Positions 1-64,000 of a stretch of 64,000 bases of DNA are shown here, piece after piece. This stretch comes from Gammaproteobacteria bacterium. GTDB lineage: Bacteria; Pseudomonadota; Gammaproteobacteria; JABABF01. The translations under genes and the position numbers were made by a program. Every line of letters begins with the position of its first letter. Positions within the stretch are counted from its first letter, which is position 1. The DNA is taken from contig OZ242171.1 of the NCBI GenBank assembly GCA_965205525.1, positions 89,993 through 153,992 of the forward strand. Reading direction: 5' to 3'. The notes beneath the pieces are model-generated. The model was not told where the DNA came from and made no database searches. It was given only the letters and a program-made list of their open reading frames with translations.

Positions 1-1
1 T

Positions 2-865
2 AACTCCTTATCTGTTTACAGAGTGGATGCTGCAGAGGAGGATCTTGAAAGTGTGGGCCCCAGGCTCATGGGAGAGAATCCATTCCACATAACCGCTACC
101 GAGGAAGTACTGATTGCCAGTAATAATGTTCAAATTTCCCTTTTTCAAATAAATGAGGACGATACCATCAGCGGCCCTGTCAGCAGTCTACAAGGCTTCT
201 CACCGAACAGTGTGGCGGCCAGTCCCGCTGGCGGTCTAGTGTTTACCAACTCTGTTCTCAGTTCTTTTCTAGGAGTTTGGCAGGTGCTGGGAATCCCCCG
301 GGTGCCGGCGGGGCAGGAAGTGCGGGTGATGGTGAATGCAGAGTCGGCGCTGGACACCGCCCTGACCGTGATGGTGCAGGCGAGGCAGGGCAGCCGGGTT
401 CGCATGGCAGCGGCGACTCTGATGCCGTCAGATACTCAGGCGGAGGCCGTGTTCTCGGGGAGTGATCTGGGTCAGGGCGAGTGGATATTTTCGGCATCGG
501 TGCCGGCAGATATGGCAGATATTGTGGATGTATCGGCGGCCCGGGCGACACTGCGGATTAGCGGTCCGCTTGTCAGGCTGGAAAACCTGTCGGGCGTAAT
601 ACCAGAAGGAGCAGATCTGAATATCAGAGTGAGCACGGAGGGAATGGTTCCTGTGGCAGGGGATACGGAGGTGACCTTGCAGGCAGCGCAGGAGGGCGCT
701 CAGCCTCGGACGGCGATGGGATTATTACGGGAGGGGCAGACATCGGTCACGGTGACCTTTGCCGGCAGGGAATCCCTGATCGAGGGTGACTGGGTCTTGT
801 CAGCATCATCAATCCTGCCCACAGATGCAAATTCTACGCTTGCAGTGACCGTCGGGCCGCCTTTG
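2..865 (+). repeat. Module unit 1.0 (partial): last propeller blades (divergent, AT-richer subtype), domain A and domain B.
   Basis: It contains the near-invariant domain-A string GGTGCCGGCGGGGCAGGAAGTGCGGGTGATGGTGAATGCAGAG starting at about 301. Its VWQVLGIPRV junction is identical to that of unit 4.1. Confidence 0.8.
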
Positions 866-3800
866 ATCAGGCTGACCCTCTCGGTGGACCAGGGAGTGTC
901 ATCAGGGGAGATGAGGCTGGTCCAGACTGATACTAAACCCGGCTTGGGAACTGAAGAAGGGCTTGCTGTCAGTCCAGACGGCAGGTGGCTGCTTGCCGGC
1001 GGCATAAGCGGCAGAGGCTTCATCAGGACCTTGGAGATAGACAGCGTCAGGGGCATTGCCACCCCGGTTGAACTTTATACTGGCCTGGGAGGCCGTAGCC
1101 TGGCAGTGAGCCGAGACAGCAGTCTTGTGTTTGCATCGGATAATGCCTTTATGAGCACTATCAGTGTCTGGCGCCTGAATGCCGATGATGGCAGCCTGGA
1201 GGGAGTGGCACAGTACACAGGGGGAGGAACAGATGCTGCAGGGAACACCGTCAGAGGGCTGATTTCCACCCATGATGTCGTGCTGAGCCCGGATGACCGC
1301 CTGCTGTTTGTGACGAGCAACGGAGAGTCAAATTCAAATAATGGCGCCCTCAGTGTGTGGAGAGTAAGCCCTTCCGGCACCCTTGTTCAGACCGATGTGC
1401 ATGTCTCTGGCGGGGGTGCGGATACAGAGGGCTTGAACGCAATTGCCGGTGCCGCCGTGACCCCGGACGGCCGCCTGCTGTTTGCAGGGTCATTCTACGA
1501 TTCTGGTTTTTTAGACCACAGCACGCTCGGCATCTGGCGCGTGAATGCTGAAGCGTCTGCGGTTTCCTTTGTGAGGACTCTTTCCGACAGACGCATGCTG
1601 CGCAGGCCCCGGGTTGTGACCCTCGGCCCCTCCGGCCGTTTTCTGTTTGTGTCCAGCCAGGTTGGTGCAGATGCTGAAACAGACCCACTGTCTGTTTACG
1701 AAGTGAATGCTGCAGAGGAGAATCTTGCAAGTGTGGCCTCCTATGGCGAGGACATATCGGGGGATGCCATCGGCCTGGCCGTCACCAGAGAAGTGCTGGC
1801 AGTGGCCGAATTTACGCAGGGCAGTGTCGCTCTTTGGCAGAGAAATGATAATGGCACCCTCCGTTTTGCCAGCAGGCATGATTCAGCCAGCCCGGTTAGC
1901 CTGGCGGCCAGTCCGGCCGGCGGTCTGGTGTTTAGCAGCTCAAGCTCAAATGATGGGTCTGTCGGCATCAGCGTCTGGCGGGTGCAGGGGATCCCGCGGG
2001 TGCCGGCGGGGCAGGAAGTGCGGGTGATGGTGAATGCAGAGTCGGCGCTGGGCTCCGCCCTGACCGTGATGGTGCAGGCGAGGCAGGGCAGCCGGGTCAG
2101 CATGGCAGCGGCGACTCTGATGCCGTCAGATATTCAGGCAGAGGCCGTGTTCTCGGGGCGTGATCTGGGCCAGGGCGAGTGGATATTTTCGGCATCGGTG
2201 CCGACAGATATGGCAGATGTTGCGGATGTATCGACGGCCCGGGCGACACTGCGCATTGGCGGTCCGCTTGTCAGGCTGGAAAACCTGTCGGGTGTAATAC
2301 CAGAAGGGGCAGATCTGAATATCAGAATAAGCACGGAGGGACACCCTGTGCTGGAGGATGCAGAGGTGACCTTGCGGGCAACGCAGCAAGGCGCCCAGCC
2401 TCGGACGGTGATGGGATTATTACGGGAGGAGCAGGCAGAAGTTACGGTGACCTTTGCCGGCAGGCAATCTCTAACCGAGGGTGACTGGGTCTTGTCAGCA
2501 GAATCATCAGTTCTGTCCACAGATGAAAATTCTGGGCTTGATGTGACCGTCAGGCCGCCTTTGCCCAGGCTGACCCTCTCGGTGAACCAGGGAGTGTCTT
2601 CAGGGGAGATGAGGCTGGTCCAGACTGATGCTAACACCGGCCTTCCAGCTGGAGATAGTGAAGGGCTTGCCGTCAGTCCAGACGGCAGGTGGCTGCTTGC
2701 CAGCGGCGGCGGCCGCATCACGGTCTGGGAGATAGACAGCGTCAGGGGCATTGTCACCCAGAGAAGTACGGAAATGGGTACTGGCCTGGGAGGCCGTGGC
2801 CTGGCAGTGAGCCGAGACAGCCGTCTTGTGTTTACGTCGGATCGTGCCAGTACTAGCACTATCAGTGTCTGGCGCCTGAATGCCGATAATGGCGGACTGG
2901 AGGAAGTGGCAAAGTACACAGGGGGAGAAACAGATGCTGCAGAGAACACCGTCAGAGGGCTGACTGTCACCCATGCTGTCGTGCTGAGCCCGGATGAGCG
3001 CCTGCTGTTTGTGACGAGCAATGGGAGGCTGGACGATGAAGGAGTCCCCTTCGGCGGCGCACTCAGTGTGTGGAATGTAAACCCTTCCGGCACCCTTGTT
3101 CAGACCAATGTGCATGTCTCTGCCGGGGCTGAGGATACAGAGGGCTTGAACCAGATTGCCGGTGCCGCCGTGACCCCGGACGGCCGCCTGCTGTTTGCAG
3201 GGTCATTCCACGATTTTGGTTCATTCGACCGCAGCACGCTCGGCATCTGGCGTGTGAATGCTGAAGCGTCTACGGTTTCCTTTGTGAGGACTCGTCAAGA
3301 CACCCGCATGCTGCGCAGGCCCCGGGTTGTGACCCTCGGCCCCGCCGGCCGTTTTCTTTTTGTATCCAGCCAAGTTCTTAATGACGCTCAAATAGATCCA
3401 CTGTCTGTTTACAGAGTAAATGCTGCAGAGGAGGATCTTGTAAGTCTGGCCTCCTATGGCAATGACATAGAAGGGAGGACCATCGGCCTGGCTGCCACCA
3501 GAGAAGTGCTGGCAGTGGCCGAGGAGGATGGTGGTGGTGGTGGTGTCTCTCTTTGGCAGAGAAATAATGACGGCACCCTCCGTTTTGTTAGAAGGCATGC
3601 TTCATTCAGGCCGATTGGCCTGGCGGCCAGTCCGGCCGGCGGTCTGGTGTTTAGCAGCTCAAACGAAGGGTCTGAAGGCATCATCGTCTGGCAGGTGCAG
3701 GGAATCCCGCGGGTGCCGGCGGGACAGGAAGTGCGGGTGATGGTGAATGCAGAGCAGGCGCCGGACTCTGCCCGGACCGTGATGGTGCAGGCGAGGCAGG

Positions 3801-6583
3801 GCAGCCGGGTCAGCATGGCAGCGGCGACTCTGATGCCGTCAGACACTCAGGCGGCGGCCGTGTTCTCGGGGCGTGATCTGGGCCAGGGCGAGTGGATATT
3901 TTCGGCATCGGGGCTGACAGATACGGCAAAACTGCGCATTGGCAATCCGCTTATCAGGCTGGAAAACCTGTCGGGCAGAATACCAGAAGGGGCAGATCTG
4001 AATATCAGAATAAGCACGGAGGGACACCCTGTGCTGGAGGATGCACAGGTGACCTTGCGGGCAACGCAGGAAGGCGCTCAGCCTCGGACCGTGATGGGAT
4101 TATTACAGGAGGGGGAGACATCGGTTACGGTGACATTTGCTGGCGAAAATGCCCTGACCGGGGGAGACTGGGTCTTGTCGGCAGAATCATCAATCCTGTT
4201 CACAGATGCAAATTCTGTGCTTACAGTGACCGTTATACCGCTGCCTAAGCTGACCCTCTCGGTAGACCAGGGAGTGTCCTCGGGGGAGATGAGGCTGGTC
4301 CAGACTGATAACAAACGCCTTGCAAGTGGAACTGAAGAAGGGCTTGCTGTCAGTCCAGACGGCAGGTGGCTGCTTGCCAGCGGCGGCGGCGGCATCACGG
4401 TCTGGGAGATAGACAGCGTCAGGGGCATGGTCACCCAGAGCAGTGATCGTATGGGTGCTGGCCTGGGGGGCCGTGGCCTGGCAGTGAGCCGAGACAGCAA
4501 TTTTGTGTTTACGTCGGATGGTGCCAGTACTAGCACTATCAGTGTCTGGCGCCTGGATGCCGATGATGGCGGACTGGAGGAAGTGGCAAAGTACACAGGG
4601 GGAGGAACAGATGCTGCAGAGAACACCGTCAGAGGGCTGAGCTCTGTTTGGGATGTCGTGCTGAGCCCGGATGACCGCCTGCTGTTTGTGACGAGCGCGG
4701 GGGTGTCAGATAATGGCGCCCTCAGTGTGTGGAGTGTAAACACTTCCGGCACCCTTGTTCAGACCGATGTGCACCCTGCCGGGGATTCGAACACAGAGGG
4801 CTTGAACGCAATTGCCGGTGCCGCCGTGACCCCGGATGGCCGCCTGCTGTTTGCAGGGTCAACGCGAGACAGGAGGCTCAGCCTCTGGCGCGTGAATGCT
4901 GAAGCGTCTACGGTTTCCTTTGTGAGGACTATTCCCGACAATATCGGGCTGCGCAGGCCCCGGGTTGTGACCCTCGGCCCCGCCGGCCGTTTTCTGTTTG
5001 TGTCCAACTCGATTAATTCGAGTGACAATGATTCAGATTCACTGTCTGTTTACAAAGTGAATGCTGCAGAGGAGGATCTTACACTTGTGGACTCCTATGG
5101 CGGGTTAGGGGTTACCTTCGGCCTGGCCGTCACCAGGGAAGTGCTGGCATTGGTCTCAAGAAGTCAGAGCAATGTCACTCTTTGGCAGAGAAATGCTTCC
5201 GGCACCCTCAGTTTTGTCAGCAGGCATGCTTCAGGCAGAGCGCATGGCCTGGCGGCCAGTCCGGCCGGCGGTCTGGTGTTTAGCAGTTCAAACAGTGGGT
5301 CTGAAGGCATCAGCGTCTGGCGGGTGCAGGGAATCCCGCGGGTGCCGGCGGGGCAGGAAGTGCGGGTGATGGTGAATGCAGAGCCGACGCTGGGCTCTGC
5401 CCTGACCGTGACGGTGCAGGCGCGGCAGGGCAGCCGGGTCAGCACGGCAACGGCGACTCTGATGCCGTCAAACACTCAGGCGGAGGCCGTGTTCTCGGGG
5501 AGTGATCTGGGCCCGGGCGAGTGGATATTTTCGGCATCGGTGCCGGCAGATATGGCAGATGTTGCGGATGTATCGACGGCCCGGGCGACACTGCGCATTA
5601 GCGGTCCGCTTGTCAGTTTGGAGATGACTGGCGGAAGTGCCATCGTTGCCTCGGACGGGATGATAACGCTTATCCTGCGCGTGATGCCGGCACTATCCTC
5701 CACGGTCATGGTGACCGTGGCGGTGACCGATGAAGACAACAATACGATATCAGAGCAGCTGGAGGCTCTGTCCTCTTCCCTGCGGCTCACTTTCCGCGCC
5801 AGTGATTTGGGAACAGGCCGTCTGCGCTTTACTGCCCGGGGGCCGGCAGGAGTATTAGAAGACAGCGAAGCCGAGGTGACCGTGCTGGTGGACACTGCTG
5901 CTGGTGTCGTTCTGTCTGCAAATCCCGAGGAGGATGTCTTTCCGGGCGATGAGGTGCGCCTGTCGGCAGAAGTACTCTCCGGGTCAGACCTGGCCGGGAT
6001 AGATGTCGTGCTGGAGGTGGCAGTTGCACCTCCCGATGGAAGCACGCGCAGCAATGTCCTGATACCAGTGTCGGCTGAAACCTCTACGGGCACCCTGACC
6101 TTTATCCCGGATGCAGTGCCGGGCACTTGGAATTTCAACGTAATAGAGAGCGATGGGATAAGCGTATCTGCGACACTTACAGTGATGGTGGCGGCAGTCG
6201 TGCCCCTGCCCCTGGACTTCAATAATCCATCGGACGGGGTAAGCGCAGATGACCTGGTGCTGCTTCTGCGCTATGAGAGGCTGTGTGCGGGGGGAGATTC
6301 CCGGCCGCTGCCGGCCAATTGCTCTGCCCTCGGTTCCGAGGCACTGGCGGCTGGACTTGCCTTTGACAGTTCTTCCGACCGGCTGGCAGATCTGCAGAAT
6401 GTCCAGCTGCCGGATGTGACCGGCACCGGTATCGGCAGCGTGCAGACACTGGCCATACTGCTGCAGGCCTTGGCAAATGTCCAAGACGAATTGCTTCTTC
6501 CCGCCGCTGCTTCATCCGCCGAGGCCGAGCAGGCTCGCGATGCGCGGCTTCGCATTATCCGGCAGCTCCTGGGACGGGAATAG
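2..6583 (+). CDS. Giant secreted repeat protein, paralog 1 (5' end cut by window edge). It alternates 7-bladed lactonase/YVTN-like beta-propeller modules with Ig-like beta-sandwich domains and ends in the conserved C-terminal cassette with a dockerin-like segment.
   Basis: The frame is open from position 2: NSLSVYRVDAAEEDL matches the internal blade motif DPLSVY.VNAAEE, so the GTG at 23 is not the start. There are four propeller modules, the first partial. Their blade motifs are AVSPDGRWLL, AVSRDS.LVF, VVLSPD.RLLFVTS, AAVTPDGRLLFAGS, VVTLGP.GRFLFVS, GLA.TREVLAVAE and LAASPAGGLVFS. The stop codon is TAG at 6581-6583. An uninterrupted 6.5-kb ORF cannot arise by chance. Confidence 0.85.
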   Translation, partial: NSLSVYRVDAAEEDLESVGPRLMGENPFHITATEEVLIASNNVQISLFQINEDDTISGPVSSLQGFSPNSVAASPAGGLVFTNSVLSSFLGVWQVLGIPRVPAGQEVRVMVNAESALDTALTVMVQARQGSRVRMAAATLMPSDTQAEAVFSGSDLGQGEWIFSASVPADMADIVDVSAARATLRISGPLVRLENLSGVIPEGADLNIRVSTEGMVPVAGDTEVTLQAAQEGAQPRTAMGLLREGQTSVTVTFAGRESLIEGDWVLSASSILPTDANSTLAVTVGPPLIRLTLSVDQGVSSGEMRLVQTDTKPGLGTEEGLAVSPDGRWLLAGGISGRGFIRTLEIDSVRGIATPVELYTGLGGRSLAVSRDSSLVFASDNAFMSTISVWRLNADDGSLEGVAQYTGGGTDAAGNTVRGLISTHDVVLSPDDRLLFVTSNGESNSNNGALSVWRVSPSGTLVQTDVHVSGGGADTEGLNAIAGAAVTPDGRLLFAGSFYDSGFLDHSTLGIWRVNAEASAVSFVRTLSDRRMLRRPRVVTLGPSGRFLFVSSQVGADAETDPLSVYEVNAAEENLASVASYGEDISGDAIGLAVTREVLAVAEFTQGSVALWQRNDNGTLRFASRHDSASPVSLAASPAGGLVFSSSSSNDGSVGISVWRVQGIPRVPAGQEVRVMVNAESALGSALTVMVQARQGSRVSMAAATLMPSDIQAEAVFSGRDLGQGEWIFSASVPTDMADVADVSTARATLRIGGPLVRLENLSGVIPEGADLNIRISTEGHPVLEDAEVTLRATQQGAQPRTVMGLLREEQAEVTVTFAGRQSLTEGDWVLSAESSVLSTDENSGLDVTVRPPLPRLTLSVNQGVSSGEMRLVQTDANTGLPAGDSEGLAVSPDGRWLLASGGGRITVWEIDSVRGIVTQRSTEMGTGLGGRGLAVSRDSRLVFTSDRASTSTISVWRLNADNGGLEEVAKYTGGETDAAENTVRGLTVTHAVVLSPDERLLFVTSNGRLDDEGVPFGGALSVWNVNPSGTLVQTNVHVSAGAEDTEGLNQIAGAAVTPDGRLLFAGSFHDFGSFDRSTLGIWRVNAEASTVSFVRTRQDTRMLRRPRVVTLGPAGRFLFVSSQVLNDAQIDPLSVYRVNAAEEDLVSLASYGNDIEGRTIGLAATREVLAVAEEDGGGGGVSLWQRNNDGTLRFVRRHASFRPIGLAASPAGGLVFSSSNEGSEGIIVWQVQGIPRVPAGQEVRVMVNAEQAPDSARTVMVQARQGSRVSMAAATLMPSDTQAAAVFSGRDLGQGEWIFSASGLTDTAKLRIGNPLIRLENLSGRIPEGADLNIRISTEGHPVLEDAQVTLRATQEGAQPRTVMGLLQEGETSVTVTFAGENALTGGDWVLSAESSILFTDANSVLTVTVIPLPKLTLSVDQGVSSGEMRLVQTDNKRLASGTEEGLAVSPDGRWLLASGGGGITVWEIDSVRGMVTQSSDRMGAGLGGRGLAVSRDSNFVFTSDGASTSTISVWRLDADDGGLEEVAKYTGGGTDAAENTVRGLSSVWDVVLSPDDRLLFVTSAGVSDNGALSVWSVNTSGTLVQTDVHPAGDSNTEGLNAIAGAAVTPDGRLLFAGSTRDRRLSLWRVNAEASTVSFVRTIPDNIGLRRPRVVTLGPAGRFLFVSNSINSSDNDSDSLSVYKVNAAEEDLTLVDSYGGLGVTFGLAVTREVLALVSRSQSNVTLWQRNASGTLSFVSRHASGRAHGLAASPAGGLVFSSSNSGSEGISVWRVQGIPRVPAGQEVRVMVNAEPTLGSALTVTVQARQGSRVSTATATLMPSNTQAEAVFSGSDLGPGEWIFSASVPADMADVADVSTARATLRISGPLVSLEMTGGSAIVASDGMITLILRVMPALSSTVMVTVAVTDEDNNTISEQLEALSSSLRLTFRASDLGTGRLRFTARGPAGVLEDSEAEVTVLVDTAAGVVLSANPEEDVFPGDEVRLSAEVLSGSDLAGIDVVLEVAVAPPDGSTRSNVLIPVSAETSTGTLTFIPDAVPGTWNFNVIESDGISVSATLTVMVAAVVPLPLDFNNPSDGVSADDLVLLLRYERLCAGGDSRPLPANCSALGSEALAAGLAFDSSSDRLADLQNVQLPDVTGTGIGSVQTLAILLQALANVQDELLLPAAASSAEAEQARDARLRIIRQLLGRE
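866..2563 (+). repeat. Module unit 1.1: propeller, Ig-like domain A and Ig-like domain B (about 1.7 kb).
   Basis: The unit begins at the junction [PI]RLTLSV[DN]QGV.SGEMRLVQTD. The domain-A string recurs at about 1999. Domain B begins with GGPLVRLENLSG. Confidence 0.85.
2564..4243 (+). repeat. Module unit 1.2: propeller + A + B.
   Basis: It has the same junction (PRLTLSVNQGVSSGEMRLVQTD) and the same A and B strings. It also contains the in-frame (GGT)5 run at 3530-3544. Confidence 0.85.
4244..5599 (+). repeat. Module unit 1.3: propeller + A only; it joins directly to the 3' cassette.
   Basis: The unit starts at PKLTLSVDQG. After RATLRISGPLVS the sequence switches to LEMTGGSAIVASDG, which is the start of the 3' cassette. 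Confidence 0.8.
5600..6583 (+). repeat. Conserved 3' cassette, copy 1: two Ig-like domains, a dockerin-like double segment and a charged helical tail.
   Basis: The landmarks are LEMTGGSAIVASDGMITLILRVMPALSSTV..., LDFNNPSDGVSADDLVLLLRY, LPDVTGTGIGSVQTLAILLQAL and AEAEQARDARLRIIRQLLGRE*. The same block of about 980 nt ends all four genes. Confidence 0.9.
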
Positions 6584-6876
6584 AGAGCAGTATCTGTTCT
6601 TCATGCCCTGAAACCCACTTTGCGATCCATTTCTTGCCTGCGATACTTATAGGTGCGCCCCTTGCAAACCGGAATGGCACTAGTAACTAGTAAAGGGGGA
6701 GGGGGGGATACAATTGCCGCAAGCAGGTGACCTGCAGCCCTGCTTGGATTCCTCCTGCTGCAGCACAGTTGTTTATGTTAGATAGTCCAAAACTTGGCAT
6801 GCTGGTGCGGCAGATAAGAATAGTACTGCTGCTGCCTCTGCTGCTGCTTGCCTCTGCCTCTGTTCTGGCACAGGCG
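6584..6876 (+). repeat. Conserved 5' cassette, copy 1: intergenic leader plus signal-peptide coding region.
   Basis: The string AGAGCAGTATCTGTTCTTCATGCCCTGAAACCCACTTTGCGATCCATTTCTTGCCTGCGAT...GGAATGGCACTAGTA...G-tract...CTGCAGCCCTGC...GCTGCAGCACAG is repeated at 13174 and 17496. Confidence 0.9.
6695..6707 (+). repeat. Homopolymeric G tract G5-A-G7 in the leader of paralog 2.
   Basis: Read directly from the sequence: taaaGGGGGaGGGGGGGata. Confidence 0.95.
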
Positions 6877-9800
6877 CCCAGGCTGACCCTCTCGGTGGAC
6901 CAGGGAGTGCCCTCAGGGGAGATGAGGCTGGTCCAGACTGATGTCCACTTTTTTACAAGTGGAAGTAATGTAGGAGGGATTGCTGTCAGTCCAGACGGCA
7001 GGTGGCTGCTTGCCAGCAGCGGCAGCAGCATCACGGTCTGGGAGATAGACAGCGCCAAGGGCATTGTCACCCAGAGAAGTGCTCAATCGAGTGCTGGCCT
7101 GAGAGGCAACCTGGCAGTGAGCCGAGACAGCAGTCTTGTGTTTGCGTCGGATCGTGCCAGTAACAGCACTATCACTATCAGTGTCTGGCGCCTAAATGCC
7201 GATGATGGCGGACTGGAGGAAGTGGCAGAGTACGCAGATGGAGGTCTAGATGCTGCAGGGAACACCATCAGAGGGCTGTTTGTCACCCGTGGTTTCACGC
7301 TGAGGCTCGTGCTGAGCCCGGATGACCGCCTGCTGTTTGTGACGAGCAGAGCGGGGTCAAATAATGGCGCCCTCAGTGTGTGGAGTGTAAACCCTTCCGG
7401 CACCCTTGTTCAGACCGATGTGCATCTCTCTGCCGGGGCTTCGGATACACAGGGCTTGAACCGGATTGCCCGTGCCGCCGTGACCCCGGACGGCCGCCTG
7501 CTGTTTGCAGGGTCATTCCACGGTTCTCATTCATTTTTCAGCAGCACGCTCGGCATCTGGCGTGTGAATGCTGAAGCGTCTACGGTTTCCTTTGTGAGGA
7601 CTCTTTCCGACAGACGCATGCTGCGCAACCCCCGGATTGTGACCCTCGGCCCGGACGGCCGTTTTCTGTTTGTGTCCAACCTGATTAGAGGTGCTGAAAT
7701 AGATCCACTGTCTGTTTACGAAGTGAATGCTGCAGAGGAGAATCTTGCAAGTGTGGCCTCCTATGGCGAGGACATATCGGGGGATACCATCGGCTTGGCC
7801 GCCACCAGAGAAGTGCTGGCAGTGGCCGAAGTTGATCAGCGTAGTGTCGCTCTTTGGCAGAGAAATGATAACGGCACCCTCAGTTTTGCCAGCAGGCATG
7901 ATTCAGTCAGACCGATCCTCCTGGCGGCCAGTCCGGCCGGCGGTCTGGTGTTTAGCACCTCAAATTCACTTGATGGGCCTGACGGTATCACCGTCTGGCA
8001 GGTGCAGGGAATCCCGCGGGTGTCGGCGGGGGATGACGTGCGGGTGATGGTGAATGCAGCGCAGGCGCTGGGTTCTGCCCTGACCGTGACGGTGCAGGCG
8101 AAGCAGGGCAGCCGGGTCAGCACGGCAACGGTGACTCTGATGCCGTCAGATACTCAGGCGGCGGCCGTGTTCTCGAGGAGTGATCTGGGCCAGCTGAGCC
8201 AGCTGGGCCAGGGCGAGTGGATATTTTCGGCATCGGTGTCGGCAGATATGGCGGATATTGCGGATGTATCGGCCGCCCGGGCGACACTGCGCATTAGCGG
8301 TCCGCTTGTCAGGCTTTCAAACCTGTCGGGCGTAATACCAGCAGGAGCAGATCTGAATATCAGAGTGAGCACGGAGGGAATGGTTCCTGTGACAGGGGAT
8401 AGGGAGGTGACCCTGCAGGCAGCGCAGGAAGGCGCTCGGCCTCGGACGGTGATGGGATTATTACGGGCGGGGCAGGCAGAAGTTACGGTGACCTTTGCCA
8501 GCAGGGAATCTCTGACCGAGGGTGACTGGGTCTTGTCAGCATCATCAATCCTGTCCACAGATGAAAATTCTGTGCTTGCAGTGACCGTCGGGCCGCCTTT
8601 GACCCTCTCGGTGAACCAGGGAGTGCCCTCAGGGGAGATGATGCTGGTTCAGACTGATGCTAACACCGGCGTTGCAAGTGGAACTGGAGAAGGGATTGCT
8701 GTCAGTCCAGACGGCAGGTGGCTGCTTGCCAGCGGCGGCGGCGGCATCACGGTCTGGGAGATAGACAGCGTCAGGGGCATTGTCACCCAGAGAAGTGCTC
8801 ATACGGGTGCTGGCCTGGGAGGCCGTGGCCTGGCAGTGAGCCGAGACAGCAGTCTTGTGTTTGCGTCGGATCGTGGGTCTTCCATCAGTGTCTGGCGCCT
8901 AGGTGCTGATGATGGCAGACTGGAGGAAGCGGCAAAGTATACAGGGGGAGGAACAGATGCTGCAGGGAACACCATCAGAGGGCTGGCTAGCATTTGGGAT
9001 GTCGTGCTAAGCCCGGATGACCGCCTGCTGTTTGTGACGAGCAACAGGGTGTCAAATAATGGCACCCTCAGTGTGTGGAGTGTAAACGTTTCCGGCACCC
9101 TTGTTCAGACCGATGTGCATGTCTCTGCCGGAGCCTCGGATACAGAGGGCTTGAACCGGATTGCCGGTGCCGCTGTGACCCCGGACGGCCGCCTGCTGTT
9201 TGCAGGGTCATTCTACGATTATGGTTCATTAGACAGCAGCACACTCGGCATCTGGCGTGTGAATGCTGAAGCGTCTACGGTTTCCTTTGTGAGGACTCTT
9301 TCCGACAGACGCATGCTGCGCAGACCCCGGGTTGTGACCCTAGGCCCCTCCGGCCGTTTTCTGTTTGTGTCCAGCCAGGTTTTTAATAACGCTCAAACAG
9401 ATCCACTGTCTGTTTACAAAGTGAATGCTGCAGAGGAGAATCTTGCAAGTGTGGCCTCCTATGGCGAGGACATATCTTTGGAAACCGTCGGGCTGGCCGC
9501 CACCAGAGAAGTGCTGACAGTGGCCGAACTTGCGCGGATAAGTGTTGGCAGTAGTGTCGCTCTTTGGCAGAGAAATGCTTCCGGCACCCTCAGTTTTGTC
9601 AGCAGGCATGCTTCAGAAAGCCCGGTTGGCCTGGCGGCCAGTCCGGCCGGCGGTCTAGTGTTTTCCAACTCACGCGACGGGTTTTTCATAACCGTCTGGC
9701 AGGTGCAGGGAATCCCGCGGGTGCCAGCGGGGCAGGAAGTGCGGGTGATGGTGAATGCAGAGCAGGCGCTGGGCTCTGCCCTGACCGTGACGGTGCAGGC

Positions 9801-12800
9801 GAGGCAGGGCAGCCGGGTCAGCACGGCAACGGCGACTCTGATGCCGTCAGATACTCAGGCGGAGGCTGTGTTCTCGGGGCGTGATCTGGGCCAGGGCGAG
9901 TGGATATTTTCGGCATCGCTGCTGACAGATACGGAAAATATTGTGGATTTGCCGACAGTCCGGGCGACACTGCGCATTGGCAGTCCGCTTATCAGGCTTT
10001 CAAACCTGTCGGGGGCAATACTGCAAGGAGCAGGTCTGAATATCAAAGTGAGTACGGAGGGACACCCCGTGCTGGAGGATGCAGAGGTGACCCTGCGGGC
10101 AACGCTGCAGGAAGGCACTCAGCCTCGGGCGGTGATGGGATTATTACGGGAAGGGCAGACATCGGTTACGGTGACCTTTGCTGGCGAAAATGCCCTGACC
10201 GTGGGTGACTGGGCCTTGTCAGCAGAATCATCAATCCTGTCCACAGATACAAATTCTGTGCTTGTAGTGACCGTCGGGCCGCCTTTGCCCAGGCTGACCC
10301 TCTCCCTGCAGGAGACTGCAGAGCCAGAGGTGCCGGCAGGCAGTACTTTGGGGATTACGGTAATGGCGGATCGTCCCCTGATGCAGGACCTGACGGTGGC
10401 GGTACAGGCGGTTCGTACCGTTACAGCACCGCCGACGGTGATGACAGCAACGGTGACGACTCAGCTGTTTGCAGGAGAGGAGATGGGAAGGGTACTCTTT
10501 GAAGGGGAGAATGTACTGTCTCCGGGCCAATGGGTCCTTACGATTGCGGAGGTCCTGCCCGAGGACTCTGCCGAAGTATCCACATCCACTCAGCAGCTGC
10601 AGGTGAGGGTAGGACCATCAGCCCTTGGCCTGTCGGCGCCGATGGGTCTGTTCCAAGGGCAGGAGGCGGCGATTGAGGTAAATACGGAGGTGGCGCTGGG
10701 GGTGGAGGTGCGTGTCATGGTGACGGCAACCCATGCATCTACTCCAACCATAACGGCATCAGCCGCCGCCGTACTTGGGCCCCGCACACTTGCCGCCGAA
10801 GCGAGGTTCCCTGCGAACATGCTGAGCCTGGTGAGAGAGGGGACTTGGAATTTTGAGATTACTGCGGCGACGCCCTCTGTGCTGATGACAGATACGGAAG
10901 AGTTTCCCCTAGTGGACTTCACAGAGACGACGGTAACACTGCAAGTGACAGTGCCGAGAGAGCCGACTCTTTTCCTGGAGTTGCCGCCGCAGCCGGTGGA
11001 CCCGGCCCAGCCTGTGTCTATCCGCCTGCAGAAGAGCACGACTATAAGTGAAAGGCTGACCGTGGATATAACGGCAATGCGGCCGTTCGGCGAAAGGACA
11101 CTCACCAGCACAGCAACGGCAATGCTTTCGTCTTCTGACACAATGGCGACGGCGGTATTTGGCCCGGGAGCACTCTCTGCCGGCAGATGGACCCTGACGG
11201 CGAGTGTGAGACCGCCCGGGGCAGTGCCGGTTTTCCCTCCTACGGCAACGATGACGGTGCGCTCTCCCCTGCTTCGCCTGCAGCGGCTGGGGCCGGCTTC
11301 GGTGGCAGCGGGCACCCGGGTCGCGGTGAGGGTGGAAGCGGAGGCCATGCCGGAGGATGAGGGGCTCGGTGTGAGGGTCATCGCGCGCCAGGCGATGCGA
11401 GCGGATAGAGAGAGGAGCGCCGTGCTGGGATCTCAGTCTGATTTCTCTGCCGATGTGGAGTTCACTTCGCTGCCGCCCGGGGAATGGATGCTGACGGCGG
11501 AGGCAGAGCGGCCTGATGCATTCCGAACGGAGAATGCTCGGGACACGGTCACCGTAGAGCCCGCTGTCCTGACCCTGACCCCTGTGCTGGAAAGGGTGCC
11601 GGCAGGGGAGTCGGCGCGTCTTATCCTGGGCAGTGTCGTGCCTCTCGGCGTGGCTGTGAATCTAAATGTGGTGGCGGAGCCGGTCTCTCCGTCATTTTTG
11701 CCACAGATGACAGCTGTAAATCTGGACGCGGCTTCAACCTCCACAATAGTCGTGTATGACCCTGGCGAACTGGCTCCGGGAATATGGAATTTTAATGTGC
11801 AGGTGATGGATGCGGCTGTCCGGACGGCGGCAGATGTGTCAATGGCGACCGCGACACTGCGGATTGCTGCTCCCCTTGTCAGGCTTTCTAATCTGTCGGG
11901 CGAAATACTGCAGGGAGCAGAGCTGAATATCAGGGTGAGCACGGAGGGAATGGTTCCTGTGGCAGGGGATGCGGAGGTGACCCTGCGGGCGACGCTGCAG
12001 GAAGGCACCCAGCAGCGGACGGTGACGGGAAGATTGCTGGAGGGGCAGACATCGGTCACGGTGACCTTTGCCGGCGAAAATGCCCTCACTGAGGGTGACT
12101 GGACCGTGTCGGCGGAGACAGCATCAACGCTGCTGCAGACGGATGCAAATCTTTCTTCTCTGACAGTGATTGTCGGGCCGCCGCCCCGGCTCCTTTTGGA
12201 GCGGACTGGCGGAAGTACCCTCGTTGCCTCGGACGGGATGATAACGCTTATCCTGCGCCTGATGCCAGCACTATCCTCCACGGTCACGGTGACCGTGGCG
12301 GTGACCGATGAAGACAACAATACGATATCAGAGCAGCAGGTAGCTCTGTCCTCTTCCCTGCAGCTCACTTTCAGCGCCAGTGATTTAGGAACAGGCCACC
12401 GGCGCTTTACTGCCCGGGGGCCGGCAGGAGTATTGGAAGACAGCGGAGCCGAGGTGACCGTGCAGGTGGTCACTGTTGTTAGTGTCGTTCTGTCTGCAAA
12501 TCCCGAGGAGGATGTCTTCCCGGGCGATGAGGTGCGCCTATCGGCAGAAGTACTCTCCGGGTCAGACCCGGCCGGGATAGATGTCGTGCTGGAGGTGGCA
12601 GTTACAGCTCCCGATGGAAGCATGCGCAGCAATGTCCTGATTCCAGTGTCGGCTGAAACCTCTACGGGCACCCTGACCTTTATCCCGGATGCAGTGCCGG
12701 GCATCTGGAATTTCAACGTATTCAACGTAATAGAGAGCGATGTGATAAGCGTATCTACGACACTTATAGTGATGGTGGCGGCAGTCGTGCCCCTGCCCCT

Positions 12801-13173
12801 GGATTTCAATGATCCATCGGACGACGATGTAAGCGCAGATGACTTGGTGCTGCTTCTGCGCTATGAGAGGCTGTGTGCAGAGGGAAGTTCCCCGCCGTTG
12901 CCGGCCAGCTGCACTGACCTCGGTTCCGAGGCACTGGCGGCTGGACTTGCCCTTGAAAGTTCTCCCGACCGGCTGGCAGATCTGCAGAATGTCCGGCTGC
13001 CGGATGTGACCGGCACTGGTGTCGGCAGTGTGCAGACACTGACTATACTGCTGCAGGCCTTGGCAAATGTCCAAGACGAATTACTTCTTCCCGCCGCTGC
13101 TTCATCCGCCGAGGCCGAGCAGGCTCGCGATGCGCGGCTTCGCATTATTCGGCAGCTCCTGGGACGGGAATAG
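6775..13173 (+). CDS. Giant secreted repeat protein, paralog 2. Order: signal peptide, two propeller+Ig+Ig units, five divergent Ig-like domains, one extra Ig (B) domain, conserved C-terminal cassette.
   Basis: The signal peptide is MLDSPKLGMLVRQIRIVLLLPLLLLASASVLAQA, with cleavage predicted before PRLTLSVDQG. I placed the start at ATG 6775 because the homologous position is ATG/GTG in all three complete genes. ATG 6799 (MLVRQIR) is an alternative. No clear Shine-Dalgarno precedes either. The ORF-track start at 6727 lies in the conserved leader hairpin and was rejected. Confidence 0.8.
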   Translation: MLDSPKLGMLVRQIRIVLLLPLLLLASASVLAQAPRLTLSVDQGVPSGEMRLVQTDVHFFTSGSNVGGIAVSPDGRWLLASSGSSITVWEIDSAKGIVTQRSAQSSAGLRGNLAVSRDSSLVFASDRASNSTITISVWRLNADDGGLEEVAEYADGGLDAAGNTIRGLFVTRGFTLRLVLSPDDRLLFVTSRAGSNNGALSVWSVNPSGTLVQTDVHLSAGASDTQGLNRIARAAVTPDGRLLFAGSFHGSHSFFSSTLGIWRVNAEASTVSFVRTLSDRRMLRNPRIVTLGPDGRFLFVSNLIRGAEIDPLSVYEVNAAEENLASVASYGEDISGDTIGLAATREVLAVAEVDQRSVALWQRNDNGTLSFASRHDSVRPILLAASPAGGLVFSTSNSLDGPDGITVWQVQGIPRVSAGDDVRVMVNAAQALGSALTVTVQAKQGSRVSTATVTLMPSDTQAAAVFSRSDLGQLSQLGQGEWIFSASVSADMADIADVSAARATLRISGPLVRLSNLSGVIPAGADLNIRVSTEGMVPVTGDREVTLQAAQEGARPRTVMGLLRAGQAEVTVTFASRESLTEGDWVLSASSILSTDENSVLAVTVGPPLTLSVNQGVPSGEMMLVQTDANTGVASGTGEGIAVSPDGRWLLASGGGGITVWEIDSVRGIVTQRSAHTGAGLGGRGLAVSRDSSLVFASDRGSSISVWRLGADDGRLEEAAKYTGGGTDAAGNTIRGLASIWDVVLSPDDRLLFVTSNRVSNNGTLSVWSVNVSGTLVQTDVHVSAGASDTEGLNRIAGAAVTPDGRLLFAGSFYDYGSLDSSTLGIWRVNAEASTVSFVRTLSDRRMLRRPRVVTLGPSGRFLFVSSQVFNNAQTDPLSVYKVNAAEENLASVASYGEDISLETVGLAATREVLTVAELARISVGSSVALWQRNASGTLSFVSRHASESPVGLAASPAGGLVFSNSRDGFFITVWQVQGIPRVPAGQEVRVMVNAEQALGSALTVTVQARQGSRVSTATATLMPSDTQAEAVFSGRDLGQGEWIFSASLLTDTENIVDLPTVRATLRIGSPLIRLSNLSGAILQGAGLNIKVSTEGHPVLEDAEVTLRATLQEGTQPRAVMGLLREGQTSVTVTFAGENALTVGDWALSAESSILSTDTNSVLVVTVGPPLPRLTLSLQETAEPEVPAGSTLGITVMADRPLMQDLTVAVQAVRTVTAPPTVMTATVTTQLFAGEEMGRVLFEGENVLSPGQWVLTIAEVLPEDSAEVSTSTQQLQVRVGPSALGLSAPMGLFQGQEAAIEVNTEVALGVEVRVMVTATHASTPTITASAAAVLGPRTLAAEARFPANMLSLVREGTWNFEITAATPSVLMTDTEEFPLVDFTETTVTLQVTVPREPTLFLELPPQPVDPAQPVSIRLQKSTTISERLTVDITAMRPFGERTLTSTATAMLSSSDTMATAVFGPGALSAGRWTLTASVRPPGAVPVFPPTATMTVRSPLLRLQRLGPASVAAGTRVAVRVEAEAMPEDEGLGVRVIARQAMRADRERSAVLGSQSDFSADVEFTSLPPGEWMLTAEAERPDAFRTENARDTVTVEPAVLTLTPVLERVPAGESARLILGSVVPLGVAVNLNVVAEPVSPSFLPQMTAVNLDAASTSTIVVYDPGELAPGIWNFNVQVMDAAVRTAADVSMATATLRIAAPLVRLSNLSGEILQGAELNIRVSTEGMVPVAGDAEVTLRATLQEGTQQRTVTGRLLEGQTSVTVTFAGENALTEGDWTVSAETASTLLQTDANLSSLTVIVGPPPRLLLERTGGSTLVASDGMITLILRLMPALSSTVTVTVAVTDEDNNTISEQQVALSSSLQLTFSASDLGTGHRRFTARGPAGVLEDSGAEVTVQVVTVVSVVLSANPEEDVFPGDEVRLSAEVLSGSDPAGIDVVLEVAVTAPDGSMRSNVLIPVSAETSTGTLTFIPDAVPGIWNFNVFNVIESDVISVSTTLIVMVAAVVPLPLDFNDPSDDDVSADDLVLLLRYERLCAEGSSPPLPASCTDLGSEALAAGLALESSPDRLADLQNVRLPDVTGTGVGSVQTLTILLQALANVQDELLLPAAASSAEAEQARDARLRIIRQLLGRE
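6877..8595 (+). repeat. Module unit 2.1: propeller + A + B.
   Basis: It starts immediately after the signal-peptide AQA site with PRLTLSVDQGVPSGEMRLVQTD. Its A domain is a variant (VSAGDDVRVMVNAAQ). Confidence 0.85.
8596..10287 (+). repeat. Module unit 2.2: propeller + A + B.
   Basis: The junction is PLTLSVNQGVPSGEMMLVQTD. The A string lies at about 9720. Confidence 0.85.
10288..11865 (+). repeat. Block of five divergent Ig-like domains of about 100 aa each (E1-E5).
   Basis: The block starts PRLTLSLQETAEPEVPAGSTL. Every domain ends with the same pattern as A and B: ...G.W.L[TS]A ... [VL].V. E1 and E2 recur in paralog 4 at 25168-25839. E3-E5 occur only here. Confidence 0.7.
11866..12189 (+). 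repeat. Extra domain-B copy preceding the 3' cassette of paralog 2.
   Basis: The sequence AAPLVRLSNLSGEILQGAELNIRVSTEGMVPVAGDAEVTLRATLQEG is homologous to all other B domains. Confidence 0.8.
12190..13173 (+). repeat. Conserved 3' cassette, copy 2.
   Basis: It is homologous over its full length to 5600-6583. It carries a 9-nt tandem duplication (TTCAACGTA twice) that gives NFNVFNV. Confidence 0.9.
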
Positions 13174-13457
13174 AGAGCAGTATCTGTTCTTCATGCCCTG
13201 AAACCCACTTTGCGATCCATTTCTTGCCTGCGATCTTATAGGTGCGCTCCTTGCAAACTGGAATGGCACTAGTAAAAGGGGGGGGGGGGGAGCAAAAATA
13301 CCCGAATAAGGTGAGCTGCAGCCCTGCCTGGGTTCCTCCTGCTGCAGCACAGCCGTTTGTGTTTGACAGGCCAAAACTTGGCATGCTGGTGCGGCAGATA
13401 AGAATAGTACTGCTGCTGCCTCTGCTGCTTGCCTCTGTCTCTGTTCTGGCACAGGCG
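13174..13457 (+). repeat. Conserved 5' cassette, copy 2.
   Basis: It shares the sequence of 6584-6876. It differs in having one ACTAGTA copy instead of two, an uninterrupted G13 tract, and a divergent stretch of about 30 nt after the tract. Confidence 0.9.
13278..13290 (+). repeat. Homopolymeric G tract G13 in the leader of paralog 3.
   Basis: Read directly from the sequence: agtaaaaGGGGGGGGGGGGGagc. Confidence 0.95.
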
Positions 13458-16400
13458 CCCAGGCTGACCCTCTCGGTGGACCAGGGAGTGTCTTCGGGGG
13501 AGATGAGGCTGGTCCAGACTGATGCTAACACCGGCCTTGCAAATGGAGTTGGAGAAGGGCTTGCTGTCAGTCCAGACGGCAGGTGGCTGCTGGCCGGCGG
13601 CGGCATCGGCATCGGCATCACGGTCTGGGAGATAGACAGCGTCAGGGGCATTGTCACCCAGAGAAGTGCTCTTACGGGTAATTTCCTGGGAAGTAATGGC
13701 CTGGCAGTGAGCCGAGACAGCAGTCTTGTGTTTGCGTCGGACAGTGCCAGGGTTAGCACTATCAGTGTCTGGCGCCTGGATGCCGATAATGGCAGACTGG
13801 AGGAAGTGGCACAGTACACAGAGGGAGGAACAGATGCTGCAGGGAACACCGTCAGCGGGCTGGTTTCCACCTATGATGTCGTGCTGAGCCCGGATGACCG
13901 CCTGCTGTTTGTGACGAGCAGAGGGGAGTCAGACAGTGCCGGAGGCGCCCTCAGTGTGTGGAGTGTAAACACTTCCGGCACCCTTGTTCAGACCGATGTG
14001 CATGTCTCTGCCGGGGCTTCGGATACAGAGGGCTTGAACCGGGTTGCCGGTGCCGCCGTGACCCCGGACGGCCGCCTGCTGTTTGCAGGGTCATTCTACG
14101 GTTCTAATTCATTAGACAACAGCACGCTCGGCATCTGGCGTGTGAATGCTGAAGCGTCTGCGGTTTCCTTTGTGAGGACTCTTTCCGACGGACGCATGCT
14201 GCAGAGACCCCGGGTTGTGACCCTCGGCCCCGCCGGCCGTTTTCTGTTTGTGTCCAGCCAGGTTGCTGCAGATGCTGAAACGGATCCACTGTCTGTTTAC
14301 GGAGTAAATGCTGCAGAGGAGAGTCTGGCAAATCTGGCCTCCTATGGCGAGGACATATCGGGGAGTGCCATCGGCCTGGCCGCCACCAGAGAAGTGCTGG
14401 CAGTGGCCGAATTTGCGCAGAATGGTGTTGCTCTTTGGCAGAGAAATGCTTCCGGCACCCTCAGTTTTGTCAGCAGGCATGCTTCAGAAAGCCCGGTTGG
14501 CCTGGCGGCCAGTCCGGCCGGCGGTCTGGTGTTTAGCAGTTCAGATCTTGGGTCTGAAGGCATCAGCGTCTGGCAGGTGCAGGGAATCCCGCGGGTGCCG
14601 GCGGGGCAGGAAGTGCGGGTGGTGGTGAATGCAGAGCGGGCGCCGGGCTCTGCCCTGACCGTGATGGTGCAGGCGCGGCAGGGCAGCCGGGTTCGCATGG
14701 CAGCGGCGACTCTGATGCCTTCAGATACTCAGGCGGAGGCCGTGTTCTCAGGGAGTGATCTGGGCCAGGGCGAGTGGATATTTTCGGCATCGGTGCCGGC
14801 AGATATGGCAGATGTTGCGGATGTATCGACGGCCCGGGCGACACTGCGCATCGGCAGTCCGCTTATCAGGCTTTCAAACCTGTCGGGCGTAATACCAGAA
14901 GGAGCAGATCTGAATATCAGAATAAGCACGGAGGGACACCCCGTGCTGGAGGATGCGGAGGTGACGCTGCGGGCAGCGCAGCAAGGCACCGAGCCTCGGA
15001 CAGCGATGGGATTATTACGGGAGGGGCAGACAACGGCTACGGTGACATTTACCGGCGAAAATGCCCTGACCGGGGGAGACTGGGTCTTGTCGGCAGAATC
15101 ATCAATCCTGTTCACAGATGCAAATTCTATGCTTGCAGTGACCGTTATACCGTCTTTGACCCTCTCCCTCTCGGTGGATCAGGGAGTACCCTCAGGGGAG
15201 ATAAGGCTGGTCCAGACTGATGCTAATACCAACCTTGCAAGTGGAACTGAAGAAGGGCTTGCCGTCAGTCCAGACGGCAGGTGGCTGCTTGCCAGCGGCG
15301 GCGGCGGCATCACGGTCTGGGAGATAGACAGCGTCAGGGGCATTGTCACCTCGGTTGAAACTTATACGGGTGCTGGCCTGGGAGGCCGTGGCCTGGCAGT
15401 GAGCCGAGACAGCAGTTTTGTGTTTGCGTCGGATGGTGCCAGTACTAGCACTATCAGTGTCTGGCGCCTGGATGCCGATGATGGCGGACTAGATCCAGTG
15501 GCAGAGTACACAGGGGGAGGAACAGATGCTGCAGGGAACACCGTCAGAGGGCTGATTTCCACCCATGATGTCGTGCTGAGCCCGGATGACCGCCTGCTGT
15601 TTGTGACGAGCAGAGGGGAGTCAGACAGGGCCGGAGGCGCCCTCAGTGTGTGGAGTGTAAACATTTCCGGCACCCTTGTTCAGACCGATGTGCATGTTTC
15701 TGCCGGGGCTTTGGATACAGAGGGCTTGAACCGGGCTGCCGGTGCCGCCGTGACCCCGGACGGCAGCCTGCTGTTTGTGGGCTCATACTACGACGATCGA
15801 TTCATTGTCGGGTTCAGCACGCTCGGCATCTGGCGTGTGAATGCTGAAGCGTCTGCGGTTTCCTTTGTGAGGACTCTTACAGACCCCCGGAGGCTGCGCA
15901 GGCCCCGGTTTGTGACCCTCGGCCCGGACGGCCGTTTTCTGTTTGTGTCCAGCCAGGTTTTTAATGATGCTGCAACAGATCCACTGTCTGTTTACGGAGT
16001 GAATACTGCAGAGGAGAATCTTGCAAATCTGGCATCCTATGGCGAGGGCATATTGGGGAATACCATCGGCCTGGCTGTCACCAGAGAAGTGCTGGCAGTG
16101 GCCGAATTTAATCGGGATAATGTCGCTCTTTGGCAGAGAAATGATGACGGCACCCTCCGTTTTGTCAGCAGGCATGCTTCATTCAGGCCGATTGGCCTGG
16201 CGGCCAGTCCGGCCGGCGGTCTGGTGTTTAGCAGTTCATCCTCAGAGTCTGAAGGCATCAGCGTCTGGCAGGTGCAGGGAATCCCGCGGGTGCCGGCGGG
16301 GCAGGAAGTGCGGGTGATGGTGAATGCAGAGCAGGCGCCGGACTCTGCCCGGACCGTGATGGTGCAGGCGAGGCAGGGCAGCCGGGTCAGCATGGCAGCG

Positions 16401-17495
16401 GCGACTCTGATGCCGTCAGACACTCAGGCGGAGGCCGTGTTCTCGGGGAGTGATCTGGGCCCGGGCGAGTGGATATTTTCGGTATCGGGGCTGACAGATA
16501 CGGCAAAACTGCGCATTAGCGGTCCGCTTGTCAGTTTGGAGCTGACTGGCGGAAGTGCCCTCGTTGCCTCGGACGGGATGATAACGCTTATCCTGCGCGT
16601 GATGCCGACACTATCCTCCACGGTCACGGTGACCGTGGCGGTGACCGATGAAGACAACAATACGATATCAGAGCAGCAGGTGGGTCTGTCCTCTTCCCTG
16701 CAGCTCACTTTCCGCGCCAGTGATTTGGGAACAGGCCGTCTGCGCTTTACTGCCCGGGGGCCGGCAGGAGTATTAGAAGACAGCGAAGCCGAGGTGACCG
16801 TGCTGGTGGGCACTGCTGCTAGTGTCGTTCTGTCTGCAAATCCCGAGGGGGATGTCTTCCCCGGCGATGAGGTGCGCCTGTCGGCAGCAGTACTCTCCGG
16901 GTCAGACCCGGCCGGGATATCTGTCATTCTGGAGGTGGCAGTTACAGATCCCGATGAAAGCACGCGCAGCAATGTCCTGATACCAGTGTCGGCTGAAACC
17001 TCTACGGGCGGCCTGACCTTTATCCCGGATGCAGTGTCGGGCACTTGGAATTTCAACGTAATAGAGAGCGATGTGATAAGCGCATCTACAAGACTTACAG
17101 TGGTGGTGGCGGCAGTCATGCCCCTGGACTTCAATGATCCATTGGACGAGGTAAACGCAGATGACTTGGTGCTGCTTCTGCGCTATGAGAGGCTGTGTGC
17201 AGAGGGAAGTTCCCCGCCGTTGCCGGCCAGCTGCACTGCCCTCGGTTCCGAGGCACTGGCGGCTGGACTTGCCTTTGAAAGTTCTTCCTACCGGCTGGCA
17301 GATCTGCAGAACGTCCGGCTGCCGGATGTGACCGGCACCGGTATCGGCAGTGTGCAGACACTGACTATACTGCTGCATGCCTTGGCAAATATCCAAGACG
17401 AATTGCTTCTTCCCGCCGCTGCTTCATCCGCCGAGGCCGAGCAGGCTCGCAATGCACGGCTTCGCATTATCCGGCAGATCCTGGGGCGGGAATAG
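13359..17495 (+). CDS. Giant secreted repeat protein, paralog 3, the shortest. Order: signal peptide, one propeller+Ig+Ig unit, one propeller+Ig unit, conserved C-terminal cassette.
   Basis: The architecture and cassettes match paralogs 2 and 4. GTG 13359 is homologous to ATG 6775 and ATG 17686; ATG 13383 (MLVRQIR) is the alternative start. The upstream part of the ORF-track call (13242-13358) reads through the poly-G tract of the intergenic cassette and is probably non-coding. Confidence 0.8.
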   Translation: MFDRPKLGMLVRQIRIVLLLPLLLASVSVLAQAPRLTLSVDQGVSSGEMRLVQTDANTGLANGVGEGLAVSPDGRWLLAGGGIGIGITVWEIDSVRGIVTQRSALTGNFLGSNGLAVSRDSSLVFASDSARVSTISVWRLDADNGRLEEVAQYTEGGTDAAGNTVSGLVSTYDVVLSPDDRLLFVTSRGESDSAGGALSVWSVNTSGTLVQTDVHVSAGASDTEGLNRVAGAAVTPDGRLLFAGSFYGSNSLDNSTLGIWRVNAEASAVSFVRTLSDGRMLQRPRVVTLGPAGRFLFVSSQVAADAETDPLSVYGVNAAEESLANLASYGEDISGSAIGLAATREVLAVAEFAQNGVALWQRNASGTLSFVSRHASESPVGLAASPAGGLVFSSSDLGSEGISVWQVQGIPRVPAGQEVRVVVNAERAPGSALTVMVQARQGSRVRMAAATLMPSDTQAEAVFSGSDLGQGEWIFSASVPADMADVADVSTARATLRIGSPLIRLSNLSGVIPEGADLNIRISTEGHPVLEDAEVTLRAAQQGTEPRTAMGLLREGQTTATVTFTGENALTGGDWVLSAESSILFTDANSMLAVTVIPSLTLSLSVDQGVPSGEIRLVQTDANTNLASGTEEGLAVSPDGRWLLASGGGGITVWEIDSVRGIVTSVETYTGAGLGGRGLAVSRDSSFVFASDGASTSTISVWRLDADDGGLDPVAEYTGGGTDAAGNTVRGLISTHDVVLSPDDRLLFVTSRGESDRAGGALSVWSVNISGTLVQTDVHVSAGALDTEGLNRAAGAAVTPDGSLLFVGSYYDDRFIVGFSTLGIWRVNAEASAVSFVRTLTDPRRLRRPRFVTLGPDGRFLFVSSQVFNDAATDPLSVYGVNTAEENLANLASYGEGILGNTIGLAVTREVLAVAEFNRDNVALWQRNDDGTLRFVSRHASFRPIGLAASPAGGLVFSSSSSESEGISVWQVQGIPRVPAGQEVRVMVNAEQAPDSARTVMVQARQGSRVSMAAATLMPSDTQAEAVFSGSDLGPGEWIFSVSGLTDTAKLRISGPLVSLELTGGSALVASDGMITLILRVMPTLSSTVTVTVAVTDEDNNTISEQQVGLSSSLQLTFRASDLGTGRLRFTARGPAGVLEDSEAEVTVLVGTAASVVLSANPEGDVFPGDEVRLSAAVLSGSDPAGISVILEVAVTDPDESTRSNVLIPVSAETSTGGLTFIPDAVSGTWNFNVIESDVISASTRLTVVVAAVMPLDFNDPLDEVNADDLVLLLRYERLCAEGSSPPLPASCTALGSEALAAGLAFESSSYRLADLQNVRLPDVTGTGIGSVQTLTILLHALANIQDELLLPAAASSAEAEQARNARLRIIRQILGRE
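13458..15149 (+). repeat. Module unit 3.1: propeller + A + B.
   Basis: It starts after the AQA site with PRLTLSVDQGVSSGEMRLVQTD and contains (GGCATC)3 at 13612-13629. Confidence 0.85.
15150..16518 (+). repeat. Module unit 3.2: propeller plus a short A domain; it joins the 3' cassette.
   Basis: The junction is PSLTLSLSVDQGVPSGEIRLVQTD. The A domain has the short tail SGLTDTAKLRI, as in unit 1.2. Confidence 0.8.
16519..17495 (+). repeat. Conserved 3' cassette, copy 3.
   Basis: It is homologous over its full length to the other three copies. Confidence 0.9.
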
Positions 17496-17784
17496 AGAGC
17501 AGTATCTGTTCTTCATGCCCTGAAACCCACTTTGCGATCCATTTCTTGCCTGCGATTCTTATAGGTGCGCCCCTTGCAACCGGAATGGCACTAGTAACTA
17601 GTAAAAGGGGGAGGGGGGATACAATTGCCGCAAGCAGGTGACCTGCAGCCCTGCTTGGATTCCTCCTGCTGCAGCACAGTTGTTTATGTTAGATAGTTCA
17701 AAACTTGGCATACTGGTGCGGCAGATAAGAATAGTACTGTTGCTGCCTCTGTTGCTTGCCTCTGTCTCTGTTCTGGCACAGGCG
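17496..17784 (+). repeat. Conserved 5' cassette, copy 3.
   Basis: It is almost identical to 6584-6876. The G tract is one G shorter, and the ATG has changed to ATA at 17710-17712. Confidence 0.9.
17607..17618 (+). repeat. Homopolymeric G tract G5-A-G6 in the leader of paralog 4.
   Basis: Read directly from the sequence: gtaaaaGGGGGaGGGGGGata. Confidence 0.95.
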
Positions 17785-20700
17785 CCCAGGCTGACCCTCT
17801 CGGTGGATCAGGGAGTGCCCTCAGGGGAGCTCCGCCTAGTTAGGAAATCTGCCGCAAGTGGATCTAGCAGAAATCTTGGAGGACATGCCGTCAGTCCAGA
17901 CGGCAGGTGGCTGTTTTACGCTGGCAGTAATTTAGAGGTCTGGGAGATAGACAGTGCCAGAGGCATTGTCACGCAAAGGATGTCTTCTCCGCAGTCTGGC
18001 TTCTTTAGCTTCCTGGCAGTGAGCCGAGACAGCAGTCTTGTGTTTGTGCTGAATCGCCAAAATAACCAGATCACTGTCTTTCGCCTGAATGCCGATGATG
18101 GCAGACTGGAGGAAGTGGCAAAGTACACAGAGGGAGGAACAGATGCTGCAGGGAATACCGTCAGAGGGCTGACTAATGCTTCTGATGTCGTGCCAAGCCC
18201 GGATGGCCGACTGCTGTTTGTGACGAGCGGCGGGGATTCAGGGACTACCGGAGGCGCCCTCAGTGTGTGGAGTGTAAACTCCACCAGCACCCTCACTCAG
18301 ACCGATGTGCATGTCTCTGCCGGGGCTTCGGATACAGAGGGCTTGGAGAATGCTGCCGGTGCCGCCGTGACCCCGGACGGCCGCCTGCTGTTTGTAGGGT
18401 CATCCCACAATTTAGATTCATTAGACAACAGCACGCTCGGCATCTGGCGTGTGAATGCTGACGCGTCTACGGTTTCCTTTGTGAGGACTCTTTCCGACAG
18501 ACGCATGCTGCGCAGACCCCGGGTTGTGACCCTCGGCCCCGCCGGCCGTTTTCTGTTTGTGTCCAGCCGGGTTAGTGCAGATGCTGCAACAGATCCACTG
18601 TCTGTTTACGAAGTGAATGCTGCAGAGGAGAATCTTGCAAGTGTGGCCTCCTATGGCGAGGACGATGACATATTGGGGAATACCATCGGCCTGGCCGCCA
18701 CCAGAGAAGTGCTGGCAGTGGCCGAATTTGATCAGGGTAGTATCGCTCTTTGGCAGAGAAATGATGACGGCACCCTCCGCTTTGCCAGCAGGCATGATTC
18801 AGCCAGCTCGACTGGCCTGGCGGCCAGTCCGGCTGGTGGTCTGGTGTTTGTCAACTCATACCAAGAACGTTTCATAACTGTCTTGCAGGTGCTGGGAATC
18901 CCCCGGGTGCCGGCGGGGCAGGAAGTGCGGGTGATGGTGAATGCAGAGTCGGCGCTGGGCTCCGCCCTGACCGTGATGGTGCAGGCGAGGCAGGGCAGCC
19001 GGGTCAGCATGGCAGCGGCGACTCTGATGCCGTCAGATACTCAGGCGGAGGCCGTGTTCTCGGGGAGTGATCTGGGCCAGGGCGAGTGGATATTTTCGGC
19101 ATCGGTGCCGGCAGATATGGCAGATGTTGCGGATGTATCGACGGCCCGGGCGACACTGCGGATTGGCGGTCCGCTTGTCAGGCTGGAAAACCTGTCGGGC
19201 GCAATACCAGAAGGAGCAGATCTAAATATCAGAGTAAGCACGGAGGGGGCCCCCGTGCTGGGGGATGCGGAGGTGACCCTGCGGGCAGCGCAGGAAGGCG
19301 CTCGGCCTCGGACGGTGATGGGATTATTACGGGAAGGGCAGACATCGGTCACGGTGACCTTTGCCGGCAGGGGATCCCTGACCTTGGGTGACTGGGTCTT
19401 GTCAGCATCATCAATCCTGTCCACAGATGAAAATTCTACGCTTGCAGTGACCGTCGGGCCGCCTTTGCCCAGACTGACCCTCTCAGTGGACCAAGGAGTG
19501 CCATCAGGGGAGCTCCGCCTTAGGAGATCTTCTGCCGTAAGAACAAATTTAATTGGCAGTAAACGACTTGCCGTCAGTCCAGACGGCAGGTGGCTGCTTG
19601 CCAGCACCAGCTTCCGCATCACGCTCAGGGAGATAGACAGCGCTAGGGGCATTGTCGCGCGAAGAATGTCTTCTGCGAGTCCTGGCGCATCTCGCGGCCT
19701 GGCAGTGAGCCCAGACAGCAGTCTTGTGTTTGTGCCGAATGAATCAAATAACCAGATCACTGTCTTTCGCCTGAATGCCGATGAAGGCAGACTGGAGGAA
19801 GTGGCAAAGTACACAGAGGGAGGAGAAGATGCTGCAAGGAATCGCATCAGCGGGCTGGCTAATGCTGATGATGTCGTGCCAAGCCCGGATGGCCGCCTGC
19901 TGTTTGTGACGAGCAGAGGGGCTGCCAACGCCCTCAGTGTGTGGAATGTAAACCCTTCCGGCACCCTTGTTCAGACCGATGTGCATGTCTTTGCCGGAGC
20001 TTTGGGTAACCAGGCTGCCGGTGCCGCCGTGACCCCGGACGGCCGCCTGCTGTTTGTAGGGGGGGCTGGTACGCTCAGCATCTGGCGTGTGAATGCTGAA
20101 GCGTCTACGGTTTCCTTTGTGAGGACTCTTTCCGACAGACGCAGGCTGCGCAGACCCTCGGTTGTGACCCTCGGCCCCGCCGGCCGTTTTCTGTTTGTGT
20201 CCAGCCAGTTTGCTGCAGATTCTGCAACAGATCCACTGTCTGTTTACGAAGTGAATGCTGAAGAGGAGAATCTTGCAAGTCTGGCCTCCTATGGCGATGA
20301 CATAGAAGGGTCTGCCAGAGGTCTGGCCGCCACCAGAGAAGTGCTGGCAGTGGCCGAATTCAAATTGTCGCAGGGTAGTATCGCTCTTTGGCAGAGAAAT
20401 GCTTCCGGCACCCTCAGTTTTGTCAGCAGGCATGATTCACGCCTCCCGGTTGACCTGGCGGCCAGTCCGGCCGGCGGTCTGGTGTTTATCAGTTCAAATC
20501 GTTCGTCTGAAGGCATCAGCGTCTGGCAGGTGCAGGGAATCCCGCGGGTGCCGGCGGGGCAGGAAGTGCGGGTGATGGTGAATGCAGAGCCGGCGCCGGA
20601 CTCTGCCCTGACCGTGACGGTGCAGGCGAGGCAGGGCAGCCGGGTCAGCACGGCAGAGGCGACTCTGATGCCGTCAGGCACTCTGGCAGTGGCCGAGTTC

Positions 20701-23700
20701 CCGGGGAGTGATCTGGGCCCGGGCGAGTGGATATTTTCGGCATCGGTGTCGGCAGATATGCCGGCAGATATGGCAGATGTTGCGGATGTATCGGCGGCCC
20801 GGGCGACACTGCGGATTAGCGGTCCGCTTATCAGGCTGGAAAACCTGTCGGGCGAAATACTGCAGGGAGCAGATCTGAATATCAGAGTGAGCACGGAGGG
20901 AATGGTTCCTGTGGCAGGGAATGCGGAGGTGACCCTGCGGGCAACTCAGGAAGGTGCCCAGCCTCGGATGGTGGTGGGATTATTACGGAAGGGGCAGATA
21001 TCATTTACGGTGACCTTTGCCGGCGGATCAGTCCTGACCGCGGGTGACTGGGTCTTGTCGGCAGAATCATCAATCCCCCTGCTCCGCACAGATTCAAGTT
21101 CTTTCCTTGTAGTGACCGTCAGACCGCCGCCGCTTATCAGGCTGGAAAACCTGTCGGGCGAAATACTGCAGGGAGCAGATCTGAATATCAGAGTGAGCAC
21201 GGAGGGAATGGTTCCTGTGGCAGGGAATGCGGAGGTGACCCTGCAGGCAACCCAAGAAGGCGCCCAGCCTCAGACGGTGATGGGATTATTACGGGAGGGG
21301 CAGACATCGGTTACGGTAACCTTTGCCGGCGAGAAAGCCCTGACCGAGGGTGACTGGATCTTGTCGGCAGAATCATCAATTCTGCTGTCCACAGATGCAA
21401 ATTCTACCTTTGCAGTGACCGTCGGACCTCCTTTGCCTAGGCTGACCCTCTCAGTGGACCAGGGAGTGCCTTCGGGGGAGATGAGGCTGGTCCAGACTGA
21501 TGCTACCAGCCTTCTAGATTCATTAATATTTACAGGAGGGCTTGTTGCTGTCAGTCCAGACGGCAGGTGGCTGCTTGCCAGCGGCGGCGGCCGCATCACG
21601 CTCAGGGAGATAGACAGCGCTAGGGGCATTGTTACCCCGGTAGCAACTTATCGGGGTGCTGGCCTGGGAGGTAATAGTCTGGCAGTGAGCCGAGACAGCA
21701 GTCTTGTGTTTACGTCGGATAGGAACACCAGTACTAGCACTATCAGTGTCTGGCGCCTGGATGCCGATGATGGCAGACTGGAGGAAGTGGCAAAGTACAC
21801 AGAGGGAGGAACAGATGCTGCAGGGAACACCGTCAGAGGGCTGATTTTCACCCATGGTGTCGTGCTGAGCCCGGATGACCGCCTGCTGTTTGTGACGAGC
21901 AGGGGGGAGCCAGACAGTGCCGGAGGCGCCCTCAGTGTGTGGAGTGTAAATCCCTCCGGCACCCTTGTTCAGACCGATGTGCATATCTCTGCTGGGGCTT
22001 CGGATACAGAGGGCTTGAACCGGGCTGCCGGTGCCGCCGTGACCCCGGACGGCCGCCTGCTGTTTGTAGGGTCATTCTACGATTCTGATTCATTAGACAG
22101 CAGCACACTCGGCATCTGGCGTGTGAATGCTGAAGCGTCTACGGTTTCCTTTGTGAGGACTCTTTCCGACAGACGCATGCTGCGAAGACCCCGGGTTGTG
22201 ACCCTCGGCCCGGACGGCCGTTTTCTGTTTGTATCCAGCCAGGTTGATAATGATGCTGCAATAGATCCACTGTCTGTTTACGAAGTGAATGCTGCAGAGG
22301 AGAATCTTGCAAGTGTGGCCTCCTATGGCGATGACATATCGGGGGATACCATCGGCCTGGCCGCCACCAGAGAAGTGCTGGCAGTGGCCGAATCTTCGCT
22401 GGATGGTGTCGCTCTTTGGCAGAGAAATGATAACGGTACCCTCAGTTTTGCCAGCAGGCATGATTCAGCCAGCCCGGCTGGCCTGGCGGCCAGTCCAGCC
22501 GGCGGTCTGGTGTTTAGCGGCTCATCCGATAGGTCTGTCGGCATCACCGTCTGGCAGGTGCAGGGAATCCCGCGGGTGCCGGCAGGGCAGGAAGTGCGGG
22601 TGATGGTGAATGCAGAGCCGGCGCCAGACTCTGCCCTGACCGTGATGGTGCAGGCGAGGCAGGGCAGCCGGGTTCGTATGGCAGCGGCGACTCTGATGCC
22701 GTCAGATACTCAGGCGGAGGCAGTGTTCTCGGGGAGTGCTCTGGGCCAGGGCGAGTGGATATTTTCGGCATCGGTGCCGGCAGATATGGCAGATAGGGCA
22801 GATAGGACGGCTCTGTCGGCAGCCCGGGCGACACTGCGCATCGGCGGGCCGCTTATCAGGCTTTCAAACCTGTCGGGCGTAATACTGCAGGGAGCAGATC
22901 TGAATATCAGAGTAAGCACGGAGGGACACCCCGTGCTGGAGGATGCAGAAGTGACCCTGCGGGCAACTCAGGAAGGCGCCCGGCCTCGGATGGTGGTGGG
23001 ATTATTACGGAAGGGGCAGATATCATTTACGGTGACCTTTGCCGGCGGATCAGTCCTGACCGCGGGTGACTGGGTCTTGTCGGCAGAATCATCAATCCCC
23101 CTGCTCCGCACAGATTCAAGTTCTTTCCTTGTAGTGACCGTCAGACCGCCGCCGCTTATCAGGCTGGAAAACCTGTCGGGCGCAATACCAAAAGGAGCTG
23201 ATCTGAATATCAGAGTAAGCACGGAGGGAATGGTTCCTGTGGCAGGGAATGCGGAGGTGACCCTGCAGGCAACCCAAGAAGGCGCCCAGCCTCAGACGGT
23301 GATGGGATTATTACGGGAGGGGCAGACATCGGTTACGGTGACCTTTGCTGGCGAGAAAGCCCTGACCGAGGGTGACTGGATCTTGTCGGCAGAATCATCA
23401 ATTCTGCTGGGCACAGATGCAAATTCTATGCTTGCAGTGACCGTCAGGCTGCCCAGACTGACCCTCTCGGTGGACCAGGGAGTGCCGTCAGGGGAAATGA
23501 GGCTGGTCCAGACTGATGTTAACACCGACCTTATGAGTAGATCAGTATATCCAGAAGGGCTTACTGTCAGTCCAGACGGCAGGTGGCTGCTTGCCAGCGG
23601 CGGCGGCATCACGGTCTGGGAGATAGACAGCGTCAGGGGCATTGTCACCACGGTAGAAACTTATCGGGGTACTGGCCTGGGAGGTAATGGTCTGGCAGTG

Positions 23701-26700
23701 AGCCGAGACAGCAGTCTTGTGTTTACATCGCATGGTGCCAGTATTAGCACTATCAGTGTCTGGCGCTTGGATGCCGATGATGGCAGTCTGGCGGAAGTGG
23801 CACAGTACACAGAGGGAGGAGAAGATGCTGCAGGGAATATCGTCAGAGGGCTGACTTTCACCCATGATGTCGTGCTGAGCCCGGATGACCGCCTGCTGTT
23901 TGTGACGAGCAGGGGGGAGCCAGACAGTGCCGGAGGCGCCCTCAGTGTGTGGAGTGTAAACTCTTCCGGCACCCTTGTTCAGACCGATGTGCATGTCTCT
24001 GCCGGGGCTTCGGATACAGAGGGCTTGAACCGGGCTGCCGGTGCCGCCGTGACCCCGGACGGAGGCCTGCTGTTTGTAGGGTCAGACTACGACGATCAGC
24101 AATTGGATAAGAGTACGCTCAGCATCTGGCGTGTGCGTGTGAATGCTGAAACGTCTACGGCTACGGTCTCCTTTGTGAGGACTCTTTCCGACGAACGCAT
24201 GCTGAGCAGACCCTGGGTTGTGACCCTAGGCCCCTCCGGCAGTTTTCTGTTTGTGTCCAGCCAGATTGTTGATGCAGATGCTGAAACAGATCTACTGTCT
24301 GTTTACGAAGTGAATGCTGCAGAGGAGAATCTTGCAAGTGTGGCCTCCTATGGCGAGGACGACATATTGAGGGCTGCCTTTGGCCTGGCCGCCACCAGAG
24401 AAGTGCTGGCAGTGGCCGAACTTTCGCAGGGTAGTGTCTCTCTTTGGCGGAGAAACAATGACGGCACCCTCCGCTTTGCTAGCAGGCATGCTTCAGACAT
24501 CCCGTTTGACCTGGTGGCCAGTCCAGCCGGCGGTCTGGTGTTTAGCAGCTCATTCGGGGATGCTGGCAGCGTCTGGCAGGTACAGGGAATCCCGCGGGTG
24601 CCGGCGGGGCAGGAAGTGCGAGTGATGGTGAATGCAGAGTCGGCGCTGGACTCCGCCCTGACCGTGATGGTGCAGGCGAGGCAGGGCAGCCGGGTCAGCA
24701 CGGCAGCGGCGACTCTGATGCCGTCAGATACTCAGGCGGAGGCCGTGTTCTCGGGGAGCACTCTGGGCCAGGGCGAGTGGATATTTTCGGCATCGGTGCC
24801 GGCAGATATGGCAGATGTTGCGGATGTATCGGCGGCCCGGGCGACACTGCGCATCGGCAGTCCGCTTGTCAGGCTGGAAAACCTGTCGGGCGCAATACGA
24901 GAAGGAGCAGATCTGAATATCAGAATAAGCACGGAGGGACACCCTGTGCTGGAGGATGCACAGGTGACCTTGCGGGCAACACAGGAAGGCGCTCGGCCTC
25001 GGACGGTGATGGGATTATTACGGGAGGGGCAGACATCGGTCACGGTGACCTTTGCCGGCGAGAAAGCCCTGACCCAAGGTGTATGGATCGTGTCGGCGGA
25101 GACATCGTCAACGCTGTTGCAGACAGATGCAAATTCTACCCTTGCAGTGACTGTCGGACCGCCTTTGCCCAAGCTGACCTTCTCCCTGCAGGAGACTGCA
25201 GAGCCAGTGGTGCCGGCAGGCAGTACTTTGGAGGTTACGGTGATGGCAGATCGTCCCCTGCTGCAGACTCTGACGGTGACGGTACAGGCAGTTCGTACCG
25301 TTACAGCACCGCCGACGGTGACGACAGCAACGGTGACGACTCAGCTATTTGCACAAGAGCAGGTCGGAAGGGCTCTCTTTGAAGGGGAGAATACGCTGTC
25401 CCCAGGCCAATGGGTCCTGACGATTGCGAAAGTCCTGCCCGAGAACTCTGCCGAAGCATCCACTCAGCAGCTGCAGGTGAGGGTAGGATCATCAGCCCTT
25501 GGCCTGTCGGCACCAATGGGTCTGTTCCAAGGGCGGGATGCGGTGATTGAGGTAAATACGGAGGTGGCGCTGGGGGTGGAGGTGCGTGTCATGGTGATGG
25601 CAACCCATGCAGAAGCTCCAGCCACAACGGCATCAGCCGCCGCCGTACTTGGACCCTCTGCACTTGCCGCCGAAGCGAGGTTCCCTGCGGACATGCTGAG
25701 CTTGGTGAGAGAGGGGACTTGGGATTTTGAGATTACTGCGGCGACGCCCTCTGTACTGATGATAGATACGGAGGCTTTTCCCCTAGTGGACTTCACAGAG
25801 GCATCGGCAACACTGCAAGTGACAGAAGAGCCGACTCTTCTCCTGGAGCTGACTGGCGGAAGTGCCATCGTTGCCTCGGACGGGATGATAACGCTTATCC
25901 TGCGCGTGATGCCGGCACTATCCTCCACGGTCATGGTGACCGTGGCGGTGACCGATGAAGACAACAATACGATATCAGAGCAGCAGGAGGCTCTGTCCTC
26001 TTCCCTGCGGCTCACTTTCCGCGCCAGTGATTTGGGAACAGGCCGTCTGCGCTTTACTGCCCGGGGGCCGGCAGGAGTATTAGAAGACAGCGAAGCCGAG
26101 GTGACCGTGCTGGTGGCCACTGCTGCTGGTGTCGTTCTGTCTGCAAATCCCGAGGGAGATGTCTTCCCGGGTGATGAGGTGCGCCTGTCGGCAGCAGTAC
26201 TCTCCGGGCCAGACCCGGCCGGGATAGATGTCGTGCTGGAGGTGGCAGTTACGGATCCCGATGGAAGCACGCGCAGCAATGTCCTGATACCAGTGTCGGC
26301 TGAAACCTCTACGGGCGGCCTGACCTTTATCCCGGATGCAGTGCCGGGCACTTGGAATTTCAACGTAATAGAGAGCGATATGGTAAGCGCATCTATGATA
26401 CTTACAGTGGTGGTGGCGGCAGTCATGCCCCTGGACTTCAACGATCCATCGGACGAGGTAAGCGCAGATGACTTGGTGCTGCTTCTGCGCTATGAGAGGC
26501 TGTGTGCAGAGGGAAGTTCCCCGCCGTTGCCGGCCAGCTGCACTGACCTCGGTTCCGAGGCACTGGCGGCTGGACTTGCCCTTGAAAGTTCTCCCGACCG
26601 GCTGGCAGATCTGCAGAATGTCCGGCTGCCGGATGTGACCGGCACTGGTGTCGGCAGTGTGCAGACACTGACTATACTGCTGCAGGCCTTGGCAAATGTC

Positions 26701-26820
26701 CAAGACGAATTACTTCTTCCCGCCGCTGCTTCCTCTCTGCCGGAGACGACAATCGCCGAGGCCGAGCAGGCTCGCGATGCACGGCTTCGCATTATCCGGC
26801 AGCTCCTGGGACGGGAATAG
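17686..26820 (+). CDS. Giant secreted repeat protein, paralog 4, the longest at about 3044 codons. Order: signal peptide, four propeller units (two carry doubled B domains), two divergent Ig-like domains, conserved C-terminal cassette.
   Basis: The ORF is 9.1 kb and uninterrupted. The MLVRQIR methionine of the other paralogs is ATA (Ile) here at 17710-17712, so ATG 17686 (MLDSSKLGILVRQIR...) is the first usable conserved start. The stop is TAG at 26818-26820. Confidence 0.8.
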   Translation: MLDSSKLGILVRQIRIVLLLPLLLASVSVLAQAPRLTLSVDQGVPSGELRLVRKSAASGSSRNLGGHAVSPDGRWLFYAGSNLEVWEIDSARGIVTQRMSSPQSGFFSFLAVSRDSSLVFVLNRQNNQITVFRLNADDGRLEEVAKYTEGGTDAAGNTVRGLTNASDVVPSPDGRLLFVTSGGDSGTTGGALSVWSVNSTSTLTQTDVHVSAGASDTEGLENAAGAAVTPDGRLLFVGSSHNLDSLDNSTLGIWRVNADASTVSFVRTLSDRRMLRRPRVVTLGPAGRFLFVSSRVSADAATDPLSVYEVNAAEENLASVASYGEDDDILGNTIGLAATREVLAVAEFDQGSIALWQRNDDGTLRFASRHDSASSTGLAASPAGGLVFVNSYQERFITVLQVLGIPRVPAGQEVRVMVNAESALGSALTVMVQARQGSRVSMAAATLMPSDTQAEAVFSGSDLGQGEWIFSASVPADMADVADVSTARATLRIGGPLVRLENLSGAIPEGADLNIRVSTEGAPVLGDAEVTLRAAQEGARPRTVMGLLREGQTSVTVTFAGRGSLTLGDWVLSASSILSTDENSTLAVTVGPPLPRLTLSVDQGVPSGELRLRRSSAVRTNLIGSKRLAVSPDGRWLLASTSFRITLREIDSARGIVARRMSSASPGASRGLAVSPDSSLVFVPNESNNQITVFRLNADEGRLEEVAKYTEGGEDAARNRISGLANADDVVPSPDGRLLFVTSRGAANALSVWNVNPSGTLVQTDVHVFAGALGNQAAGAAVTPDGRLLFVGGAGTLSIWRVNAEASTVSFVRTLSDRRRLRRPSVVTLGPAGRFLFVSSQFAADSATDPLSVYEVNAEEENLASLASYGDDIEGSARGLAATREVLAVAEFKLSQGSIALWQRNASGTLSFVSRHDSRLPVDLAASPAGGLVFISSNRSSEGISVWQVQGIPRVPAGQEVRVMVNAEPAPDSALTVTVQARQGSRVSTAEATLMPSGTLAVAEFPGSDLGPGEWIFSASVSADMPADMADVADVSAARATLRISGPLIRLENLSGEILQGADLNIRVSTEGMVPVAGNAEVTLRATQEGAQPRMVVGLLRKGQISFTVTFAGGSVLTAGDWVLSAESSIPLLRTDSSSFLVVTVRPPPLIRLENLSGEILQGADLNIRVSTEGMVPVAGNAEVTLQATQEGAQPQTVMGLLREGQTSVTVTFAGEKALTEGDWILSAESSILLSTDANSTFAVTVGPPLPRLTLSVDQGVPSGEMRLVQTDATSLLDSLIFTGGLVAVSPDGRWLLASGGGRITLREIDSARGIVTPVATYRGAGLGGNSLAVSRDSSLVFTSDRNTSTSTISVWRLDADDGRLEEVAKYTEGGTDAAGNTVRGLIFTHGVVLSPDDRLLFVTSRGEPDSAGGALSVWSVNPSGTLVQTDVHISAGASDTEGLNRAAGAAVTPDGRLLFVGSFYDSDSLDSSTLGIWRVNAEASTVSFVRTLSDRRMLRRPRVVTLGPDGRFLFVSSQVDNDAAIDPLSVYEVNAAEENLASVASYGDDISGDTIGLAATREVLAVAESSLDGVALWQRNDNGTLSFASRHDSASPAGLAASPAGGLVFSGSSDRSVGITVWQVQGIPRVPAGQEVRVMVNAEPAPDSALTVMVQARQGSRVRMAAATLMPSDTQAEAVFSGSALGQGEWIFSASVPADMADRADRTALSAARATLRIGGPLIRLSNLSGVILQGADLNIRVSTEGHPVLEDAEVTLRATQEGARPRMVVGLLRKGQISFTVTFAGGSVLTAGDWVLSAESSIPLLRTDSSSFLVVTVRPPPLIRLENLSGAIPKGADLNIRVSTEGMVPVAGNAEVTLQATQEGAQPQTVMGLLREGQTSVTVTFAGEKALTEGDWILSAESSILLGTDANSMLAVTVRLPRLTLSVDQGVPSGEMRLVQTDVNTDLMSRSVYPEGLTVSPDGRWLLASGGGITVWEIDSVRGIVTTVETYRGTGLGGNGLAVSRDSSLVFTSHGASISTISVWRLDADDGSLAEVAQYTEGGEDAAGNIVRGLTFTHDVVLSPDDRLLFVTSRGEPDSAGGALSVWSVNSSGTLVQTDVHVSAGASDTEGLNRAAGAAVTPDGGLLFVGSDYDDQQLDKSTLSIWRVRVNAETSTATVSFVRTLSDERMLSRPWVVTLGPSGSFLFVSSQIVDADAETDLLSVYEVNAAEENLASVASYGEDDILRAAFGLAATREVLAVAELSQGSVSLWRRNNDGTLRFASRHASDIPFDLVASPAGGLVFSSSFGDAGSVWQVQGIPRVPAGQEVRVMVNAESALDSALTVMVQARQGSRVSTAAATLMPSDTQAEAVFSGSTLGQGEWIFSASVPADMADVADVSAARATLRIGSPLVRLENLSGAIREGADLNIRISTEGHPVLEDAQVTLRATQEGARPRTVMGLLREGQTSVTVTFAGEKALTQGVWIVSAETSSTLLQTDANSTLAVTVGPPLPKLTFSLQETAEPVVPAGSTLEVTVMADRPLLQTLTVTVQAVRTVTAPPTVTTATVTTQLFAQEQVGRALFEGENTLSPGQWVLTIAKVLPENSAEASTQQLQVRVGSSALGLSAPMGLFQGRDAVIEVNTEVALGVEVRVMVMATHAEAPATTASAAAVLGPSALAAEARFPADMLSLVREGTWDFEITAATPSVLMIDTEAFPLVDFTEASATLQVTEEPTLLLELTGGSAIVASDGMITLILRVMPALSSTVMVTVAVTDEDNNTISEQQEALSSSLRLTFRASDLGTGRLRFTARGPAGVLEDSEAEVTVLVATAAGVVLSANPEGDVFPGDEVRLSAAVLSGPDPAGIDVVLEVAVTDPDGSTRSNVLIPVSAETSTGGLTFIPDAVPGTWNFNVIESDMVSASMILTVVVAAVMPLDFNDPSDEVSADDLVLLLRYERLCAEGSSPPLPASCTDLGSEALAAGLALESSPDRLADLQNVRLPDVTGTGVGSVQTLTILLQALANVQDELLLPAAASSLPETTIAEAEQARDARLRIIRQLLGRE
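17785..19467 (+). repeat. Module unit 4.1: divergent-subtype propeller + A + B.
   Basis: The unit starts PRLTLSVDQGVPSGELRLVRKSAASG and contains NNQITVFRLNADDGRLEEVAKYTEGG. The A string lies at about 18906. Confidence 0.85.
19468..21435 (+). repeat. Module unit 4.2: divergent-subtype propeller + A + B' + B (about 2.0 kb).
   Basis: The unit starts PRLTLSVDQGVPSGELRLRRSSAVR. It carries two consecutive B-type domains, each starting LIRLENLSGEILQGADLNIRVSTEGMVPVAGNAE. Confidence 0.85.
21436..23451 (+). repeat. Module unit 4.3: propeller + A + B' + B (about 2.0 kb).
   Basis: The B'+B segment 22963-23442 is nearly identical to 20941-21420, at an offset of 2022 bp. Confidence 0.85.
23452..25167 (+). 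repeat. Module unit 4.4: propeller + A + B.
   Basis: The junction is PRLTLSVDQGVPSGEMRLVQTDVNTD. The A string lies at about 24599. Confidence 0.85.
25168..25839 (+). repeat. Two divergent Ig-like domains (E1-E2), homologous to 10288 to about 10950 in paralog 2.
   Basis: PKLTFSLQETAEPVVPAGSTLEVTVMADRPLLQTLTVTVQAVRTVTAPPTV aligns with the paralog 2 E1 block with scattered substitutions. Confidence 0.75.
25840..26820 (+). repeat. Conserved 3' cassette, copy 4.
   Basis: It is homologous over its full length to the other copies. It has an 18-nt insertion (LPETTI) at 26737-26754. Homology with the other copies continues 12 nt past the stop (TAGAGAGCAGTA) and then ends. Confidence 0.9.
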
Positions 26821-26894
26821 AGAGCAGTAAGCGAAGAGCTGCTGTTTAGCGCATCCTATTGTTTTCCGGAGCGGAATAGGAAGCACAGAGGTGA

Positions 26895-28523
26895 TTAAGA
26901 ATCCTCTGCCGCCCGCTCCTCTAGTTTGCGCACCGCCGGTGAATAGTGCGTCTCATCAATGCCGGCAAGATAGGCGCGCAGCGGCGGGAAGGCATCCCGC
27001 AGCCGCTCAAAGTCATCCCGGTGCACTATCAGCACCACGCTGTTCTCCAGGGCGGTCACTACCCCTGTGCTGAGGCAGTCCGTTTCTATGATCCGCTCTC
27101 CCCAGTGCTCGCCCGGAGTGTATCGCTTGACAAAATCTTCGCTGCCCGACTGATCCGGTATGCGCATCTCCAGTGCGCCGGAGACGACAATATAAAAGCC
27201 TTCTAACAGCTGGTCCTTCTCGCAGACGGTTTCCCCCTCGGCGTAGTGCGCCTGGCGGCAGGCGGGCCGGCCTGACTGCTGGGTCTGGACAATGGTCCGG
27301 GGGATGAAATAGTCAAAAAACCAGTTCAGCGCGACCCGCAGGCGGGTTGAAAAACCGGGCAGCATGGAGAGGTAGATGGCGCGCCAGAATAGCCAGGCCG
27401 AGAGGCCGGAGAGATTTATGCCGAAGACCTGGGCGACCCCTTTGTATTTCCCCAGTGAAGCCAGCGAGCCCTTCGGCTGGTAGCGGAACGGGAGCGGCTC
27501 CTTGCCCATGGTGACTGCCAGAATATTCTCTGCCAGCGTCCGGGCTTCGCGCACGGCAAACTGGGCGGTGGGGGGGGCATAGCTGCCGTCTTCCTGGGGG
27601 ATCAGAGCGATGTCTCCCAGGGCCCAGACATTTGGCTTGTCCGCATCCATGAGCCGGAGGCAGCTGTCGGTGGGCAGCCGCCCCCGCTCCAGTGTCAGCG
27701 GCAGGGTGCGCAGAAAAGGCGAGGGCCCGTTGCCCATGGTGGTGACAATCGTCATCGCCTCAATGCTCTCCCCCTGATCGGTGCAGAGCGAGGTGTCGGA
27801 GGCGGAGACCACGCCGGTCTGCAGGCGGATATCAATGCCTCGCTTGCGCAGAATCTTTGCTGCGTACTCGCCGAGAGCAGCGGGCAGCTCCGGCAGAATC
27901 TGATCGCCGCGCTGTATCATGATGGCATGCACATCCTGAGGGCGGAGGCGCGGATAGAAGCGCAGCGTTCGCTGGATCATCTCCATCACTTCACCCATGG
28001 TCTCCACCCCGGAGAAACCGGCGCCCACCACGACAAAACTGAGGGCGTATTTTTTCAGCCGGGGATTTTCCGTGATATCCGCCAGTTCCAGGCAGTTGAT
28101 GATGTGATTGCGCAGTGTGTGGGCATCCGCTAAATCCTTCATCGTCAGGCTGTGCTGGGGAAAGCCCGGAAAGCGGGACAGGTCAGTGACCTGGCCGGTG
28201 GCGATGACCAGATGGTCGTAGTGAATGGGGATCAGCACCTTTTTTCTGCCCTGCACCACCTGCACAATGCGGTTTTCAAAGTTGATGGACTTGGCCTCCG
28301 CCAAGCGCACCCGGATGTCCGGCAGCAGCATGCGCAGCGGCGTGACCGCGTCCTGGGCGTTTAGAATGCCGGCGGCCACTTCCGGCAGCAGGGGTTGAAA
28401 AACAAAATAATTGCGCTCGCTGATGAGCTCAACCTGCAATGTATTCTTGGCCAGCTGACCGAGATGCTTAGCAGCGAAAACCCCGCCGAAGCCGCCCCCT
28501 ATGATGAGCACTTTTTTCTTCAT
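26895..28523 (-). CDS. NDH-2-type FAD-dependent NADH dehydrogenase (pyridine nucleotide-disulfide oxidoreductase) fused to a C-terminal cyclic-nucleotide-binding-like domain.
   Basis: It has two dinucleotide-binding motifs, KVLIIGGGFGG and VVVGAGFSGVE, and the NDH-2-like motif WALGD. The last 120 aa or so (GETVCEKDQLLEGFYIVVSGALEM...ALENSVVLIVHRDDFERL) resemble a CAP-type cNMP-binding fold. Confidence 0.85.
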   Translation of the reverse strand: MKKKVLIIGGGFGGVFAAKHLGQLAKNTLQVELISERNYFVFQPLLPEVAAGILNAQDAVTPLRMLLPDIRVRLAEAKSINFENRIVQVVQGRKKVLIPIHYDHLVIATGQVTDLSRFPGFPQHSLTMKDLADAHTLRNHIINCLELADITENPRLKKYALSFVVVGAGFSGVETMGEVMEMIQRTLRFYPRLRPQDVHAIMIQRGDQILPELPAALGEYAAKILRKRGIDIRLQTGVVSASDTSLCTDQGESIEAMTIVTTMGNGPSPFLRTLPLTLERGRLPTDSCLRLMDADKPNVWALGDIALIPQEDGSYAPPTAQFAVREARTLAENILAVTMGKEPLPFRYQPKGSLASLGKYKGVAQVFGINLSGLSAWLFWRAIYLSMLPGFSTRLRVALNWFFDYFIPRTIVQTQQSGRPACRQAHYAEGETVCEKDQLLEGFYIVVSGALEMRIPDQSGSEDFVKRYTPGEHWGERIIETDCLSTGVVTALENSVVLIVHRDDFERLRDAFPPLRAYLAGIDETHYSPAVRKLEERAAEDS

Positions 28524-28702
28524 AAATTTCTTGTGCCTGTGTGTGCGTCTGGCGGGGAATGAGGGGCCGAGGCCTGCAAACCTGCTCTTTCCTGCCCGAG
28601 AGTCTCAGTATCCGCACTTGGCTCTTGCCGGGTGCACACGACCGAAAATATAGCAGGGACTATAGCAGAGGGAGATTGCGCCCGCTAGCGCCTGAGTGAA
28701 AT

Positions 28703-28779
28703 TGGCGCGCCCGGCAGGATTTGAACCTGCGACCTCTGGCTTCGGAGGCCAGCGCTCTATCCAACTGAGCTACGGGCGC
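28703..28779 (-). tRNA. tRNA-Arg, anticodon CCG, with encoded CCA.
   Basis: The reverse complement GCGCCCGTAGCTCAGTTGGATAGAGCGCTGGCCTCCGAAGCCAGAGGTCGCAGGTTCAAATCCTGCCGGGCGCGCCA folds as a cloverleaf. The acceptor stem is GCGCCCG/CGGGCGC. The anticodon stem is CTGGC/GCCAG with loop CTCCGAA. The T arm is GCAGG-TTCAAAT-CCTGC. Confidence 0.95.
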
Positions 28780-28798
28780 ATATATGGTGCAGACCCCA

Positions 28799-28826
28799 AT
28801 TATAGGGAGCACGACCCCGATTGCAT
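28799..28826 (-). promoter_or_regulatory. Putative sigma70 promoter for tRNA-Arg.
   Basis: On the minus strand there is a perfect TATAAT at 28804-28799, which is 19 nt upstream of the mature tRNA 5' end. A weak -35 (ATGCAA, 28826-28821) lies 16 nt upstream of it. Confidence 0.4.
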
Positions 28827-28904
28827 ATTTTCGGCCATGATGCCCGTCGTGTTTTCGGGGGCCGTGCCGGTATCACCCTGCGCTCCCCGACAAAAGATGC
28901 GGGC

Positions 28905-30092
28905 TCAGTCTGGGACAAAGCGGGCCAGCACATCGTTCAGAAAGCGCCGCCCCAAAGGAGTGGTTTGTATTCGGGCTGGGTCTTTTTGCAGCAGGCCTTC
29001 CTCTCGCAGCTCCGAGAGATTGTGCCCTATGCTGGCCAGCGCCAGGCCGGTGCGCTCTGCAAAGAGAGCGGCTGGACAGCCTTCCTCTAAGCGCAGCGCA
29101 TTCATCATGAACTCCAGCGGCAGCTCCTCCTGCTCCAGGACAGCCCTGCGGTGAGGGCCGCCGCTGCTCTGGCGCAGATAGTCAAAAGGTGCGCGAGTCC
29201 TAAAGGTGCGAAGGATGCGCCCGGCGGCGGCTTCGGTGATCTTGCCGTGAGCACCGGCGCCGATGCCCAAATAATCGCCGAAGAGCCAGTAGTTGAGATT
29301 GTGCTTGGCCTCGCCTCCGGGCCGGCTCCAGGCGGAGACCTCATAAGAGCGGTAGCCCTTTCCCCGCAGAAACGCCGCTCCCTCACGCTGAATCCTGTGC
29401 AGAATATCTTCGGCGGGCAGGGTCGGGGGGCGCCGGTGGAAGGCGGTATTCGGCTCAATGGTGAGGGTATACCAGGATAAATGCTCCGGCTCAAAGGCAG
29501 CCGCCTCTCGCAAGTCCTCCATCGCCTGCTGCGAACTTTGCGCCGGCAGTCCGTGCATCAAATCCAGGTTCAAACGATGAAATCCCGCCCGGCGAGCTGC
29601 CCGCACTGCCTGTCGGGCGGTATCTCCGTCGTGAATGCGTCCCAATGCGTGCAGAAATTTGTCATCAAAACTCTGTACGCCGATGGACAGGCGATTGATC
29701 CCAGCTGCTCGGAAGCCGCTGAATTTTTCTGCTGTAACCGTGCCCGGATTGGCTTCAAGGGTGATTTCCGCGTCCTTATCCAGGTGGAGGCGTCCTGCGA
29801 TGTTCTCTAGGATGCGGCCGATGGCGGCGACCGAGAACAGGCTGGGGGTGCCGCCGCCAAAAAAGACCGAGCCGATGCTGCGCCCCTGAACATGACCCGC
29901 TTCGGTGTCTAGGTCCCGCAGCAGGGCGTTGCTGTAATCTTCTTCCGGCAGTTCGCCGCTTGCGGCATGGGAGTTGAAATCGCAGTAGGGGCACTTCCGC
30001 ACGCACCAGGGGATGTGCAGATAAAGGCTGAGGGGCGGCAGCTGCAAGGGAGATTGCTGAAGGACTGTTTGGCCGATGGCGGTCGCGGGCAT
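28905..30092 (-). CDS. hemW: Radical SAM heme chaperone HemW (HemN-like, oxygen-independent coproporphyrinogen oxidase family).
   Basis: It carries the radical-SAM motif LYLHIPWCVRKCPYCDF. I trimmed the ORF to ATG 30092 (MPATAIGQ), just downstream of the rdgB stop. The rdgB-hemW synteny is conserved. Confidence 0.85.
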   Translation of the reverse strand: MPATAIGQTVLQQSPLQLPPLSLYLHIPWCVRKCPYCDFNSHAASGELPEEDYSNALLRDLDTEAGHVQGRSIGSVFFGGGTPSLFSVAAIGRILENIAGRLHLDKDAEITLEANPGTVTAEKFSGFRAAGINRLSIGVQSFDDKFLHALGRIHDGDTARQAVRAARRAGFHRLNLDLMHGLPAQSSQQAMEDLREAAAFEPEHLSWYTLTIEPNTAFHRRPPTLPAEDILHRIQREGAAFLRGKGYRSYEVSAWSRPGGEAKHNLNYWLFGDYLGIGAGAHGKITEAAAGRILRTFRTRAPFDYLRQSSGGPHRRAVLEQEELPLEFMMNALRLEEGCPAALFAERTGLALASIGHNLSELREEGLLQKDPARIQTTPLGRRFLNDVLARFVPD

Positions 30093-30106
30093 GTCGGCGG
30101 CACTTC

Positions 30107-30700
30107 TCAAATTAATTGGAGCAGAGTGCAGAGCGCCTTGCCCCGGTGGCTGAGGGTGTTTTTGTCGGCAGCAGACAGCTCCGCTGCGCTGCAGCCTCGC
30201 TCGGGCACTAAGAACAGCGGGTCGTATCCGAACCCCTCTTTGCCTTGCGGCGCCTCCAGTATGTGCCCCTCCCAGCAGCCTTCGCCGATCAGGGGGGCTG
30301 TCTCTTGCGAGGGGAGCGCCAGGGCCAGCGCACATCGGTAGCGGGCTCTTCGCATCTGCTGCGGCACACCTTGAAGAAGCGCCAGAAGCCGCCGACTGTT
30401 ATCTGCATCGTTCGCGTTTTCTCCGGCAAAGCGTGCCGAGCGAATGCCCGGGCGGCCATCCAGTGCGTCCACTTCCAGTCCTGAATCGTCGGCGAGGGCG
30501 GGCAGCCCGGTGTGCCGAGCTGCGTGCTGCGCTTTCAGAATTGCATTTTCCACAAAGCTTTGCCCGGTCTCAGGGATTGGTGACACTTTGAATTCGGATT
30601 GGGACAGCAGCTCCGTATCTTGGGCGGCGAGGAGGGAGCGGAATTCGCAGAGTTTGCCGGCATTGCCGCTGGCCAGAACGATTTTGACCGGCAGCGTCAT
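30107..30700 (-). CDS. rdgB: dITP/XTP pyrophosphatase (RdgB/Ham1 family).
   Basis: KIVLASGNAGKLCEF...FGYDPLF...SHRGKAL are Ham1 family hallmarks. The protein is 197 aa. Confidence 0.9.
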   Translation of the reverse strand: MTLPVKIVLASGNAGKLCEFRSLLAAQDTELLSQSEFKVSPIPETGQSFVENAILKAQHAARHTGLPALADDSGLEVDALDGRPGIRSARFAGENANDADNSRRLLALLQGVPQQMRRARYRCALALALPSQETAPLIGEGCWEGHILEAPQGKEGFGYDPLFLVPERGCSAAELSAADKNTLSHRGKALCTLLQLI

Positions 30701-31173
30701 CAGCGCCCGTCAGCATATAGACGGCGGCGGAATTTCAGCAGCAGAGGCCGGGAGGCTCCTTCGGGTGTCACCTGAATGCGAAAGCGCAGCAGGTCCCGGT
30801 GGCTGAATTGGAACCCCGACAGATAATAGACAGCCTCTCCTTCCCGCACTTCCTGAAAATTCAATTCATGGCCGTGGATAAGATCCCGGTAGCCACCTGT
30901 CACCTGGGCGGGGGCTGGGTAGCTTTCCTCTCCTTTGCGATGGCGCAGGGCGATGGTGATCACCGCTCGGTTTCCAGCGCGGGTGATACCGATGGAGGCG
31001 GCGTTTTTTGCACGCAGGAAAGTGCTGTTGAAAACGCTGTAGTGCAGCTCCCACTCCTTGCCGAAATACTGCACGCCGCCGTCCGCAGAAAATCCGCCAT
31101 CCGCTTCCGCCCATGCGGATCCGGCTGCCAGCATCACCGCCAGCATTGCCGGGAGCACAGTTGATGACCTCAT
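30700..31173 (-). CDS. DUF4426 domain protein with a signal peptide.
   Basis: The signal peptide is [22 protein letters not shown]. The position between metW and rdgB is typical of DUF4426 genes in gammaproteobacteria. The family was assigned from memory. Confidence 0.65.
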   Translation of the reverse strand: MRSSTVLPAMLAVMLAAGSAWAEADGGFSADGGVQYFGKEWELHYSVFNSTFLRAKNAASIGITRAGNRAVITIALRHRKGEESYPAPAQVTGGYRDLIHGHELNFQEVREGEAVYYLSGFQFSHRDLLRFRIQVTPEGASRPLLLKFRRRLYADGR

Positions 31174-31790
31174 GTGCGAAGGGGTGCGGCGGCGCCTATC
31201 TGGCGACTGATTCGGTACAGTGCCGAGGCGGCGAACAGGTTTGGCCAGCGGTGAAAGAACACTCCGAGACGGCGCTCATTTAAAGCGATGCGATTCAGGA
31301 TCTGGAAGTTCTGCTCCTGGCACAGCTCTTCAAAGTTCTGCATGGTGCACAGATGAATATTCGGCGTTTCGTACCACTTTTTCGGCAGCGCAGTGGTCAG
31401 CGGCATGCGTCCGCCGAGACCCAAATCCAGGCGGCAGCGCCAGTGGGCAAAGTTGGGGAAGGTGATCATGCATTCTCGGCCGATGCGCAGCATTTCAGTA
31501 AGCACTTTCAGCGGGTTACTCACCTCCTGCAGGGTGTAGGTCATGACCACCGCATCAAAGCTGTCATCGTCAAAGATCTCCAGCCCCGCGCCGAGATCCT
31601 GCTCCAGCACTTGCAGTCCTGCCTTTAGGCAGGCGGCGATGTTGTCTTGATCAATTTCCACGCCGATGCCCTCCGTCTGTCGCTCCCGGCGCAGCAGCTG
31701 CAGAAACTCGCCATCCCCGCAGCCGAGGTCCAGCACCCGGGCGCCGGGCGGGATCCACTGCAGAATCTGTGACATGTCGTGCCGCATCAT
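31170..31790 (-). CDS. metW: Methionine biosynthesis protein MetW.
   Basis: It has the methyltransferase-like motif [12 protein letters not shown] and the MetW hallmark NFAHWRCRL. Its start overlaps the metX stop. Confidence 0.9.
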
Positions 31791-32929
31791 GCCCTCCCAA
31801 CGCGCTGCATGTAGGCACTCAGCACTTTCAAGAAATTCGGGATCGGCAGCAGAAAAGCATCGTGCCCCTGGGAGGCCTCAATCTCTGCGTAGCTTACCTG
31901 CCTGCGGGCAGCGAGCAGTGCCGAGACAATCTCCCGAGATCTCACCGGCGCAAAACGCCAGTCGGTGGTAAAGGAGACAACAAAGAATCCGGCCTTGGCG
32001 TCGCGGAAGGCGGCCACCGGGTCATTGCCGTACTCCCGTGCGAGATCAAAGTAATCCAAAGCGCGTGTGGTCAGGAGGTAGGTGTTGGCATCAAAATTTT
32101 CTGCAAATTTATCCCCCTGGTGGTGCAAGTAGCTCTCCACTGCAAAGCGCACCATCTCCGTAGTGCCTTGCTTGAATGAGCCGGCCTGCAGTTCACGGCC
32201 GAAACGGGCGTCCATTACATCATCCGACATGTAGGTCAGGTGGCCGATCATGCGCGCGATGGCGAGTCCGCGTCTGGGGTGCTCGCCCTGCTCCAAGTAG
32301 CGTCCGCCGTGAAAATGCGGATCTGAAGTAATCGCCTGGCGCGCGATTTCATTGAAGGCGATGTTCTGCGCTCTCAGCCCCAGCGCCGAGGCGATCACAA
32401 CGCAGTGCTCCACTTCCAAAGGGTGCTCCAGGGACCAGCGCATCACCTGCATGCCGCCGAGACTGCCGCCGATGATGGCCGCCCACTTGGGAATTTTGAG
32501 ATGCTGCATCAGCCGCCGCTGACCGGCGACCCAGTCCCGCACCCGCAGGGGCGGGAAGTCCGGGCCGTAAATTTTGCCGGTTTCGGGATTGGTGCTGGTG
32601 GGCCCGGTGCTTCCGGAGCAGCCGCCGATGTTGTTGGGACAGACCACGAAGAGGCACTCCGTGTCAATGGGCTTGCCCGGGCCGATGCAGGTTTCCCACC
32701 AGCCGGGTTTTTTGTCGTCGGGACTGTGATAGCCCGCCGCATGGTGGTCACTGCTCAGGGCATGGCAGATCAGCACCGCATTGGAGCACTCTGGATTCAG
32801 CGTGCCGTAGGTTTCGTAAGTCAGTTCAAACTCGGGCAGGGCTTTGCCGCAGGCCAGCTCCAGCGGCTCTGTAAAGTGCTGCCGCCGAGGCGTTACCAGC
32901 CCCACCGAGTCTTCGGGGATGCTCGGCAT
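31787..32929 (-). CDS. metX: Homoserine O-acyltransferase MetX (acetyl or succinyl).
   Basis: It has an alpha/beta hydrolase nucleophile elbow (IGGSLGGMQ). The N-terminus is MetX-like: [43 protein letters not shown] trimmed the ORF to ATG 32929. Confidence 0.9.
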
Positions 32930-32934
32930 GTCAC

Positions 32935-33519
32935 TCAGATGCCCAGCACCAAATGTCTTGCCAAGTTTGTGTCGTCCGCCCAGCCGCGCAGTATGATCTG
33001 CAGCACGTTGATGACCATGAACAGCAGGATGGGCGACAGATCCAGCCCGCCCAGCGGCGGCAAGATGCGCCGGAAGGGGTTCATTACCGGCTCCGCCATC
33101 TGCCGGACGAAATCCAATGCCGGATGCCGCCGAAAGGGTGCGACCCAGCTGAGGATGATAACGGCCAGCACCAGAAAGAAATAGATGTCCACCACCATGT
33201 TGCAGATGCCGATGCAGGCCCAAATGACCATGCGTAACGGATCCACAAAGGGCGTTTCGCCCTCTAGGGCAAGGAACAGGGCAATGCTTCCAATGCCGAG
33301 GAGCAGTGCGGACATCAGGGTGCCGGTATCCAAGTCCCGGATTACCGGCATGAAGGATTGCAGGGGTGCCACCGCAGGCTGCGTCACACGCACGATGGTC
33401 TGGGTGATCGGGTTGTAGAAATCTGCATTGGAGATCCGCAGCAAAAGACGCAGGACGATGGCCAGCAGGTAGATGCCGATGATTTTATTCAGCAGAACGG
33501 TGGTGATGGAGAGTGCCAT
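32935..33519 (-). CDS. yggT: YggT family membrane protein.
   Basis: It shows a duplicated hydrophobic YGGT-type pattern and sits in the conserved position next to proC. Confidence 0.8.
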
Positions 33520-33558
33520 AGTCTGTGTATTGTGATGGAGTTTTCCTGCGTTCTATGC

Positions 33559-34398
33559 TCAGATTTTCTCGCTGTCCGCCCGCCCCAGCTCCCGAGAGCG
33601 CTCCGCAGCTGCCTGCAGTGCTTGGGCGAACAGCTGAGACAGACCGCCCTGCTGCAGAATTTCCAGGGCACGCTCCGTGGTGCCCCCAGGGGAGGTTACC
33701 CGGCGCCGCAGTTCCGCGATGTCCGTATCGCTTTCTGCTGCGAGACGCGCCGTGCCCAGCGCAGTTTGCAGTGTGAAGCGATTGCTTATCTCAGGGGGCA
33801 GACCGAGGGCCGCGCCGGCTTCCCGCAGGGCTTCCATGACCAGAAGAAAATAGGCCGGCCCGCTGCCGGACAGGGCGGTAATCGCGTCCAGCAGATCTTC
33901 CTCTTTCACTTGGCTGGTGATGCCCACCGCAGCCAGCAGGTGCTCTGCCATCTGCAGCTGGTATTCGTTTACATGCGCATTGGCGAAGAGCGCAGTGGCG
34001 CCGCAGCCCAGCAGGGCAGGCGTGTTGGGCATGCAGCGCACTATGGGCAGGGTATCATCTCCCAGCCATTCGCCTATGCGGGCCACGGGTACGCCGGCGA
34101 CAATGGATACCAGCAGCGGGCGCTCCCGGCGCAGTCTTGCCGCCAGCGGCTGGAGAACTCCCTGCAGCACATCGGGCTTGACGGCCAGCACCAGGCTATC
34201 CGCTTCCGACAGGGCTTCTGCATTGTTCCGGGTTGTTTTGACCCCGGGCGCCTCGGCGCGCAGCTGTGCCAGCGCCCCCGGCGCCGGGTCGGCGACGGTG
34301 ATGTTTTCGGCTTTCAGCTTCTGCCGGATCAGCCCGCTGACAAGGGCCGTGGCCATGTGGCCGCCGCCGATAAAACCGAGTTTTATTGTATTTTCCAC
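33559..34398 (-). CDS. proC: Pyrroline-5-carboxylate reductase.
   Basis: It has an NADP-binding site (KLGFIGGGHMATAL) and the P5CR signature VTSPGGTTERAL. Confidence 0.92.
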   Translation of the reverse strand: MENTIKLGFIGGGHMATALVSGLIRQKLKAENITVADPAPGALAQLRAEAPGVKTTRNNAEALSEADSLVLAVKPDVLQGVLQPLAARLRRERPLLVSIVAGVPVARIGEWLGDDTLPIVRCMPNTPALLGCGATALFANAHVNEYQLQMAEHLLAAVGITSQVKEEDLLDAITALSGSGPAYFLLVMEALREAGAALGLPPEISNRFTLQTALGTARLAAESDTDIAELRRRVTSPGGTTERALEILQQGGLSQLFAQALQAAAERSRELGRADSEKI

Positions 34399-34417
34399 GA
34401 TGCTGTTCTCTCTGCCT

Positions 34418-34984
34418 TTATTTGCTCTGCGCTTTCCATTTTATGTTGCAGCCCATGCTGGGCACCTGATCTTCCGTCACCTCTCGTCCTTCTAGCACAC
34501 GGTCCAGGGCCCGGCGCAGCACACTGCCGTCCGTCGGTATGTCGTTGCCCGGGCTGGATTCATCAAACCGCCCTCTGTATACGCAGTGGAGGCTGGCATC
34601 AAATAGGAAGAGATCCGGCGTGCAGGCGGCACGGTAGGCCCGTGCGACATTCTGGCTTGCGTCGTACAGATAGGGGAAGGGGTAGCTCTTTTCCTTAGCG
34701 CGCCTGCCCATCTGCTCCGGGCTGTCATCGGGGTAGGCCTCTGCGTCATTGGCGGAGATAGCCGCAATGCCGATGTCGGAAGTGCGGTAGTCGTGCCCCA
34801 GGGCGAGCAGCCCTTCTTCAATGTGCAGCACATAGGGGCAGTGGTTGCAGATGAACATGACCAGCAGACCCGCTGGACCTCGGCAGTCGTCACGGCGGAC
34901 GGTGCGCCCGCTCGCTGTATCCGGCAGGCTGAAATCCGGGGCAGGAGTTCCCAGCGGCATCATGTTGGAGGGAGTAAGAGCCAT
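34418..34984 (-). CDS. Thioredoxin-fold protein (AhpC/TSA-like) with a CNHC redox motif.
   Basis: The sequence reads MALTPSNMMPLGTPAPDFSLPD...LVMFICNHCPYV. I trimmed the ORF to ATG 34984. Confidence 0.8.
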   Translation of the reverse strand: MALTPSNMMPLGTPAPDFSLPDTASGRTVRRDDCRGPAGLLVMFICNHCPYVLHIEEGLLALGHDYRTSDIGIAAISANDAEAYPDDSPEQMGRRAKEKSYPFPYLYDASQNVARAYRAACTPDLFLFDASLHCVYRGRFDESSPGNDIPTDGSVLRRALDRVLEGREVTEDQVPSMGCNIKWKAQSK

Positions 34985-35025
34985 GCTGCGTCCTGTCGGG
35001 GGGAAGGGGGATGGTGCGAACAGAA

Positions 35026-35733
35026 TTATAACTGCCTGCCCGAGCGGGGTCCGAAGATGCCCGTGCCGATGCGCAGCAGGGTGGCGCCCTCCCGGACTGC
35101 GCTCTCCAAGTCTGCCGACATGCCCATGGACAGGGTATCCATCTGCGGGTGCTCTCGGCGCAGTGCTGCAAAACACTCTGCTGCACGGCGAAAGTGCTTC
35201 GCCATCGCATCCGGCTCCGCTGCCGGCGGCGGCAGGGCCATCAGTCCCCGCAGCCGCAGACGGGGCAGCAGAGCTGTCTCTGCTGCCAGCTCTGCCAGCG
35301 CCTCTGGAGCAGCGCCGGATTTCCAAGGCTCGTTTCCCAGCTGTAGCTGCAGGCAGACCGACAGCGGCGGCAGCTCCGCCGGCCGGCCATCACTGAGACG
35401 CTGCGCAATGCGGGGGCGGTCTACGCTGTGCACCCAGTCAAAGCGGCTGGCGATGGCGCGGGTTTTGTTTGACTGGATAGTGCCGATGAAATGCCAGCGA
35501 AGGGGCAGGTCTGCCAGTGCTTCCATCTTCTCCAGCGCCTCCTGCAGGTAGTTCTCGCCGAAGTGCAGAAGGTTGAGGCGGCAGGCGGCCCGCAGGGCCA
35601 GGGCGGGCTGCGCCTTGCTGACGGCGAGCAGCTGCACCGTCTCCGGGGCGCGTCCGGCGGCCTTGGCGGCTCGCCTTATCCGAGCCTGCACTTGGGCGAT
35701 GCGTGTCGCCAGCGCCTCTTCATCGGAGTTCAC
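35026..35733 (-). CDS. yggS: YggS family pyridoxal-phosphate homeostasis protein.
   Basis: LLAVSKAQP (PLP lysine), HFGENYLQEA and WHFIGTIQSNKT are family motifs. The GTG start at 35733 overlaps the ruvX stop as GTGA. Confidence 0.85.
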   Translation of the reverse strand: MNSDEEALATRIAQVQARIRRAAKAAGRAPETVQLLAVSKAQPALALRAACRLNLLHFGENYLQEALEKMEALADLPLRWHFIGTIQSNKTRAIASRFDWVHSVDRPRIAQRLSDGRPAELPPLSVCLQLQLGNEPWKSGAAPEALAELAAETALLPRLRLRGLMALPPPAAEPDAMAKHFRRAAECFAALRREHPQMDTLSMGMSADLESAVREGATLLRIGTGIFGPRSGRQL

Positions 35734-36164
35734 CGCCCGTCTCCGGTGCGGGCCTGCTCCTCGGCGAACCAGCTTTCCAGCACCAGGCGGGCGGCGGCAC
35801 TGTCCAGACTGCGTTTGCGGCTGCCTGCCAGCTGCTGCCGTGCTTCCTCGGTGCTCAGACGCTCGTCCATCATCTCGCAGGGAAGACGAAAGCGTTTTCC
35901 CAAGGTCCGGGCAAAGCGGCGTGCCCGGTGGGCCATCCTGCTTTCTGTGCCGTCCATATTGAGCGGCAGTCCCACCACCAGCAGTGCTGGCTGCCATTCC
36001 CGAATGAGTGCTTCTGCTGTCGCCCAATTCGGCACGCCGTGCCGGGCGGAGAGGGGGGAAAGCTCACCCGCCTGACCGGTAACCTCCTGTCCGGCTGCCA
36101 CACCGATGACAGAGAGGCCGAAATCAAAGGCCAGCACGGTGCGCGGGCGCATTGTCTCACTCAT
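35730..36164 (-). CDS. ruvX: Holliday junction resolvase-like nuclease RuvX (YqgF).
   Basis: VLAFDFGLSVIGVAAG...LVVGLPLNMDGTES matches the YqgF family pattern. Confidence 0.9.
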   Translation of the reverse strand: MSETMRPRTVLAFDFGLSVIGVAAGQEVTGQAGELSPLSARHGVPNWATAEALIREWQPALLVVGLPLNMDGTESRMAHRARRFARTLGKRFRLPCEMMDERLSTEEARQQLAGSRKRSLDSAAARLVLESWFAEEQARTGDGR

Positions 36165-37114
36165 GAGGCGGCGATTTTCTCTGCGATGCAGTCCAGCAGC
36201 TGTCCTCCGATATCCAGGTTGCAGGCCGCATCCAGCTCGCGGATGCAGGTGGGGCTGGTGATGTTGATCTCGGTCAGGTGCTCGCCGATCACATCCAGAC
36301 CGGCGAAGAGCAGGCCCCGCTCCCGCAGCTCTGCTCCCACCCGGGCGGCGATCTCTCTGTCCTTTGCGCTGAGGGGGCGCTCCTCGCCGCGCCCGCCGGC
36401 GGCCAGGTTGCCGCGAAAATCATTCTCCGCCGGTATGCGTGCCAGCAGTCGGGGCACCGGCTCGCCATTGATGAGCAGAATGCGCTTATCCCCGTCTTGA
36501 ATCTCCGGCAGATAGCGCTGCACCATGATCGGGTACAGGCCTTCTTCGCTGAGAGACTGGATGATGACATTCAGATTGGCACCGTCCTCCTGCACCCGGA
36601 ACACACCGCGCCCGCCCATGCCGTGCAGGGGTTTTAGCACGATGTCTCGGTGCGCGGCGTGAAAGTCGCGAATGTCCCTAGTGTCACAGCTGACCAGAAG
36701 CGGCGGGCAGTGCTCCGGGAAAGAGGTGATGAACAGTTTCTCGTTGCAGTCTCGCAGGCTCTGCGGTTCGTTCACCACCAGCACGTCTTCTCGCTGCATC
36801 GCTTCCAGCAGGAGGGTGGTGTAAAGGTAGGAGCGGTCCACCGGCGGGTCCAGGCGCATCAGCACCACATCCAGCTCCCTGGCCGGACGTCGCCGGCGGC
36901 GATTCTCTAGGGTGAACCATTGCAAAGGGTTGTCAAACACTTGCAGCTGCCGCGTATAGACTTCGGGCCGGTCCGCCAGAAGCAAATCCTGGCGCTCCAT
37001 GTAATGCAGCTCCCAGCCCCGGGATTGGGCTGCCAGGAGCATGGCGAGGGTGCTGTCTTTTTTGGGATTGATGGAGCCTATGGGATCCATCACCACACCG
37101 ATGCGAATACTCAT
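36161..37114 (-). CDS. gshB: Glutathione synthetase.
   Basis: The N-terminus MSIRIGVVMDPIGSINPKKDSTLAMLLAAQSRGWEL and the ATP-grasp C-terminal half match GshB. I trimmed the ORF to ATG 37114. Confidence 0.9.
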   Translation of the reverse strand: MSIRIGVVMDPIGSINPKKDSTLAMLLAAQSRGWELHYMERQDLLLADRPEVYTRQLQVFDNPLQWFTLENRRRRRPARELDVVLMRLDPPVDRSYLYTTLLLEAMQREDVLVVNEPQSLRDCNEKLFITSFPEHCPPLLVSCDTRDIRDFHAAHRDIVLKPLHGMGGRGVFRVQEDGANLNVIIQSLSEEGLYPIMVQRYLPEIQDGDKRILLINGEPVPRLLARIPAENDFRGNLAAGGRGEERPLSAKDREIAARVGAELRERGLLFAGLDVIGEHLTEINITSPTCIRELDAACNLDIGGQLLDCIAEKIAAS

Positions 37115-37199
37115 CTGCAACCCTCGGTGCTGTCCGGCGGAGCCGGAGGGCGGTTTGTGGGGTGCGCACCCTGGGGGGTGCTGCGCCCGCGCCGGGCCT

Positions 37200-38603
37200 T
37201 CATTTTTGTCTGCCGATTTTCTCGCGCGCCTGCAGAACGGCTTTTCGCACTGCCTCCGGCGCCGGGCCGCCGGGGTGCGCATGGCGATGCATGGCGCCCT
37301 CCGGATGCAGCAGTTTGAGCACGTCTTCGTCAATTTCTGCGCTGAAAATTTGCAGCTCTTCCAGGCTGAGCTCCGGCAATTGCTTGCCCTCTGCAATGGC
37401 CTTTGCCACCGCCTGTCCGGTAATTTCGTGGGCATCCCGGAAGGGCACGCCCTTTGTCACCAGGTAGTCTGCCAGCTCGGTGGCGGTGGCATAGCCCTGC
37501 TCCACGGCCTCGCGCATTGCATCCCGGTTTATCTGCAGAGCCCCCAGCAGTCCTCGCAGAACGCCAAGGCAGCCCCGCAGGGTGTCAACACTATCAAACA
37601 GCGGCTCCTTGTCCTCCTGGTTGTCCCGGTTATAGGCTAGGGGCTGTCCCTTCAGAAGAGTCAGCAGTGCCACCAGGTCACCCAGCACACGCCCGGCCTT
37701 GCCCCGAATCAGCTCCGGCACATCCGGGTTTTTTTTCTGCGGCATGATGGAGGAGCCGGTGCAGAAGCGATCCGGCAGTTCAACAAAACCAAACCGGGGC
37801 GAGCACCACAGCACCAGCTCTTCGCCCATGCGCGATAAGTGCACCATCAGCAGTGCCGCCGTCGCCACGAATTCCACGGCGAAATCCCGATCGCTCACCG
37901 CATCCAGCGAGTTTTCAAAAGCCCTTTCAAAGCCCAGCAGCTCTGCGGTGAAAGCCGGGTCCACCGGATGGGAGCTGCCCGCTAGGGCGGCAGCGCCCAA
38001 GGGCGAGACGTTGATGCGCTTTCGGCAGTCCGCCAGCCGCTCCCGGTCCCGCTCCAGCATTGCATTCCAGGCCAGCATGTGGTGACCAAAACTTATCGGC
38101 TGGGCTACCTGCAAGTGCGTGTAGCCGGGCATGACCGTCTCTGCCTCCTGCTCGGCCAAGTTCAGCAGCACCTCCTGCACCTCCCGTACCAGGCCGCTGA
38201 TTTCATCGCTCGCTTCCCGCAGATAAAGCCGCATATCCACGGCCACCTGGTCGTTGCGTGAGCGGGCCGTGTGCAGCTTTTTACCGGTCTCCCCGATGCG
38301 CTCCACCAGTGCGGATTCAATGTTCATATGAACATCTTCCAGCTCTGGGCGCCAAGTGAAGCTGCCGCTTTCAATCTCCTCGCGGATCTGCTGCAGACCG
38401 CTCTGAATCTGCTGGTGCTCCTCCGTGCTCAGCAGGCCCACCCGGTGCAGCATCTCGGCATGGGCCAGGGAGCCCCGAATGTCCTGCCGGTACAGGCGCC
38501 GGTCCAGGTGCACCGAGGCGGTGAACGCTTCCACCGCGCTGTCGGTCTCTTCGCCGAAGCGACCGCCCCAGGGCTTGGTGCCGCTTTTCGCCTTGCCTTT
38601 CAT
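37200..38603 (-). CDS. argH: Argininosuccinate lyase.
   Basis: It has [21 protein letters not shown] and the fumarate-lyase signature [13 protein letters not shown] trimmed the ORF to ATG 38603. Confidence 0.92.
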
Positions 38604-38896
38604 CAGGATATAAAAACACAGAGAATAGCCGCGGATTATAGCCTTAGCTTCCCGCAATGCCCTGTGACAGCGAGCTCCGATGTGACAGTGCGGATAACGG
38701 TGCGGTGATTGCAGGCAGACATGCAACCGCTTATCCGGCGTAATTCATGGCAGCGGGTTCCGGCAGAGATTGGGTGATATGGGGCTGGGGAGAGACGATG
38801 GTCAAAAGCGGGCAGGAGAGTGAATGGCGTATGCTTAAAAGAGATGAAAGACCGCCTGCTGCTCGCCTATTTTGTGTTTTCCTGTAAATATTCTGC

Positions 38897-39835
38897 TTGT
38901 CTCCAGTGCCGACACTTCGCCTAGCCACCCGCAGCAGCACTTTGGCCCTGTGCCAGGCGGAGCTGGTGCGGAGCTCACTGCTGGCGGCGCATCCCGGTCT
39001 GTCGGTGGAGCTGGTGCCGTTGATGACTAGCGGTGACCGGGCCAAGGGGACTTCCCTGGCGGCGCTTGGCGGCAAGGGGCTGTTCGTCAAGGAGCTGGAG
39101 CAGGCGCTCCTGGAGGGACATGCCGACCTCGCCGTGCATTCCATGAAGGATGTGCCCTCTGACTTGCCTCCTCCCTTTGCCATCGGTGCCGTCCTTGAGC
39201 GCGGCGATGTGCGAGATGCGGTGCTCTCTCGGGAGGGAACCGGTCTCGCCGAGCTGCCGGACGGGGCCCGGGTGGCCTCCTCCAGCCTGCGTCGTCAATG
39301 CCAGCTGCTGGCTGTGCGGCCGAAGCTCCGCTGGCAGCCGATGCGCGGCAATGTGCCCACCCGCCTGGCGAAGCTGGAGCAGGGCGAGTGCGATGTGCTG
39401 GTGCTGGCTGTCATCGGTCTGCAGCGTCTTCAGCGGATGGAGTGTGTCACCGAGTGCATAGAGCCCTCTGTCTGCCTGCCGGCAGCAGGGCAGGGTGCTC
39501 TGGCGATTGAAATTCTGCAGGACAGCGAGCAGGCGCAGGCTTGGGCCGCTCCTCTTCACCATGAACCTGCGGGCACCTGCGTGACGGCAGAGCGAGCCCT
39601 GTGCCGGCATCTCGGTGCGGACTGCGAAGCCCCTCTGGGGGCCCTTGCCGAAATCCTTCCGGAGGGGGGCCTCCGGCTGCGGGCAGCGGTCGGCAGTCCG
39701 GACGGCCGCCGCCTGCTGCGGGCCGAGCAGCGGGGGGCGGCGACGTCACCTGAGCGCTTAGGCTGTGAGCTCGCGCAGGAATTGTTGGAAAATGGGGCTG
39801 GAGATTTTCCCGGCATCAGAGGCGTGCAGACATGA
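38897..39835 (+). CDS. hemC: Hydroxymethylbilane synthase (porphobilinogen deaminase).
   Basis: LRLATRSSTLALCQAE..., TSGDR and GKGLFVKELE are HemC motifs. The start is TTG at 38897; the exact start is uncertain. Confidence 0.9.
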   Translation: MSPVPTLRLATRSSTLALCQAELVRSSLLAAHPGLSVELVPLMTSGDRAKGTSLAALGGKGLFVKELEQALLEGHADLAVHSMKDVPSDLPPPFAIGAVLERGDVRDAVLSREGTGLAELPDGARVASSSLRRQCQLLAVRPKLRWQPMRGNVPTRLAKLEQGECDVLVLAVIGLQRLQRMECVTECIEPSVCLPAAGQGALAIEILQDSEQAQAWAAPLHHEPAGTCVTAERALCRHLGADCEAPLGALAEILPEGGLRLRAAVGSPDGRRLLRAEQRGAATSPERLGCELAQELLENGAGDFPGIRGVQT

Positions 39836-40611
39836 CAGAAGCCGAAGAGACGCTACACGGGCGCTGTGTGCTAGTCACTCGGCCCGCGGACCAGGCAGAA
39901 AAATTAATTGCCCTGATCAAAACTCGGGGGGGAGATGCAATACATATCCCGGCCTTGGCTGTTGAGTCCCTGGAGCCGGATTCCCTGATTCCTGCCATCG
40001 CCCTGATGCGGCAGCTGCACACTTTCCAGCACGTGGTGTTTATCAGTTTCAATGCCGTGCGCTTCGGCTTGGACTTGATCAGAAAACATCGCGGTGACCT
40101 GTCCGGCATGCCCTCCTGCTATGCCGTGGGTCCCGTCACTGCCGCCGCCCTGCGGGAGGCAGACATTGAGGTGACAGTGCCGTCTGGCGCTGCGGGCAGC
40201 GAGGAACTGGCGGCACTGTCGTCGCTGCAGTCACTGGAGGGGCAGCGGGTCCTGATATTCCGCGGCATCAATGGTCGCGAAGACTTGGCAGAGACACTGG
40301 GCGAAAAGGGTGCAGAAGTGCGCTATTGCGAGGTATACCGCCGCACTTGTCCGAAAAATAGCGGCCCGCTGCTGCGCGCTGCGCTGCAGGAGGGACAGGT
40401 GGATGCAGTCATCGCCGCTAGCATTGAAACCTTGAACAATCTCCTGGTGCTGGCGGGCGGCGAGGCGGATACGCTGCGCAGCCTGCCTATATGCGTGTTC
40501 GGCGAGCGCATGGCGGTCCGGGCGAGACAGAGCCGCTGCACTCGGGTCATACAGGCACAAAGCGGTGACAGCGAAGCCATGGTGGATGTGCTGGCGACGG
40601 CCTTGGCGTGA
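39832..40611 (+). CDS. hemD: Uroporphyrinogen-III synthase.
   Basis: Its ATG overlaps the hemC stop. The length (259 aa) and the motif pattern (VLVTRP...; FISFNAV) fit HemD. Confidence 0.8.
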   Translation: MTEAEETLHGRCVLVTRPADQAEKLIALIKTRGGDAIHIPALAVESLEPDSLIPAIALMRQLHTFQHVVFISFNAVRFGLDLIRKHRGDLSGMPSCYAVGPVTAAALREADIEVTVPSGAAGSEELAALSSLQSLEGQRVLIFRGINGREDLAETLGEKGAEVRYCEVYRRTCPKNSGPLLRAALQEGQVDAVIAASIETLNNLLVLAGGEADTLRSLPICVFGERMAVRARQSRCTRVIQAQSGDSEAMVDVLATALA

Positions 40612-40748
40612 AGTTGACGGGCGCAGGTTTCAAGCCTGATCGAAGTACTGTTCACCGGTGAGCGGGCGTGCCCGCAAGCCGATCGGCGTATAAGTCCGTT
40701 TTATTTTTATTCTCCCCGCCGGACGGCACGCTGGTCGCGCCGGATTTT

Positions 40749-41480
40749 TTATTGGGCACAGCCGTCCCCCCACAGGTATTGCAGCACGGTCAGTGCCGCC
40801 GCCGGCGCTGTCTCTGCCCGGAGTGTTCGCGGGCAGAGAGACCAGCCGTAAAAACCGCGATCTTTTGCCAATGCGATTTCTTGATTGCTGAACCCCCCTT
40901 CCGGGCCGCTTAGGAGAGCGCAGGAGCCGGGGCGGTCAGCGGGCAGGCTGCGGCTGGCATCCTGATGCAGCAGAAGCAGGCAATCTGACTGCACCTGGGC
41001 GACCCACTCTGTGAATTCTTGCGGCGCGTGCAGCAGCGGCAGCGCGGTGCGCCCGCTCTGCTCACAGGCGTGAATTATGATCTGCTGCCAGCGGTTCATG
41101 TGCCGCTCCTGCCGCCTTCCCAGAATCTTTACTTCAGAGCGCTCGCTTGAGAGGGGCGTGATTTCGTGCACACCGGTTTCCACCGCTTTTTGCACGGCCC
41201 AGTCCATGCGTTCGCCGCGGCTGAGAGCGAGTCCGAGGTGAGTGTGCAGGGAAGATTCCCGGTCTTCCTCTCTGTGCTCCCCCACCTTGACGACCGCTCG
41301 ATTCCGACCGAAAGAGACAAGATGCCCGCGATGCTCGCCGCCGCGGCCATCAAACAGCAGAACTTCAGCGCCCGCTGTCAGGCGCAGCACTCGGCTGAGC
41401 CGGTGCGCGGCTTCTACCTCCAAGGTGATGTTTTCACCAAGCTGCAGTGGCGCGCCGATATACAGACGGGGAATGCGCAC
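40749..41480 (-). CDS. rsmE: 16S rRNA (uracil1498-N3)-methyltransferase RsmE.
   Basis: The N-terminus VRIPRLYI is typical of RsmE, and there is a C-terminal GPEGGFS motif. The GTG start at 41480 avoids overlap with metF. Confidence 0.85.
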   Translation of the reverse strand: MRIPRLYIGAPLQLGENITLEVEAAHRLSRVLRLTAGAEVLLFDGRGGEHRGHLVSFGRNRAVVKVGEHREEDRESSLHTHLGLALSRGERMDWAVQKAVETGVHEITPLSSERSEVKILGRRQERHMNRWQQIIIHACEQSGRTALPLLHAPQEFTEWVAQVQSDCLLLLHQDASRSLPADRPGSCALLSGPEGGFSNQEIALAKDRGFYGWSLCPRTLRAETAPAAALTVLQYLWGDGCAQ

Positions 41481-41496
41481 AGCCTGCAAAATGCTC

Positions 41497-42330
41497 TCAG
41501 GATAGGCCCTGCAGCGCCTGCCAAATAGCACTCACAGGCTCGGACTGGTTCAGCGTGTAGAAGTGCAGTCCCGGCGCTCCCCCCTGCAAGAGACGGCTGC
41601 ACAGGGCGGTGACGAACTCAATGCCGAAACGCCGCAGTTCCTCCTCCGAGGCGCAGTCATCCAGGCTGCGGTTCAGCCAGCGCGGGATCTCTGCACCGCA
41701 CTTCGCCGCAAAGCGGCGCAGACCGTCCAAGCTGGTGATCGGCATAATGCCGGGATAGATGGGCTGGTGAATGCCCGCGGCACGGCAGCGTTCTGAGAAA
41801 TAAAAATAAGCGTCGGCGTTGTAGAAGAACTGGGTGATGGCATTGTTTGCACCCGCATCCAGCTTCTCCTTGAGGAAAGCGATATCGCGGCGGTAGCTCT
41901 GCCCCTCCGGGTGCACCTCCGGGTAGGCGGCCACTTCAATTTCAAAATGATCTCCGCTGTGCTTGCGGATGAAAGTGATCATCTCAGCCGCCCGGCGCGG
42001 GTGGGGGGATGCGCCTTCCGGAGCATCGCCGCGCAGGGCGACGATGCGGCGAATGCCTGCTTTTTGGTAGATGTCCAGCAGCTCCGAAATGCGCCGGTCA
42101 TCATTGCCGCCGAAGGACAGGTGCGGTGCGACGGGAATCTTCCCGGCCTGAAGTGAGAGGGCCAAGTCCCGGGTGCCGTCCCGGGTTGAGCCGCCGGCCC
42201 CATAGGTGATGGAAAAGAAATCTGGGTTCAGGGCGGCGAGGGCTTCTCGGGTTGCAGCGAGCTTTTCTTGTCCTTTTGCCTCTCGGGGCGGAAAGAACTC
42301 AAAGCTCAGGCGTGGCTGCTGCTCACTCAT
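41497..42330 (-). CDS. metF: Methylenetetrahydrofolate reductase.
   Basis: LSFEFFPPR, SITYGAGGSTR and HFYTLN are MetF motifs. Confidence 0.92.
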   Translation of the reverse strand: MSEQQPRLSFEFFPPREAKGQEKLAATREALAALNPDFFSITYGAGGSTRDGTRDLALSLQAGKIPVAPHLSFGGNDDRRISELLDIYQKAGIRRIVALRGDAPEGASPHPRRAAEMITFIRKHSGDHFEIEVAAYPEVHPEGQSYRRDIAFLKEKLDAGANNAITQFFYNADAYFYFSERCRAAGIHQPIYPGIMPITSLDGLRRFAAKCGAEIPRWLNRSLDDCASEEELRRFGIEFVTALCSRLLQGGAPGLHFYTLNQSEPVSAIWQALQGLS

Positions 42331-42347
42331 GGCGGTGCCTGTCCCTG

Positions 42348-43742
42348 TCAGTACTTGTAGCTGTCCCTTTTAAAGGGGCCTTCTACCGGGATATGCAGAT
42401 ACGCGGATTGCTCCCCGGTCATCTGCGTCAGTACGCCGTCAAAACCGGCCACCATGTACCTGGCCACCTCTTCGTCCAGCCGCTTGGGCAGCACTTCTAC
42501 CAAGAGCAGGGACTGCTGCTCGTCGGGTGTGCAATTGGCGAACTGTTGCTGGTACAGGTGAATCTGCGCCAGCACCTGGTTGGCGAAGGAGCCATCCATG
42601 ATGCGCGAGGGATGCCCGGTGGCATTGCCGAGATTGACCAGCCGACCCTCGGACAGCAGCAGCAGGGAATCCTTTTGCACACGATTCCGATAGACCCTGT
42701 GCACTTGCGGCTTGATCTCCTCCCACTCCCAGGCTTCCCGCAGGAAGGCGATGTCAATCTCATTGTCAAAGTGGCCGATGTTGCACACCACAGCGCCGCT
42801 TTTCAGCGCAGCCAGCATGTGCCGGTCGCAGACGTTGATATTGCCGGTGGCGCTGACCAGCAGGTCGGTGCCGGCGAGCAGGGGCCGGTTGAGATCTTCC
42901 GGGCGGCCGGTGTTCTGTCCATCTATGTACGGGGATACCACTTCGTAGCCGTCCATGCATGCCTGCAGTGCGCAGATGGGGTCCGCTTCGGTCACGCGCA
43001 CGATCATGCCCTCTTGGCGGAGAGACTGCGCCGAGCCTTTGCCCACATCCCCGTAGCCCAGCACCAGCGCTTTTTTGCCGGCGAGCAGGTGGTCTGTGGC
43101 GCGCTTGATGGCATCGTTCAGCCCGTGACGGCAGCCGTAGCGGTTGTCATTCTTGGACTTGGTAACCGAGTCATTGACATTGACCGCCGGCACTCGCAGG
43201 GTGCCCTTCTCCAGCATTTCCTGCAGCCGGTGCACCCCGGTGGTGGTCTCCTCGCTGATGCCGTGCAGATCTGCCAGCACCTCCGGGTGCTTGTCATGCA
43301 GCACTGCGGTCAGATCGCCGCCATCGTCCAGCGCCATGTTGGCGCCCCAGGGCTTCCCGTCTTTGAGAATGGTCTGCTCAATGCACCACCAGTATTCCTC
43401 TTCGCTCTCCCCTTTCCAGGCGAATACCGGGATGCCCTGGGCGGCGATGGCCGCCGCCGCATGATCCTGGGTGGAAAAAATATTGCAGGAGGACCAGCGC
43501 ACCTCGGCACCCAGCGCCGTCAGCGTTTCAATAAGAACCGCTGTCTGGATAGTCATGTGAATGCAGCCCATGATGCGCGCCCCCGCCAGCGGCTGCTGTG
43601 CGCTGTACTTGGCGCGGATGGCCATCAGGGCCGGCATTTCGTTTTCGGCGATCTCCATTTCTCGCCGACCCCATTCTGCCAGTGCCAAATCGGCGACGCG
43701 AAAATCTTCGCCGGTGCTTGCAGTTCTTAGCTTGGTGCTCAT
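42348..43742 (-). CDS. ahcY: Adenosylhomocysteinase.
   Basis: [44 protein letters not shown] and [10 protein letters not shown] match AhcY. Confidence 0.95.
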
Positions 43743-43772
43743 GTCATGCGCCTTTGTGCGTGCGGGTCATAC

Positions 43773-45002
43773 TTACAGGCCGACGGCCGCCCTGAGAGCC
43801 TTGGCCCGATCGGTGCGCTCCCAGCTGAAACTTTCTTCGGTGCGGCCGAAATGACCGTAGACGCTAGAAGGGCGGTAGATCGGCCGTTCCAGCTGCAGCA
43901 TCTTGATCAGTCCCCAGGGGCTCAGATCAAAGTGCTCGCGGATCAATTCCGCCACTTTTTCATCCGGCAGAACGCCGGTATCAAAGCAGTTGGCGGCAAT
44001 GGAGACAGGCTCGGGAACGCCGATGGCGTAGGACACCTGAACCTCGCACTTTCGGGCTATGCCGGCCGCGACAATATTCTTCGCCACATAGCGGGCCGCA
44101 TAGGCGGCAGAGCGGTCCACCTTGGAGGGATCTTTGCCGGAAAAGGCGCCGCCCCCGTGCCGGGCAGCGCCGCCGTAGGTGTCTACGATGATCTTGCGGC
44201 CGGTGAGACCGCAGTCTGCGACCGGACCGCCGCTGGTAAACCGCCCCGCCGGGTTGATATGACAGGCGGTGTCGGCATGCAGCCATTGCGCGGGCAGGAC
44301 GGCGCGAATAATTTTTTCCATCACCGCCTCCCGGATGGCCTTCTGTCCGATTTCTGCGCTGTGCTGTGTGGACAGCACTACCGCATCAATGGCAACCGGC
44401 CGCCCTTGGTTGTCGTAGCGCATGGTGACCTGGCTTTTGGCATCGGGGCCTAGCCAGGATAGATCCTTGTCTTCCCGTCTGAGCTCGGCCTGGCGTCGCA
44501 CCAGGCGGTGGGCGTAGGCGATGGGGGCCGGCATCAGCAGGGGGGCCACCTCCGGATCAATGTCCGCCGACACCTCATCGCTGGCGTAGCCGAACATCAT
44601 GCCTTGATCTCCGGCACCCTGTTTTCGCCTATCTGCATCCGTTTCTGTTTTTTGTGCGCCGTCCACTCCGAGGGCGATGTCGGAAGATTGCCGGCCCAAG
44701 GCTACCAGCACTCTGCATTTGCTGCCGTCTAAGCCCATTTCTTCTCTGTCGTAGCCGGCGCCTGTCACCACATCGCGCACGATCCTGCGGGTGTCCGGCA
44801 TTTCGTCTTCGGCAATGTTGCCGATCTCGCCAGCCACGACGACGAGATCATCCTTAATCAGGGCTTCCACCGCCACCCGTGCGCGGGATTGTCTGCTGAG
44901 CAGGGCATCTAGCATCGCATCGGACACCTGGTCCGCCAGTTTGTCAGGGTGTCCCTCGGATACTGATTCCGAAGTAAAAGTGCGATATTCGCTCATCGTC
45001 AT
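43773..45002 (-). CDS. metK: S-adenosylmethionine synthetase.
   Basis: [17 protein letters not shown] and [19 protein letters not shown] are MetK motifs. A GAGG lies 5 nt upstream of ATG 45002; ATG 44996 is an alternative start. Confidence 0.95.
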
Positions 45003-45009
45003 ATTCGCC

Positions 45010-46023
45010 TCACACACTCTTGGCAAACTCTCGGACCTGCACGCAGAAGCCATTGCGCAGTGAAAGGTACATGCTGCGCCCCGGCTTCAGTCCCGCTTCG
45101 GCTGCCCAGCCATCCAGCTCCTCCGGTGCAAAGCCCAGCCACAGGTCGCCGCAGGCGCCTTGCACCCAGGGCTGATCATGGCGGCAGAGATCGGTGACCA
45201 GCAGCACGCCCCCCGGGACCAGCGTCCTTGCCGCATCGGCCATCACTTGGGAGGGGGAGGGGGTATGGTGCAGCACCATGCTGGCTGTCGCGCAGTTGGC
45301 GCTGAGCCCCCTGAGAGACCGATGGCTGGTGTCGCCGAGCACAAACTTTATATTGCCGCTGCCCGCTTCCCGGGCCGTGGCCTTGGACTTCTCCAGCATC
45401 TCGCGGGAGCTGTCCAGCGCGATTACCGAGCGGAAGCGCTCTGCCAATATCGGCAGGAAAGCGCCGTCGCCGGGGCCGATCTCCAGGGCGCAGCGGCGCT
45501 GCTGGGCGGGGACGCAGGTATCTAGCATTTTGATGATCGCCTCCGCGTACTGGGGATATTCGGCAATCAGATCCTGCCGTTCCCGAAAGCGACAGCTGTT
45601 GGCAGCGAAAAAACGCCGGGAAGCGGCGGCTCGGGCCCCCTGAACACTTTGCAGCCGCCGCTGAATTGCAGGGGGCAGGCTCGCTTTGTCCACGGCTGAA
45701 AATAAGGCTGCCTGCGCATCCTCTAGGGATTCCTCCAAGGCGGCGTGGGTGCGGCGATAAAAAATGGAAGTGCCCTCCCGACGTCCCTCAACCAGGCCGG
45801 CCAAAGACAGCACTTTCAGGTGGTGGCTCATGCCAGGCTGGCGCATTTCAAAGATTTGGCATAGCTCCAGTACCCCGAAAGCATTGCGCTGCAAGACCCG
45901 GAGGATCTGCAGCCGCAGCGGCTCGCTGCCGGCTTTGCACATTTCGGACAGCGCTCTCAGCTGCCCCCCGCTGTCGGCGGCGGCGGCTGAAGTATTGCGT
46001 ATCTTTACGGCAGCTTTGCCCAT
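45010..46023 (-). CDS. sahR: ArsR-family winged-helix regulator fused to a SAM-methyltransferase-like sensor domain (SahR-type regulator of the SAM cycle).
   Basis: The ArsR wHTH is [43 protein letters not shown]. Methyltransferase motif I is [11 protein letters not shown]. It is the first gene of a metK-ahcY-metF operon. A palindromic operator lies upstream at 46073-46094. Confidence 0.75.
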
Positions 46024-46072
46024 GCTCTCTGTGAGTGGCCCGAGCAGGCCTCTTTGAAATTGAAGGGTGCAC

Positions 46073-46094
46073 TATATCAAAAATTACTGATATA
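46073..46094. promoter_or_regulatory. Palindromic operator candidate (TATATCA-N8-TGATATA) for the ArsR/SahR-type regulator.
   Basis: The perfect 7-bp inverted repeat was read directly from the sequence. It lies 50-70 nt upstream of the sahR start, in an AT-rich patch. A third half-site, ATATCA, overlaps at 46091-46096. Confidence 0.6.
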
Positions 46095-46375
46095 TCAATA
46101 ATTCCCCTGCCCGATAATCTCCCGACGGGCGACTTGTCTCCCTGCTTGGCTGATTGAGGCTTGCCTGTCTTATGAAGGGGGCAGAAAGCCTGCCTGCCCT
46201 GCCGGGCATTCGCCGACTGTCGCCCACTCCCGGACGGCGGCAGCGGAGCATGTACCTGTTTTCCGCCGCGTATTTACCGGCTGTCCGGCCCGTGCTGGTA
46301 CCGGGTGGAGGGGTTTTATAGTCTGTACAATAGTCTGTCTTTTCCGAGTATCTACATCGGTATAGCTTGCTGCCA

Positions 46376-48391
46376 ATGGTTTCTCATTCTGACTTAGCAG
46401 CCTCCCTGCGTGTGCTAAGCATGGATGCAGTGCAGCAGGCCCGCAGCGGCCATCCCGGCATGCCGATGGGCATGGCTGATATTGCCACAGTCCTGTGGCG
46501 TGAGTATCTGCGCCACGATCCGGCCAATCCCGACTGGCCTGACCGGGACCGCTTTGTCCTGTCCAACGGACACGGTTCCATGTTGCTGTACGCACTTTTG
46601 CATTTGACAGGCTACGACCTGCCAATGAAGGAGATCAAGAATTTTCGCCAGCTGCACAGCCGCACCCCGGGACACCCGGAGTACGGTCTCACACCCGGTG
46701 TGGAAACCACCACCGGCCCCCTCGGTCAGGGTTTGGCCAACGCCGTGGGGATGGCCCTCGCTGAAAAGATTCTGGCGGCCCGCTTTAATCGCCGCAGGTA
46801 TTTCCTGATTAACCACAAAACCTATGTTTTTGTCGGCGATGGCTGCCTGATGGAGGGGATCTCCCACGAGGTCTGCTCCCTGGCTGGCAGCATGCGGCTC
46901 GGCAAGCTGATAGTGTTTTATGACAGCAATGGGATTTCCATAGATGGGGCTGTAAGCGGCTGGTTCACAGACGACACCGCAGCGCGCTTTGCCGCCTACG
47001 GCTGGCAGACCATCCCGGAGGTGGACGGCCATGACCCCAAGGCTATTCAGGCGGCCATAGAGAAGGCCCATGAGGACCCTGAGCGCCCGACCCTGATCTG
47101 CTGTCGCACGGTAATCGGTCGCGGGGCGCCGAATAAGCAGGGCTCAGCGGATGTGCACGGTGCACCCCTGGGCAAAGATGAAGTGGCCGCCGTTCGGGAG
47201 GTGCTGAACTGGCAGCACGAGCCCTTTGTCATCCCCCAGGACATTCGCCAGGCCTGGGATGCGCGCAAGGCAGGACGAGCCCATAGCCGTGAATGGGAGA
47301 AGCAGCTGGCCTCCTATAAGAAGGAGCATTCGGAACTGGCCGGTGACCTGAAGCGATGCCTGGCGGGGAGTCTGCCGGGCGGCTTTGCCGAGACCGCCCG
47401 GCAGTTTATCCACAGCAGTCAGCTAGCCAATGACGGTGCAGGAAAAGAGTGCTCCACTCGCAAGGCCTCGCGTCTCTGCCTGGATGCCTATGCGCCCCTC
47501 CTGCCGGAGCTGATGGGGGGCTCTGCTGATCTCAGCGATTCGAATAATACCCGCTGGGCCGACAGCCGCACCATAACCGGCGAGCAGCCCGGCGGCAACT
47601 ACATTCATTTCGGTGTGCGCGAATTCGGCATGAGCGCCATCCTGAATGGCATCGCCCGGCACGGCGGTTTTATCCCCTACGGCGGCACTTTTCTGGTATT
47701 TATGGAATATGCGCGCAATGCTGTGCGGCTGGCAGCGCTGATGAAGCAGCGCTGCATCTTCATTTATACGCATGATTCCATCGGTCTCGGTGAAGACGGT
47801 CCCACCCACCAGCCGGTGGAGCAGCTGTGCGCTCTGCGCTCCACTCCGAACCTTTCCGTTTGGCGTCCTTGCGATACCGTGGAGACGGCGATAGCTTGGC
47901 AGGCAGCCTTGGAGCGGCAAGATGGTCCCACGGCCCTAGTGCTGAGCCGGCAGTCCCTGCCGGCGATTCGTCGGGACTTAGAGCAGTTGGACGATGCGGC
48001 TCGCGGCGCTTATGTGCTGCGAGAACCCGAGGGAGGCGAACCGGAGGGGGTGCTGATTGCCACCGGCTCTGAAGTGTCGGCGGCACTGGCGGCAGCGGAG
48101 CTGCTTGCCGCGCGCAATCGCCGGGTGCGGGTGGTATCCATGCCGTCAGCCGATGTTTTTGAGCGCCAGGCAAAATCCTATCGGGAGGCCGTTCTGCCCG
48201 CCGCCATCCGTCGCCGGGTCGTCGTGGAAGCGGCGCACCCGGACTGGTGGTATCGCTACGCTGGATTGGATGGGACAGTGCTGGGTATCAGCCAGTTCGG
48301 CGCCTCTGCTCCTGCTGAGAAGCTGTTTGAGCACTTCGGGTTTACGCCGGAGCAAGTGGCGGATGAAACGGAAAAAATTCTTTCTGTCTGA
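46376..48391 (+). CDS. tkt: Transketolase.
   Basis: [21 protein letters not shown], the ThDP motif [12 protein letters not shown] and [16 protein letters not shown] match transketolase. I prefer ATG 46376 over TTG 46367. Confidence 0.95.
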
Positions 48392-48458
48392 AGATTTCTG
48401 CCTGCGGTCCATGGGGCTGGGTGCCCGCTGGGCGAGCGGCGTCTTGATTCCTTAGAGG

Positions 48459-49520
48459 ATGACAGCCCGCATTGCCATCAACGGGTACGGGCGCATCGGC
48501 CGCAGCGTGCTGCGCGCGCTCTACGAGTGCGGCTATCGGAATCGCCTGCAGCCAGCGGCGATCAATGACCCCGCCCCCCTGGTCGCGGTCAGCCACCTGA
48601 CCCGCTACGACACGGTGCACGGCAAATTCCCCATTGCGGTGGAGGAGGGGGATGACTGCCTTCGCATTGCGGGTGATGAAATTCAGCTCAGCGGAGAAAC
48701 CGACCCGGCGCGCCTGCCCTGGCGAGATCTGGATGTAGATATCGTCCTGGAGTGCACCGGACAATTCAGGGAAACCTCTCAGCTTGCGCTGCACCTGGAT
48801 GCCGGGGCTCACCGCGTGCTCCTGTCCCAGCCCGGTGCCCGGGAGATTCCCGCGGTGGTGTGGGGCATCAACAGCCGACTCTTGCAGACGGAGGCGTCAA
48901 TTATCTCCTCTGCCTCCTGCACCACCAATGCAGTGGTGCCGGTTATCGCGGTCTTGGACCGGACGCTGGGGATAGAGAGGGGCGCGATCACCACCCTGCA
49001 TTCCGCCATGAATGACCAGCCGGTTCTGGATTGCTACCGGCCCGGCGCTGACCTGAGGCTTATGCGTGCAGCCGGGGGCTCCATGATCCCGGTAGATACC
49101 CAGCTGGCGCAGGGCATCAGCCGCATACTGCCCCATTTAGAGGGGCGTTTTTCCGCCTCTGCCCTGCGGGTGCCCGTGCTGAATGTGTCCGCTATGAATC
49201 TCTCGGTGCAGGTTTGCCGGGACACTTCTGCCGAGGAGGTCAACCAGCTGCTGGCAGCGGCGGGGCAGGACTCCTTTCTGGCGGGAATTCTCGGGTACAG
49301 CGAAGAGCCGCTGCCCTCCTGTGATTTCAACCACGATCCCCGCTCCGGCATCGTGGATGCCGGGCAGACCCGGGTCAGCCATGGGCGTCTGGTCACCACC
49401 TTGACTTGGTTTGACAATGAATGGGGCTTTGCAAACCGCATGCTGGATTTGGCCTCTGCCATGGCCGAAATTCAGTCCGGCGGTGATGCGCAGCAGCTGA
49501 GAGAATTCCCCCATGGGTGA
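48459..49520 (+). CDS. Type I glyceraldehyde-3-phosphate dehydrogenase family protein (Gap / erythrose-4-phosphate dehydrogenase Epd-like).
   Basis: It has INGYGRIGR, the catalytic SASCTTN, and HSAMNDQPVLD, DFNHDPRSGIVD and WFDNEWGFANRMLD, which closely resemble Epd-type sequences. It sits in a tkt-gap/epd-pgk-fba cluster. Confidence 0.9.
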   Translation: MTARIAINGYGRIGRSVLRALYECGYRNRLQPAAINDPAPLVAVSHLTRYDTVHGKFPIAVEEGDDCLRIAGDEIQLSGETDPARLPWRDLDVDIVLECTGQFRETSQLALHLDAGAHRVLLSQPGAREIPAVVWGINSRLLQTEASIISSASCTTNAVVPVIAVLDRTLGIERGAITTLHSAMNDQPVLDCYRPGADLRLMRAAGGSMIPVDTQLAQGISRILPHLEGRFSASALRVPVLNVSAMNLSVQVCRDTSAEEVNQLLAAAGQDSFLAGILGYSEEPLPSCDFNHDPRSGIVDAGQTRVSHGRLVTTLTWFDNEWGFANRMLDLASAMAEIQSGGDAQQLREFPHG

Positions 49521-50688
49521 TCTGCCCCTGATGCAGGATTTTGATCTGGCGGGCAGGCGGGTGCTGATCCGAGAGGATTTTAATGTTCCGATGCAGGGCG
49601 GCAAAATCCGCTCTGATGCCCGCATACGAGCGGCCCTGCCTACGCTGCGAGCCGCCCTGGAGGCGGGTGCCGGAGTGCTGATCATGTCCCACTTGGGACG
49701 TCCCAAGGAGAATGCGGCGGGGGAGGAGCGGGCCCGCTTCAGCCTGGCGCCGGTGGCCCGCCGCTTAGGTGATCTCATGGATTGCCAGGTGTCGCTGGTG
49801 GAGAACGGGTGGGATGGAGTGCAGGCTGTTCCCGGCACGCTGACCCTGCTGGAAAATGTGCGCTTTCTGCCGGGGGAGAGTGCCAACAGCCCGGCGCTGG
49901 CAGCCCGCATGGCTGCCCTGTGCGATATCTATGTGATGGATGCCTTTGCTGTGGCGCACCGGGCCCACGCATCTACCTGCGGTGTGGCCGAATATGCTCC
50001 CCAGGCCTGCGCAGGTCTCCTCCTGGCCGCCGAGCTGGAAGCCTTGGGACGAGCCCTCTTTGAGCCCCCTCGCCCGGTGGTGGCAGTGGTCGGGGGCGCC
50101 AAGGTGTCTACCAAGCTTCGGGTGCTGGAATCTCTGGCCAAGAAAGCGGATCGGCTGGCGGTAGGGGGCGGGATTGCAAATACTTTTCTGCATGCGAAGG
50201 GCTTTGCGGTGGGGCATTCTCTTTGTGAGCCGACACTGGCGGGAGCGGCCCGTTCTCTTTCAGAGCAGATTGATGTCCTCCTGCCCGAGGATGTCCTGAC
50301 CGCAGCCGATGCCGGAGCGCAGTCCGCCGTTTCGCTGCGGCCCGTGGCAGAGGTGCCAGAGACGGAGAGTATCTTTGATATCGGCCCCGCCAGTGCCGCC
50401 CGGCTGGCGGAAGCTGTGCGGGGTGCCGGTACGCTCATCTGGAGCGGGCCAGTGGGCATGTTTGAGGACCCCCGTTTTACGGCTGGAACTGCCGCCTTGG
50501 CCCAGGCCGTCGCCGACTGTCCGGGCTACACCTTGGCTGGGGGCGGCGATACTTTGGCTGCCGTGGAGAAATACGGCGTGGCCGAGCAGATATCCTATCT
50601 CTCCACCGGCGGCGGCGCATTCTTAGAGTGCCTGGAGGGCCGCATTCTGCCGGCGGTGGCAGCCCTGGAGAGCCGTGTCGGGGGCTGA
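49513..50688 (+). CDS. pgk: Phosphoglycerate kinase.
   Basis: RVLIREDFNVPM, SHLGRP and the STGGGAFLE signature match Pgk. The start may instead be ATG 49531. Confidence 0.93.
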   Translation: MGDLPLMQDFDLAGRRVLIREDFNVPMQGGKIRSDARIRAALPTLRAALEAGAGVLIMSHLGRPKENAAGEERARFSLAPVARRLGDLMDCQVSLVENGWDGVQAVPGTLTLLENVRFLPGESANSPALAARMAALCDIYVMDAFAVAHRAHASTCGVAEYAPQACAGLLLAAELEALGRALFEPPRPVVAVVGGAKVSTKLRVLESLAKKADRLAVGGGIANTFLHAKGFAVGHSLCEPTLAGAARSLSEQIDVLLPEDVLTAADAGAQSAVSLRPVAEVPETESIFDIGPASAARLAEAVRGAGTLIWSGPVGMFEDPRFTAGTAALAQAVADCPGYTLAGGGDTLAAVEKYGVAEQISYLSTGGGAFLECLEGRILPAVAALESRVGG

Positions 50689-50763
50689 GTGCGGACTGTC
50701 CCGGCAGGGTAAAATGGGCTTTGCCACCGTGAAATCCGAAACTGAGCTGCAGAGGAAAGAGTC

Positions 50764-51828
50764 ATGGCATTGATCAGTATGAGGCAGTTGTTAGACCATG
50801 CCGCCGAGCACAGCTACGGTGTGCCTGCTTTCAATGTCAATAACGTAGAGCAGATGCGCGCCATCATGGAGGCGGCGGATGAAACCGAAAGCCCAGTCAT
50901 CGTGCAGGCCTCGGCAGGGGCGCGCAAGTACGCCGGCTCCAACTTTCTGCGCCATCTGATCCTGGCTGCCGTGGAGGAGTTCCCGCATATTCCGGTGGTG
51001 ATGCATCAGGATCACGGCGTCTCTCCGGCGGTGTGCCAGCGCTCCATCCAGCTGGGCTTCACCTCGGTGATGATGGATGGCTCCCTGCAGGAGGACGGCA
51101 AGACGCCGGCGGACTATGAATACAACGTGCAGGTCACTCAGAAGGCGGTGTCCATGGCTCACGCCTGCGGTGTTTCGGTGGAGGGGGAGCTGGGCTGCCT
51201 CGGCTCCTTGGAGACCGGCGAGGCGGGAGAGGAGGACGGCATCGGCGCTGAGGGCTCCCTTTCCATGGAACAGCTGCTGACCGACCCGGAGGAGGCGGCG
51301 GATTTTGTCGGCAAGACACAGGTAGATGCGCTGGCAATTGCCATCGGCACCAGTCACGGCGCCTACAAGTTCTCACGCAAGCCTACCGGCGATATCTTGG
51401 CCATCGGACGGATCAAGGAGATCCATGCTCGCCTGCCGGACACGCATTTGGTGATGCACGGCTCTTCATCGGTGCCGCAGGAATGGCTGGAGATTATCAA
51501 TGCCCACGGCGGTGACATTCCCGAGACCTACGGTGTGCCCTTAGAGGAGATCCGCGAGGGCATTCGCCACGGCGTGCGCAAGGTCAATATTGACACAGAT
51601 CTGCGTCTTGCATCCACCGGCTCTATCCGCCGCTGCCTGGCGGAAAATCCCTCCGAGTTTGACCCGCGCAAATACTTAAAGGCCGCCATCGCTGGCATGA
51701 AGGCCATCTGCAAGGAGCGCTACGAAGCCTTTGATGCCGCGGGCCATGCTGCAAAAATCCGCTGTATCAACTTAGAGGACATGTATCAGCGCTATGCCAG
51801 CGGCGAGCTGGCTCCAAAGGTGAATTGA
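50764..51828 (+). CDS. fba: Class II fructose-bisphosphate aldolase (Calvin-cycle/CbbA-like subtype, 354 aa).
   Basis: [27 protein letters not shown], the zinc site HQDHG and [10 protein letters not shown] match class II aldolase. Confidence 0.93.
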
Positions 51829-53222
51829 TCTCCGACTTAAAGCGCCTTCTGGGCGCGGAGCGGGTGGCAGTGGATGCAGATACCCGCGCTCGCTGCCGCA
51901 CTGATTGGAGTCGTGTGCCGGCACCATTGCCGGAAGCGGTGGTCTTTCCAGGGACGAGCGAGCAAGTGCAGAACTTGGTGTGCTGGGCAGCGCAGAAATC
52001 GGTGCCCCTGGTGCCTATCGGCGGGCAGACTGGTTTGTCCGGCGGGGCGGCGGCGGTGCCCGGCGGAGTGATGGTATCTTTTGAGCGCATGAACCGTATC
52101 TGGGAATGCGTTGCAGAGGATTGCCTGGTGCGCTGTGAGGCGGGGACGGTGACCCGGGACCTGCAGGAGTACGCCCGTGACCGAGGTCTGTTCTACCCGG
52201 TGGATCTGGCTGCTGCCGGCAGCAGCCAGATCGGCGGCAATGTGGCTTCCAATGCAGGGGGTGTGCAGGTGTTTCGCTACGGTATGACCCGGAACTGGGT
52301 GGCGGGACTTCGGGTGGTAACCGGAAACGGCGAGCTGCTGAATCTGGACCGGGCGCTGGCCAAGGACAACGCAGGCTACGATCTTCGTCAGCTGTTCATA
52401 GGTTCAGAGGGGACCTTGGGCCTGATTACGGAGGCGGTGCTGCGCCTGACCCGCCTGCCTCGCTCCCCCTGTGTGCTGCTGCTGTCGCTGCCGGCGCTTG
52501 CGGCGCTGCCGGAAGTGACGGCCCGCTTTCGCTCGGAAATGGAGCTTCAGGCCGCCGAATTTTTCACCGAAGCCGCGCTGACAAAAGTGCTGACCGCAGG
52601 CAAGATCCCACGGCCTCTGCCTCCCGCTCCATGCTACCTTCTGCTTGAATTTGAAAATCCAGATGGCCAGATGGCAGCCCGGGGCATGGAAATCTTTAGC
52701 GAGGAGGCGCGTGCCGGCAGGCTGCAGGATGGCGTGACCGGAGAGAGCGAAACGCAGCGCAGAAACTTGTGGCGTCTGCGGGAGGAGATCACCGCAGTTT
52801 GTGCGCCCCTCAACCCCCGCAAGTACGACCTTTGCCTGCGTCCATCCCGGCTGCCGGATTTCCTGCAGGAGGCGGAGGCGATCTTGGAAGAGAGCGTAGC
52901 GGAGGTGGAGGCAGTGTGGTTCGGCCATGCCGCAGACGGCAATCTGCATCTGAATCTATTGCCGCTGCAGGCGCTTGACCCGAGTGTCTTTGCTGAGCGC
53001 TGCCAAGCGGTTGAGGGGGCCTTGTTTGAGGCAGTGCGCCGCCACGGCGGCAGTGCCTCGGCGGAGCACGGCATCGGGCTGCTCAAAAAGAACTGGCTGG
53101 AGGAGGATCTGTCCCCAGCGGCACTGGCATCTATGCACGCATTGAAGAAAGCTTTTGATCCTAAGGGCATTCTGAACCCTGGCAAAGTGCTTGCTTCTGC
53201 GGGAGAGCAGGACGCACATTGA
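51825..53222 (+). CDS. FAD-linked oxidase (GlcD / D-2-hydroxyacid dehydrogenase family).
   Basis: The FAD-binding PCMH-type region is [13 protein letters not shown]. The C-terminal [10 protein letters not shown] and the ending LNPGKV are typical of the family. The TTG start overlaps the fba stop as TTGA. Confidence 0.8.
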
Positions 53223-53343
53223 AGAGCCTCGGGCGCCTGTCCCTGCCCCGCATATCAACGGGCCGAGCTATTCTCTCTGTCTATAAGTGTCCGCAACCAG
53301 TCTCTCTGCTGTAACCGCTATTCCATTTTCCAGGATATGCCCG

Positions 53344-54024
53344 TCAGGGGCCGGGTGCGGTGATCTCTTCCGTTCCTGACTCGCTGGCGAGCAGAAGCCT
53401 GTCCGCCGGACGGCGTGCAAAGATGCCATTGCACACGACTCCGGTGATCTGGTTCAATTTTTCCTCCAGGGCGGCGGGGCGGCTGATATCAAGACCGTGC
53501 ACATCCAAGATGATATTGCCATTGTCCGTGATAAAACCCTGCCGGTAGACCGGGTTGCCGCCCATTGTGGCGAGGGCTCGCGCCACCAGACCCCGTGCCA
53601 TGGGGATGACCTCCACCGGCAGGGGAAAATTTCCCAGCATGTCCACCTGTTTGCCCGCATCGGCGATGCAGATGAATTCCCGGGCTGCTGCGGCAAGTAT
53701 TTTTTCGCGGGTCAGAGCACCGCCGCCGCCTTTGATCATCTCTAGGCGGAGATTAATTTCGTCAGCGCCGTCCACATACACGGGTATGGCGTTTGCTGCG
53801 TTTAAGTCGTATACGGCAATACCGCAATCGCGCAAGCGCTCGGCACTGGCCTCGGAACTGGCCACTGCGCCGTCAAATCGTCCCCGATGTGCTGCCAGTG
53901 CATTGATAAAGCAATTTACTGTGCTGCCGGTGCCGACGCCGATGATCGTGTCCGTCTCCAGCCGGGACAGAACCTGCTCCAGTGCGGCATCGGCGGCCGC
54001 TTGTTTCAGTGTACCCCGGTCCAT
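53344..54024 (-). CDS. rpiA: Ribose-5-phosphate isomerase A.
   Basis: [14 protein letters not shown] and [11 protein letters not shown] are RpiA motifs. Confidence 0.93.
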
Positions 54025-54081
54025 GGCGCCCCCGATGTATGATGTGCTGTTTTGATGACAGGCCTACTCGCACGGCGTACG

Positions 54082-55611
54082 ATGCAAAACTATATCAGAA
54101 AAATTGAAACTGCTCGGAAGCGGCTTGCGGGCATCGCCCGTTACACACCCATTGATGAAGCTCCGCTGCTGTCGCAGCGTCTTGGCAGCAAGGTGCTGCT
54201 GAAGCGAGAGGATTTGCAGCCGATTTTCTCCTTCAAACTGCGCGGCGCCTTCAACAAGATCGCAGGTCTCAGCGAGGCGAAGCGCAGTGCCGGAGTAATC
54301 GCTGCCTCTGCTGGCAACCATGCTCAGGGGGTGGCGCTGTCGGCGCAGCACTTGGGGGTGCGCGCCGTCATCGTTATGCCGCGCACCACGCCGCCCATCA
54401 AAGTTGCGGCCGTGCGCGCCCGGGGTGCCCGGGTCATCCTGCATGGCGACACCTACGACGAAGCTGGCAGCCATGCCCGGCAGCTTGCCCGGGAGCACGG
54501 GTGGACGCCTATCCCACCCTACGATGACGCGGATGTAATTGCCGGTCAGGGCACCATCGCCGCAGAAATCCACGAGCAGTACCCCGACCCCCTGCACGGG
54601 GTGTTTGTGCCCGTGGGCGGCGGCGGACTGCTTGCGGGAATGGCGGCTTTCCTCCATTCTGCGCGACCGCGGCTGAAAATATACGGCGTGGAGCCGGCGG
54701 ATGCCGCTTGCCTGGCGGCTGCCCTGGAGGCAGGCCGCCGGGTGAAGCTGCCGGAGGTCGGCCTGTTCGCCGATGGCGCGGCGGTGGCCCAAGTGGGACG
54801 GGAGCCTTTCCGGATCGTGCGCGAGCTCGGCATCGCCGGAGTAATTCGTGTCAGCAACGATGAGATCTGCGCAGCGATTAAAGATATTTTTGAAGACACG
54901 CGCTCAATCGCCGAGCCGGCGGGTGCCCTGGCAGTGGCGGGCATGAAAAAATACGCTGAGATGCACCGCCTGAAAGGACATACCCTGCTGGCCCTGCATA
55001 GCGGTGCCAACATTAATTTTGATCGCCTGCGTCACATCTCTGAGCGCACTGAAGTCGGTGAGCGCCGCGAAGCAATATTCAGCGTCACTATTCCAGAACA
55101 AAAAGGCAGCTTCTGGAAGTTTTGCCGCTGTCTCGGACAGCGTAATATCACTGAGTTCAACTATCGCTATGCAGACAGCAGGGAGGCCCGGGTCTTTGTC
55201 GGTGTGCAGATCGCCCCGGAGGGGAATGAGCGCGCCGTAATCTGCAAGTCTCTCCGACAGGCCGGTCACCGAGTGGTGGATATGACCGACGATGAAGTGG
55301 CAAAGCTGCATATCCGCCACATGGTGGGAGGATGTGCCCCCGCTTCGCTTCAGGATGAGGTTCTCTACCGCGTGCGGTTCCCGGAGCGTCCGGGCGCGCT
55401 GCTCAGTTTCTTGAGCCGGCTGGGACGGCGCTGGAATATCTCCTTGTTCCATTATCGTAACCACGGTACCGACTACGGTCGTATTCTGGTGGGCATACAG
55501 GCGGAAAAGAAAGATCTGCCCGAGGTTCGCCGCCGTCTCACCGGGCTGGGCTTTCCCTGGCATGAAGAGACAGACAATCCCGCCTACAGGGATTTTCTGC
55601 GCCAATCCTGA
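54082..55611 (+). CDS. ilvA: Biosynthetic threonine ammonia-lyase.
   Basis: The PLP site is FSFKLRGA. There are also SAGNHAQG and two C-terminal ACT-like regulatory repeats. The start is uncertain: ATG 54082 is preferred, with ATG 54055 or TTG 54052 possible. Confidence 0.9.
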   Translation: MQNYIRKIETARKRLAGIARYTPIDEAPLLSQRLGSKVLLKREDLQPIFSFKLRGAFNKIAGLSEAKRSAGVIAASAGNHAQGVALSAQHLGVRAVIVMPRTTPPIKVAAVRARGARVILHGDTYDEAGSHARQLAREHGWTPIPPYDDADVIAGQGTIAAEIHEQYPDPLHGVFVPVGGGGLLAGMAAFLHSARPRLKIYGVEPADAACLAAALEAGRRVKLPEVGLFADGAAVAQVGREPFRIVRELGIAGVIRVSNDEICAAIKDIFEDTRSIAEPAGALAVAGMKKYAEMHRLKGHTLLALHSGANINFDRLRHISERTEVGERREAIFSVTIPEQKGSFWKFCRCLGQRNITEFNYRYADSREARVFVGVQIAPEGNERAVICKSLRQAGHRVVDMTDDEVAKLHIRHMVGGCAPASLQDEVLYRVRFPERPGALLSFLSRLGRRWNISLFHYRNHGTDYGRILVGIQAEKKDLPEVRRRLTGLGFPWHEETDNPAYRDFLRQS

Positions 55612-55775
55612 ACGGCGGCAGCGGACCTCTTGTAAGACGCAGTCCGAGCTTGGCAGCCGCTGCATCTAATGGCTTGCCGACAGAGAGAAGCAATGATTTT
55701 AGAGCGTAGGGGCAAGCGCGCACTCTATTGACTTTACGGCAATAGGGCACCGTGTGTTTTTTGCTTCCTAGTTCC

Positions 55776-56402
55776 CTAATTAAATCGCCATAACCCGCGC
55801 TCGGTCGCCACCGCGTCCAAGGGTACATCCCAAACTGCCATCGGCACTTCTTCCACCTGCTGCAGGGAATATGCGATGCCCAGAAGGACAGGCCGCCGCT
55901 GTCCCTGCCTGCGAAAAGCAAAGCAACGGTCATAAAACCCACCGCCCTGACCCAAGCGGCAGCCTCTTCGGTCAAAGCCCACTAGAGGGACCAGCACCAG
56001 GTCCAGTCGTCTCAGTTGCACACCCCGTCCCGGCGGATTGGCGATTCCCGTCAGCTGCGATATTTTCGGGCGGCCCCTCTGCAGTCGCCCGGGCACAAAG
56101 CGCCGTTGCCCGCTCCGGCTTGTCGGCAGGAATAATCGGCTGTTTTGGGGTGCATGACGCAGCAGGGGAGCAAGGCTCATCTCCTCATTGTCTGCTGAGT
56201 AGACAGCGATGCGCCGCGCATGGTGGAAAAGAGGATGCGCCTTGACCTTGCGGGCTAAGCGGAGAGCGGCGAGGCGCCGCTTCCAAGAGGGCAGTGCTCG
56301 GCGCCGGGCGCGGAGTGACTGTCGCAGGGATTGCCGCCGCTGGCGGGAGTCCTTGGGCAACCAGCCAGAGTGCTGTTGCTGATATCCGCCTTCTTTGTGC
56401 AA
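55776..56402 (-). CDS. 5-formyltetrahydrofolate cyclo-ligase.
   Basis: LVPLVGFDRRGCRLGQGGGFYDR is a family hallmark. It lies downstream of zapA and the 6S RNA, as in E. coli ygfA. The start is uncertain because the ORF-track TTG abuts the 6S RNA U-tail and no ATG is nearby. Confidence 0.75.
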   Translation of the reverse strand: MHKEGGYQQQHSGWLPKDSRQRRQSLRQSLRARRRALPSWKRRLAALRLARKVKAHPLFHHARRIAVYSADNEEMSLAPLLRHAPQNSRLFLPTSRSGQRRFVPGRLQRGRPKISQLTGIANPPGRGVQLRRLDLVLVPLVGFDRRGCRLGQGGGFYDRCFAFRRQGQRRPVLLGIAYSLQQVEEVPMAVWDVPLDAVATERGLWRFN

Positions 56403-56404
56403 AA

Positions 56405-56612
56405 AAGAGCCCCCCGCACATACCGCTGACGTTCAGCTCTCGGACGTTTCAGTCCAAGGATGAGGCGCCGCTATGCTTTCAGGCTTCCCGTACGAAACGG
56501 GCGTGCACACCAGTCATAGCAGACGCACTCGCGCTGGCGAGTTAATAGCCCGGAGAACGTTCACGCCTGGCGCATATGGCAGGGGGCTGCTACCGATTAT
56601 AAGGGAGAAATT
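56405..56612 (-). ncRNA. ssrS: 6S RNA (ssrS) candidate.
   Basis: It occupies the conserved slot between zapA and the 5-FCL gene. The minus-strand transcript starts AAUUUCUCCCUU, resembling the E. coli AUUUCUCUGAG. A long closing helix pairs AGCCCCCUGCCAUAU with GUAUGUGCGGGGGGCU, followed by a U6 tail. The ends are approximate. Confidence 0.55.
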
Positions 56613-56623
56613 CCATATTGCAC

Positions 56624-56953
56624 TTATTCCAGTTCCAGCTGTTCGCCGCCATGCTGATCTAGTACTTTACCGATGCGGCTGTTCATGGATTTGAGAGCTT
56701 GCCCGATATTGCCATCTCCCACCACGGCTTTTTCTTTGAGCAGTTCATTGGCAATGTTGAGAGCGACCATAATGGCGGTGCGTTCCAGGCTGCTGCTCTT
56801 TCCCGTCTCGCGAGCTTTCTTCATCCGATCGTCCAAGTAGCTGGCGGCCTTTTGCAGCTCTTTCACCTCTGCCTGTTTGCAGCGCACCTGGTAGCTGCGA
56901 GCCAGGATTTGTATGCTGACGACTGTACTGTCCTTCGGGCTCGTTCTGCTCAT
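56624..56953 (-). CDS. zapA: Cell division protein ZapA.
   Basis: VSIQILARSYQVRCKQAEVKELQKAASYLDDRMKKAR...TAIMVALNIANEL is the ZapA pattern. The protein is 109 aa. Confidence 0.85.
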   Translation of the reverse strand: MSRTSPKDSTVVSIQILARSYQVRCKQAEVKELQKAASYLDDRMKKARETGKSSSLERTAIMVALNIANELLKEKAVVGDGNIGQALKSMNSRIGKVLDQHGGEQLELE

Positions 56954-57171
56954 AGGGTTTTCTCTAGCAGGCGCAATTTTTCAAGCAGTTGCTGCACGCG
57001 TTGCCTTATATCCTCCTGCTGTCGGAGAAGCTCCTTATGCAGCTTTTTCAAGCTGGCGGTTTCGGCCTGTATCGCCTGGTTGCGCTCATCCAATTTCGCA
57101 CACAGGACGATCAGCTTATCCACCTGCTGGCCCAGCGTTTGAAGATCGGATGCCTCATTGTCGTTTTTCAT
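56950..57171 (-). CDS. Small coiled-coil protein (ZapB-like / TIGR02449-type) upstream of zapA.
   Basis: The sequence is heptad-rich: MKNDNEASDLQTLGQQVDKLIVLCAKLDERNQAIQAETASLKKLHKELLRQQEDIRQRVQQLLEKLRLLE. A GAGG lies 5 nt upstream of ATG 57171. Its stop overlaps the zapA start. Confidence 0.65.
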   Translation of the reverse strand: MKNDNEASDLQTLGQQVDKLIVLCAKLDERNQAIQAETASLKKLHKELLRQQEDIRQRVQQLLEKLRLLEKTL

Positions 57172-57337
57172 ATTGCCTCTGTATCGGGGGCACATGCCTT
57201 ATTATGCATTGCAGAATATAGGGGATATTGCCCAAGGCGGTCAAATTACCCTATTTCTCTCCCCCCCTGAAGTGGTCATTCCATGTCAAAGAGAATCGGT
57301 TTTACAGTGCTTCTGGCGGAGTTCCAAGGAGGAGCCA

Positions 57338-59545
57338 GTGGATAAGTATGCTGTGTTGGAATGCCTTCAAGAATCCTCCGAGCCCCTGAGTCTTGCCGCA
57401 ATCGCCGAGGGAATGAGAGAGGGGAAAGGCCACCAGCAGGATATTTCAGAGGTGCTGGCCGCTCTGGAGGAGCAGGGCAGGGTGGTGCGCAATCGCCGGG
57501 GCGCCTACGGCCTGCCGGAGCGCATGGGGCTGATGCGGGGCGTGGTGCGCGGACATCGCAGCGGCAGTGGAACACTGCTGACGGAAAGTGGCGAGGAGCT
57601 GTTTCTCTCCTCCCGAGAAATGCGCCAAGTGTTTGACCGAGACGAGGTGCTAGCCGGTATTCGGCCGGGCGGTCGGCAGGGCAGCCCGGAGGCGGGCATC
57701 GTGAGGGTGCTGCAGCGCAATACGCAGCATTTGGTAGGGCGCTACCGGGTGGACCAGGGCGCAGGCTTTGTGAAGCCCGATGATGCCGGCAATCGGCACT
57801 TGGATATCGTGGTCAAGCCTGGCGATGCCAAGGATGCCCATGATGGCGACATGGTGGCCGTTGCGATTGTCCGCCAGCCAGACGACGAAACTCCCCCTGC
57901 CGGATGTGTGGATGAAGTGCTAGGGGAGTGTCTCAGCCGCGAGCAGGCAGTGCATATCTCTGCCCTCAACTACGACATTCCCGCCACCTGGCCCCCAGAA
58001 GTATTGGAAGAGGCTGCGCAGTTCCCCGCCGCCCCCGCCGCCGAGGACGGGGCAGCCCGGGTAGACCTGCGGGATCTGGACCTGGTGACCATTGATGGCG
58101 AAGATGCCCGGGATTTTGATGATGCCGTGCACTGCAAGGTGAAGCCTGACGGCGGCTGGTGGCTGTGGGTGGCGATTGCCGATGTTTCTCATTACGTGAC
58201 CCCCGGCTCCGCCTTGGATCGGGAGGCGGCCCAGCGCGGCAATTCGGTGTATTTCCCGGAGCATGTCATACCGATGCTGCCGGAGGCTCTGTCCAACGGC
58301 CTGTGCTCCCTGAACCCCGAGGTGGACCGCCTGTGTGTCGTCTGCGAGATGAATATCAGCCCTGAGGGCAAGGTGGGCTCTTTTCGTTTTTGCGAAGGGG
58401 TGATGCGCTCCCGGGCGCGTCTGACCTATACCGAAACCGCGGCGCTCTTGGGCATGGGTGGGGATAGAGCAGATGAAAAAATGCAAAGCCGCCGAAGCGA
58501 TCTGTTAGAGCCCCTGCGGGAGCTTCAGCGCCTGTTTAAAGTGCTGCTGCGAGCCCGCCGCGAGCGGGGTGCCATTGATTTTGAAATGCAGGAGAACCGC
58601 ATCCTGTTTGACGAGGAGGGGCAGGTGCAGTCCGTGGTGCCGCTGGTGCGCAACGATGCCCATCGCCTCATAGAGGAGTGCATGCTGTGCGCCAATGTGG
58701 CGGCGGCCCGCTTTCTGCAGAAGCACCGCTTGCCCGCCCTGTATCGGGTGCACGAGGGGCCATCACAGGAGAGTTTAGAAGATCTGCGCCAGCAGCTCGG
58801 TGGGCTCAACCTGAAGCTGCAGGGGGGCAGCCGCCCGTCACCGAAGCATTTTCAGCATCTGCTGAGCCAGGTCCAGGGTCTTCCCGAGGCGGCGGCAGTG
58901 CAGATGATGCTGCTGCGCGTGATGGGCCGGGCTGTGTACCAGCCGGAGAACCACGGTCATTTTGGCCTTCATTATCCGGCGTACGCCCACTTCACCTCAC
59001 CCATTCGCCGCTATCCCGACTTGCTGGTGCACCGGGCAATCCGCCATATCATCCGCAGCGATCGCGACTCGCCCCACGTGCTGCGTGTCCCCGGCGCTAG
59101 TGTTCTCGCCAAGAAGGATATCTTCCCCTACCAGCCGGCGGAGATAGAGCCGTCCGGCATTCACTGCTCCATGACTGAGCGGCGAGCCGATGAGGCCACT
59201 CGGGATGCGACCAAGCGCCTGGTCTGCGAGTGGCTGCGGGAGAGGGTGGGCGAGGTTTTTGACGGCGTGGTGACCGGTGTCACCTCCTTCGGGGTATTCG
59301 TAGAACTGGGCGGGGTTGCCATGGACGGCCTAATGCATGTGAGCAGCTTGGAAAATGATTATTATCATTTTGATCCTGCCCGGATGCGGCTCAAAGGACA
59401 GCGCACCGGGGAGGAATACCGTCTCGGCCAGTCTCTTCGCGTGCGCATCGCAGAAGTGAATGCGGATTTGCGCCGCATTGACCTGCAGCTGGAAAACCAG
59501 GCGCCCCGGAGCTCTCGCCGCCGCCGCTGGCAGCGTCGCCGCTAG
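57338..59545 (+). CDS. rnr: Ribonuclease R.
   Basis: The RNB domain motifs are TIDGEDARDFDDAV and HFGLHYPAYAHFTSPIRRYPDL. There is a C-terminal S1 domain (FDGVVTGVTSFGVFVEL) and a basic tail. An AGGAGG lies 5 nt upstream of GTG 57338. The upstream part of the ORF overlaps the zapB-like gene and was rejected. Confidence 0.9.
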   Translation: MDKYAVLECLQESSEPLSLAAIAEGMREGKGHQQDISEVLAALEEQGRVVRNRRGAYGLPERMGLMRGVVRGHRSGSGTLLTESGEELFLSSREMRQVFDRDEVLAGIRPGGRQGSPEAGIVRVLQRNTQHLVGRYRVDQGAGFVKPDDAGNRHLDIVVKPGDAKDAHDGDMVAVAIVRQPDDETPPAGCVDEVLGECLSREQAVHISALNYDIPATWPPEVLEEAAQFPAAPAAEDGAARVDLRDLDLVTIDGEDARDFDDAVHCKVKPDGGWWLWVAIADVSHYVTPGSALDREAAQRGNSVYFPEHVIPMLPEALSNGLCSLNPEVDRLCVVCEMNISPEGKVGSFRFCEGVMRSRARLTYTETAALLGMGGDRADEKMQSRRSDLLEPLRELQRLFKVLLRARRERGAIDFEMQENRILFDEEGQVQSVVPLVRNDAHRLIEECMLCANVAAARFLQKHRLPALYRVHEGPSQESLEDLRQQLGGLNLKLQGGSRPSPKHFQHLLSQVQGLPEAAAVQMMLLRVMGRAVYQPENHGHFGLHYPAYAHFTSPIRRYPDLLVHRAIRHIIRSDRDSPHVLRVPGASVLAKKDIFPYQPAEIEPSGIHCSMTERRADEATRDATKRLVCEWLRERVGEVFDGVVTGVTSFGVFVELGGVAMDGLMHVSSLENDYYHFDPARMRLKGQRTGEEYRLGQSLRVRIAEVNADLRRIDLQLENQAPRSSRRRRWQRRR

Positions 59546-59562
59546 CGGGAGTTGGCTGCACA

Positions 59563-60312
59563 GTGAGCGCTGAGAGCGACACCTGGGTCTACGGCCTGCA
59601 CGCCGTGGATGCCCTGCTGGAGAATGATACAAAGGTGGGGGAACTCCTCGTGCAGGAGGGCCGAAAAGACCGCCGCATGGCACAGATCTTGGCCCGGGCC
59701 TACGCTGCTGGCGTGCCGGTGCGCCGGGTATCCCGTCGGGAACTGGATGCCTTGGTGCGGGGTGTGCACCAGGGCGTGGTGGCGGCCTGCGAAGAGCCGA
59801 TACCGGAGCGGGATGAGAAGTGGCTGCTGACGGCGGTGACAAACACTGAATCCCCCCTGCTGCTGGTGCTGGACGGAGTGCAGGACCCCCATAACTTGGG
59901 AGCCTGCCTGCGCTCGGCAGATGCCGTCGGGGCCCTGGCGGTAGTGGTGCCCCGCAGCCGCTCGCCGGAGCTGACCCCAGTTGTGCGCAAGTCTGCCAGC
60001 GGCGCGGCGGAGACCATGCCTTTGGTGCGGGTCGGCAACCTGCACCGCACCCTGACAGCCCTGCACAAGGCCGGGCTGTGGCTGGTGGGCACGGAGGCGG
60101 GGGCAGAGGACAGCCTGTACGACTTGGATTTGCGGGCATCCCTGGCCCTGGTGCTGGGGGGCGAGGGCGATGGTCTGCGCCGACTCAGCCGGGAATGCTG
60201 CGATAAGCTGGCCCGGCTGCCGATGCGAGGGGCGGTGAATAGCCTCAATGTCTCCGTGGCCGCCGGAGTGTGCCTGTTTGAGGCCGGGCGGCAGCGACAG
60301 CGCACCAAGTAA
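59563..60312 (+). CDS. rlmB: 23S rRNA (guanosine2251-2'-O)-methyltransferase RlmB.
   Basis: The SpoU/TrmH motifs are LVLDGVQDPHNLGACLRSA, LVLGGEGDGLR and SLNVSVAAGV. It follows rnr, which is the conserved order. Confidence 0.88.
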   Translation: MSAESDTWVYGLHAVDALLENDTKVGELLVQEGRKDRRMAQILARAYAAGVPVRRVSRRELDALVRGVHQGVVAACEEPIPERDEKWLLTAVTNTESPLLLVLDGVQDPHNLGACLRSADAVGALAVVVPRSRSPELTPVVRKSASGAAETMPLVRVGNLHRTLTALHKAGLWLVGTEAGAEDSLYDLDLRASLALVLGGEGDGLRRLSRECCDKLARLPMRGAVNSLNVSVAAGVCLFEAGRQRQRTK

Positions 60313-60435
60313 TCAGCGCTTTCCGACGGGCATATGTTTTCTCGGCCACACCCCGCCCGCCCTCGTCTATAGTAGACAGGATGCTTTTCCTCGCATAGCA
60401 TTTCCCCCCTTCGCGCTCAACCTTCCCCTTTGCTT

Positions 60436-60948
60436 ATGGCGAATAAATCTTTTATTGCGATTCTGATGGGCTCTTCTTCGGATACCCCGGTTATGCAGCG
60501 GACGGCGGAGATCTTGGAGCACTTCAATGTGCCCTATGAAATGCGGATCCTTTCCGCCCACCGCACCCCGCAACGGCTGCAGACTTATGTGAAGAATGCC
60601 GAGAGGCGAGGCTGCGCCGTATTCATCGCCGCCGCCGGCATGGCGGCGCACTTGGCCGGCTCGGTGGCCGCCATCACCCTGCGGCCGGTTATCGGGGTGC
60701 CGCTGGAAGCCTCTTCCCTGGGCGGCATTGACTCCCTCCTCTCCACGGTGCAGATGCCGGCGGGTGTGCCGGTGGCCACTGTGGCAGTGGGGAAGGCCGG
60801 GGCGGATAATGCCGCCTATCTGGCCCTGCAGGTGCTGGCCCTGGGGGACAAGAATCTGGCGAAGCGTCTGGTAAATCAGCGGCAGAAGCGGGGTGCCGCA
60901 ATCCTAGCTGCCGACCGGAAGCTGCAGGAGAGCTTGGATGGCGACTGA
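60436..60948 (+). CDS. purE: 5-(carboxyamino)imidazole ribonucleotide mutase.
   Basis: [16 protein letters not shown] and [10 protein letters not shown] are PurE motifs. Confidence 0.92.
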
Positions 60949-60966
60949 GCAGCTTTCCTAATCAAT

Positions 60967-61524
60967 GTGTTGACACTGCCCCTGCGCCTGGCGGCGAAGG
61001 CACTTCATACGGGCTGTGTGGTCGCGTATCCTACCGAGGCGGTCTGGGGGCTGGGCTGTGACCCGGAAAACCCCGAGGCGGTGTCCCGTCTGCTCCGGCT
61101 GAAGAGAAGAAGTCCAGCGGCGGGGCTGATCTTGGTGGCGGCGAGTATCGCACAGCTGGAACCCTTGCTTGGCGACCTGTCCCGTCCCATGCGCAAGCGG
61201 CTGGAGGAGAGCTGGCCTGGGCCGGTGACTTGGCTGGTGCCGGATGTCGGGGCAGTTCCGCCCTGGATTCGGGGTGTCCACGATACGGTGGCACTGCGGG
61301 TGACAGCGCATCCGGTAGCAGCTGCCCTGTGTCGTTTTTTTGGCGGCCCGCTGGTATCTACCTCTGCAAACCGCAGCGGAGGACGGCCCGCTCGGCGCAT
61401 TTTTCAGGTGCATCGCTTCCTCGGCGGCGAGGTGGATTGCGTGGTGCCGGGCCCCCTGGGAGGGCAGCCCCGCCCGACGGCAATTCGGGACCTGGCCACC
61501 GGCAGAGCTGTGCGCGATGCCTGA
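60967..61524 (+). CDS. tsaC: L-threonylcarbamoyladenylate synthase type 1 (TsaC/YrdC).
   Basis: [15 protein letters not shown] and STSANRSG match the family. The protein is 185 aa and sits in the tsaC-hemF-aroE order. Confidence 0.85.
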
Positions 61525-61607
61525 CAGGGCGCAGCCGGTTCCTCCCGGGGGTGGCGCTTTGCATGCCGGCGGGTTCTTCTGCGGGCGGTATCCGAAGTTG
61601 CCTTGCC

Positions 61608-62537
61608 ATGTCCGAGCAAAAGCAGCCTGACTTTTCAGAGGTGGAGCAGTGGCTTGCCTCCTGGCAGGACACCCTGTGCGCCGCCCTTGAGAGAGAGGAT
61701 GGGGGGGCGCGTTTTCTGGAGGATCGCTGGAGCCGGCAGGAGGGTGGCGGCGGGCTTTCCCGGGTGCTGAAGGAAGGGCATCTGTTTGAGCGTCTGGGCG
61801 TTAATTTTTCCAGCGTGCAGGGGCGGAAGCTGCCCCCCTCCGCCACTGCTGCCCGCCCGCAGCTGGCCGGGGCATCTTTTCGGGCGGCGGGGGTATCTTT
61901 GGTGGCGCACCCGGTCAATCCCCACGTTCCCGCCGCCCATGCCAACCTGCGTTTTTTCCAGGCAGAGACCTCGGGAAAGCCTGCCGCCTGGTGGTTTGGC
62001 GGGGGCTATGACCTCACCCCCTGCTACGGCTATGCAGAGGATTGTCGTCACTGGCATAAAACCGCGCGAGCTGCCTGCGAGCCCTTCGGGGCGGGCATCT
62101 ATCCGCGTTTGAAAAAATGGTGCGATGACTACTTTTACCTGCCCCATCGGGGCGAGACCCGAGGTATCGGCGGATTGTTCTTTGATGATTTCTGCGAATG
62201 GGATTTTGCCCGCTGTTTCGGGTTTGTCCGCGCCGTGGGGGAGAGCTTCACCGAGGCTTATCTCCCCATCCTAAAGCGGCGGCGGGAGATGCCCTACGGT
62301 GAGAGGGAGCGGGATTTTCAGCTGTACCGGCGCGGTCGCTATGCGGAGTTCAACCTGGTGTACGACCGGGGCACCCTGTTCGGCCTGCAGTCCGGAGGGC
62401 GCACCGAGTCTATTCTGATGTCCCTGCCGCCCCTAGTGCGCTGGGACTACAACTGGTGCCCAGAGACAGGCAGCGAAGAGGAGCGTCTGTACCGGGAATT
62501 CCTGCCCCCCCGGGACTGGGCTCGAGACGATGACTGA
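61608..62537 (+). CDS. hemF: Oxygen-dependent coproporphyrinogen III oxidase.
   Basis: [28 protein letters not shown] and [33 protein letters not shown] match HemF. I trimmed the ORF to ATG 61608. Confidence 0.93.
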
Positions 62538-63366
62538 TCGCTACGCGCTATTCGGCAATCCTATTGCCCACAGCCTGTCCCCCCGCATACACGCCGCCTT
62601 TGCGGCAGAGAGCGGGCAGGATATGTGCTACGAGGCGCGGGAGATTGCAGCGGGGGATTTTCAGCGAGCAGCGGAGATTTTCTTCAAAGAGGAGGGCGGG
62701 GCGGGCCTCAACATTACCCTGCCTTTCAAGGAGGATGCCTGCGCCGCTGCCGACGAGCTGGGGGAGTACGCCCGCCGGGCCGGGGCGGTGAATACCCTGA
62801 TGCGCCTGCCTGACGGCAGAATCGCCGGGGAGAATACAGACGGCATCGGCCTGCTTAGGGATTTGCTGGACAACCAGGGCTGGCAGCCGGCGGGCAGCCG
62901 TCTGCTGCTGCTGGGTGCCGGCGGTGCGGTGCGGGGCATCCTGCCGATGCTCTTGGACCAGCGGCCTGCCCGTCTGGTGCTGGCCAATCGCACCCTCTCC
63001 AAAGCCAGACAACTGGCGGCAGAAATCACCGGGCCGGCAAAGACGGAAGTTGTCGGCTACGAGCAGCTGGGCGGGCAATCCTTTGACCTGGTGATACACG
63101 GCACCAGCGCCGGCCTGTCGGGAATGCCGCCGCCGCTGCCCGATGATCTGCCCCTAGAGCAGGCCCGCTGCTACGACCTCTCCTACGGTGCTGGAGCAGA
63201 GCCTTTCCTGCGCCGAGCAGAGGCAGCCGGGGCGAAACAGCTGGCGGATGGCCTAGGTATGCTGGTGGAGCAGGCGGCAGAGTCCTTCCGCCTGTGGCGA
63301 GGGGTGTGCCCGGATACCAAGGCGGTAATCCAAGGCCTTCGCGACCCTCAAGATGCCGATTCTTGA
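62530..63366 (+). CDS. aroE: Shikimate dehydrogenase.
   Basis: [30 protein letters not shown] and [11 protein letters not shown] are AroE motifs. Confidence 0.92.
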
Positions 63367-63604
63367 CGATAGCGCAGGTTGCTACGAGGCTTATTTTTGA
63401 AAATCAAGAAGAAATTCCTCCTACACATCTAGGCAGGTTGATGGATGCAAATGTTGGGGGTTCTCAAGTCAGTTCCATTGGTTCAATAGAACCTATTGAA
63501 CAGAATATTGAAAGATATGTTATGCACTAGTGTAGGGTCGCCGCCAGGCTAAGTATGTGGTTGTCGGACCGAAGGCAAAACCTTGGTTTTTGATTTGTAA
63601 GGTC

Positions 63605-64000
63605 TCAGCCATCCTGCCTGAAGGGCAGTCTCTCCTTGGCTGCTTTGCGGTACTCCGCCATGTGCGCGGTCTCCCGCACTAGGAAGTCGGCGATGGCTTC
63701 CCGAAAATCCGGGTGCGCAATCCAGTGGCAGGAATGGGTTTCCACCGGCACAAACCCCCGTTGTATCTTGTGCTCCCCTTGCGCACCCGGGTCAAAGCGC
63801 TGCAGGCCTTCCTGGATGCAGTACTCAATGCCCTGGTAGTAGCAGGTTTCAAAATGCAGGCAGTCAAATTCCTGCAGTGCTCCCCAGTAGCGCCCGTACA
63901 GGGTGTCCCGGGAGCGAAAGCAGAGGGCAGCGGCTACATTCTGGCCTCGCTGCTCGGCGGTGATCAGCACGATATGCTCCGCCAGGGTGTTTGCGATAGT
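63605..64000 (-). CDS. GNAT-like N-acetyltransferase (COG3146/DUF482 type), C-terminal part. The gene continues beyond the window end.
   Basis: The frame is open to position 64000. LYGRYWG...LHFETCYYQGIEYCIQEGLQRFDPGAQGEHKIQRGF resembles the DUF482 family as I remember it. Confidence 0.55.
   Translation of the reverse strand, partial: TIANTLAEHIVLITAEQRGQNVAAALCFRSRDTLYGRYWGALQEFDCLHFETCYYQGIEYCIQEGLQRFDPGAQGEHKIQRGFVPVETHSCHWIAHPDFREAIADFLVRETAHMAEYRKAAKERLPFRQDG

Follow-up and report, generated by a model that had tools for sequence, protein, structure and literature searches.

Tandem genes for giant exported beta-propeller proteins in an uncultured gammaproteobacterium: a likely fast-evolving repertoire of binding proteins

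Gene models and modules of the array

The window (the whole 64,000-nucleotide stretch of DNA analysed, from an uncultured gammaproteobacterium) holds in positions 1-26820 four giant genes arranged head-to-tail on the + strand, and the remainder consists of housekeeping genes. The tandem array with shared spacers that an earlier note had read from the sequence was confirmed, the open reading frames being 23(2)..6583, 6727..13173, 13242..17495 and 17638..26820. As the first of these lacks an upstream stop and starts mid-propeller, g1 (2..6583, at least 2193 aa) is truncated at its 5′ end by the start of the window. With SP for signal peptide, P for a propeller of about 370 aa, A and B for beta-sandwiches of about 93 and 100 aa, X for a run of extra beta-sandwich modules and C for a terminal cassette of about 320 aa, g1 reads ..P'AB-PAB-PAB-PA-C. 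The gene g2 (6799..13173, frame open from 6727) encodes 2124 aa from the ATG of MLVRQ and reads SP-PAB-PAB-X,B-C, and g3 (13383..17495), with 1370 aa from the ATG of MLVRQ and a frame open from 13242 that runs through a G13 tract, reads SP-PAB-PA-C. In g4 (17686..26820; SP-PAB-PABB-PABB-PAB-X-C) ATA replaces the ATG of the MLVRQ start, and 3044 aa are encoded from the ATG of MLDSSKLGILVRQ. The predicted proteins are of 140-320 kDa with a pI of 4.5-4.6 and have two cysteines each.

Across the four genes 11 complete and one partial seven-bladed PF10282-type beta-propellers were found where 12 had been claimed, spaced at 1.63-2.03 kb and each followed by 1-3 beta-sandwich modules of about 95 aa; there are 2-4 propellers per gene, and at least four in the truncated g1. 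All lie on the + strand. The partial one (2..289) comprises the last blades of a divergent 'ATEEVLIAS' subtype and precedes g1a (866..1987, 374 aa), g1b (2564..3700, 379 aa) and g1c (4244..5329, 362 aa). The others are g2a (6877..8007, 377 aa), g2b (8593..9708, 372 aa), g3a (13458..14582, 375 aa), g3b (15156..16277, 374 aa), g4a (17785..18894, 370 aa), g4b (19468..20535, 356 aa), g4c (21436..22563, 376 aa) and g4d (23452..24585, 378 aa). The propellers match PF10282 Lactonase at 97-105 bits (cut-off 21.7), 1e-27 to 1e-30. AlphaFold modelling of one unit, that of g3a, gave 28 blade strands that make up a propeller of seven blades, with two beta-sandwiches after it (pLDDT 86.5, pTM 0.84). The best PDB structures found by Foldseek with this model were the 6-phosphogluconolactonases 1ri6 and 6nau together with seven-bladed WD40 proteins (TM 0.72-0.79), and integrin alpha-X (4neh_A), a propeller with Ig-like legs, aligned over the whole unit. 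In HMM searches of the array proteins the TIGR02276 (YVTN), PKD and Big models stayed below threshold and no RTX, autotransporter, TPS or Bap domains were found, and homolog searches returned no characterised homolog. The earlier interpretation thus stands for the PF10282 propellers and for an architecture that is not RTX, autotransporter, TPS or Bap-like, but not for the likeness to the YVTN family or for the dockerin label discussed below.

The A/B(/B) blocks are located on the + strand at 290-865, 1988-2563, 3701-4243 and 5330-5611 in g1, at 8008-8592 and 9709-10287 in g2, at 14583..15155 (A of 93 aa and B of 98 aa in the modelled unit g3a) and 16278-16529 in g3, and at 18895-19467, 20536-21435, 22564-23451 and 24586-25167 in g4. 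An extra beta-sandwich-like run in g2 (10288..12204, +) consists of X, 529 aa, plus one B, and the short X run of g4 (25168..25836, +; 223 aa) shows 93% DNA identity to part of it. All four genes end with the common terminal cassette that had been claimed, and its two beta-sandwich domains lie on the + strand at 5612..6208 in g1, 12205..12795 in g2, 16530..17120 in g3 (modelled at pLDDT 60-75) and 25837..26427 in g4. Among the structures that Foldseek matched to this terminal pair are Sap, an S-layer protein, and RbmA, a biofilm scaffold, and no Pfam match was found for the A/B blocks or the X run. The predicted beta-sandwich fold of the A/B modules and the terminal pair is supported by AlphaFold models as its one source, and no HMM bears out the 'Ig-like' label of the earlier note.

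All three complete genes share, as claimed, the N-terminus [M/I]LVRQIRIVLLLPLLL(L)AS[AV]SVLAQA followed by PRLTLSVDQG. Putative Sec-type signal peptides were read from the sequence on the + strand in g2 (MLVRQIRIVLLLPLLLLASASVLAQA, 6799..6876), g3 (13383-13457) and g4 (17710-17784). Sec signals of Gram-negative bacteria take proteins only as far as the periplasm, and no secretion gene or outer-membrane export route is present in the window, in agreement with the earlier observation.

Variation among copies, spacers and strains

The propeller copies have 77-88% DNA identity and a protein identity that is lower than this, 63-82%. No two array copies are identical, so a single gene duplicated during assembly does not explain the array: copies differ by 12-23% in DNA, every junction is unique and similar arrays are present in independent assemblies from other samples. 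The four frames run over 26.2 kb with no stop and with in-frame indels only, and by neutral simulation the probability of all 11 propellers staying open is P<1e-8. A gene-conversion run test reached modest significance (p about 0.017).

Column entropy of the propellers was highest in the B-C loops, 1.46 bits with 4% of positions invariant, followed by the D-A loops (0.95), and was 0.48 in both the C-D loops and the strands and 0.16 in the A-B loops (82% invariant), the SPDG turns being 82% invariant. The variation appears to be concentrated mainly on one face, that of the B-C and D-A loops, with the SPDG turns on the opposite face, as assigned from loop alternation in four-stranded antiparallel blade topology and the WD40 naming convention rather than from model coordinates. 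Propellers usually bind ligand and carry active sites on the face of the B-C and D-A loops. By pooled Nei-Gojobori counting, which on recombining paralogs gives a crude estimate, dN/dS was 1.09 for the propeller, 1.50 for the D-A loops, 0.42 for the A-B loops and 1.14 for the strands, and about 1 over most of the array genes. A ratio of about 1 in the strands also is the expectation under relaxed constraint. Between strains the four flanking genes gave a dN/dS of 0.07 (10 synonymous and 2 non-synonymous changes; Nei-Gojobori).

The three intergenic spacers are nearly identical, about 215 nt each, and all lie on the + strand. Spacer 1 (6584..6798) carries the interrupted tract G5AG7 at 6695-6707 and spacer 3 (17496..17685) G5AG6 at 17607-17618, both followed by aTACAAT, so that the tracts upstream of g2 and g4 are interrupted whereas that upstream of g3, in spacer 2 (13174..13382), is an uninterrupted G13 at 13278-13290; no other homopolymer in the 64 kb reaches 9 bases. 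Tracts also stand just upstream of family genes in several other lineages and strains, namely G14 (L083), G8 (L001), G13 (L085) and C13 (L002, L084), and where the spacer is of the window type the tract is immediately followed by TACAAT or TATAAT; a tract is missing from some genes of the family (L086). Judged from their sequence, the tracts possibly make individual paralogs phase-variable.

L083 is a strain of the same species, and its flank matches that of the window at 99.28% identity over 7388 nt. The L083 array reaches only 75-92% identity to that of the window, is mosaic and rearranged, lacks equivalents of g3 and g4, and differs from the window in its closest alleles with a dS of 0.177 vs 0.012 in the flank. 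In one relative up to 9 propellers occur in a gene. Several relatives, in low-coverage assemblies, are frameshifted, which could be error, decay or switching. The giant-protein family takes up a large share of a genome of about 2 Mb.

The C-terminal domain and its superfamily

The last ~125 aa of the array proteins form an unannotated domain (CTD), found on the + strand at 6209..6580 in g1 (124 aa), 12796..13170 in g2, 17121..17492 in g3 and 26428..26817 in g4, the last with a 6-aa insert, LPETTI. Both cysteines of each protein are in it. An HMM profile of the CTD detected 54 protein clusters among 1.84 billion (1.84e9) proteins and was placed at the extreme C-terminus in 50/50 matches with E<=1e-10. 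These CTD-bearing proteins are giant and exported, up to 7371 aa, and many are without a propeller and without a Pfam match; the superfamily is defined by the conserved CTD, not by the propeller. Lysine depletion of about 10-fold (0.07-0.5% Lys) runs through the superfamily as a whole, and the members that lack a propeller share it, along with the same signal peptide and the CTD. With a dN/dS of 0.52 the CTD is below the propellers. Its AlphaFold model is of low confidence (pLDDT 40-55), and a PDB profile search detected no similarity to PilY1 or solved structures. The CTD is possibly a sorting or anchoring module. At the locus L086, pilV (TIGR02523, 4e-15) and more prepilin-type genes (TIGR02532) stand directly upstream of a tandem pair of giants with the CTD, 5520 and 5280 aa long, and no pilY1-like gene lies in between.

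The 'dockerin-like' end proposed earlier was not upheld, since no PF00404 match appeared even at E<=10 and no dockerin was among the PDB profile matches. Alignment by hhalign to a dockerin sequence gave a probability of 0.65%. The likeness to a type I dockerin (PF00404) is at motif level only, in ADDLVLLLRY, which resembles the dockerin helix where hhalign aligns the motif, and in DVSGDGxxxxxD loops of distant relatives. Unlike the dockerin, the CTD has two segments about 40 aa apart with the Cys pair between them, adds a C-terminal amphipathic helix, has no significant profile match and no known cohesin partner.

Interpretation and comparison with known systems

The array looks like a fast-evolving, so far undescribed set of binding proteins, secreted or at the cell surface, on which diversifying selection acts. 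The reading favoured here, with some caution, is that the genes encode a repertoire of multivalent, fibre-like proteins that are exported and bind in the manner of adhesins or receptors. Each protein would be carried through the inner membrane by its Sec signal peptide. The mature chain would resemble beads on a string, the fold being taken from HMM and model, with propellers as putative ligand-binding heads and the beta-sandwiches between them as rigid spacers. Blade strands and SPDG turns are kept while the opposite face varies, a pattern that may reflect binding. New combinations would arise as modules are duplicated and shuffled, probably with gene conversion as well, both inside single genes and across the tandem set, and these may in turn account for the very different arrays observed in close strains. 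The CTD, the only part common to the whole superfamily, propeller-less members included, may dock the protein to some conserved partner, either a secretion machine or a surface anchor, whose gene lies elsewhere. Slipped-strand changes in tract length beside the -10-like box would probably vary paralog expression by phase, and the near-absence of lysine suggests selection against lysine-directed attack or modification at the site of action. The one-face variability of the propellers, the strain-level hypervariability of the locus, the lysine depletion, the spacer tracts and the superfamily-defining CTD all go beyond the earlier note.

A structural coat or matrix, in which self-assembly would yield a scaffold of the S-layer or biofilm-matrix kind and the proteins would have a mechanical role instead of recognition, is unlikely. 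It agrees with the gross architecture of archaeal surface-layer proteins (repeated propeller and beta-sandwiches), the acidic and cysteine-poor composition, the Foldseek matches to Sap and RbmA and the large share of the genome, but a lattice depends on contact surfaces that are conserved, whereas here an entire face of the propeller is hypervariable, and strains whose flanks are 99.3% identical differ in how many genes they carry and in how the modules are ordered. The YVTN and PKD models are also unmatched, contingency-type homopolymer tracts are unexpected for a constitutive coat, and bacterial S-layer proteins are usually lysine-rich, as against the depletion found here. Export or display by a type IV pilus or a type II secretion-like machine, with the giants as tip adhesins comparable to PilY1 and the CTD binding the complex of minor pilins at the tip, narrows the favoured reading to a named export route, and appears quite improbable. 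The pilin genes directly upstream of the two giants at L086 speak for it, as do the Sec signal peptides, shared with type II secretion substrates and PilY1, but L086 is a single locus, no pilin genes stand beside the giants in the window, L001, L002, L083, L084 or L085, and no similarity of the CTD to PilY1 or to a solved structure was detected.

Very little probability is given to arrays of active lactonases (6-phosphogluconolactonase-like, gluconolactonase or acyl-homoserine-lactone-degrading) that provide high local activity outside the cell. The PF10282 match and the best structures, 1ri6, 6nau and the periplasmic gluconolactonase PpgL (6igb), would suggest such enzymes, but identity to these is only 14-18%, the NCBIfam 6-PGL model scores 44 bits vs a cut-off of 370, the active-site face is the hypervariable one, propeller dN/dS is about 1, and propeller-less members share the signal peptide, CTD and lysine depletion. 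Hardly credible is a mis-assembled repeat of one gene or a set of neutrally drifting pseudogenes, to which the dN/dS near 1 and the frameshifted relatives would lend themselves; against it stand the divergent copies with unique junctions, the long open frames, the structured conservation (SPDG turns vs B-C loops) and the comparable arrays assembled independently.

Among known systems, the favoured repertoire of binding proteins shares with archaeal surface-layer proteins an extracellular chain with a repeated unit of seven-bladed propeller and beta-sandwich. Such proteins have tandem YVTN beta-propeller and PKD domains, an example being that of Methanosarcina mazei (PDB 1L0Q), reportedly described by Jing et al. 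in 2002. The array proteins differ by missing the TIGR02276 and PKD models, by their bacterial host, distinct CTD, tandem paralogs, hypervariable face and lysine depletion. The PF10282 lactonases (E. coli YbhE 1ri6, K. pneumoniae 6nau, P. aeruginosa PpgL 6igb) have the same Pfam family and seven-bladed fold but are single-domain enzymes of ~330-360 aa, whereas the divergent array propellers, with a hypervariable putative active face, are embedded in far larger proteins. Bordetella fim (poly-C), Neisseria opc/porA (poly-G/C) and Chlamydia pmp (poly-G) are phase-variable, with tracts in promoters or 5′ ends. These are likewise multigene exported families, and the array has similar 13-14 nt G/C tracts beside a -10-like box, varying in length and interruptions among paralogs and strains; its architecture is unrelated, its genes are 4-20 kb long and switching is here proposed from sequence. 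PilY1/PilC is also a large Sec-exported adhesin with a beta-propeller, and the L086 giants directly follow minor-pilin genes, but PilY1 has a single C-terminal propeller, no such CTD and no detected sequence similarity to the array proteins, and pilin genes are absent from the window. Integrin alpha subunits, eukaryotic and with one propeller per chain, offer an analogy of fold order with no homology implied, in that their head is a propeller of seven blades and Ig-like 'leg' domains come after it.

Layout of the array and folds of its modules

Four giant genes, g1 to g4, lie head to tail on the + strand in stop-free frames at 2..6583, 6727..13173, 13242..17495 and 17638..26820, and the three intergenic spacers, of about 215 nt each, are nearly identical. 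The g1 frame has no upstream stop and opens in the middle of a propeller blade (NSLSVYRVDAAEEDL...); the gene is therefore truncated by the edge of the window. Read from the sequence, g2, g3 and g4 share a Sec-type leader; its last residues are AQA, and PRLTLSVDQG comes next. Landmark motifs divided the proteins into signal peptide (SP), seven-bladed propellers (P, about 370 aa), beta-sandwich modules (A and B), runs of extra modules (X) and a terminal cassette (C, about 320 aa), arranged as ..P'AB/PAB/PAB/PA/C in g1, SP/PAB/PAB/X,B/C in g2, SP/PAB/PA/C in g3 and SP/PAB/PABB/PABB/PAB/X/C in g4. This map contains 11 complete propellers and one partial, and an independent repeat finder returned 12 copies of the A region (73-93% identity, spacing 1.63-2.03 kb) and four of the terminal cassette (85-97% identity). 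An earlier note on this DNA had described four such genes with conserved spacers, a shared signal peptide, 12 propeller modules and a common end cassette of about 1 kb, and all four points stand. The paralogous propellers are only 77-88% identical in DNA and 63-82% in protein, which excludes an assembly expansion of a single gene, the outcome that the note had named as fatal to its claim.

At 17710-17712 g4 has ATA where the other paralogs have the ATG of the MLVRQ start; its translation must therefore start upstream, at ATG 17686 (MLDSSKLG...), and this leaves the starts of the other paralogs uncertain too. GC skew on the coding strand of the array is strongly positive (0.06-0.17 over window 1-26000, against about 0-0.08 over 26000-64000) and probably stems from amino-acid composition.

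Five stretches per protein matched the Pfam family PF10282 (Lactonase); the scores, 97.3 and 104.7 bits (1e-27 to 1e-30), exceed the gathering threshold of 21.7. Matches in NCBIfam to 6-PGL, delta-60 and PQQ-propeller models were far below threshold. An AlphaFold model of the first propeller unit of g3 (g3a, 566 aa), built on a 23-unit alignment, was confident (pLDDT 86.5, pTM 0.84) and showed 28 blade strands ahead of a pair of beta-sandwiches, so the propeller is predicted to have seven four-stranded blades of the PF10282 type. Against the PDB, Foldseek placed it with the 6-phosphogluconolactonases 1ri6 and 6nau (TMt 0.72-0.73, E about 1e-12) and with seven-bladed WD40 proteins, at TM 0.72-0.79 overall. 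Both the profile search and the structure prediction that the note had proposed came out in favour of its propeller fold. Its likeness to Lactonase and YVTN families held for the former only, as TIGR02276 (YVTN repeat), and likewise PKD, was absent at E<=0.1 from the NCBIfam and Pfam scans. Modules A, B and X and the cassette had no Pfam match; the cassette was modelled, moderately resolved (pLDDT 60-75), as two beta-sandwiches with only generic MG/Ig/FnIII tandem matches in Foldseek. RTX repeats with a T1SS signal, a C-terminal beta-barrel, a TPS domain and Bap-type domains were all missing among the Pfam and NCBIfam matches, in agreement with the architecture having been called unlike RTX, autotransporter, TPS or Bap proteins.

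From 26.9 to 64 kb the window is ordinary chromosomal housekeeping (among others an NDH-2 gene, hemN-like, rdgB, metW/X, proC, gshB, argH, hemCD, metF, ahcY, metK, tkt-gap-pgk-fba, rpiA, ilvA, rnr, hemF, aroE) and holds no secretion or anchoring gene, as had been claimed. Two fusions were observed here. At 26895-28523 (-) a type II NADH dehydrogenase (Pyr_redox_2 + NDH2_C) carries a C-terminal cyclic-nucleotide-binding domain, a fusion kept at the corresponding locus of a same-species strain (L083), and at 45010-46023 (-) an ArsR-type HTH is joined to a SAM-dependent methyltransferase domain, adjoining metK-ahcY-metF. The only Rfam or ARAGORN matches in the window were a 6S RNA (56407-56588, -, 77.7 bits) and a tRNA-Arg(CCG) (28703-28779, -); Rfam gave no match in the array.

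The C-terminal domain, its relatives and lysine depletion

The last 125 or so residues of each giant protein form an unannotated C-terminal domain (CTD) with the motifs ADDLVLLLRY and DVTGTG, which are reminiscent of dockerin segments, and with degenerate Ca-binding-type loops. The helical CTD following the cassette sandwiches was poorly resolved (pLDDT 40-55) and its model is of low confidence. Among relatives, P0015-P0017 have one canonical DxSGDGxxxxxD loop, and P0010, P0012 and P0014 end differently, in a C-terminus that contains two such loops and matches PF00404 below threshold (E 0.21). The dockerin-like ending proposed by the note was not borne out: the 125-aa CTD matched no Pfam family at E<=10, PF00404 included, its HMM profile returned no dockerin from the PDB, and hhalign with a clostridial dockerin aligned the expected helix at a probability of 0.65%. 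The CTD is therefore treated not as a dockerin but as an unannotated domain, which may be distantly dockerin-like. No cohesin was found within the 64-kb window. The giants end in an amphipathic charged helix, ...ARLRIIRQLLGRE, and not in a TM helix with a basic tail, and no Pfam or NCBIfam sorting-domain match (PEP-CTERM, GlyGly-CTERM, LPXTG, T9SS CTD) was obtained. A polymorphic-toxin reading was rejected, because it is the C-terminus that is conserved and none of the array genes is followed by a small immunity-like gene.

Among 5.8 billion proteins a word-indexed search returned 26 relatives, not one of which is named by its source. The CTD profile, run in a full HMMER search of 1.84 billion cluster representatives, hit 54 clusters, 50 with E<=1e-10. 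These 50 matches all sit at the very C-terminal end of proteins as long as 7371 aa. Most full-length members open with a signal-peptide-like N-terminus. Many members are without a propeller; six of these were scanned and gave no significant Pfam match, only one sub-threshold ChlamPMP_M. Since the CTD is kept in propeller-free members, it is the CTD and not the propeller that defines the superfamily. Elsewhere on its 1,998,239-bp contig the window is accompanied by genes for P0006 (817 aa), P0020 (2060 aa) and P0038 (5337 aa, 9 propellers); these and the array add up to over 50 kb in a genome of roughly 2 Mb. The other assemblies with tandem giants all come from ENA analyses of the ERZ2506-2507 series, and carry proteins of 3319 and 905+6149 aa (L001), 2309+, 4123 and 3327 aa (L085) and 5520 and 5280 aa (L086). 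No relative occurred among GTDB species representatives, where a g3 pattern search matched 247 stretches and 0 relatives; the window transketolase is at most 65% identical to those of assorted Gammaproteobacteria. Contig names give an impression of assembly from long-read metagenomes.

Frameshifted tails or two-ORF splits were seen in P0004, P0005/P0031 (L001:10001-12718 and 12825 onwards), P0022, P0023 and P0026. These relatives come from assemblies of 4-5x coverage, and their broken frames may reflect errors of sequencing, decay or genuine switching. At L086 a pilV and three or four prepilin-type (N-methyl) genes (L086:3127-5708) lie directly upstream of the tandem, CTD-bearing giants at 6001-22563 and 22675 onwards. 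These pilin neighbours may be a clue to the route of export or display; a pilY1-like gene was not found at this locus.

Lysine is nearly absent from the four window giants, with 7, 6, 1 and 16 residues (0.07-0.53%), against 2.8% in 16 housekeeping proteins of the window, and arginine stays normal at 6.3-6.7%. All convincing CTD-bearing relatives among P0003-P0069 are likewise depleted (0.04-0.8%), including the propeller-free ones. Each window giant has only two cysteines, both in the CTD.

Propeller variation, strain differences and homopolymer tracts

Column entropy of the 11 window propellers, mapped onto the strands of the g3a model, was highest in the B-C loops (1.46 bits, 4% invariant) and D-A loops (0.95 bits), compared with 0.48 bits in both C-D loops and strands and 0.16 bits (82% invariant) in the A-B loops with their SPDG turns. 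Because loops alternate topologically between the two propeller faces, the variation is, on the predicted structure, concentrated on one face, that of the B-C and D-A loops. Pooled Nei-Gojobori dN/dS was 1.09 for the propeller (median; pairs 0.74-1.87), 1.50 in D-A, 1.15 in B-C and 0.42 in A-B loops, 0.83 in module A, 0.69 in module B and 0.52 in the CTD; the same code gave 0.07 for four flanking genes between strains. All array indels are in frame, and in a neutral simulation with 6-10% divergence per lineage the openness of all 11 propellers had P<1e-8, which together exclude neutral decay.

The syntenic locus of the same-species strain (L083:1-18035, compared with window 1-34196) has a 7.4-kb flank 99.28% identical to the window, but its array aligns only mosaically at 75-92%, with differing modules and gene count; it ends in a g2-like gene, and equivalents of g3 and g4 are absent. 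For the closest allele pair dS was 0.177, against 0.012 in the flank. Support for gene conversion from a Sawyer-type run test was only modest (p about 0.017).

Within the 64 kb just one homopolymer is 9 bases or longer, a G13 at 13278-13290, and the homologous spacers upstream of g2 and g4 have G5AG7 (6695-6707) and G5AG6 (17607-17618). Corresponding tracts are G14 in the same species (L083:3744), G8 at L001:9975, G13 at L085:18660, and C13 in the distant genomes at L002:9963 and L084:9697, so that in several lineages G/C tracts of up to 13-14 nt sit just upstream of giant family genes. Tract length differs among homologous spacers (G13, G14, G8, G5AG7, G5AG6), although homopolymer lengths in assemblies may carry error. 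In spacers of the window type the tract is directly followed by a -10-like box, TACAAT (TATAAT in L083). From their sequence and position the tracts are candidate phase-variation switches. Translational switching through a conserved upstream ATG reading through the G tract was rejected, as such a frame exists in g3 only and the corresponding L083 frame, read by hand, meets TAA within the TATAAT box; an effect on promoter spacing therefore fits better. An inverted repeat that is conserved in the 5' leader was not significant as an RNA structure (z = +1.23).

Interpretation and comparison with known systems

The most economical reading overall, and a somewhat probable one, is that the array encodes a family of binding proteins which are exported, fibre-like and multivalent. 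The propeller heads would be under diversifying selection on one face, with the beta-sandwich modules as spacers and the CTD as a conserved docking or sorting module whose partner is encoded elsewhere, and expression of the paralogs may be switched by tract length. Phase variation, the CTD as anchor and the meaning of the lysine loss are weaker sub-claims than the reading as a whole. That the proteins build a structural coat is unlikely, and a pilus or pseudopilus-tip adhesin route, to which the minor pilins encoded ahead of the L086 giants would point, is slightly less likely still. Arrays of enzymes hydrolysing lactones at a conserved active site are highly improbable; indirect evidence against them is that the 6-PGL equivalog of NCBIfam scored 44 bits against a cut-off of 370 and that just 4% of B-C loop positions are invariant. 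An origin by artefact or decay is scarcely credible.

A more ambitious combination of binding array, export and lysine loss is doubtful as a whole. It would join a hitherto unrecognised pathway of export or anchoring, marked by the CTD and dedicated to giant proteins with essentially no lysine, in a small number of uncultured Gammaproteobacteria whose genomes measure about 2 Mb, to combinatorial arrays of receptors varied by one hypervariable face per propeller, by module shuffling between genes and by homopolymer-controlled expression. Lysine avoidance would then be protective, shielding the displayed proteins from host defences that act on lysine, for example ubiquitin tagging or cross-linking by transglutaminase or lysyl oxidase. 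Here the literature offered general concepts only, on lysine deserts (PMC10665810) and on ubiquitination of bacterial surface proteins (PMC10032600).

If the binding-protein reading is true, a small-genome bacterium devotes at least 2.5% of its DNA to this family, and the beta-propeller serves it as a diversifiable recognition scaffold. That role of propellers is better known in eukaryotic receptors than in bacterial adhesins. The family would be a handle on how uncultured reduced-genome bacteria recognise or evade partners, on how proteins of several thousand residues are exported or anchored without any known sorting signal, and on why a whole superfamily of proteins would rid itself of lysine. 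As a specific probe, the CTD profile can serve to find such proteins in new genomes.

Literature searches returned no description of the giant multi-propeller/CTD family, and literature and database searches together none of tandem lactonase-type propellers as variable heads, of the unannotated, very rare CTD or of superfamily-wide lysine avoidance. Archaeal YVTN-PKD surface-layer proteins share with the array, as seen in its module map and model, the tandem units of propeller and beta-sandwich in a putatively exported protein, but their TIGR02276 and PKD matches are absent from the window proteins. The layout of tract and -10-like box is similar to that of phase-variable promoters in other bacteria. 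As in contingency loci, a simple repeat at the promoter or 5' end and allelic length differences were found, here in assembled sequence alone. The kind of system is a familiar one: a multigene family of large surface proteins that evolves fast and may be phase-variable.

What the first reader, a model, noticed from the sequence alone, without database searches (positions are those of the whole stretch)
866..25167. Conserved scaffold with loop-restricted hypervariability across the 12 propeller copies
Seen in sequence: stretches of tens of nucleotides are almost invariant between copies within and between genes. One example is GGTGCCGGCGGGGCAGGAAGTGCGGGTGATGGTGAATGCAGAG; others are the blade strands. 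A few short segments, in contrast, differ in both sequence and length in nearly every copy. (1) After RLVQTD I read TKPGLGTEEG, ANTGLPAGDSEG, NKRLASGTEEG, VHFFTSGSNVGG, ATSLLDSLIFTGGL and VNTDLMSRSVYPEG. (2) Between FVTS and ALSVW I read NGESNSNNG, NGRLDDEGVPFGG, AGVSDNG, RGESDSAGG, GGDSGTTGG and RGAAN. (3) Between AGS and STLGIW I read FYDSGFLDH, FHDFGSFDR, FHGSHSFFS and YYDDRFIVGF; the whole segment is TRDRRLSLW in one copy. (4) Between FVS and DPLSVY I read SQVGADAET, SQVLNDAQI, NSINSSDNDSDS, NLIRGAEI and SQIVDADAET. Inference: concerted evolution by gene conversion homogenises the scaffold, while diversifying selection or recombination acts on what are probably loops on one face of the propeller. 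That pattern is expected for a ligand- or antigen-binding repertoire.
Basis: partly seen in the sequence, partly recalled or inferred. Interest (0 to 1): 0.8.

Follow-up and report, generated by a model that had tools for sequence, protein, structure and literature searches.

The report
Giant propeller proteins with variable face
Four neighbouring giant genes of an uncultured marine-type bacterium encode strings of seven-bladed propeller domains whose cores are nearly identical, while the loops on one face differ in almost every copy and are reshuffled by recombination, which looks like a bacterial repertoire of binding surfaces.

Summary
Four tandem + strand genes (A–D, window 2–26820) carry 11 complete propeller modules plus a 12th cut by the window's left edge. 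All quoted loop peptides and the quoted 43-mer were found. A predicted structure gives a 7-bladed propeller. Variability and 54 of 70 indel columns fall in the B–C and D–A loops, which by topology share one face (top versus bottom loops, p=6e-14). Both chain ends leave from the opposite face.

Recombination is strongly supported:
- Nearest neighbours switch along the modules.
- D1 and D2 are chimeras of two propeller types.
- Relatedness between loops decays with distance.
- A second strain is 99.3% identical in the flank. It has one module 100% identical, one gene tail converted to a paralog's sequence, two modules swapped for the other type, and genes C and D missing.

First, dN/dS is about 1 across the whole propeller (loops 1.32, strands 1.16; flank 0.10). 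The loop/scaffold contrast is mainly total divergence, synonymous sites included (2.2-fold). Second, within-array homogenisation is weak.

No retroelement-type mutagenesis was found. A binding function is inferred, not shown. This is a new variant of a known kind.

The parts
2..6583 (+). Gene A (5' end beyond the window). It holds a partial module A0, modules A1-A3, spacer domains and the C-terminal tail.
   Evidence: Pfam Lactonase PF10282 was matched on the paralogs C and D.
6727..13173 (+). Gene B. The likely start is the ATG near 6775-6799, followed by a signal peptide. It holds modules B1 and B2, a long beta-rich region and the tail.
13242..17495 (+). Gene C: signal peptide, modules C1 and C2, tail.
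   Evidence: PF10282, 97 bits against a cut-off of 21.7
17638..26820 (+). Gene D: signal peptide, modules D1-D4, beta-rich region, tail. The array ends here and the housekeeping flank begins at about 26830.
   Evidence: (PF10282, 192 bits, 8 stretches)
1..304 (+). A0: the C-terminal part of a 12th propeller, cut by the window edge. It is of the second (type II) kind.
   Evidence: it matches the C-terminal halves of the type II modules X2, X3 and Z2
872..2002 (+). Propeller module A1 (type I)
2570..3715 (+). Propeller module A2 (type I)
4250..5344 (+). Propeller module A3 (type I). It is 100% identical in the second strain.
6883..8022 (+). Propeller module B1 (type I). The second strain has a type II module at this position.
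8599..9723 (+). Propeller module B2 (type I). The second strain has a type II module at this position.
13464..14597 (+). Propeller module C1 (type I). This copy was used for the structure model.
15162..16292 (+). Propeller module C2 (type I)
17791..18909 (+). Propeller module D1, a chimera. The N-terminal half is type II and most of the C-terminal half is type I.
19474..20550 (+). Propeller module D2, a finer mosaic of type II and type I segments.
21442..22578 (+). Propeller module D3 (type I)
23458..24600 (+). Propeller module D4 (type I)
13524..13559 (+).
13920..13946 (+).
14094..14123 (+).
14259..14288 (+).
16289..16331 (+). One of the 11 copies of the quoted 43-mer. It lies at the junction of propeller and spacer (VPAGQEVRVMVNAE).
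5630..6580 (+). Conserved C-terminal tail of gene A. Its paralogs are at 12208-13170, 16548-17492 and 25855-26817. In the second strain this tail carries the B-type sequence.
6695..6707 (+). G5AG7 tract upstream of gene B, directly followed by the -10-like hexamer TACAAT.
13278..13290 (+). G13 tract upstream of gene C.
17607..17618 (+). G5AG6 tract upstream of gene D.

Best explanation
The locus is a tandem array of genes for giant Sec-exported proteins. Each protein is a chain of 7-bladed beta-propellers (about 375 aa) separated by pairs of small beta-rich spacer domains, and it ends in a conserved tail.

In each blade the inner hairpin (strand A, A-B turn, strand B; the SPDGR-LLF motif) is almost invariant, down to the nucleotide. 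The B-C and D-A loops together form one face of the propeller. That face is opposite the one where the chain enters and leaves. These loops differ in sequence and length in nearly every copy.

Diversity is not made by a dedicated mutator. It is stored as many alternative loop sequences. Homologous recombination redistributes them between modules, between genes and between strains. The conserved blade cores serve as homology anchors, so tracts of a few hundred nucleotides, whole modules or whole genes are exchanged. The result is mosaic modules with combinatorial loop sets.

Shown here: the fold, the restriction of variability to one face, the mosaicism and the turnover between strains.

Inferred: selection keeps the loops different because that face binds something (host, prey, phage or surface ligands). 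The array would then be a repertoire of binding specificities, perhaps switched by poly-G tracts upstream of each gene.
For: Fold:
- Pfam PF10282 scores 97-192 bits.
- The AF2 model has pLDDT 81.7, pTM 0.87 and 28 strands, i.e. 7 blades of 4.
- Foldseek top hits are YbhE/6-phosphogluconolactonase-like and WD40 propellers.

Face restriction:
- Column entropy is 1.32 in B-C loops, 0.99 in D-A, 0.16 in A-B and 0.48 in C-D. Top versus bottom gives p=6e-14, and 54 of 70 gap columns are in top loops.
- The pattern is replicated in an independent 9-module protein, P0126 (p=3e-11).

Exported, intact genes:
- ORFs run 1417-3060 codons without a stop and carry signal peptides.

Recombination within the window:
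- 76 distinct bipartitions for 11 sequences; 49% of informative site pairs are incompatible; PHI p=0.015.
- In 75-nt windows the nearest neighbour keeps changing, with zero-difference tracts between non-adjacent modules.
- D1 and D2 are type II/type I chimeras.
- Loop-to-loop relatedness falls from r=0.32 for adjacent loops to about 0 five loops apart (p=0.0006).

Strain comparison (L084):
- The flank is 99.28% identical, with pS 0.012 and omega 0.10.
- The array is a patchwork ranging from 100% identity (1650 bp including module A3) to about 55%.
- The second strain's A tail is 98.5% identical to this window's B tail and 94.0% to its A tail. 52 of 58 differences are alleles present in paralogs.
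- The B ortholog carries type II modules, and genes C and D are absent.

Selection hint:
- pN/pS is 1.32 (CI 1.09-1.60) in top loops, 0.2 in the N-terminal linker and 0.10 in the flank.
Against: - dN/dS is about 1 in the strands, spacers and tails as well (1.16, 0.76, 0.89). The loops are not clearly singled out by this measure.
- Loop alignments are partly unreliable and saturated.
- Recombination invalidates tree-based site tests, and none was run.
- No expression, localisation or binding data exist.
- The outer-membrane or secretion route is unknown. No Pfam family matched the spacers or tail, and the tail model is poor (pLDDT 48).
- Within-array homogenisation is weak.
- The comparison strain comes from 2-5x metagenome contigs.
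- In the distant relative P0136 the face restriction is weak (p=0.03).
Confidence: 0.7

Rival explanations
1. Tolerant loops under relaxed constraint. The modules are redundant structural spacers. Loops vary because they are unconstrained and prone to indels, and recombination only shuffles neutral variation. There is no diversifying selection and no binding repertoire.
For: - pN/pS is near 1 over the whole propeller, spacers and tails.
- Variable-site fractions are equal at codon positions 1, 2 and 3 in the strands.
- Loop composition (G, D, N, S) is ordinary for loops.
Against: - Reading frames of up to 3060 codons are intact, and all indels are in frame.
- Bottom-face loops of similar size are nearly invariant, so being a loop is not enough.
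- pN/pS in top loops has a CI above 1.
- The array is about 27 kb of what may be a ~2 Mb genome, which is costly for neutral filler.
- Modules are turned over between strains far faster than the flank diverges.
Confidence: 0.2
2. Targeted hypermutation. A diversity-generating retroelement or another local mutator rewrites the loops.
For: The variability is sharply localised on a conserved scaffold.
Against: - No reverse transcriptase is among the genes of the 64 kb window.
- There is no array-like template outside the array.
- All four bases vary equally in the loops (A 0.72, C 0.81, G 0.70, T 0.69).
- The loops differ in length.
- Module A3, with all its loops, is 100% identical between two strains whose flanks differ at pS 0.012.
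Confidence: 0.02
3. Assembly artefact. The mosaic and the copy differences come from mis-assembly or collapse of a long repeat.
For: - The region is a 27 kb array of units about 85% identical.
- The comparison contigs have only 2-5x coverage, and some carry frameshifts.
Against: - The window has four uninterrupted ORFs of 1417-3060 codons.
- Copies differ by about 15%, which long reads resolve easily.
- An independent contig reproduces 1650 bp exactly and joins the array to the same flank.
- Independent proteins in the 1.84-billion library have the same architecture.
Confidence: 0.03
4. Enzyme array. The propellers are active lactonase- or cycloisomerase-type enzymes, and the loop differences tune substrate range.
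For: - The modules match Pfam PF10282.
- The closest folds include 6-phosphogluconolactonases.
- Two long D-A loops on the variable face are conserved.
Against: - Identity to the enzymes is only 15-18%.
- The face that carries the active site in such enzymes (established knowledge) is the hypervariable one here.
- Up to 9 or more modules are strung on spacer domains in secreted giant proteins, which is an adhesin-like rather than enzyme-like layout.
Confidence: 0.05

Closest known systems
Neisseria Opa proteins (multi-locus opacity adhesins)
   Same: - About a dozen full-length expressed paralogs.
- A conserved beta scaffold with hypervariable surface loops.
- Loops reshuffled by recombination among loci and between strains.
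- Simple-repeat phase variation. Here the candidate is the set of poly-G tracts.
   Basis: established knowledge and the abstract of bioRxiv 10.64898/2026.02.02.703239.
   Different: - Opa is an 8-stranded outer-membrane barrel of about 250 aa encoded at dispersed loci.
- Here the units are soluble 7-bladed propellers chained inside giant proteins in one tandem array.
- There is no homology between the two.
- Opa phase variation uses a coding pentamer repeat, not an upstream homopolymer.
Giant1-5 extracellular proteins of Apilactobacillus kunkeei (PMC12863079)
   Same: - Consecutive genes for proteins of 3000-8000 aa.
- They occupy several percent of a small (1.5 Mb) symbiont genome.
- Diversification within the population is mostly by short intragenic recombination (abstract).
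   Different: - The host is a Gram-positive bacterium.
- The binding domain is one N-terminal beta-solenoid per protein.
- There are no repeated propeller modules and no face-restricted loop hypervariability.
Cassette-type antigenic variation (pilE/pilS, VlsE, Anaplasma Msp2, Treponema TprK)
   Same: - Variable segments are bracketed by conserved sequence.
- They are exchanged by segmental gene conversion, giving mosaics.
   Different: - Those systems have one expression site fed by silent partial donors.
- Here every module sits in a long intact ORF with its own signal peptide and upstream region.
[quoted passage not shown]
   Same: - The sequence-family match and the fold agree.
- A secreted PF10282-family member (Sporothrix Gp60-70) acts as an adhesin/antigen with high polymorphism (PMC12667341).
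   Different: - Those are single-domain proteins.
- Identity to them is 15-18%.
- They do not occur as multi-module arrays with hypervariable top loops.
WD40-type propellers as binding platforms
   Same: Partners are typically bound on the top face formed by the D-A and B-C loops (established knowledge). That is the face that varies here.
   Different: Eukaryotic WD40 proteins are single conserved scaffolds. They are not recombining paralog repertoires.
Diversity-generating retroelement targets (e.g. Bordetella phage Mtd)
   Same: A conserved scaffold displays a localised hypervariable binding surface.
   Different: - No reverse transcriptase, no template repeat and no adenine bias were found here.
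- Length variation is present.

Membership tests
[quoted passage not shown] | Profile match above the curated gathering score | tested here: met
   97.3 bits (gene C) and 191.6 bits (gene D) against a cut-off of 21.7.
[quoted passage not shown] | Seven blades of four antiparallel strands | tested here: met
   The AF2 model has 28 strands and pTM 0.87. Foldseek matches 1RI6, 3HFQ and 6NAU at TM 0.63-0.72.
[quoted passage not shown] | Lactonase/cycloisomerase catalytic activity | not testable with these tools
   No assay is available. The face that would hold the active site is hypervariable.
Diversity-generating retroelement system | Reverse transcriptase gene near the variable gene | tested here: not met
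   Pfam scans of the array proteins and 30 flanking ORFs found no RT. The genome beyond the 64 kb window was not seen.
Diversity-generating retroelement system | Template/variable repeat pair with adenine-specific substitutions and no length change | tested here: not met
   All bases vary equally, no array-like copy lies outside the array, and loop lengths differ.
Cassette-type antigenic variation (expression site plus silent donors) | One expressed copy and promoterless partial donor cassettes | tested here: not met
   All 11 modules lie in four long intact ORFs. Of the three genes whose 5' ends lie in the window (B, C, D), each has a signal peptide and a conserved upstream region.
Cassette-type antigenic variation (expression site plus silent donors) | Segmental gene conversion producing mosaic variable regions | tested here: met
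Opa-like multi-locus variable adhesin family (by analogy, not homology) | Several full-length paralogs with hypervariable exposed loops on a conserved scaffold, exchanged between loci | tested here: met
   The fold is different and there is no sequence homology.
Opa-like multi-locus variable adhesin family (by analogy, not homology) | Phase variation through a simple-sequence repeat | tested here: inconclusive
   Tracts of G11-G15, interrupted or not, lie upstream of every gene and differ in length between paralogs and strains. No read-level length heterogeneity or expression data are available.
Uncharacterised giant multi-propeller protein family (hits) | Repeating unit of one propeller plus two beta-rich spacer domains in proteins of 2-7 kaa | tested here: met
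   - P0126: 5337 aa, 9 modules, 77% identity.
- P0136: 4314 aa, about 42% identity, same unit order.
- 44 cluster representatives have E<1e-30.

The most novel reading that the evidence does not exclude
The array is a bacterial combinatorial recognition repertoire. The invariant blade cores have been kept identical at the DNA level because they act as recombination anchors. They let individual top-face loop cassettes be swapped between dozens of propeller modules, within and between cells. The poly-G tracts switch individual giant genes on and off. Together this would give a small-genome, probably host-associated gammaproteobacterium an adaptive, antibody-like set of binding surfaces on a fold not previously known to be used this way.
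Probability: 0.3. Interest if true: 0.85.

Novelty: new variant of a known kind. Interest (0 to 1): 0.62.

Why it matters
Multigene families with a conserved scaffold and recombining hypervariable loops are the classic solution for surface variation in pathogens. They are known on beta-barrels, pilins and lipoproteins. I found no description of one built from beta-propellers chained inside giant proteins.

If the variable face binds ligands, three things follow:
- The locus would be a natural library of propeller binders on one stable scaffold, which is useful for protein engineering.
- It would be a handle on how an uncultured bacterium recognises its partners. The genome may be about 2 Mb, and the bacterium is possibly symbiotic.
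- It offers a clean natural case for studying how the length and spacing of conserved homology tracts set the grain of gene conversion.

Tried and rejected
- Word-indexed homolog searches with a module and with the tail found only fragments from one ENA sample. The index evidently misses the giant proteins, because the exhaustive search later found them.
- Scans of GTDB species genomes and JGI metagenomes with family peptides found nothing. An exact 23-mer DNA scan gave one chance hit, L083, which tblastn showed is not a relative.
- My GENECONV-like run-length test gave 38 of 55 pairs at p<0.05. I do not rely on it, because spatially clustered rate variation inflates it. The bipartition, painting, chimera and loop-decay analyses replace it.
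- A DGR explanation was rejected.
- Structure prediction of the C-terminal tail gave an unusable model (pLDDT 48). Lenient Pfam scans of the tail and spacers gave only sub-threshold Ig-like hints. 'Ig-like' and the dockerin-like look of the tail are therefore my reading only.
- The promoter/terminator scan was uninformative.
- Loop amino-acid composition gave no specific clue to a ligand.
- A test for concerted evolution against a different species was not possible. The two nearest relatives have a conjugative element at this site and no array within the 10 kb seen beyond the NDH-2-like gene.

Full report
**Anatomy**

The first 26.8 kb of the window hold four tandem + strand ORFs: A 2..6583 (open at the left edge), B 6727..13173, C 13242..17495 and D 17638..26820.

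The three genes whose 5' ends lie in the window (B, C, D) share one plan. After a Sec-type signal peptide (MLDSPKLGMLVRQIRIVLLLPLLLLASASVLAQA) comes a repeated unit. [quoted passage not shown] B and D have extra beta-rich stretches. All four genes end in a tail of about 320 aa that is 87-91% identical between genes.

The rest of the window is ordinary housekeeping: an NDH-2-like gene, hemN, rdgB, metW/metX, gshB, argH, hemC/D, metF, ahcY, metK, tkt, gap, pgk, fba, ilvA, rnr and others.

The organism is a gammaproteobacterium without a close sequenced relative. Its best transketolase match in 185,579 species genomes is 65% identical. The window's NDH-2-like protein is on record on a contig of 1,998,239 bp.

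**Check of the observation**

There are 11 complete modules, and a 12th is cut by the window start. The quoted 43-mer is present 6 times exactly and 5 times with one mismatch. It encodes the start of the spacer (VPAGQEVRVMVNAE), just after the propeller. All quoted loop peptides are in the alignment.

Pairwise nucleotide identity of the modules is 77-88% and star-like. Runs invariant in all 11 copies reach 24 nt, and any two modules share about 9.6 exact tracts of at least 25 nt. Variability is strongly clustered: lag-1 autocorrelation of column entropy is 0.42, against a maximum of 0.17 in 2000 permutations.

**Where the variable segments sit**

An AlphaFold2 model of module C1, built from the 11-copy alignment, has pLDDT 81.7 and pTM 0.87. 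It has 28 strands, which is seven four-stranded blades closed by the N-terminal strand. Foldseek places it with YbhE/6-phosphogluconolactonase-like and WD40 propellers at TM 0.63-0.72.

I classed each alignment column by strand or loop.

| Element | Mean entropy | Gap fraction |
|---|---|---|
| B-C loops | 1.32 | 0.31 |
| D-A loops | 0.99 | – |
| C-D loops | 0.48 | – |
| A-B loops | 0.16 | – |
| Strands | 0.3-0.7 | – |

In an up-and-down four-stranded blade, the B-C and D-A loops lie on one face and the A-B and C-D loops on the other. This follows from topology and is established knowledge. I could not read the model's coordinates.

Top-face loops are more variable than bottom-face loops (Mann-Whitney p=6e-14). 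They hold 54 of the 70 columns with gaps. B-C loops average 10.3 distinct sequences per 11 copies and a length range of 4.9 residues. A-B loops average 2.4 distinct sequences and no length variation.

The other B-C loops and several D-A loops behave the same way. By the same topology, the chain enters and leaves the propeller on the conserved face, so the variable face points away from the spacers.

The pattern repeats in an independent nine-module protein of the same clade, P0126 (p=3e-11). It is weak in a relative about 42% identical, P0136 (p=0.03).

**Substitution pattern**

| Region | pN/pS | 95% CI |
|---|---|---|
| Top loops | 1.32 | 1.09-1.60 |
| Strands | 1.16 | 0.93-1.48 |
| Bottom loops | 0.80 | 0.42-1.45 |
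| N-terminal linker | 0.20 | 0.05-0.37 |

The top-versus-strand difference is not significant (P=0.19). Spacers and tails give 0.76 and 0.89. The same method gives 0.10 for six flanking housekeeping genes compared between two strains, so the method is not the cause.

What does separate loops from scaffold is total divergence, silent changes included. pS is 0.33 in B-C loops and 0.18 in D-A loops, against 0.08-0.15 elsewhere. The ratio is 2.2-fold (CI 1.6-3.1), also in gap-free columns. Codons whose amino acid never changes have a similar pS (0.06-0.09) in all classes. The excess therefore belongs to wholesale-different loop sequences and not to a raised background mutation rate.

Uniformly low synonymous divergence, which would indicate simple recent duplication, is excluded. 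Long intact frames combined with an average omega near 1 argue for a mix of constrained and favoured changes. Loop-specific positive selection is suggested, not shown.

**Recombination within the window**

- Eleven sequences show 76 different two-state splits. 49% of informative site pairs are incompatible, and the PHI test gives p=0.015.
- In 75-nt windows each module's nearest relative keeps changing. Pairs with zero differences in one window differ at 15-20 positions in another.
- D1 is a chimera. Its first ~480 alignment columns are 85-98% identical to a second propeller type seen in related contigs, and its later part is 88-99% identical to type I. D2 is a finer mosaic.
- Among the nine pure type I modules, similarity at one top loop predicts similarity at the next loop (r=0.32). 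This falls to zero about five loops (roughly 400 nt) away (permutation p=0.0006). Loop sets are close to independently assorted.

**Comparison between strains**

One ENA sample (ERZ25069326) holds three contigs with related arrays: L001, L002 and L084.

L084 carries an NDH-2-like protein 100% identical to the window's. Its flank is 99.28% identical over 7.4 kb (32 substitutions, pS 0.012). It is therefore a second strain of the same species.

At the array boundary (window ~26830) this collinear identity ends. Inside the array the picture is patchy:
- 1650 bp, including module A3 with all its loops, are 100% identical.
- Neighbouring stretches are 85-96% identical.
- The gene in B's position carries two type II propellers, about 72% identical to B1 and B2.
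- Genes C and D are absent, so the B ortholog abuts the flank.

The tail of the gene in A's position is 98.5% identical to the window's B tail and only 94.0% to its A tail. 52 of the 58 differences from A are alleles present in window paralogs. This is a direct footprint of paralog-to-paralog conversion or unequal exchange since the strains split.

The identical A3 module also shows that the loops are not being continuously mutated.

Homogenisation in the classical sense is weak. Type I modules are 76.8% identical within the window, 76.0% within P0126 and 75.3% between them (excess 1 point, p=0.009). Several window modules have their nearest relative in P0126. The modules behave as one recombining pool rather than as arrays homogenised separately.

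**Alternatives excluded or weakened**

- Diversity-generating retroelement: no reverse transcriptase in the window, no template copy outside the array, all four bases equally variable, and loop lengths differ.
- Assembly artefact: unlikely, given four uninterrupted giant ORFs, the independent contig and independent database proteins with the same architecture. Reads were not available.
- Enzymatic role: not excluded, but it fits poorly with a hypervariable active-site face and an adhesin-like chain of modules.

**Most likely mechanism**

The invariant inner hairpin of each blade brackets every variable loop with tracts long enough for RecA-type homologous exchange. This is my inference and the known length requirement of about 20-30 bp. 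Short conversion tracts can therefore move single loops or small groups of loops. Longer events replace modules, tails or whole genes.

Selection for different binding faces would then keep loop diversity, while the cores stay alike.

Shown: fold, face restriction, mosaicism, strain turnover. Inferred: exposure, binding, selection, and the anchor role of the cores.

**Relation to known systems**

In logic the locus is closest to the Neisseria Opa family and to cassette-based antigenic variation. In genomic style it is closest to the giant surface-protein cluster of Apilactobacillus kunkeei, which diversifies by short intragenic recombination (PMC12863079).

By sequence it belongs to PF10282. 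One secreted member of that family is a polymorphic adhesin/antigen in Sporothrix (PMC12667341).

It differs from all of these in using chained propellers with a variable top face, all in expressed-looking full-length genes.

An exhaustive search found 44 cluster representatives at E<1e-30. Among them are giant proteins with up to 23 matched stretches. An uncharacterised wider family therefore exists. Two literature searches found no description of it.

**Limits**

- There are no read-level, expression or binding data.
- The comparison contigs are low coverage, and some have frameshifts.
- The left end of the array is outside the window.
- Selection tests are pairwise and ignore phylogeny.

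Noticed in passing
window 6695-6707, 13278-13290, 17607-17618; L084 (reverse complement) about 3032; L001 about 11853; L002 about 9459: Every array gene has a poly-G tract about 70-85 nt upstream of its likely start, directly followed by a -10-like hexamer (TACAAT, TATAAT or TAAAAT). Its form differs between paralogs and strains: G5AG7, G13, G5AG6, G14, G15 and G13. It is a candidate slipped-strand phase-variation switch. Homopolymer sequencing error of about 1 nt is not excluded.
   Followed up: partly
window 2-26820 (genes A-D): The giant proteins are almost free of lysine: 0.07-0.53%, with one K in 1370 aa of gene C. Fourteen housekeeping proteins of the same window have 2.9%. Cys (0.1% versus 1.8%) and His (0.5% versus 2.5%) are also depleted. 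Unexplained. It could relate to protease resistance or to avoiding lysine-directed host modification.
   Followed up: partly
L085 12007-21629; L086 12221-21632 (relatives with the NDH-2-like protein 86% and 81% identical): In both relatives the site next to the NDH-2/cNMP-binding gene holds an ICE-type conjugation cluster (DUF2859, RAQPRD, DUF3487, DUF2895, DUF3438, TraC_F_IV, TraU) where this genome has the array. The array may sit at, or have arrived through, an integration hot spot.
   Followed up: partly
window 13174-26829 versus L084: The second strain lacks genes C and D. Its B ortholog is joined to the same flank, which fits unequal crossing-over between the conserved 3' tails of B and D.
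   Followed up: partly
window 17710: In gene D the ATG that begins MLVRQIRIV in B and C reads ATA. An in-frame ATG 24 nt upstream (MLDSSKLGI...) is present in all three genes and is the more likely common start.
   Followed up: partly
window modules, alignment columns 128-143 and 198-209 (C1 residues 120-135 and 182-193): Two long D-A loops on the otherwise variable face are conserved: GGTDAAGNTVRGL and SAGASDTEGLN. They may form a fixed patch or a metal/ligand site in the middle of the variable ring.
   Followed up: no
window 20550-25200 (gene D): Before D3 and again before D4 there is a nearly repeated extra spacer unit (PLIRLENLSGEILQGADLNIRVSTEG...SSFLVVTVRPPPLIRLENLSG...). This indicates a tandem duplication of about 2 kb containing a whole spacer-plus-propeller unit, since diverged mainly in the loops (both copies are hit by the same L001 segment).
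   Followed up: no
L001 265-1360; L002 6051-7199 and 9654-10731: Three modules in the related low-coverage contigs (X1, Y4, Y5) have frameshifts or stops. They are either sequencing errors at 2-4x coverage or decaying copies.
   Followed up: no
window 1-26000: GC skew is strongly positive (0.10-0.17) across the array and close to zero in the flank. G+C is slightly lower in the array (0.58-0.60 versus 0.60-0.65). This probably reflects the biased amino-acid composition of the array proteins.
   Followed up: no

Follow-up and report, generated by a model that had tools for sequence, protein, structure and literature searches.

The tandem array of giant genes examined here raises the question of what kind of domain terminates all of the encoded proteins and what it does for them. 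In a preliminary description, made from the letters of the DNA, the common tail was regarded as a dockerin-like duplicated segment through which the giants may be anchored or assembled on a cohesin-like partner. The pairing of dockerin with cohesin is the textbook assembly of cellulosomes; dockerin-like modules outside cellulosomes are known but poorly understood.

The tails of the four tandem giants

The window, i.e. the whole stretch of DNA that was analyzed, comprises 64,000 nt of a Gammaproteobacteria bacterium (GCA_965205525.1, contig OZ242171.1, positions 89,993-153,992 of the forward strand). Four giant ORFs lie in tandem on its + strand, at 2..6583, 6727..13173, 13242..17495 and 17638..26820, and translation of their last 200 codons revealed that each ends in a C-terminal module of 123-129 aa that contains both motifs and both cysteines mentioned in the preliminary description. 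Segment 1 reads L-D-F-N-[ND]-P-[SL]-D-x-V-[SN]-A-D-D-L-V-L-L-L-R-Y-E-R-L-C and segment 2 reads L-P-D-V-T-G-T-G-[IV]-G-S-V-Q-T-L-x-I-L-L-[QH]-A-L. The cysteines of the linker originally given as RYERLC...ANCS are present in all four tails, the second located 11 residues after the first (RYERLC...[AS][NS]C[ST]). Further conserved parts of the module are the motif LLLP and, at its end, the amphipathic helix EQARxARLRIIRQxLGRE.

In ORF 1, which encodes 2539 aa when read in the full genome, the tail extends over 6212..6580 (123 aa; HMM match E 2.4e-49), with segment 1 at 6212-6286, the Cys codons at 6284 and 6320, segment 2 at 6407-6472 and the terminal helix at 6527-6580. The end formerly placed at 6485 was thus too early, since the conserved module continues to the stop codon (6581-6583). 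The further copies, formerly located at about 12800-13075, 17125-17395 and 26425-26700, are the tails of ORFs 2 to 4, likewise on the + strand. The tail of ORF 2 lies at 12799..13170 (124 aa; E 7.1e-48; segment 1 12799-12876, Cys codons 12874 and 12910, segment 2 12997-13062, terminal helix 13117-13170) and that of ORF 3 at 17124..17492 (123 aa; E 6.4e-50; segment 1 17124-17198, Cys codons 17196 and 17232, segment 2 17319-17384, terminal helix 17439-17492). The tail of ORF 4, at 26431..26817 (129 aa; E 2.6e-48; segment 1 26431-26505, Cys codons 26503 and 26539, segment 2 26626-26691, terminal helix 26764-26817), contains a 6-residue insertion, LPETTI, ahead of the terminal helix. The four tails are 85-99% identical to each other because they are recent paralogs, and their agreement is therefore not independent evidence for the module.

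Independent evidence is provided by 14 copies elsewhere in the genome, with identities down to 33% (E 3.6e-72 to 1.7e-7), and by a search of 1.84 billion representatives with a family profile, which added about 33 proteins from other assemblies. In these members the module lies 0-13 residues from the C-terminus of the protein. Within the 2.0-Mb genome it terminates 18 ORFs of 863-7099 aa, all bearing Sec signals, which together account for 8.3% of the DNA. The spread is confined to a narrow lineage, as the module was absent from 40 relatives and from 400 genomes of the class. The consensus of the family is LDFxxPxxGV[ND]ADDLVLxLRYLxLC for repeat 1 and LPD[VL]TG[DNT]GxGxxxD[IL]xxLLxxLxG[IV]xxxLLxP for repeat 2; hhalign aligns the two segments in the same register with a probability of 81%, which indicates that they are related. 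They are separated by an insert of ~45 residues with the conserved Cys pair and two predicted helices. Of 58 members, 57 retain both cysteines, in agreement with an oxidizing extracytoplasmic location. The tail is thus a previously unannotated C-terminal domain of ~125 aa whose position, conservation and family size are established.

The carriers possess N-terminal Sec-type signal peptides and are built from lactonase-type beta-propellers and Ig-like repeats. A conserved leader with the Sec signal peptide (...LLLPLLLLASASVLAQA followed by PRLTLS) is found at the start of ORF 2 (6584..6900, + strand); in nearly identical form it also stands in front of ORFs 1, 3 and 4 and of five other giants elsewhere, such that ~300 nt of 5' leader are common to nine genes. 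Leader and signal peptide indicate that the tail-bearing proteins are exported.

Relationship to dockerins

Searched directly, the window copies match no Pfam family, dockerin and EF-hand included, even at E<=10, a result that the preliminary description itself had set against a dockerin; nor do the last 199 aa of ORF 1 and ORF 4 match any NCBIfam family at E<=10. In the family as a whole, PF00404 (Dockerin_1) alone among the Pfam families is matched repeatedly, by 7 of 43 members at E<0.1 (best E 4.9e-5) and by 2 of 15 in a smaller Pfam scan; the EF-hand profiles EF-hand_1/6/7 are not among the matches of the 43 members at that threshold. Scored singly, paralogs reach 21.1 bits (genome 511156-511479), 19.3 bits and ~17 bits and, like the window copies, remain below the PF00404 gathering score of 22.9 bits. 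A PDB profile search with the family yielded dockerins as six of its eight top hits, the other two being the EF-hand-like region of autotaxin. The best match, the Clostridium thermocellum GH9 dockerin 4fl4_A, is colinear over both repeats, each match being non-significant when taken alone (E 0.15-0.85). Among the 1.84e9 representatives the only credible outsider to the family profile is P0060 (E 9e-5), in which Pfam recognizes four Dockerin_1 modules (E 4.5e-41) and which, by contrast with the tail family, matches EF-hand_7 and EF-hand_1. When the family was compared by hhalign with 104 non-redundant dockerin modules, its columns 11-95 aligned to dockerin columns 10-66 with both repeats in order (P 2e-4, probability 46%); across comparisons the probability reached only 46-68%.

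The arrangement of the module is that of type I dockerins (PF00404; 4fl4_A and the Xyn10B dockerin 2ccl_B) insofar as two tandem repeats of ~22 residues each consist of a loop followed by a helix (F-hand). The helix motif V-[ND]-x-x-D-L-x-L-L-x-R-Y-L occurs in the same register in both, and the last helix of the tail is followed by G-[IV]-x-x-x-L-x-P, corresponding to the clasp region in dockerins, whose clasp and stability have been described (PMC3821032). Type I dockerins are also C-terminal on secreted modular proteins, with many carriers per genome. They are, however, compact, with 60-70 aa and a short linker, whereas the tail adds the insert with its putative disulfide pair and two extra helices between the repeats, as well as the 20-residue terminal helix. 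Loop 1 of the tail is one residue longer (13-residue spacing), with Pro at a would-be ligand site. The family consensus of repeat 2 corresponds to a 12-residue EF-type loop (D1, T/S3, D/N5, G6, D/S/N9, D12), with Gly rather than Ile/Val at position 8. In the window copies, ligand positions 5, 9 and 12 of repeat 2 (D-V-T-G-T-G-x-G-S-V-Q-T) are occupied by T, S and T, and the lack of acidic ligands had been correctly recognized; the set of oxygen ligands at positions 1, 3, 5, 9 and 12 of both repeats is incomplete in these copies.

An AlphaFold model of the ORF 4 tail predicts an all-helical domain of six helices (pLDDT 74.9, pTM 0.71). Helices 15-29 and 79-90 come directly after the loops, as in dockerins, and the terminal helix is predicted with confidence (block-mean pLDDT 88-89, residues 111-130) and is packed into the fold. 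A Foldseek comparison of the model with 350,542 PDB chains gave a best E of 2 and no dockerin, small helical modules with large inserts being hard for Foldseek. Direct Pfam and Foldseek searches speak against the term "dockerin-like duplicated segment"; PF00404, the PDB profiles, P0060, hhalign and the kinship of the repeats speak for it. As these profile-level signals are consistent, the term is a fair description, and in the sequence comparisons dockerin consistently emerges as the closest known relative of the family, with a similarity that is weak but specific.

Dockerin-like tails outside cellulosomes occur on large non-cellulolytic surface proteins, in genomes that often have no obvious cohesin, and the tail resembles them in both respects. 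Peer et al. in 2009 reportedly surveyed such modules in Gram-negative bacteria and archaea. They are normally recognized by PF00404, unlike the tail family, which differs from them also by the insert, the putative disulfide and the extra helix.

Function and partner of the tail

Of the readings considered, we assign a probability of about one half to the tail being a dockerin-derived, portable tag with paired F-hand (EF-hand-like) loop-helix repeats that serves extracytoplasmic attachment or assembly. Homology to dockerin, putative calcium binding, the putative disulfide and the putative attachment function are what we infer from the data above. The domain would consist of the two loop-helix repeats, the ~45-residue insert braced by the Cys-Cys pair and, at the very end of the protein, the extra amphipathic helix. 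Outside the cytoplasm it would act as a common protein-protein tag that holds many different giant cargos on a shared cell-surface partner, or the giants to each other, as dockerins do. In the window subfamily the second loop has lost its acidic calcium ligands, so that part of the calcium-dependent stabilization is probably taken over by the disulfide and the extra helix.

The preliminary description had tentatively placed a cohesin-like partner elsewhere in the genome. This is contradicted at the sequence level: in contrast to the cohesin-dockerin system, the complete 2.0-Mb genome encodes nothing that PF00963 matches at E<=1 (12 candidates scored), and no cohesin match at E<=1 was obtained with the giants' beta-sandwich repeats either. 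Judged from these profiles, the partner of the tail is not a recognizable Pfam cohesin. A conserved neighboring partner gene was found neither at 12 loci in this genome nor at five loci in other assemblies, and no small secreted neighbor of the giant genes recurs.

The same genome contains a second tail, type B, on giants of 10095, 6578, 5663 and 3698 aa. It is C-terminal on proteins with the same leader and signal peptide as those with the tail described so far, type A (the leader query matches two of the four). Its two dockerin-like loop-helix repeats, NADLSGDGxFxxxDVILMTRALL and ADISGNGVLDAVDAVFLLRNL, are ~45 residues apart; it matches PF00404 weakly (E 0.006), and in hhalign its alignment to dockerins has a probability of 66%. 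The loops of type B are more canonical than those of type A, its Cys pair follows repeat 2 instead of lying between the repeats, its C-terminal extension (...PPVLPP...SRWEI) is unlike that of type A, and the two types are only weakly alignable (hhalign probability 10-30%). A bolder proposal, which we regard as doubtful, is that both types are the address tag of a cohesin-independent system for surface display or self-assembly in a small clade of ~2-Mb uncultured Gammaproteobacteria, in which a disulfide-braced, partly calcium-independent dockerin derivative plugs the giants onto a non-cohesin receptor. About two dozen mosaic propeller/Ig giants (12% of the genome) would then form a variable protein coat. 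Candidates for the receptor would be envelope proteins, a Sel1-repeat lipoprotein among them, a surface glycan and the giants' own beta-sandwich repeats.

A small genome here devotes ~12% of its DNA to giant secreted proteins with one of two divergent dockerin-like tails and encodes no recognizable cohesin. If the tail is a binding module, it represents a new family outside the current domain databases, points to a non-cohesin receptor and offers a handle on how an uncultured bacterium with a reduced genome builds and varies its surface. A disulfide-stabilized, possibly calcium-independent dockerin derivative could also serve as a part for protein assembly.

Alternative explanations

The tail might instead be a lineage-specific C-terminal sorting or export tag read by machinery for secretion or surface attachment, such as the genome's type II secretion system or an outer-membrane factor, comparable to T9SS C-terminal domains and CTERM signals; the resemblance to dockerins would then merely reflect a shared EF-hand-like loop. 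Eighteen cargos with the same extreme C-terminal module in one genome are a classic signature of sorting signals, and T9SS CTD, PEP-CTERM and GlyGly-CTERM are likewise single tags shared by many secreted cargos. Cargos with Sec signal peptides still have to cross the outer membrane, and genes for type II secretion, with pseudopilin-type ORFs, form an operon at ~536-545 kb of the genome. The missing cohesin, the missing fold match to dockerins and the narrow distribution also agree with a sorting tag. Arguing against it, no NCBIfam model of a sorting signal (T9SS CTD, PEP-CTERM, GlyGly-CTERM, LPXTG) matches at E<=10, and the tail, being helical and soluble, resembles neither a beta-sandwich nor the hydrophobic transmembrane stretch with basic tail of the CTERM type. 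All weak similarities are to dockerins and none to a sorting domain, and dedicated machinery linked to the giant genes was not found at the loci examined. Type II secretion substrates are not known to use a linear C-terminal domain. A sorting tag seems unlikely. We consider it decidedly improbable that the tail is a self-contained structural cap or putative oligomerization module which needs no separate receptor, its disulfide-braced helical bundle and terminal amphipathic helix ending and stabilizing the Ig-like stalk or bundling several giants. The compact six-helix model with its packed terminal helix, the conserved Cys pair and the failure to find a partner are in line with a cap. Of the tail, a 2840-aa giant (genome 1799440-1807959) has kept only a Cys pair and the terminal helix (...ARLRILQRLLSR); this points to a separate role for the helix. 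A cap leaves unexplained, however, why two interchangeable dockerin-like tail types occur on similar mosaics with the same leader, and the terminal helix comprises merely ~20 residues.

Conservation of the tail could also arise mainly at the DNA level, if the 3' cassette and the 5' leader acted as homology arms in gene conversion or in the shuffling of cassettes among the giant genes and the function of the protein were secondary. A blastn search of the genome with the last 1500 nt of ORF 4 revealed a 3' cassette of ~980 nt (25844..26820, + strand), encoding two Ig-like beta-sandwich domains and the tail, that recurs as one block with an identical 5' breakpoint in seven giant genes at 85-94% DNA identity. 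This block, the leader common to nine genes, the shuffling of internal repeat modules between the giants and the dN/dS of 0.4-1.4 among recent tail copies would suit such a mechanism. Yet the protein family can be recognized down to ~30% identity, at which similarity of the DNA has disappeared, dN/dS between the subfamilies is 0.2-0.45, Cys, Asp and hydrophobic positions are invariant, and in other genomes the domain is encoded at unrelated loci. This deep conservation of the protein largely refutes a DNA-level effect as the sole explanation, which we consider highly improbable. That the four window copies are nearly identical may be due to recombination, but the domain as such is not accounted for in this way.

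Anatomy of the C-terminal tail module

Four open reading frames on the forward strand, arranged head-to-tail at the start of the window (ORFs 1 to 4, 2..6583, 6727..13173, 13242..17495 and 17638..26820), encode giant secreted proteins. ORF 1 is open at its 5' end within the window and specifies 2539 aa in the host genome, a single contig of 1,998,239 bp and 59% G+C in which the window occupies positions 89993-153992. The translations reveal a Sec-type signal peptide (...LLLPLLLLASASVLAQA, followed by PRLTLS), and the proteins are composed of repeated lactonase-type seven-bladed propellers (PF10282, E 1.4e-27) and Ig-like repeats. Each ends in a tail module, encoded on the forward strand at 6212-6580, 12799-13170, 17124-17492 and 26431-26817, respectively. 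The two motifs and two cysteines recognized in the preliminary description are present in all four translated tails. The interval proposed for the first copy encloses these motifs but ends too early, at 6485, as the conserved module extends to the stop codon; beyond 6485 it contains an LLLP motif and then a terminal amphipathic helix, EQARxARLRIIRQxLGRE. The four window tails are recent paralogs with 85-99% identity, such that the agreement among them does not provide independent support.

The layout of the family was derived from column statistics of 58 members. Segment 1, the first of two loop-helix repeats, reads L-D-F-[SN]-x-P-x-[DG]-G-[VI]-[ND]-A-D-D-L-V-L-[AL]-L-R-Y-L-x-L-C and is followed by a variable loop that ends in a second Cys; both Cys are retained in 57 of the 58 members. 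The motifs N-L and Y-[DR]-L-x-x-L lead to segment 2, [LV]-P-D-[VL]-[TAS]-G-[DTN]-G-x-G-[DS]-x-x-D-[IL]-x-[IL]-L-L-x-[YA]-L-[SA]-G-[VI], after which come L-L-[LF]-P and the terminal helix R-x-x-R-L-R-I-I-R-Q-L-L. Read from the helices, the two segments have a common register, V8-[ND]9-x-x-D12-L13-x-x-L-x-R18-Y19-L20, and hhalign places segment 1 on segment 2 in the same register with a probability of 81%. The consensus of segment 2 contains a 12-residue EF-type loop (D1, T/S3, D/N5, G6, D/S/N9, D12) with Gly instead of Ile/Val at position 8; the segment 1 loop is longer by one residue and includes a Pro. The earlier remark that the second repeat is short of acidic ligands is correct for the window subfamily, in which loop 2 carries T5, S9 and T12 (in one window copy, DVTGTGVGSVQT). 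A paralog at genome positions 1344082-1344453 has a canonical loop (DLTGNGTGDVDD).

Between subfamilies the dN/dS ratio is 0.2-0.45, which indicates purifying selection on the tail; among recent copies the values are noisier (0.06-1.8). The tail of a 5340-aa giant (genome C1:701649-702047) lacks one residue in loop 2 (GTGDSVQIL) and has a dN/dS of 0.9-1.8 relative to other close copies, which suggests relaxed or diversifying selection on this copy. A 2840-aa giant (genome C1:1799440-1807959) is devoid of both loop-helix segments but still has a Cys pair (LEQCEEGTC) as well as the terminal helix (...ARLRILQRLLSR). This helix may be a separable unit.

AlphaFold prediction with 15 in-genome paralogs yielded an unusable model (pLDDT 48). 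With 43 diverse members, a model of six helices was obtained (pLDDT 74.9, pTM 0.71). Helix 1 (residues 15-29) and helix 4 (79-90) directly follow loops 1 and 2, helices 2 and 3 (37-48 and 58-64) lie within the insert between the repeats, and a short helix 5 (95-98) precedes the terminal helix 6 (111-129).

Probable relationship to dockerins

The preliminary description had tentatively interpreted the duplicated segment as dockerin-like and had suggested a cohesin-like partner. Direct searches did not identify a dockerin: the window tails match neither a Pfam dockerin or EF-hand model nor any other Pfam family even at E≤10, nor any NCBIfam model at the same cutoff, and a genome-wide search with PF00404 (Dockerin_1) returned four matches, all below threshold, one within a type A paralog tail and three in tails of a second type (type B). 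Foldseek comparison of the pLDDT 74.9 model with 350,542 PDB chains gave nothing below E=2 and no dockerin among the matches.

At the level of the whole family, the evidence is indirect. PF00404 is the sole Pfam family matched repeatedly by members, by two of 15 and then by seven of 43 (best E 4.9e-5); the foreign member P0053 covers positions 8-56 of the Pfam profile. In a search of the PDB with the family profile, dockerins account for six of the eight best sequences and represent four different proteins (4fl4_A, 6kgc/6kg9/6kge, 2ccl_B and 2y3n_B; E 0.15-0.85); the remaining two correspond to the EF-hand-like region of autotaxin. When aligned to 4fl4_A (GKVNSTDLTLLKRYV), both tail segments have a helix register that follows the dockerin pattern. 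Among 1.84e9 representative proteins, two proteins outside the family were found at E≤1e-3: P0060 (E 9e-5), which according to Pfam consists of four Dockerin_1 modules (E 4.5e-41), and P0061, a DUF7507 repeat protein that is probably a compositional match. When the alignment of 58 tails was compared by hhalign with a profile of 104 non-redundant dockerin modules from relatives of P0060, tail columns 11-95 were placed on dockerin columns 10-66 (P 2e-4, probability 46%), with both repeats in order and the insert skipped; the probability was 68% with a four-module dockerin profile. Weak piece by piece, the signals from Pfam, the PDB, the 1.84e9 representatives and hhalign all point to dockerin. 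We conclude that dockerin is the closest known relative of the tail and likely the ancestor of its two loop-helix units, and that the tail falls outside PF00404 in its curated form. The dockerin-like reading is supported in part, in the sense of nearest relationship, but not as a direct Pfam match or with respect to a cohesin partner.

The tail differs from a classical dockerin (features according to PMC3821032) in that it is twice the size, contains an added insert of ~45 residues with the conserved Cys pair, possesses an additional C-terminal helix that in the model is packed into the domain, and has a degenerate loop 2 in the window copies. The putative disulfide and the extra helix may take over part of the stabilizing role that calcium has in classical dockerins. 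A literature search for dockerins of sponge or gammaproteobacterial symbionts yielded no relevant report. Large surface proteins with dockerin-like modules are already known outside cellulosomes; among such modules, the tail is a new variant that is structurally elaborated and lacks annotation.

Distribution of the tail and mosaic structure of the giant genes

A whole-genome search (E 3.6e-72 to 1.7e-7), followed by an iterated HMM, placed the module at the very C-terminal end of 18 open frames, 863-7099 aa in length, nearly all with an N-terminal hydrophobic signal peptide. These 18 ORFs occupy 8.3% of the genome and, together with four giants that bear the second tail type, 12.2%. Stop-to-stop frames of ≥1500 aa number 22 and account for 12.7% of the 2.0-Mb genome; the largest, of 10,095 aa, is made up of orphan beta-sandwich repeats of ~110 aa each that lack a Pfam match. 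Among the 1.84 billion representatives, 51 of the 53 matches at E≤1e-3 are tails, in proteins of up to 7371 aa and in every case at a distance of 0-13 residues from the C-terminus; the family is therefore real and rare, and its position is confined strictly to the C-terminus. Neither 40 relatives, three of them genomes of the same family, nor a sample of 400 genomes spanning the class contained the tail, and a JGI metagenome scan with query A1 revealed no relatives. Within ENA metagenome assemblies, the tail was found on three contigs: one of 18 kb that is syntenic (L036), one of 480 kb that carries two giants in tandem (L047) and one of 2.10 Mb on which at least three carriers lie at unrelated loci. 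The sole match in the scan of genome contigs, in a Ruminococcaceae MAG (L023, CABVDR010000051.1), was spurious: ADDLVLLLRY occurs there by chance, out of frame, in an apparently non-coding ORF, and does not mark a homolog. The distribution is very narrow and the expansion within a small genome unusual. The genome is bacterial and carries genes of proteobacterial type (among them glutathione synthetase, RNase R and HemN).

A 3' cassette of ~980 nt (window 25844-26820, with counterparts at 5619-6592, 12197-13182 and 16537-17504) encodes two Ig-like domains and the tail; seven giant genes share it from a common 5' breakpoint onward, with 85-94% DNA identity. Modules of ~530 and ~270 nt upstream of it recur in varying order in other giants, including those of type B. 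From the shared cassette and the reordered modules it follows that the giant genes are mosaics, probably homogenized by gene conversion. Upstream of nine giant genes, a ~300-nt leader and the signal-peptide coding region are 78-100% conserved (window 6584-6900, 13174-13480 and 17496-17800; genome 88895, 717732, 739305, 763037, 780260 and 1299418). ACTAGTA repeats and a G-run that varies in length are present in the leader, which does not occur in non-giant genes of the genome. These features bear on the proposal that the tail is conserved as a homology arm for recombination: the single common breakpoint in seven genes and the leader common to nine are in its favor, but this support extends only to the near-identity of the window copies, and as an explanation of the tail's conservation it is very improbable.

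A six-residue indel in front of the terminal helix separates two tail alleles (LPETTI in ORF 4, window 26737-26754), with further copies at genome 717945 (APETTI), 701649 and 1299479. Its distribution does not track gene order and is thus consistent with recombination between distant loci. The type B tail ends four other giants of 3698, 10095, 6578 and 5663 aa (genome C1:455674-511527 and 743179-780128, outside the window). It has two more canonical dockerin-like loops ~45 residues apart (NADLSGDGxFxxxDVILMTRALL ... ADISGNGVLDAVDAVFLLRNL), followed in three of the four giants by a Cys pair and a PPVLPP...SRWEI end; its PF00404 matches are weak (E 0.006). Two of the four share the leader and signal peptide of the window genes.

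Possible function and candidate partners

The tail terminates a wide variety of Sec-exported giant mosaic proteins; it is a portable module whose conservation holds at the protein level. In our preferred reading it would serve these proteins extracytoplasmically as a common tag for attachment or assembly. A role as a sorting or export tag is a less likely but serious alternative, and a structural cap or oligomerization unit is rather unlikely. The cohesin suggested as a partner was not encountered: PF00963 has no match in the genome at E≤1. Beta-sandwich repeats, both those of the window proteins and those of the 10095-aa giant, were considered as hidden cohesins and showed no cohesin match. 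An acidic lipoprotein whose gene (genome 532287-533594) follows the type II secretion operon has neither Pfam nor PDB similarity.

Crude gene calls around 12 giant loci, compared by all-against-all BLAST, identified RND pump pairs and Sel1-repeat genes as the only recurrent neighbors; no small secreted neighbor recurred at these 12 loci or at five loci in other assemblies. The RND-pump-like paralogous pairs, identified by eye, adjoin tail-bearing giants at two loci (genome C1:1000978-1005464 and 1791221-1795794). Each comprises an inner-membrane protein of ~1100 aa and a periplasmic adaptor of ~460 aa, with 40% identity between the loci, and their position next to giants is probably a coincidence.

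The 26 Sel1 repeats of the genome all reside in four ORFs that directly abut the 3' (tail) ends of the giants at 610112 and 1799440, an oddity that may be a lead. Co-occurrence of Sel1 and the tail gave no signal, and the link may be coincidental since Sel1 proteins are common in relatives without the tail. At the giant at 610112, three convergent Sel1 ORFs (genome C1:606244-609950) end 162 bp away from its stop codon; the fourth (genome C1:1798661-1799605) lies on the same strand as the giant at 1799440 and starts ~30 bp downstream of it. The ORF at 606244-607839 encodes a Sel1-repeat lipoprotein of 532 aa with a lipoprotein-like signal (LLGGAAC).

Follow-up and report, generated by a model that had tools for sequence, protein, structure and literature searches.

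Length-variable G tracts beside a -10-like box precede paralogous giant genes in an uncultured gammaproteobacterium: a candidate contingency locus

To our knowledge, promoter-located homopolymer switches have been documented almost entirely in cultured pathogens. In Mycoplasma hyorhinis, each vlp paralog carries a poly-A tract in its promoter spacer, and these tracts produce combinatorial ON/OFF expression together with size variation. Promoter-spacer homopolymers also occur at porA and opc of Neisseria meningitidis, and the Neisseria pilE G4 element is built from separate G-runs. In the Bordetella fim2, fim3, fimX and fimN promoters a fim box is conserved and a C-stretch separates the activator region from the -10 element (Willems et al. 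1990, as related in PMC1891110); the length of this stretch differs between paralogs and species, with some alleles interrupted (C6TC3, C9TC8; PMC1891110). Upstream of the Moraxella catarrhalis uspA1 open reading frame (ORF), a G(n) tract changes the mRNA level (PMC7302503), and in Haemophilus influenzae the 5′-untranslated region (UTR) of hmw1A and hmw2A carries heptamer repeats, with a hairpin whose G-rich arm is processed by RNase III (PMC12721329). Here we describe what appears to be the same promoter-homopolymer architecture in an uncultured gammaproteobacterium with distant nearest relatives.

The stretch analysed here, 64,000 nt of a 1,998,239-bp contig (GCA_965205525.1, OZ242171.1:89993-153992; the window), begins with four tandem giant genes on the plus strand. 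All are made of modules of about 1.7 kb that combine Lactonase-type 7-bladed beta-propellers with Ig-like stretches, and the number of modules varies between genes. Giant gene 1 (23-6583), whose 5′ end lies outside the window, is followed by giant gene 2 (P0002; 6799-13173, 2124 aa), giant gene 3 (P0001; 13383-17495, 1370 aa) and giant gene 4 (17710-26820, about 3036 aa). The presumed start of giant gene 4 (17710-17712) reads ATA in place of the canonical ATG found in the five other copies described below; one GTG lies two codons downstream and another, in frame, at 17638, and the gene may use an alternative start or be poorly translated. Common to the giant proteins are a signal peptide and a C-terminal module of about 260 aa bearing the dockerin-like motif D-x-S-A-D-D-L-V-L-L-L-R-Y. 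This module had no match in Pfam or the PDB, its domain profile found no relatives in JGI metagenomes and a 73-aa N-terminal query found no match in the protein database; the family is rare, with seven database matches. One of its members, an 817-aa paralog elsewhere on the same contig (P0006), has the same signal peptide and C terminus and is devoid of propellers. Downstream of the array are housekeeping genes: NDH2 with a cyclic nucleotide (cNMP)-binding domain, hemN, metW, gshB, argH, hemD, ahcY and 6S RNA (56407-56588, minus strand, 77.7 bits), the last being, with a tRNA (28706-28779, minus strand), the only Rfam match in the window. The best GTDB matches of the NDH2 protein are 52-57% identical and come from a BD1-7 clade bacterium, Parashewanella, Ca. 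Porifericomitales and Pseudomonadales metagenome-assembled genomes (MAGs), sponge-associated taxa among them; judged by these matches, the organism is absent among GTDB species. The NDH2 gene itself contains a G8 run (27570-27577, C8 on the coding strand) that has the same length in a sister strain, where the encoded protein is identical. A Ca. Porifericomitales MAG has a G11 run (L009:11974-11984) shortly past its NDH2 homolog, where ORF 11633-12028 meets ORF 12028-12582; this is a phase-variable gene of the frameshift type or else an assembly error at a homopolymer.

Three leaders on the plus strand separate the giant genes: copy 1 (6584-6798) spans the interval between the giant gene 1 stop codon and the giant gene 2 ATG, copy 2 (13174-13382) lies upstream of giant gene 3 and copy 3 (17496-17709) upstream of giant gene 4. 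By alignment and blastn, copy 1 is 95% identical to copy 3 and 88% identical to copy 2. The leaders form the centre of a larger conserved cassette that comprises, within the aligned stretch, about 370 nt of the upstream gene's 3′ end, the leader of about 215 nt and about 150 nt of the following gene; in total, about 1 kb at the 3′ end of the upstream giant gene is conserved, and the first 150 nt or so of the following gene code for the signal peptide MLVRQIRIVLLLPLLL...AQA. In the same alignment columns of this cassette, each leader contains a G tract: G5AG7 in copy 1 (6695-6707; G5 at 6695-6699, A at 6700, G7 at 6701-6707), an uninterrupted G13 in copy 2 (13278-13290) and G5AG6 in copy 3 (17607-17618; G5 at 17607-17611, A at 17612, G6 at 17613-17618). 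The heptamer ACTAGTA precedes the tract twice in copy 1 (6679-6692, starting at 6679 and 6686 and containing TAGTAA), once in copy 2 (13268-13274) and twice in copy 3 (17590-17603, starting at 17590 and 17597), so that the elements read ACTAGTA ACTAGTA AA G5 A G7, ACTAGTA AAA G13 and ACTAGTA ACTAGTA AAA G5 A G6, respectively. These tracts, coordinates, heptamer counts and shared position, read directly and with a regular-expression check, agree to the base with the preliminary description of the locus. Its placement of the tract 70-80 nt upstream of the first usable start needs correction: from the 3′ end of the tract it is 91-92 nt to the signal-peptide ATG (6799 and 13383; equivalent position 17710 in copy 3) and only 19 nt to the first mechanical GTG of the ORF list (6727, 17638).

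The G tract is not a random feature of this DNA. A homopolymer census puts G13 as the longest run of any base in the window, with a runner-up of length 8; an iid model predicts about 0.02 G-runs of at least 13 nt, and G-runs of at least 7 nt are depleted (observed 6, expected 16). The interrupted G5AG7 occupies the same 13 positions as G13 and differs from it by one G-to-A substitution. Because copies 1 and 3 are each other's closest relatives, the second heptamer and the interrupting A each trace to one shared event. The heptamer difference, which had been described as variable copy number, is an ordinary single 7-nt duplication (one copy against two) and not a slipping repeat array. The tetranucleotide CTAG is strongly under-represented in the window as a whole (65 seen, about 226 expected), and five of the six ACTAGT sites in the window fall inside the three leaders.

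Three further leaders came from contigs L001, L002 and L003 of the ENA metagenome assembly ERZ25069326. Their tracts are G14 with one heptamer (L001:3744-3757), G13 preceded by GGAAGGGA (L002:9897-9909) and G8 (L003:9975-9982), lengths that are uncertain by 1-2 nt because coverage of these contigs is 4-5x and their giant genes contain frameshifts. L001 shows synteny with the array's right end in the window; an exact-sequence look-up of the NDH2 protein led to this contig alone, and those of the giant gene 3 protein and MetW found no match. Over 7.4 kb of housekeeping flank it is 99.28% identical to the window (window 26830-34196, L001:10648-18035); by contrast, the giant-gene array is only 80-92% identical and differently arranged (window 1-26820, L001:1-10483). 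The drop in identity coincides exactly with the stop codon of the last giant gene, and the number and size of the giant genes differ. This combination of a near-identical flank and a rearranged array identifies L001 as a conspecific strain with a reshuffled array, and the giant-gene array is a strain-level hypervariable region. Given such rearrangement, the two strains share no strict ortholog pair of leaders, and differences in tract length are paralogous or allelic. An exact 24-mer of an invariant block of the leader had no match in the genome and metagenome contigs searched, which confines the leader to this lineage. The sister strain also encodes still larger family members, whose called products of 6,890 and 6,149 aa extend past the ends of their loci (L002:1-8979, L003:12825-22718), and a 142-aa fragment of Leu/Phe-tRNA-protein transferase (aat) lies between two giant genes at L002:9216-9644. 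An 18-nt insert coding for LPETT(I/T) occurs near the C terminus of the window's last giant gene (about 26740-26760), of the last gene of L001, of a giant gene of L002 (about 8890-8910) and of P0006. It is found only in giant genes with no leader behind them, whether array-terminal or, like P0006, solitary, and is absent from giant genes 1-3, a distribution suggesting that all tandem junctions stem from one fusion event at CAGYA microhomology.

Across the two strains the six leaders are mutually 82-95% identical and have their tract at a conserved position but not of conserved length (G5AG7, G5AG6, G13, G14, G13, G8). Length variation, as originally claimed, is borne out among the six leaders; the interrupting A and the second heptamer of copies 1 and 3, each one shared event, do not count as independent variation. 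As the six leaders descend from one duplicated unit, the presence of a tract in each is not independent evidence of function. G/C runs of about 8-9 or more are regarded as slippable, and G13 in copy 2 and the G14, G13 and G8 tracts of the sister strain are runs of this kind; copies 1 and 3, with pure G runs of 5-7, are borderline. Tracts of G13-G14 are well above the length at which G/C runs slip. Data from Bordetella (PMC1891110) and Moraxella (PMC7302503) support this placement, which also agrees with general knowledge of such runs. The A interruption leaves copies 1 and 3 with pure runs of only 5-7 G, which probably makes them much more stable than copy 2.

Alignment of the six leaders resolves a fixed architecture around the tract. 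Upstream lies a 25-nt block, TTGCGATCCATTTCTTGCCTGCGAT, identical in 6/6 leaders (6620-6644, 13210-13234 and 17532-17556 in copies 1, 2 and 3, plus strand); it holds the direct repeat TGCGAT-N12-TGCGAT and is a candidate regulator site. Between 1 and 3 nt past the 3′ end of the G-run, all in one alignment column, stands a -10-like hexamer: TACAAT in copy 1 (6709-6714, 1 nt past the tract), AAAAAT in copy 2 (13294-13299), TACAAT in copy 3 (17620-17625) and in L003, TATAAT in L001 and TAAAAT in L002. In a position weight matrix (PWM) scan this hexamer scores highest of all -10-like sequences in five leaders, copy 1 included, and ties for the top score in the sixth; the critical A2 and T6 are retained despite changes at position 3 and in the neighbouring bases, and the copy 2 hexamer is the weakest of the six. 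In the six leaders the hexamer stands at a fixed 83-84 nt from the ATG, but its distance from the invariant block is 64, 63, 59, 60, 68 and 61 nt; essentially all length variation therefore falls in the linker formed by the heptamer, A-run and G-run, and indels are nearly absent from the leader outside the tract region. The tract is intergenic, and its position relative to the -10-like hexamer falls within the range of places (promoter, 5′ UTR or 5′ coding region) that contingency-locus repeats occupy. The preliminary description had put it in the leader. As a conserved positional feature of the leader it stands, and because it lies directly 5′ of the best -10-like hexamer, it may belong to the promoter and not to a transcribed leader.

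A porA- or vlp-type promoter would also have a -35 element, and no convincing one was found in any leader copy. The only -35-like hexamer near the tract is TAGTAA, within ACTAGTAA, with three of six matches and a spacer to the -10-like hexamer of 18 nt (copy 2, L001) or 15 nt (copies 1 and 3); a consensus promoter scan called no promoter at the tract. Several other roles for the region were considered and rejected or judged unlikely. A sigma-54 promoter at the TGGCAC just 5′ of the heptamer, judged on the six-leader alignment as GG-N10-GC (TGGCAC-N5-TTGCW), lacks the -12 GC in five of six leaders, and its -24 GG is mutated in L002. An upstream ORF with the G-run as its Shine-Dalgarno sequence, 22-23 codons long from a TTG or ATG 6 nt past the tract, exists in only three of six leaders; L001 reads ATG CCG TAA at this point, and copy 2 and L002 read ATA. 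The frame of the GTG 19 nt past the tract is open in 6/6 leaders, but an N-terminal extension from it is unlikely, as substitutions there are mostly non-synonymous and the signal peptide begins at the ATG. Placement of the poly-G within a coding sequence, in an ORF from GTG 13242, applies to copy 2 only and would bury the signal peptide.

The family has a homolog of only 28% identity (P0007) on a 2.1-Mb contig with a GC content of 56% (L017), where it belongs to a second tandem array placed between an smc fragment and ligA. The intergenic cassettes of this distant lineage cannot be aligned to the leaders of the window, yet they carry poly-C on the coding strand (C5, C8 and C13 in the three cassettes; L017:4815-4870, 5655-5700, 13020-13060), about 90 nt (C13) or 105 nt (C8) from the presumed start of the next gene, and they show an inverted repeat of G5-6 with the poly-C. 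The same geometry on the opposite strand favours a function at the level of DNA. In a second assembly of the same species (L018, 32x coverage), the C8, G7 and C13 lengths are identical (L018:5889-5896, 13242-13254), and identical consensus lengths in two close strains provide mild evidence against free-running drift. The two assemblies are about 99.7% identical upstream of C13, and right behind it divergence rises abruptly, from about 0.3% to over 15%; the C13 cassette coincides with a recombination boundary. The smc 3′ fragment in L017 is a duplicate and, like the aat fragment in L002, points to array expansion having carried flanking housekeeping pieces along.

We tentatively propose, at somewhat less than even confidence, that the G tract is a slippage-prone spacer in a promoter/leader module that makes transcription initiation depend on tract length. 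Such a module would consist of the invariant upstream block as candidate activator site, the variable linker of ACTAGTA, A-run and G-run, and a -10-like box, TAnAAT, whose distance from the ATG is constant, and every paralogous giant gene would carry its own. Gain or loss of a G at replication would alter the spacing and helical phase of the upstream elements relative to the -10 box, and initiation at that one gene would rise or fall, leaving the population heterogeneous in which giant secreted beta-propeller protein is made. Copy 2, with its pure G13, would be the actively switching copy, and the A-interrupted copies 1 and 3 would be largely locked. The tract, its conserved position, the confinement of length variation to the linker and the adjoining -10-like box are observed features of these leaders; that the box works as a promoter, that tract length affects expression and that slippage is ongoing we infer from them. 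Against the promoter reading, the copy with the pure G13 has the weakest -10 hexamer.

In L002 and L003 the leader has no preceding paralog, and both contigs have in its place a common upstream stretch, about 45 nt long, whose hexamers are close to consensus but oddly spaced (TTGAYA-N14-TATAMT). Right after these hexamers, at CAG(C/T)ATCTGTT, the sequence becomes homologous to the tandem leaders, and in the tandem copies the 3′ end of the upstream giant gene (...GGA CGG GAA TAG AGAGCAGTA) has taken the place of the promoter-like element. A scan of the window found no terminator-like hairpin between giant genes. With this element in L002 and L003 only and no terminators in between, internal genes might be read through from upstream; the element also implies that the whole leader could be 5′ UTR, with the tract about 105 nt inside the transcript. 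The swap of the promoter-like element for coding sequence and the missing terminators speak for a neutral mutational hot spot, an inherited G-run that slips with no effect on expression while the genes are co-transcribed from a promoter before the array, and so do the missing canonical -35, the origin of all leaders as copies of one unit and the lax maintenance of the pure run (A in copies 1 and 3, G8 in L003). We regard this account as unlikely, if deserving serious weight: homopolymers are otherwise depleted, yet a G-rich run of at least 8 persists in 6/6 leaders, indels are confined between two conserved elements with the downstream geometry fixed, and an analogous poly-C occurs in the non-alignable cassette of the distant lineage. 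A long transcribed leader would also suit a post-transcriptional role, in which the tract, in a 5′ UTR or operon spacer, pairs with UUCCUCCUGCUGC in a hairpin around a CAAGCAGG/CCUGCUUG stem and its length tunes mRNA processing, stability or read-through, as the hmw 5′-UTR hairpin (PMC12721329) and the uspA1 G(n) tract (PMC7302503) exemplify. RNAalifold does pair the G-run with the conserved CU-rich UUCCUCCUGCUGC in 6/6 leaders and predicts the inner 8-bp stem, but covariation amounts to a single compensatory pair, the inner stem is broken in copy 2 and folding from tract to ATG is no better than dinucleotide shuffles in any of the six leaders (z -1.0 to +0.75). These z scores near zero, together with the lack of any Rfam match in the leader at the gathering score, speak for a role at the DNA level and against one of RNA structure. 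A change of a single G would hardly affect such a hairpin, and the coding-strand poly-C of the second lineage makes a common RNA mechanism unlikely; we rate post-transcriptional control as decidedly improbable.

The reshuffled arrays raise a further alternative, that the G-run stimulates gene conversion or unequal crossing-over among paralogs as the Neisseria pilE G4 element does. Mosaic arrays that differ strongly between conspecific strains with a 99.3% identical flank, the jump in divergence right after the C13 cassette of the second lineage and the varying number of 1.7-kb module repeats are all compatible with it. A pilE-type G-quadruplex element was rejected, however, because four G3 runs and their loops take up at least 15 nt, more than the single run of 13-14 G, or G5AG7, provides, and the long conserved coding ends and 1.7-kb modules already provide sufficient homologous substrates, so that a recombinational role for the tract itself has in our judgement very little chance of being correct. 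Hardly any credence at all goes to the idea that homopolymers miscalled in sequencing or assembly account for the length differences: the frameshifted, thinly covered ERZ25069326 contigs and the low accuracy of long-read consensus in long G/C runs would allow it, but the A interruption, the 7-nt duplication and a range from G8 to G14 are not homopolymer miscounts, and the three window copies all lie on one contig. Among these accounts the spacer reading, tentative as it is, is the one we carry forward.

If the spacer reading is right, the giant proteins would be the organism's variable interface with host, phage or predator, and read-level tract lengths would offer a simple assay for giant-gene regulation in metagenomes. 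In size, the genes preceded by the tract rank with the largest of the genome: 1,370 to over 3,000 aa in the window, and as many as 6,890 aa in the sister strain. Between strains whose flanks are 99.3% identical, their differences are drastic. They encode giant repeat proteins with a signal peptide and a content that differs sharply between strains; the display supposed in the preliminary description is suggested by the signal peptide only. A broader scenario, to which we give a doubtful but not negligible chance, is a Vlp-like combinatorial display of giant secreted beta-propellers in uncultured, possibly host-associated gammaproteobacteria, with a hypermutable G:C tract for each paralog and reshuffling of the 1.7-kb modules, that would have arisen twice (poly-G and poly-C). 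If such two-lineage display were true, contingency-locus biology would extend well beyond the classical mucosal pathogens.

Compared with described systems, the layout most resembles that of Bordetella fim. In both, several paralogs are each preceded by the same conserved element, a promoter in Bordetella and a candidate promoter here, in which a G:C homopolymer (about 7-20 nt) separates the -10 or -10-like box from a conserved or activator region farther upstream. The homopolymer varies in length among paralogs, strains and species, for the leaders here as a difference between paralogous or allelic copies, and interrupted alleles exist; in Bordetella the effect is on transcription, through spacing. 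The fim-type order of invariant 25-nt block, linker with G-run and TAnAAT recurs in 6/6 leaders, a likeness that is functional analogy and not homology. The two systems share no sequence homology in their leaders, and the genes differ, fimbrial subunits there and giant secreted beta-propeller/Ig-repeat proteins here; fim is activator-dependent, whereas the invariant block is a candidate site known from its sequence; and the giant genes form a head-to-tail array whose internal copies are perhaps also read through. The vlp system offers a parallel in its cluster of paralogs with conserved 5′ regions and signal peptides, divergent, size-variable repetitive bodies and a promoter-region homopolymer for each paralog. 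Its poly-A lies between mapped -35 and -10 elements and serves small lipoproteins of an AT-rich mollicute, in contrast to the poly-G, with no clear -35, of this 60% GC gammaproteobacterium. Like the leaders described here, uspA1 and hmw have a repeat ahead of an ORF that encodes a large secreted or surface protein with a modular, strain-variable body, and control there is graded at the mRNA level; the uspA1 tract, however, lies 29 bp upstream of its ORF, and hmw requires at least 11 heptamers and an RNase III hairpin, against one or two heptamers and a hairpin no better than chance here. At porA and opc, expression level follows spacer length, which is set by a run of G or C inside the core promoter spacer; the -35 and -10 elements are recognizable there and the spacers measure 16-18 nt, whereas only the weak -35-like TAGTAA is present in these leaders. 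On this comparison the locus plausibly fits a candidate contingency locus, closest to the fim-type or vlp-type arrangement of one tract per paralog. It would plausibly be of a known kind, the promoter or leader homopolymer switches of paralogous surface or secreted genes, and unusual in its organism and in the size of its cargo.
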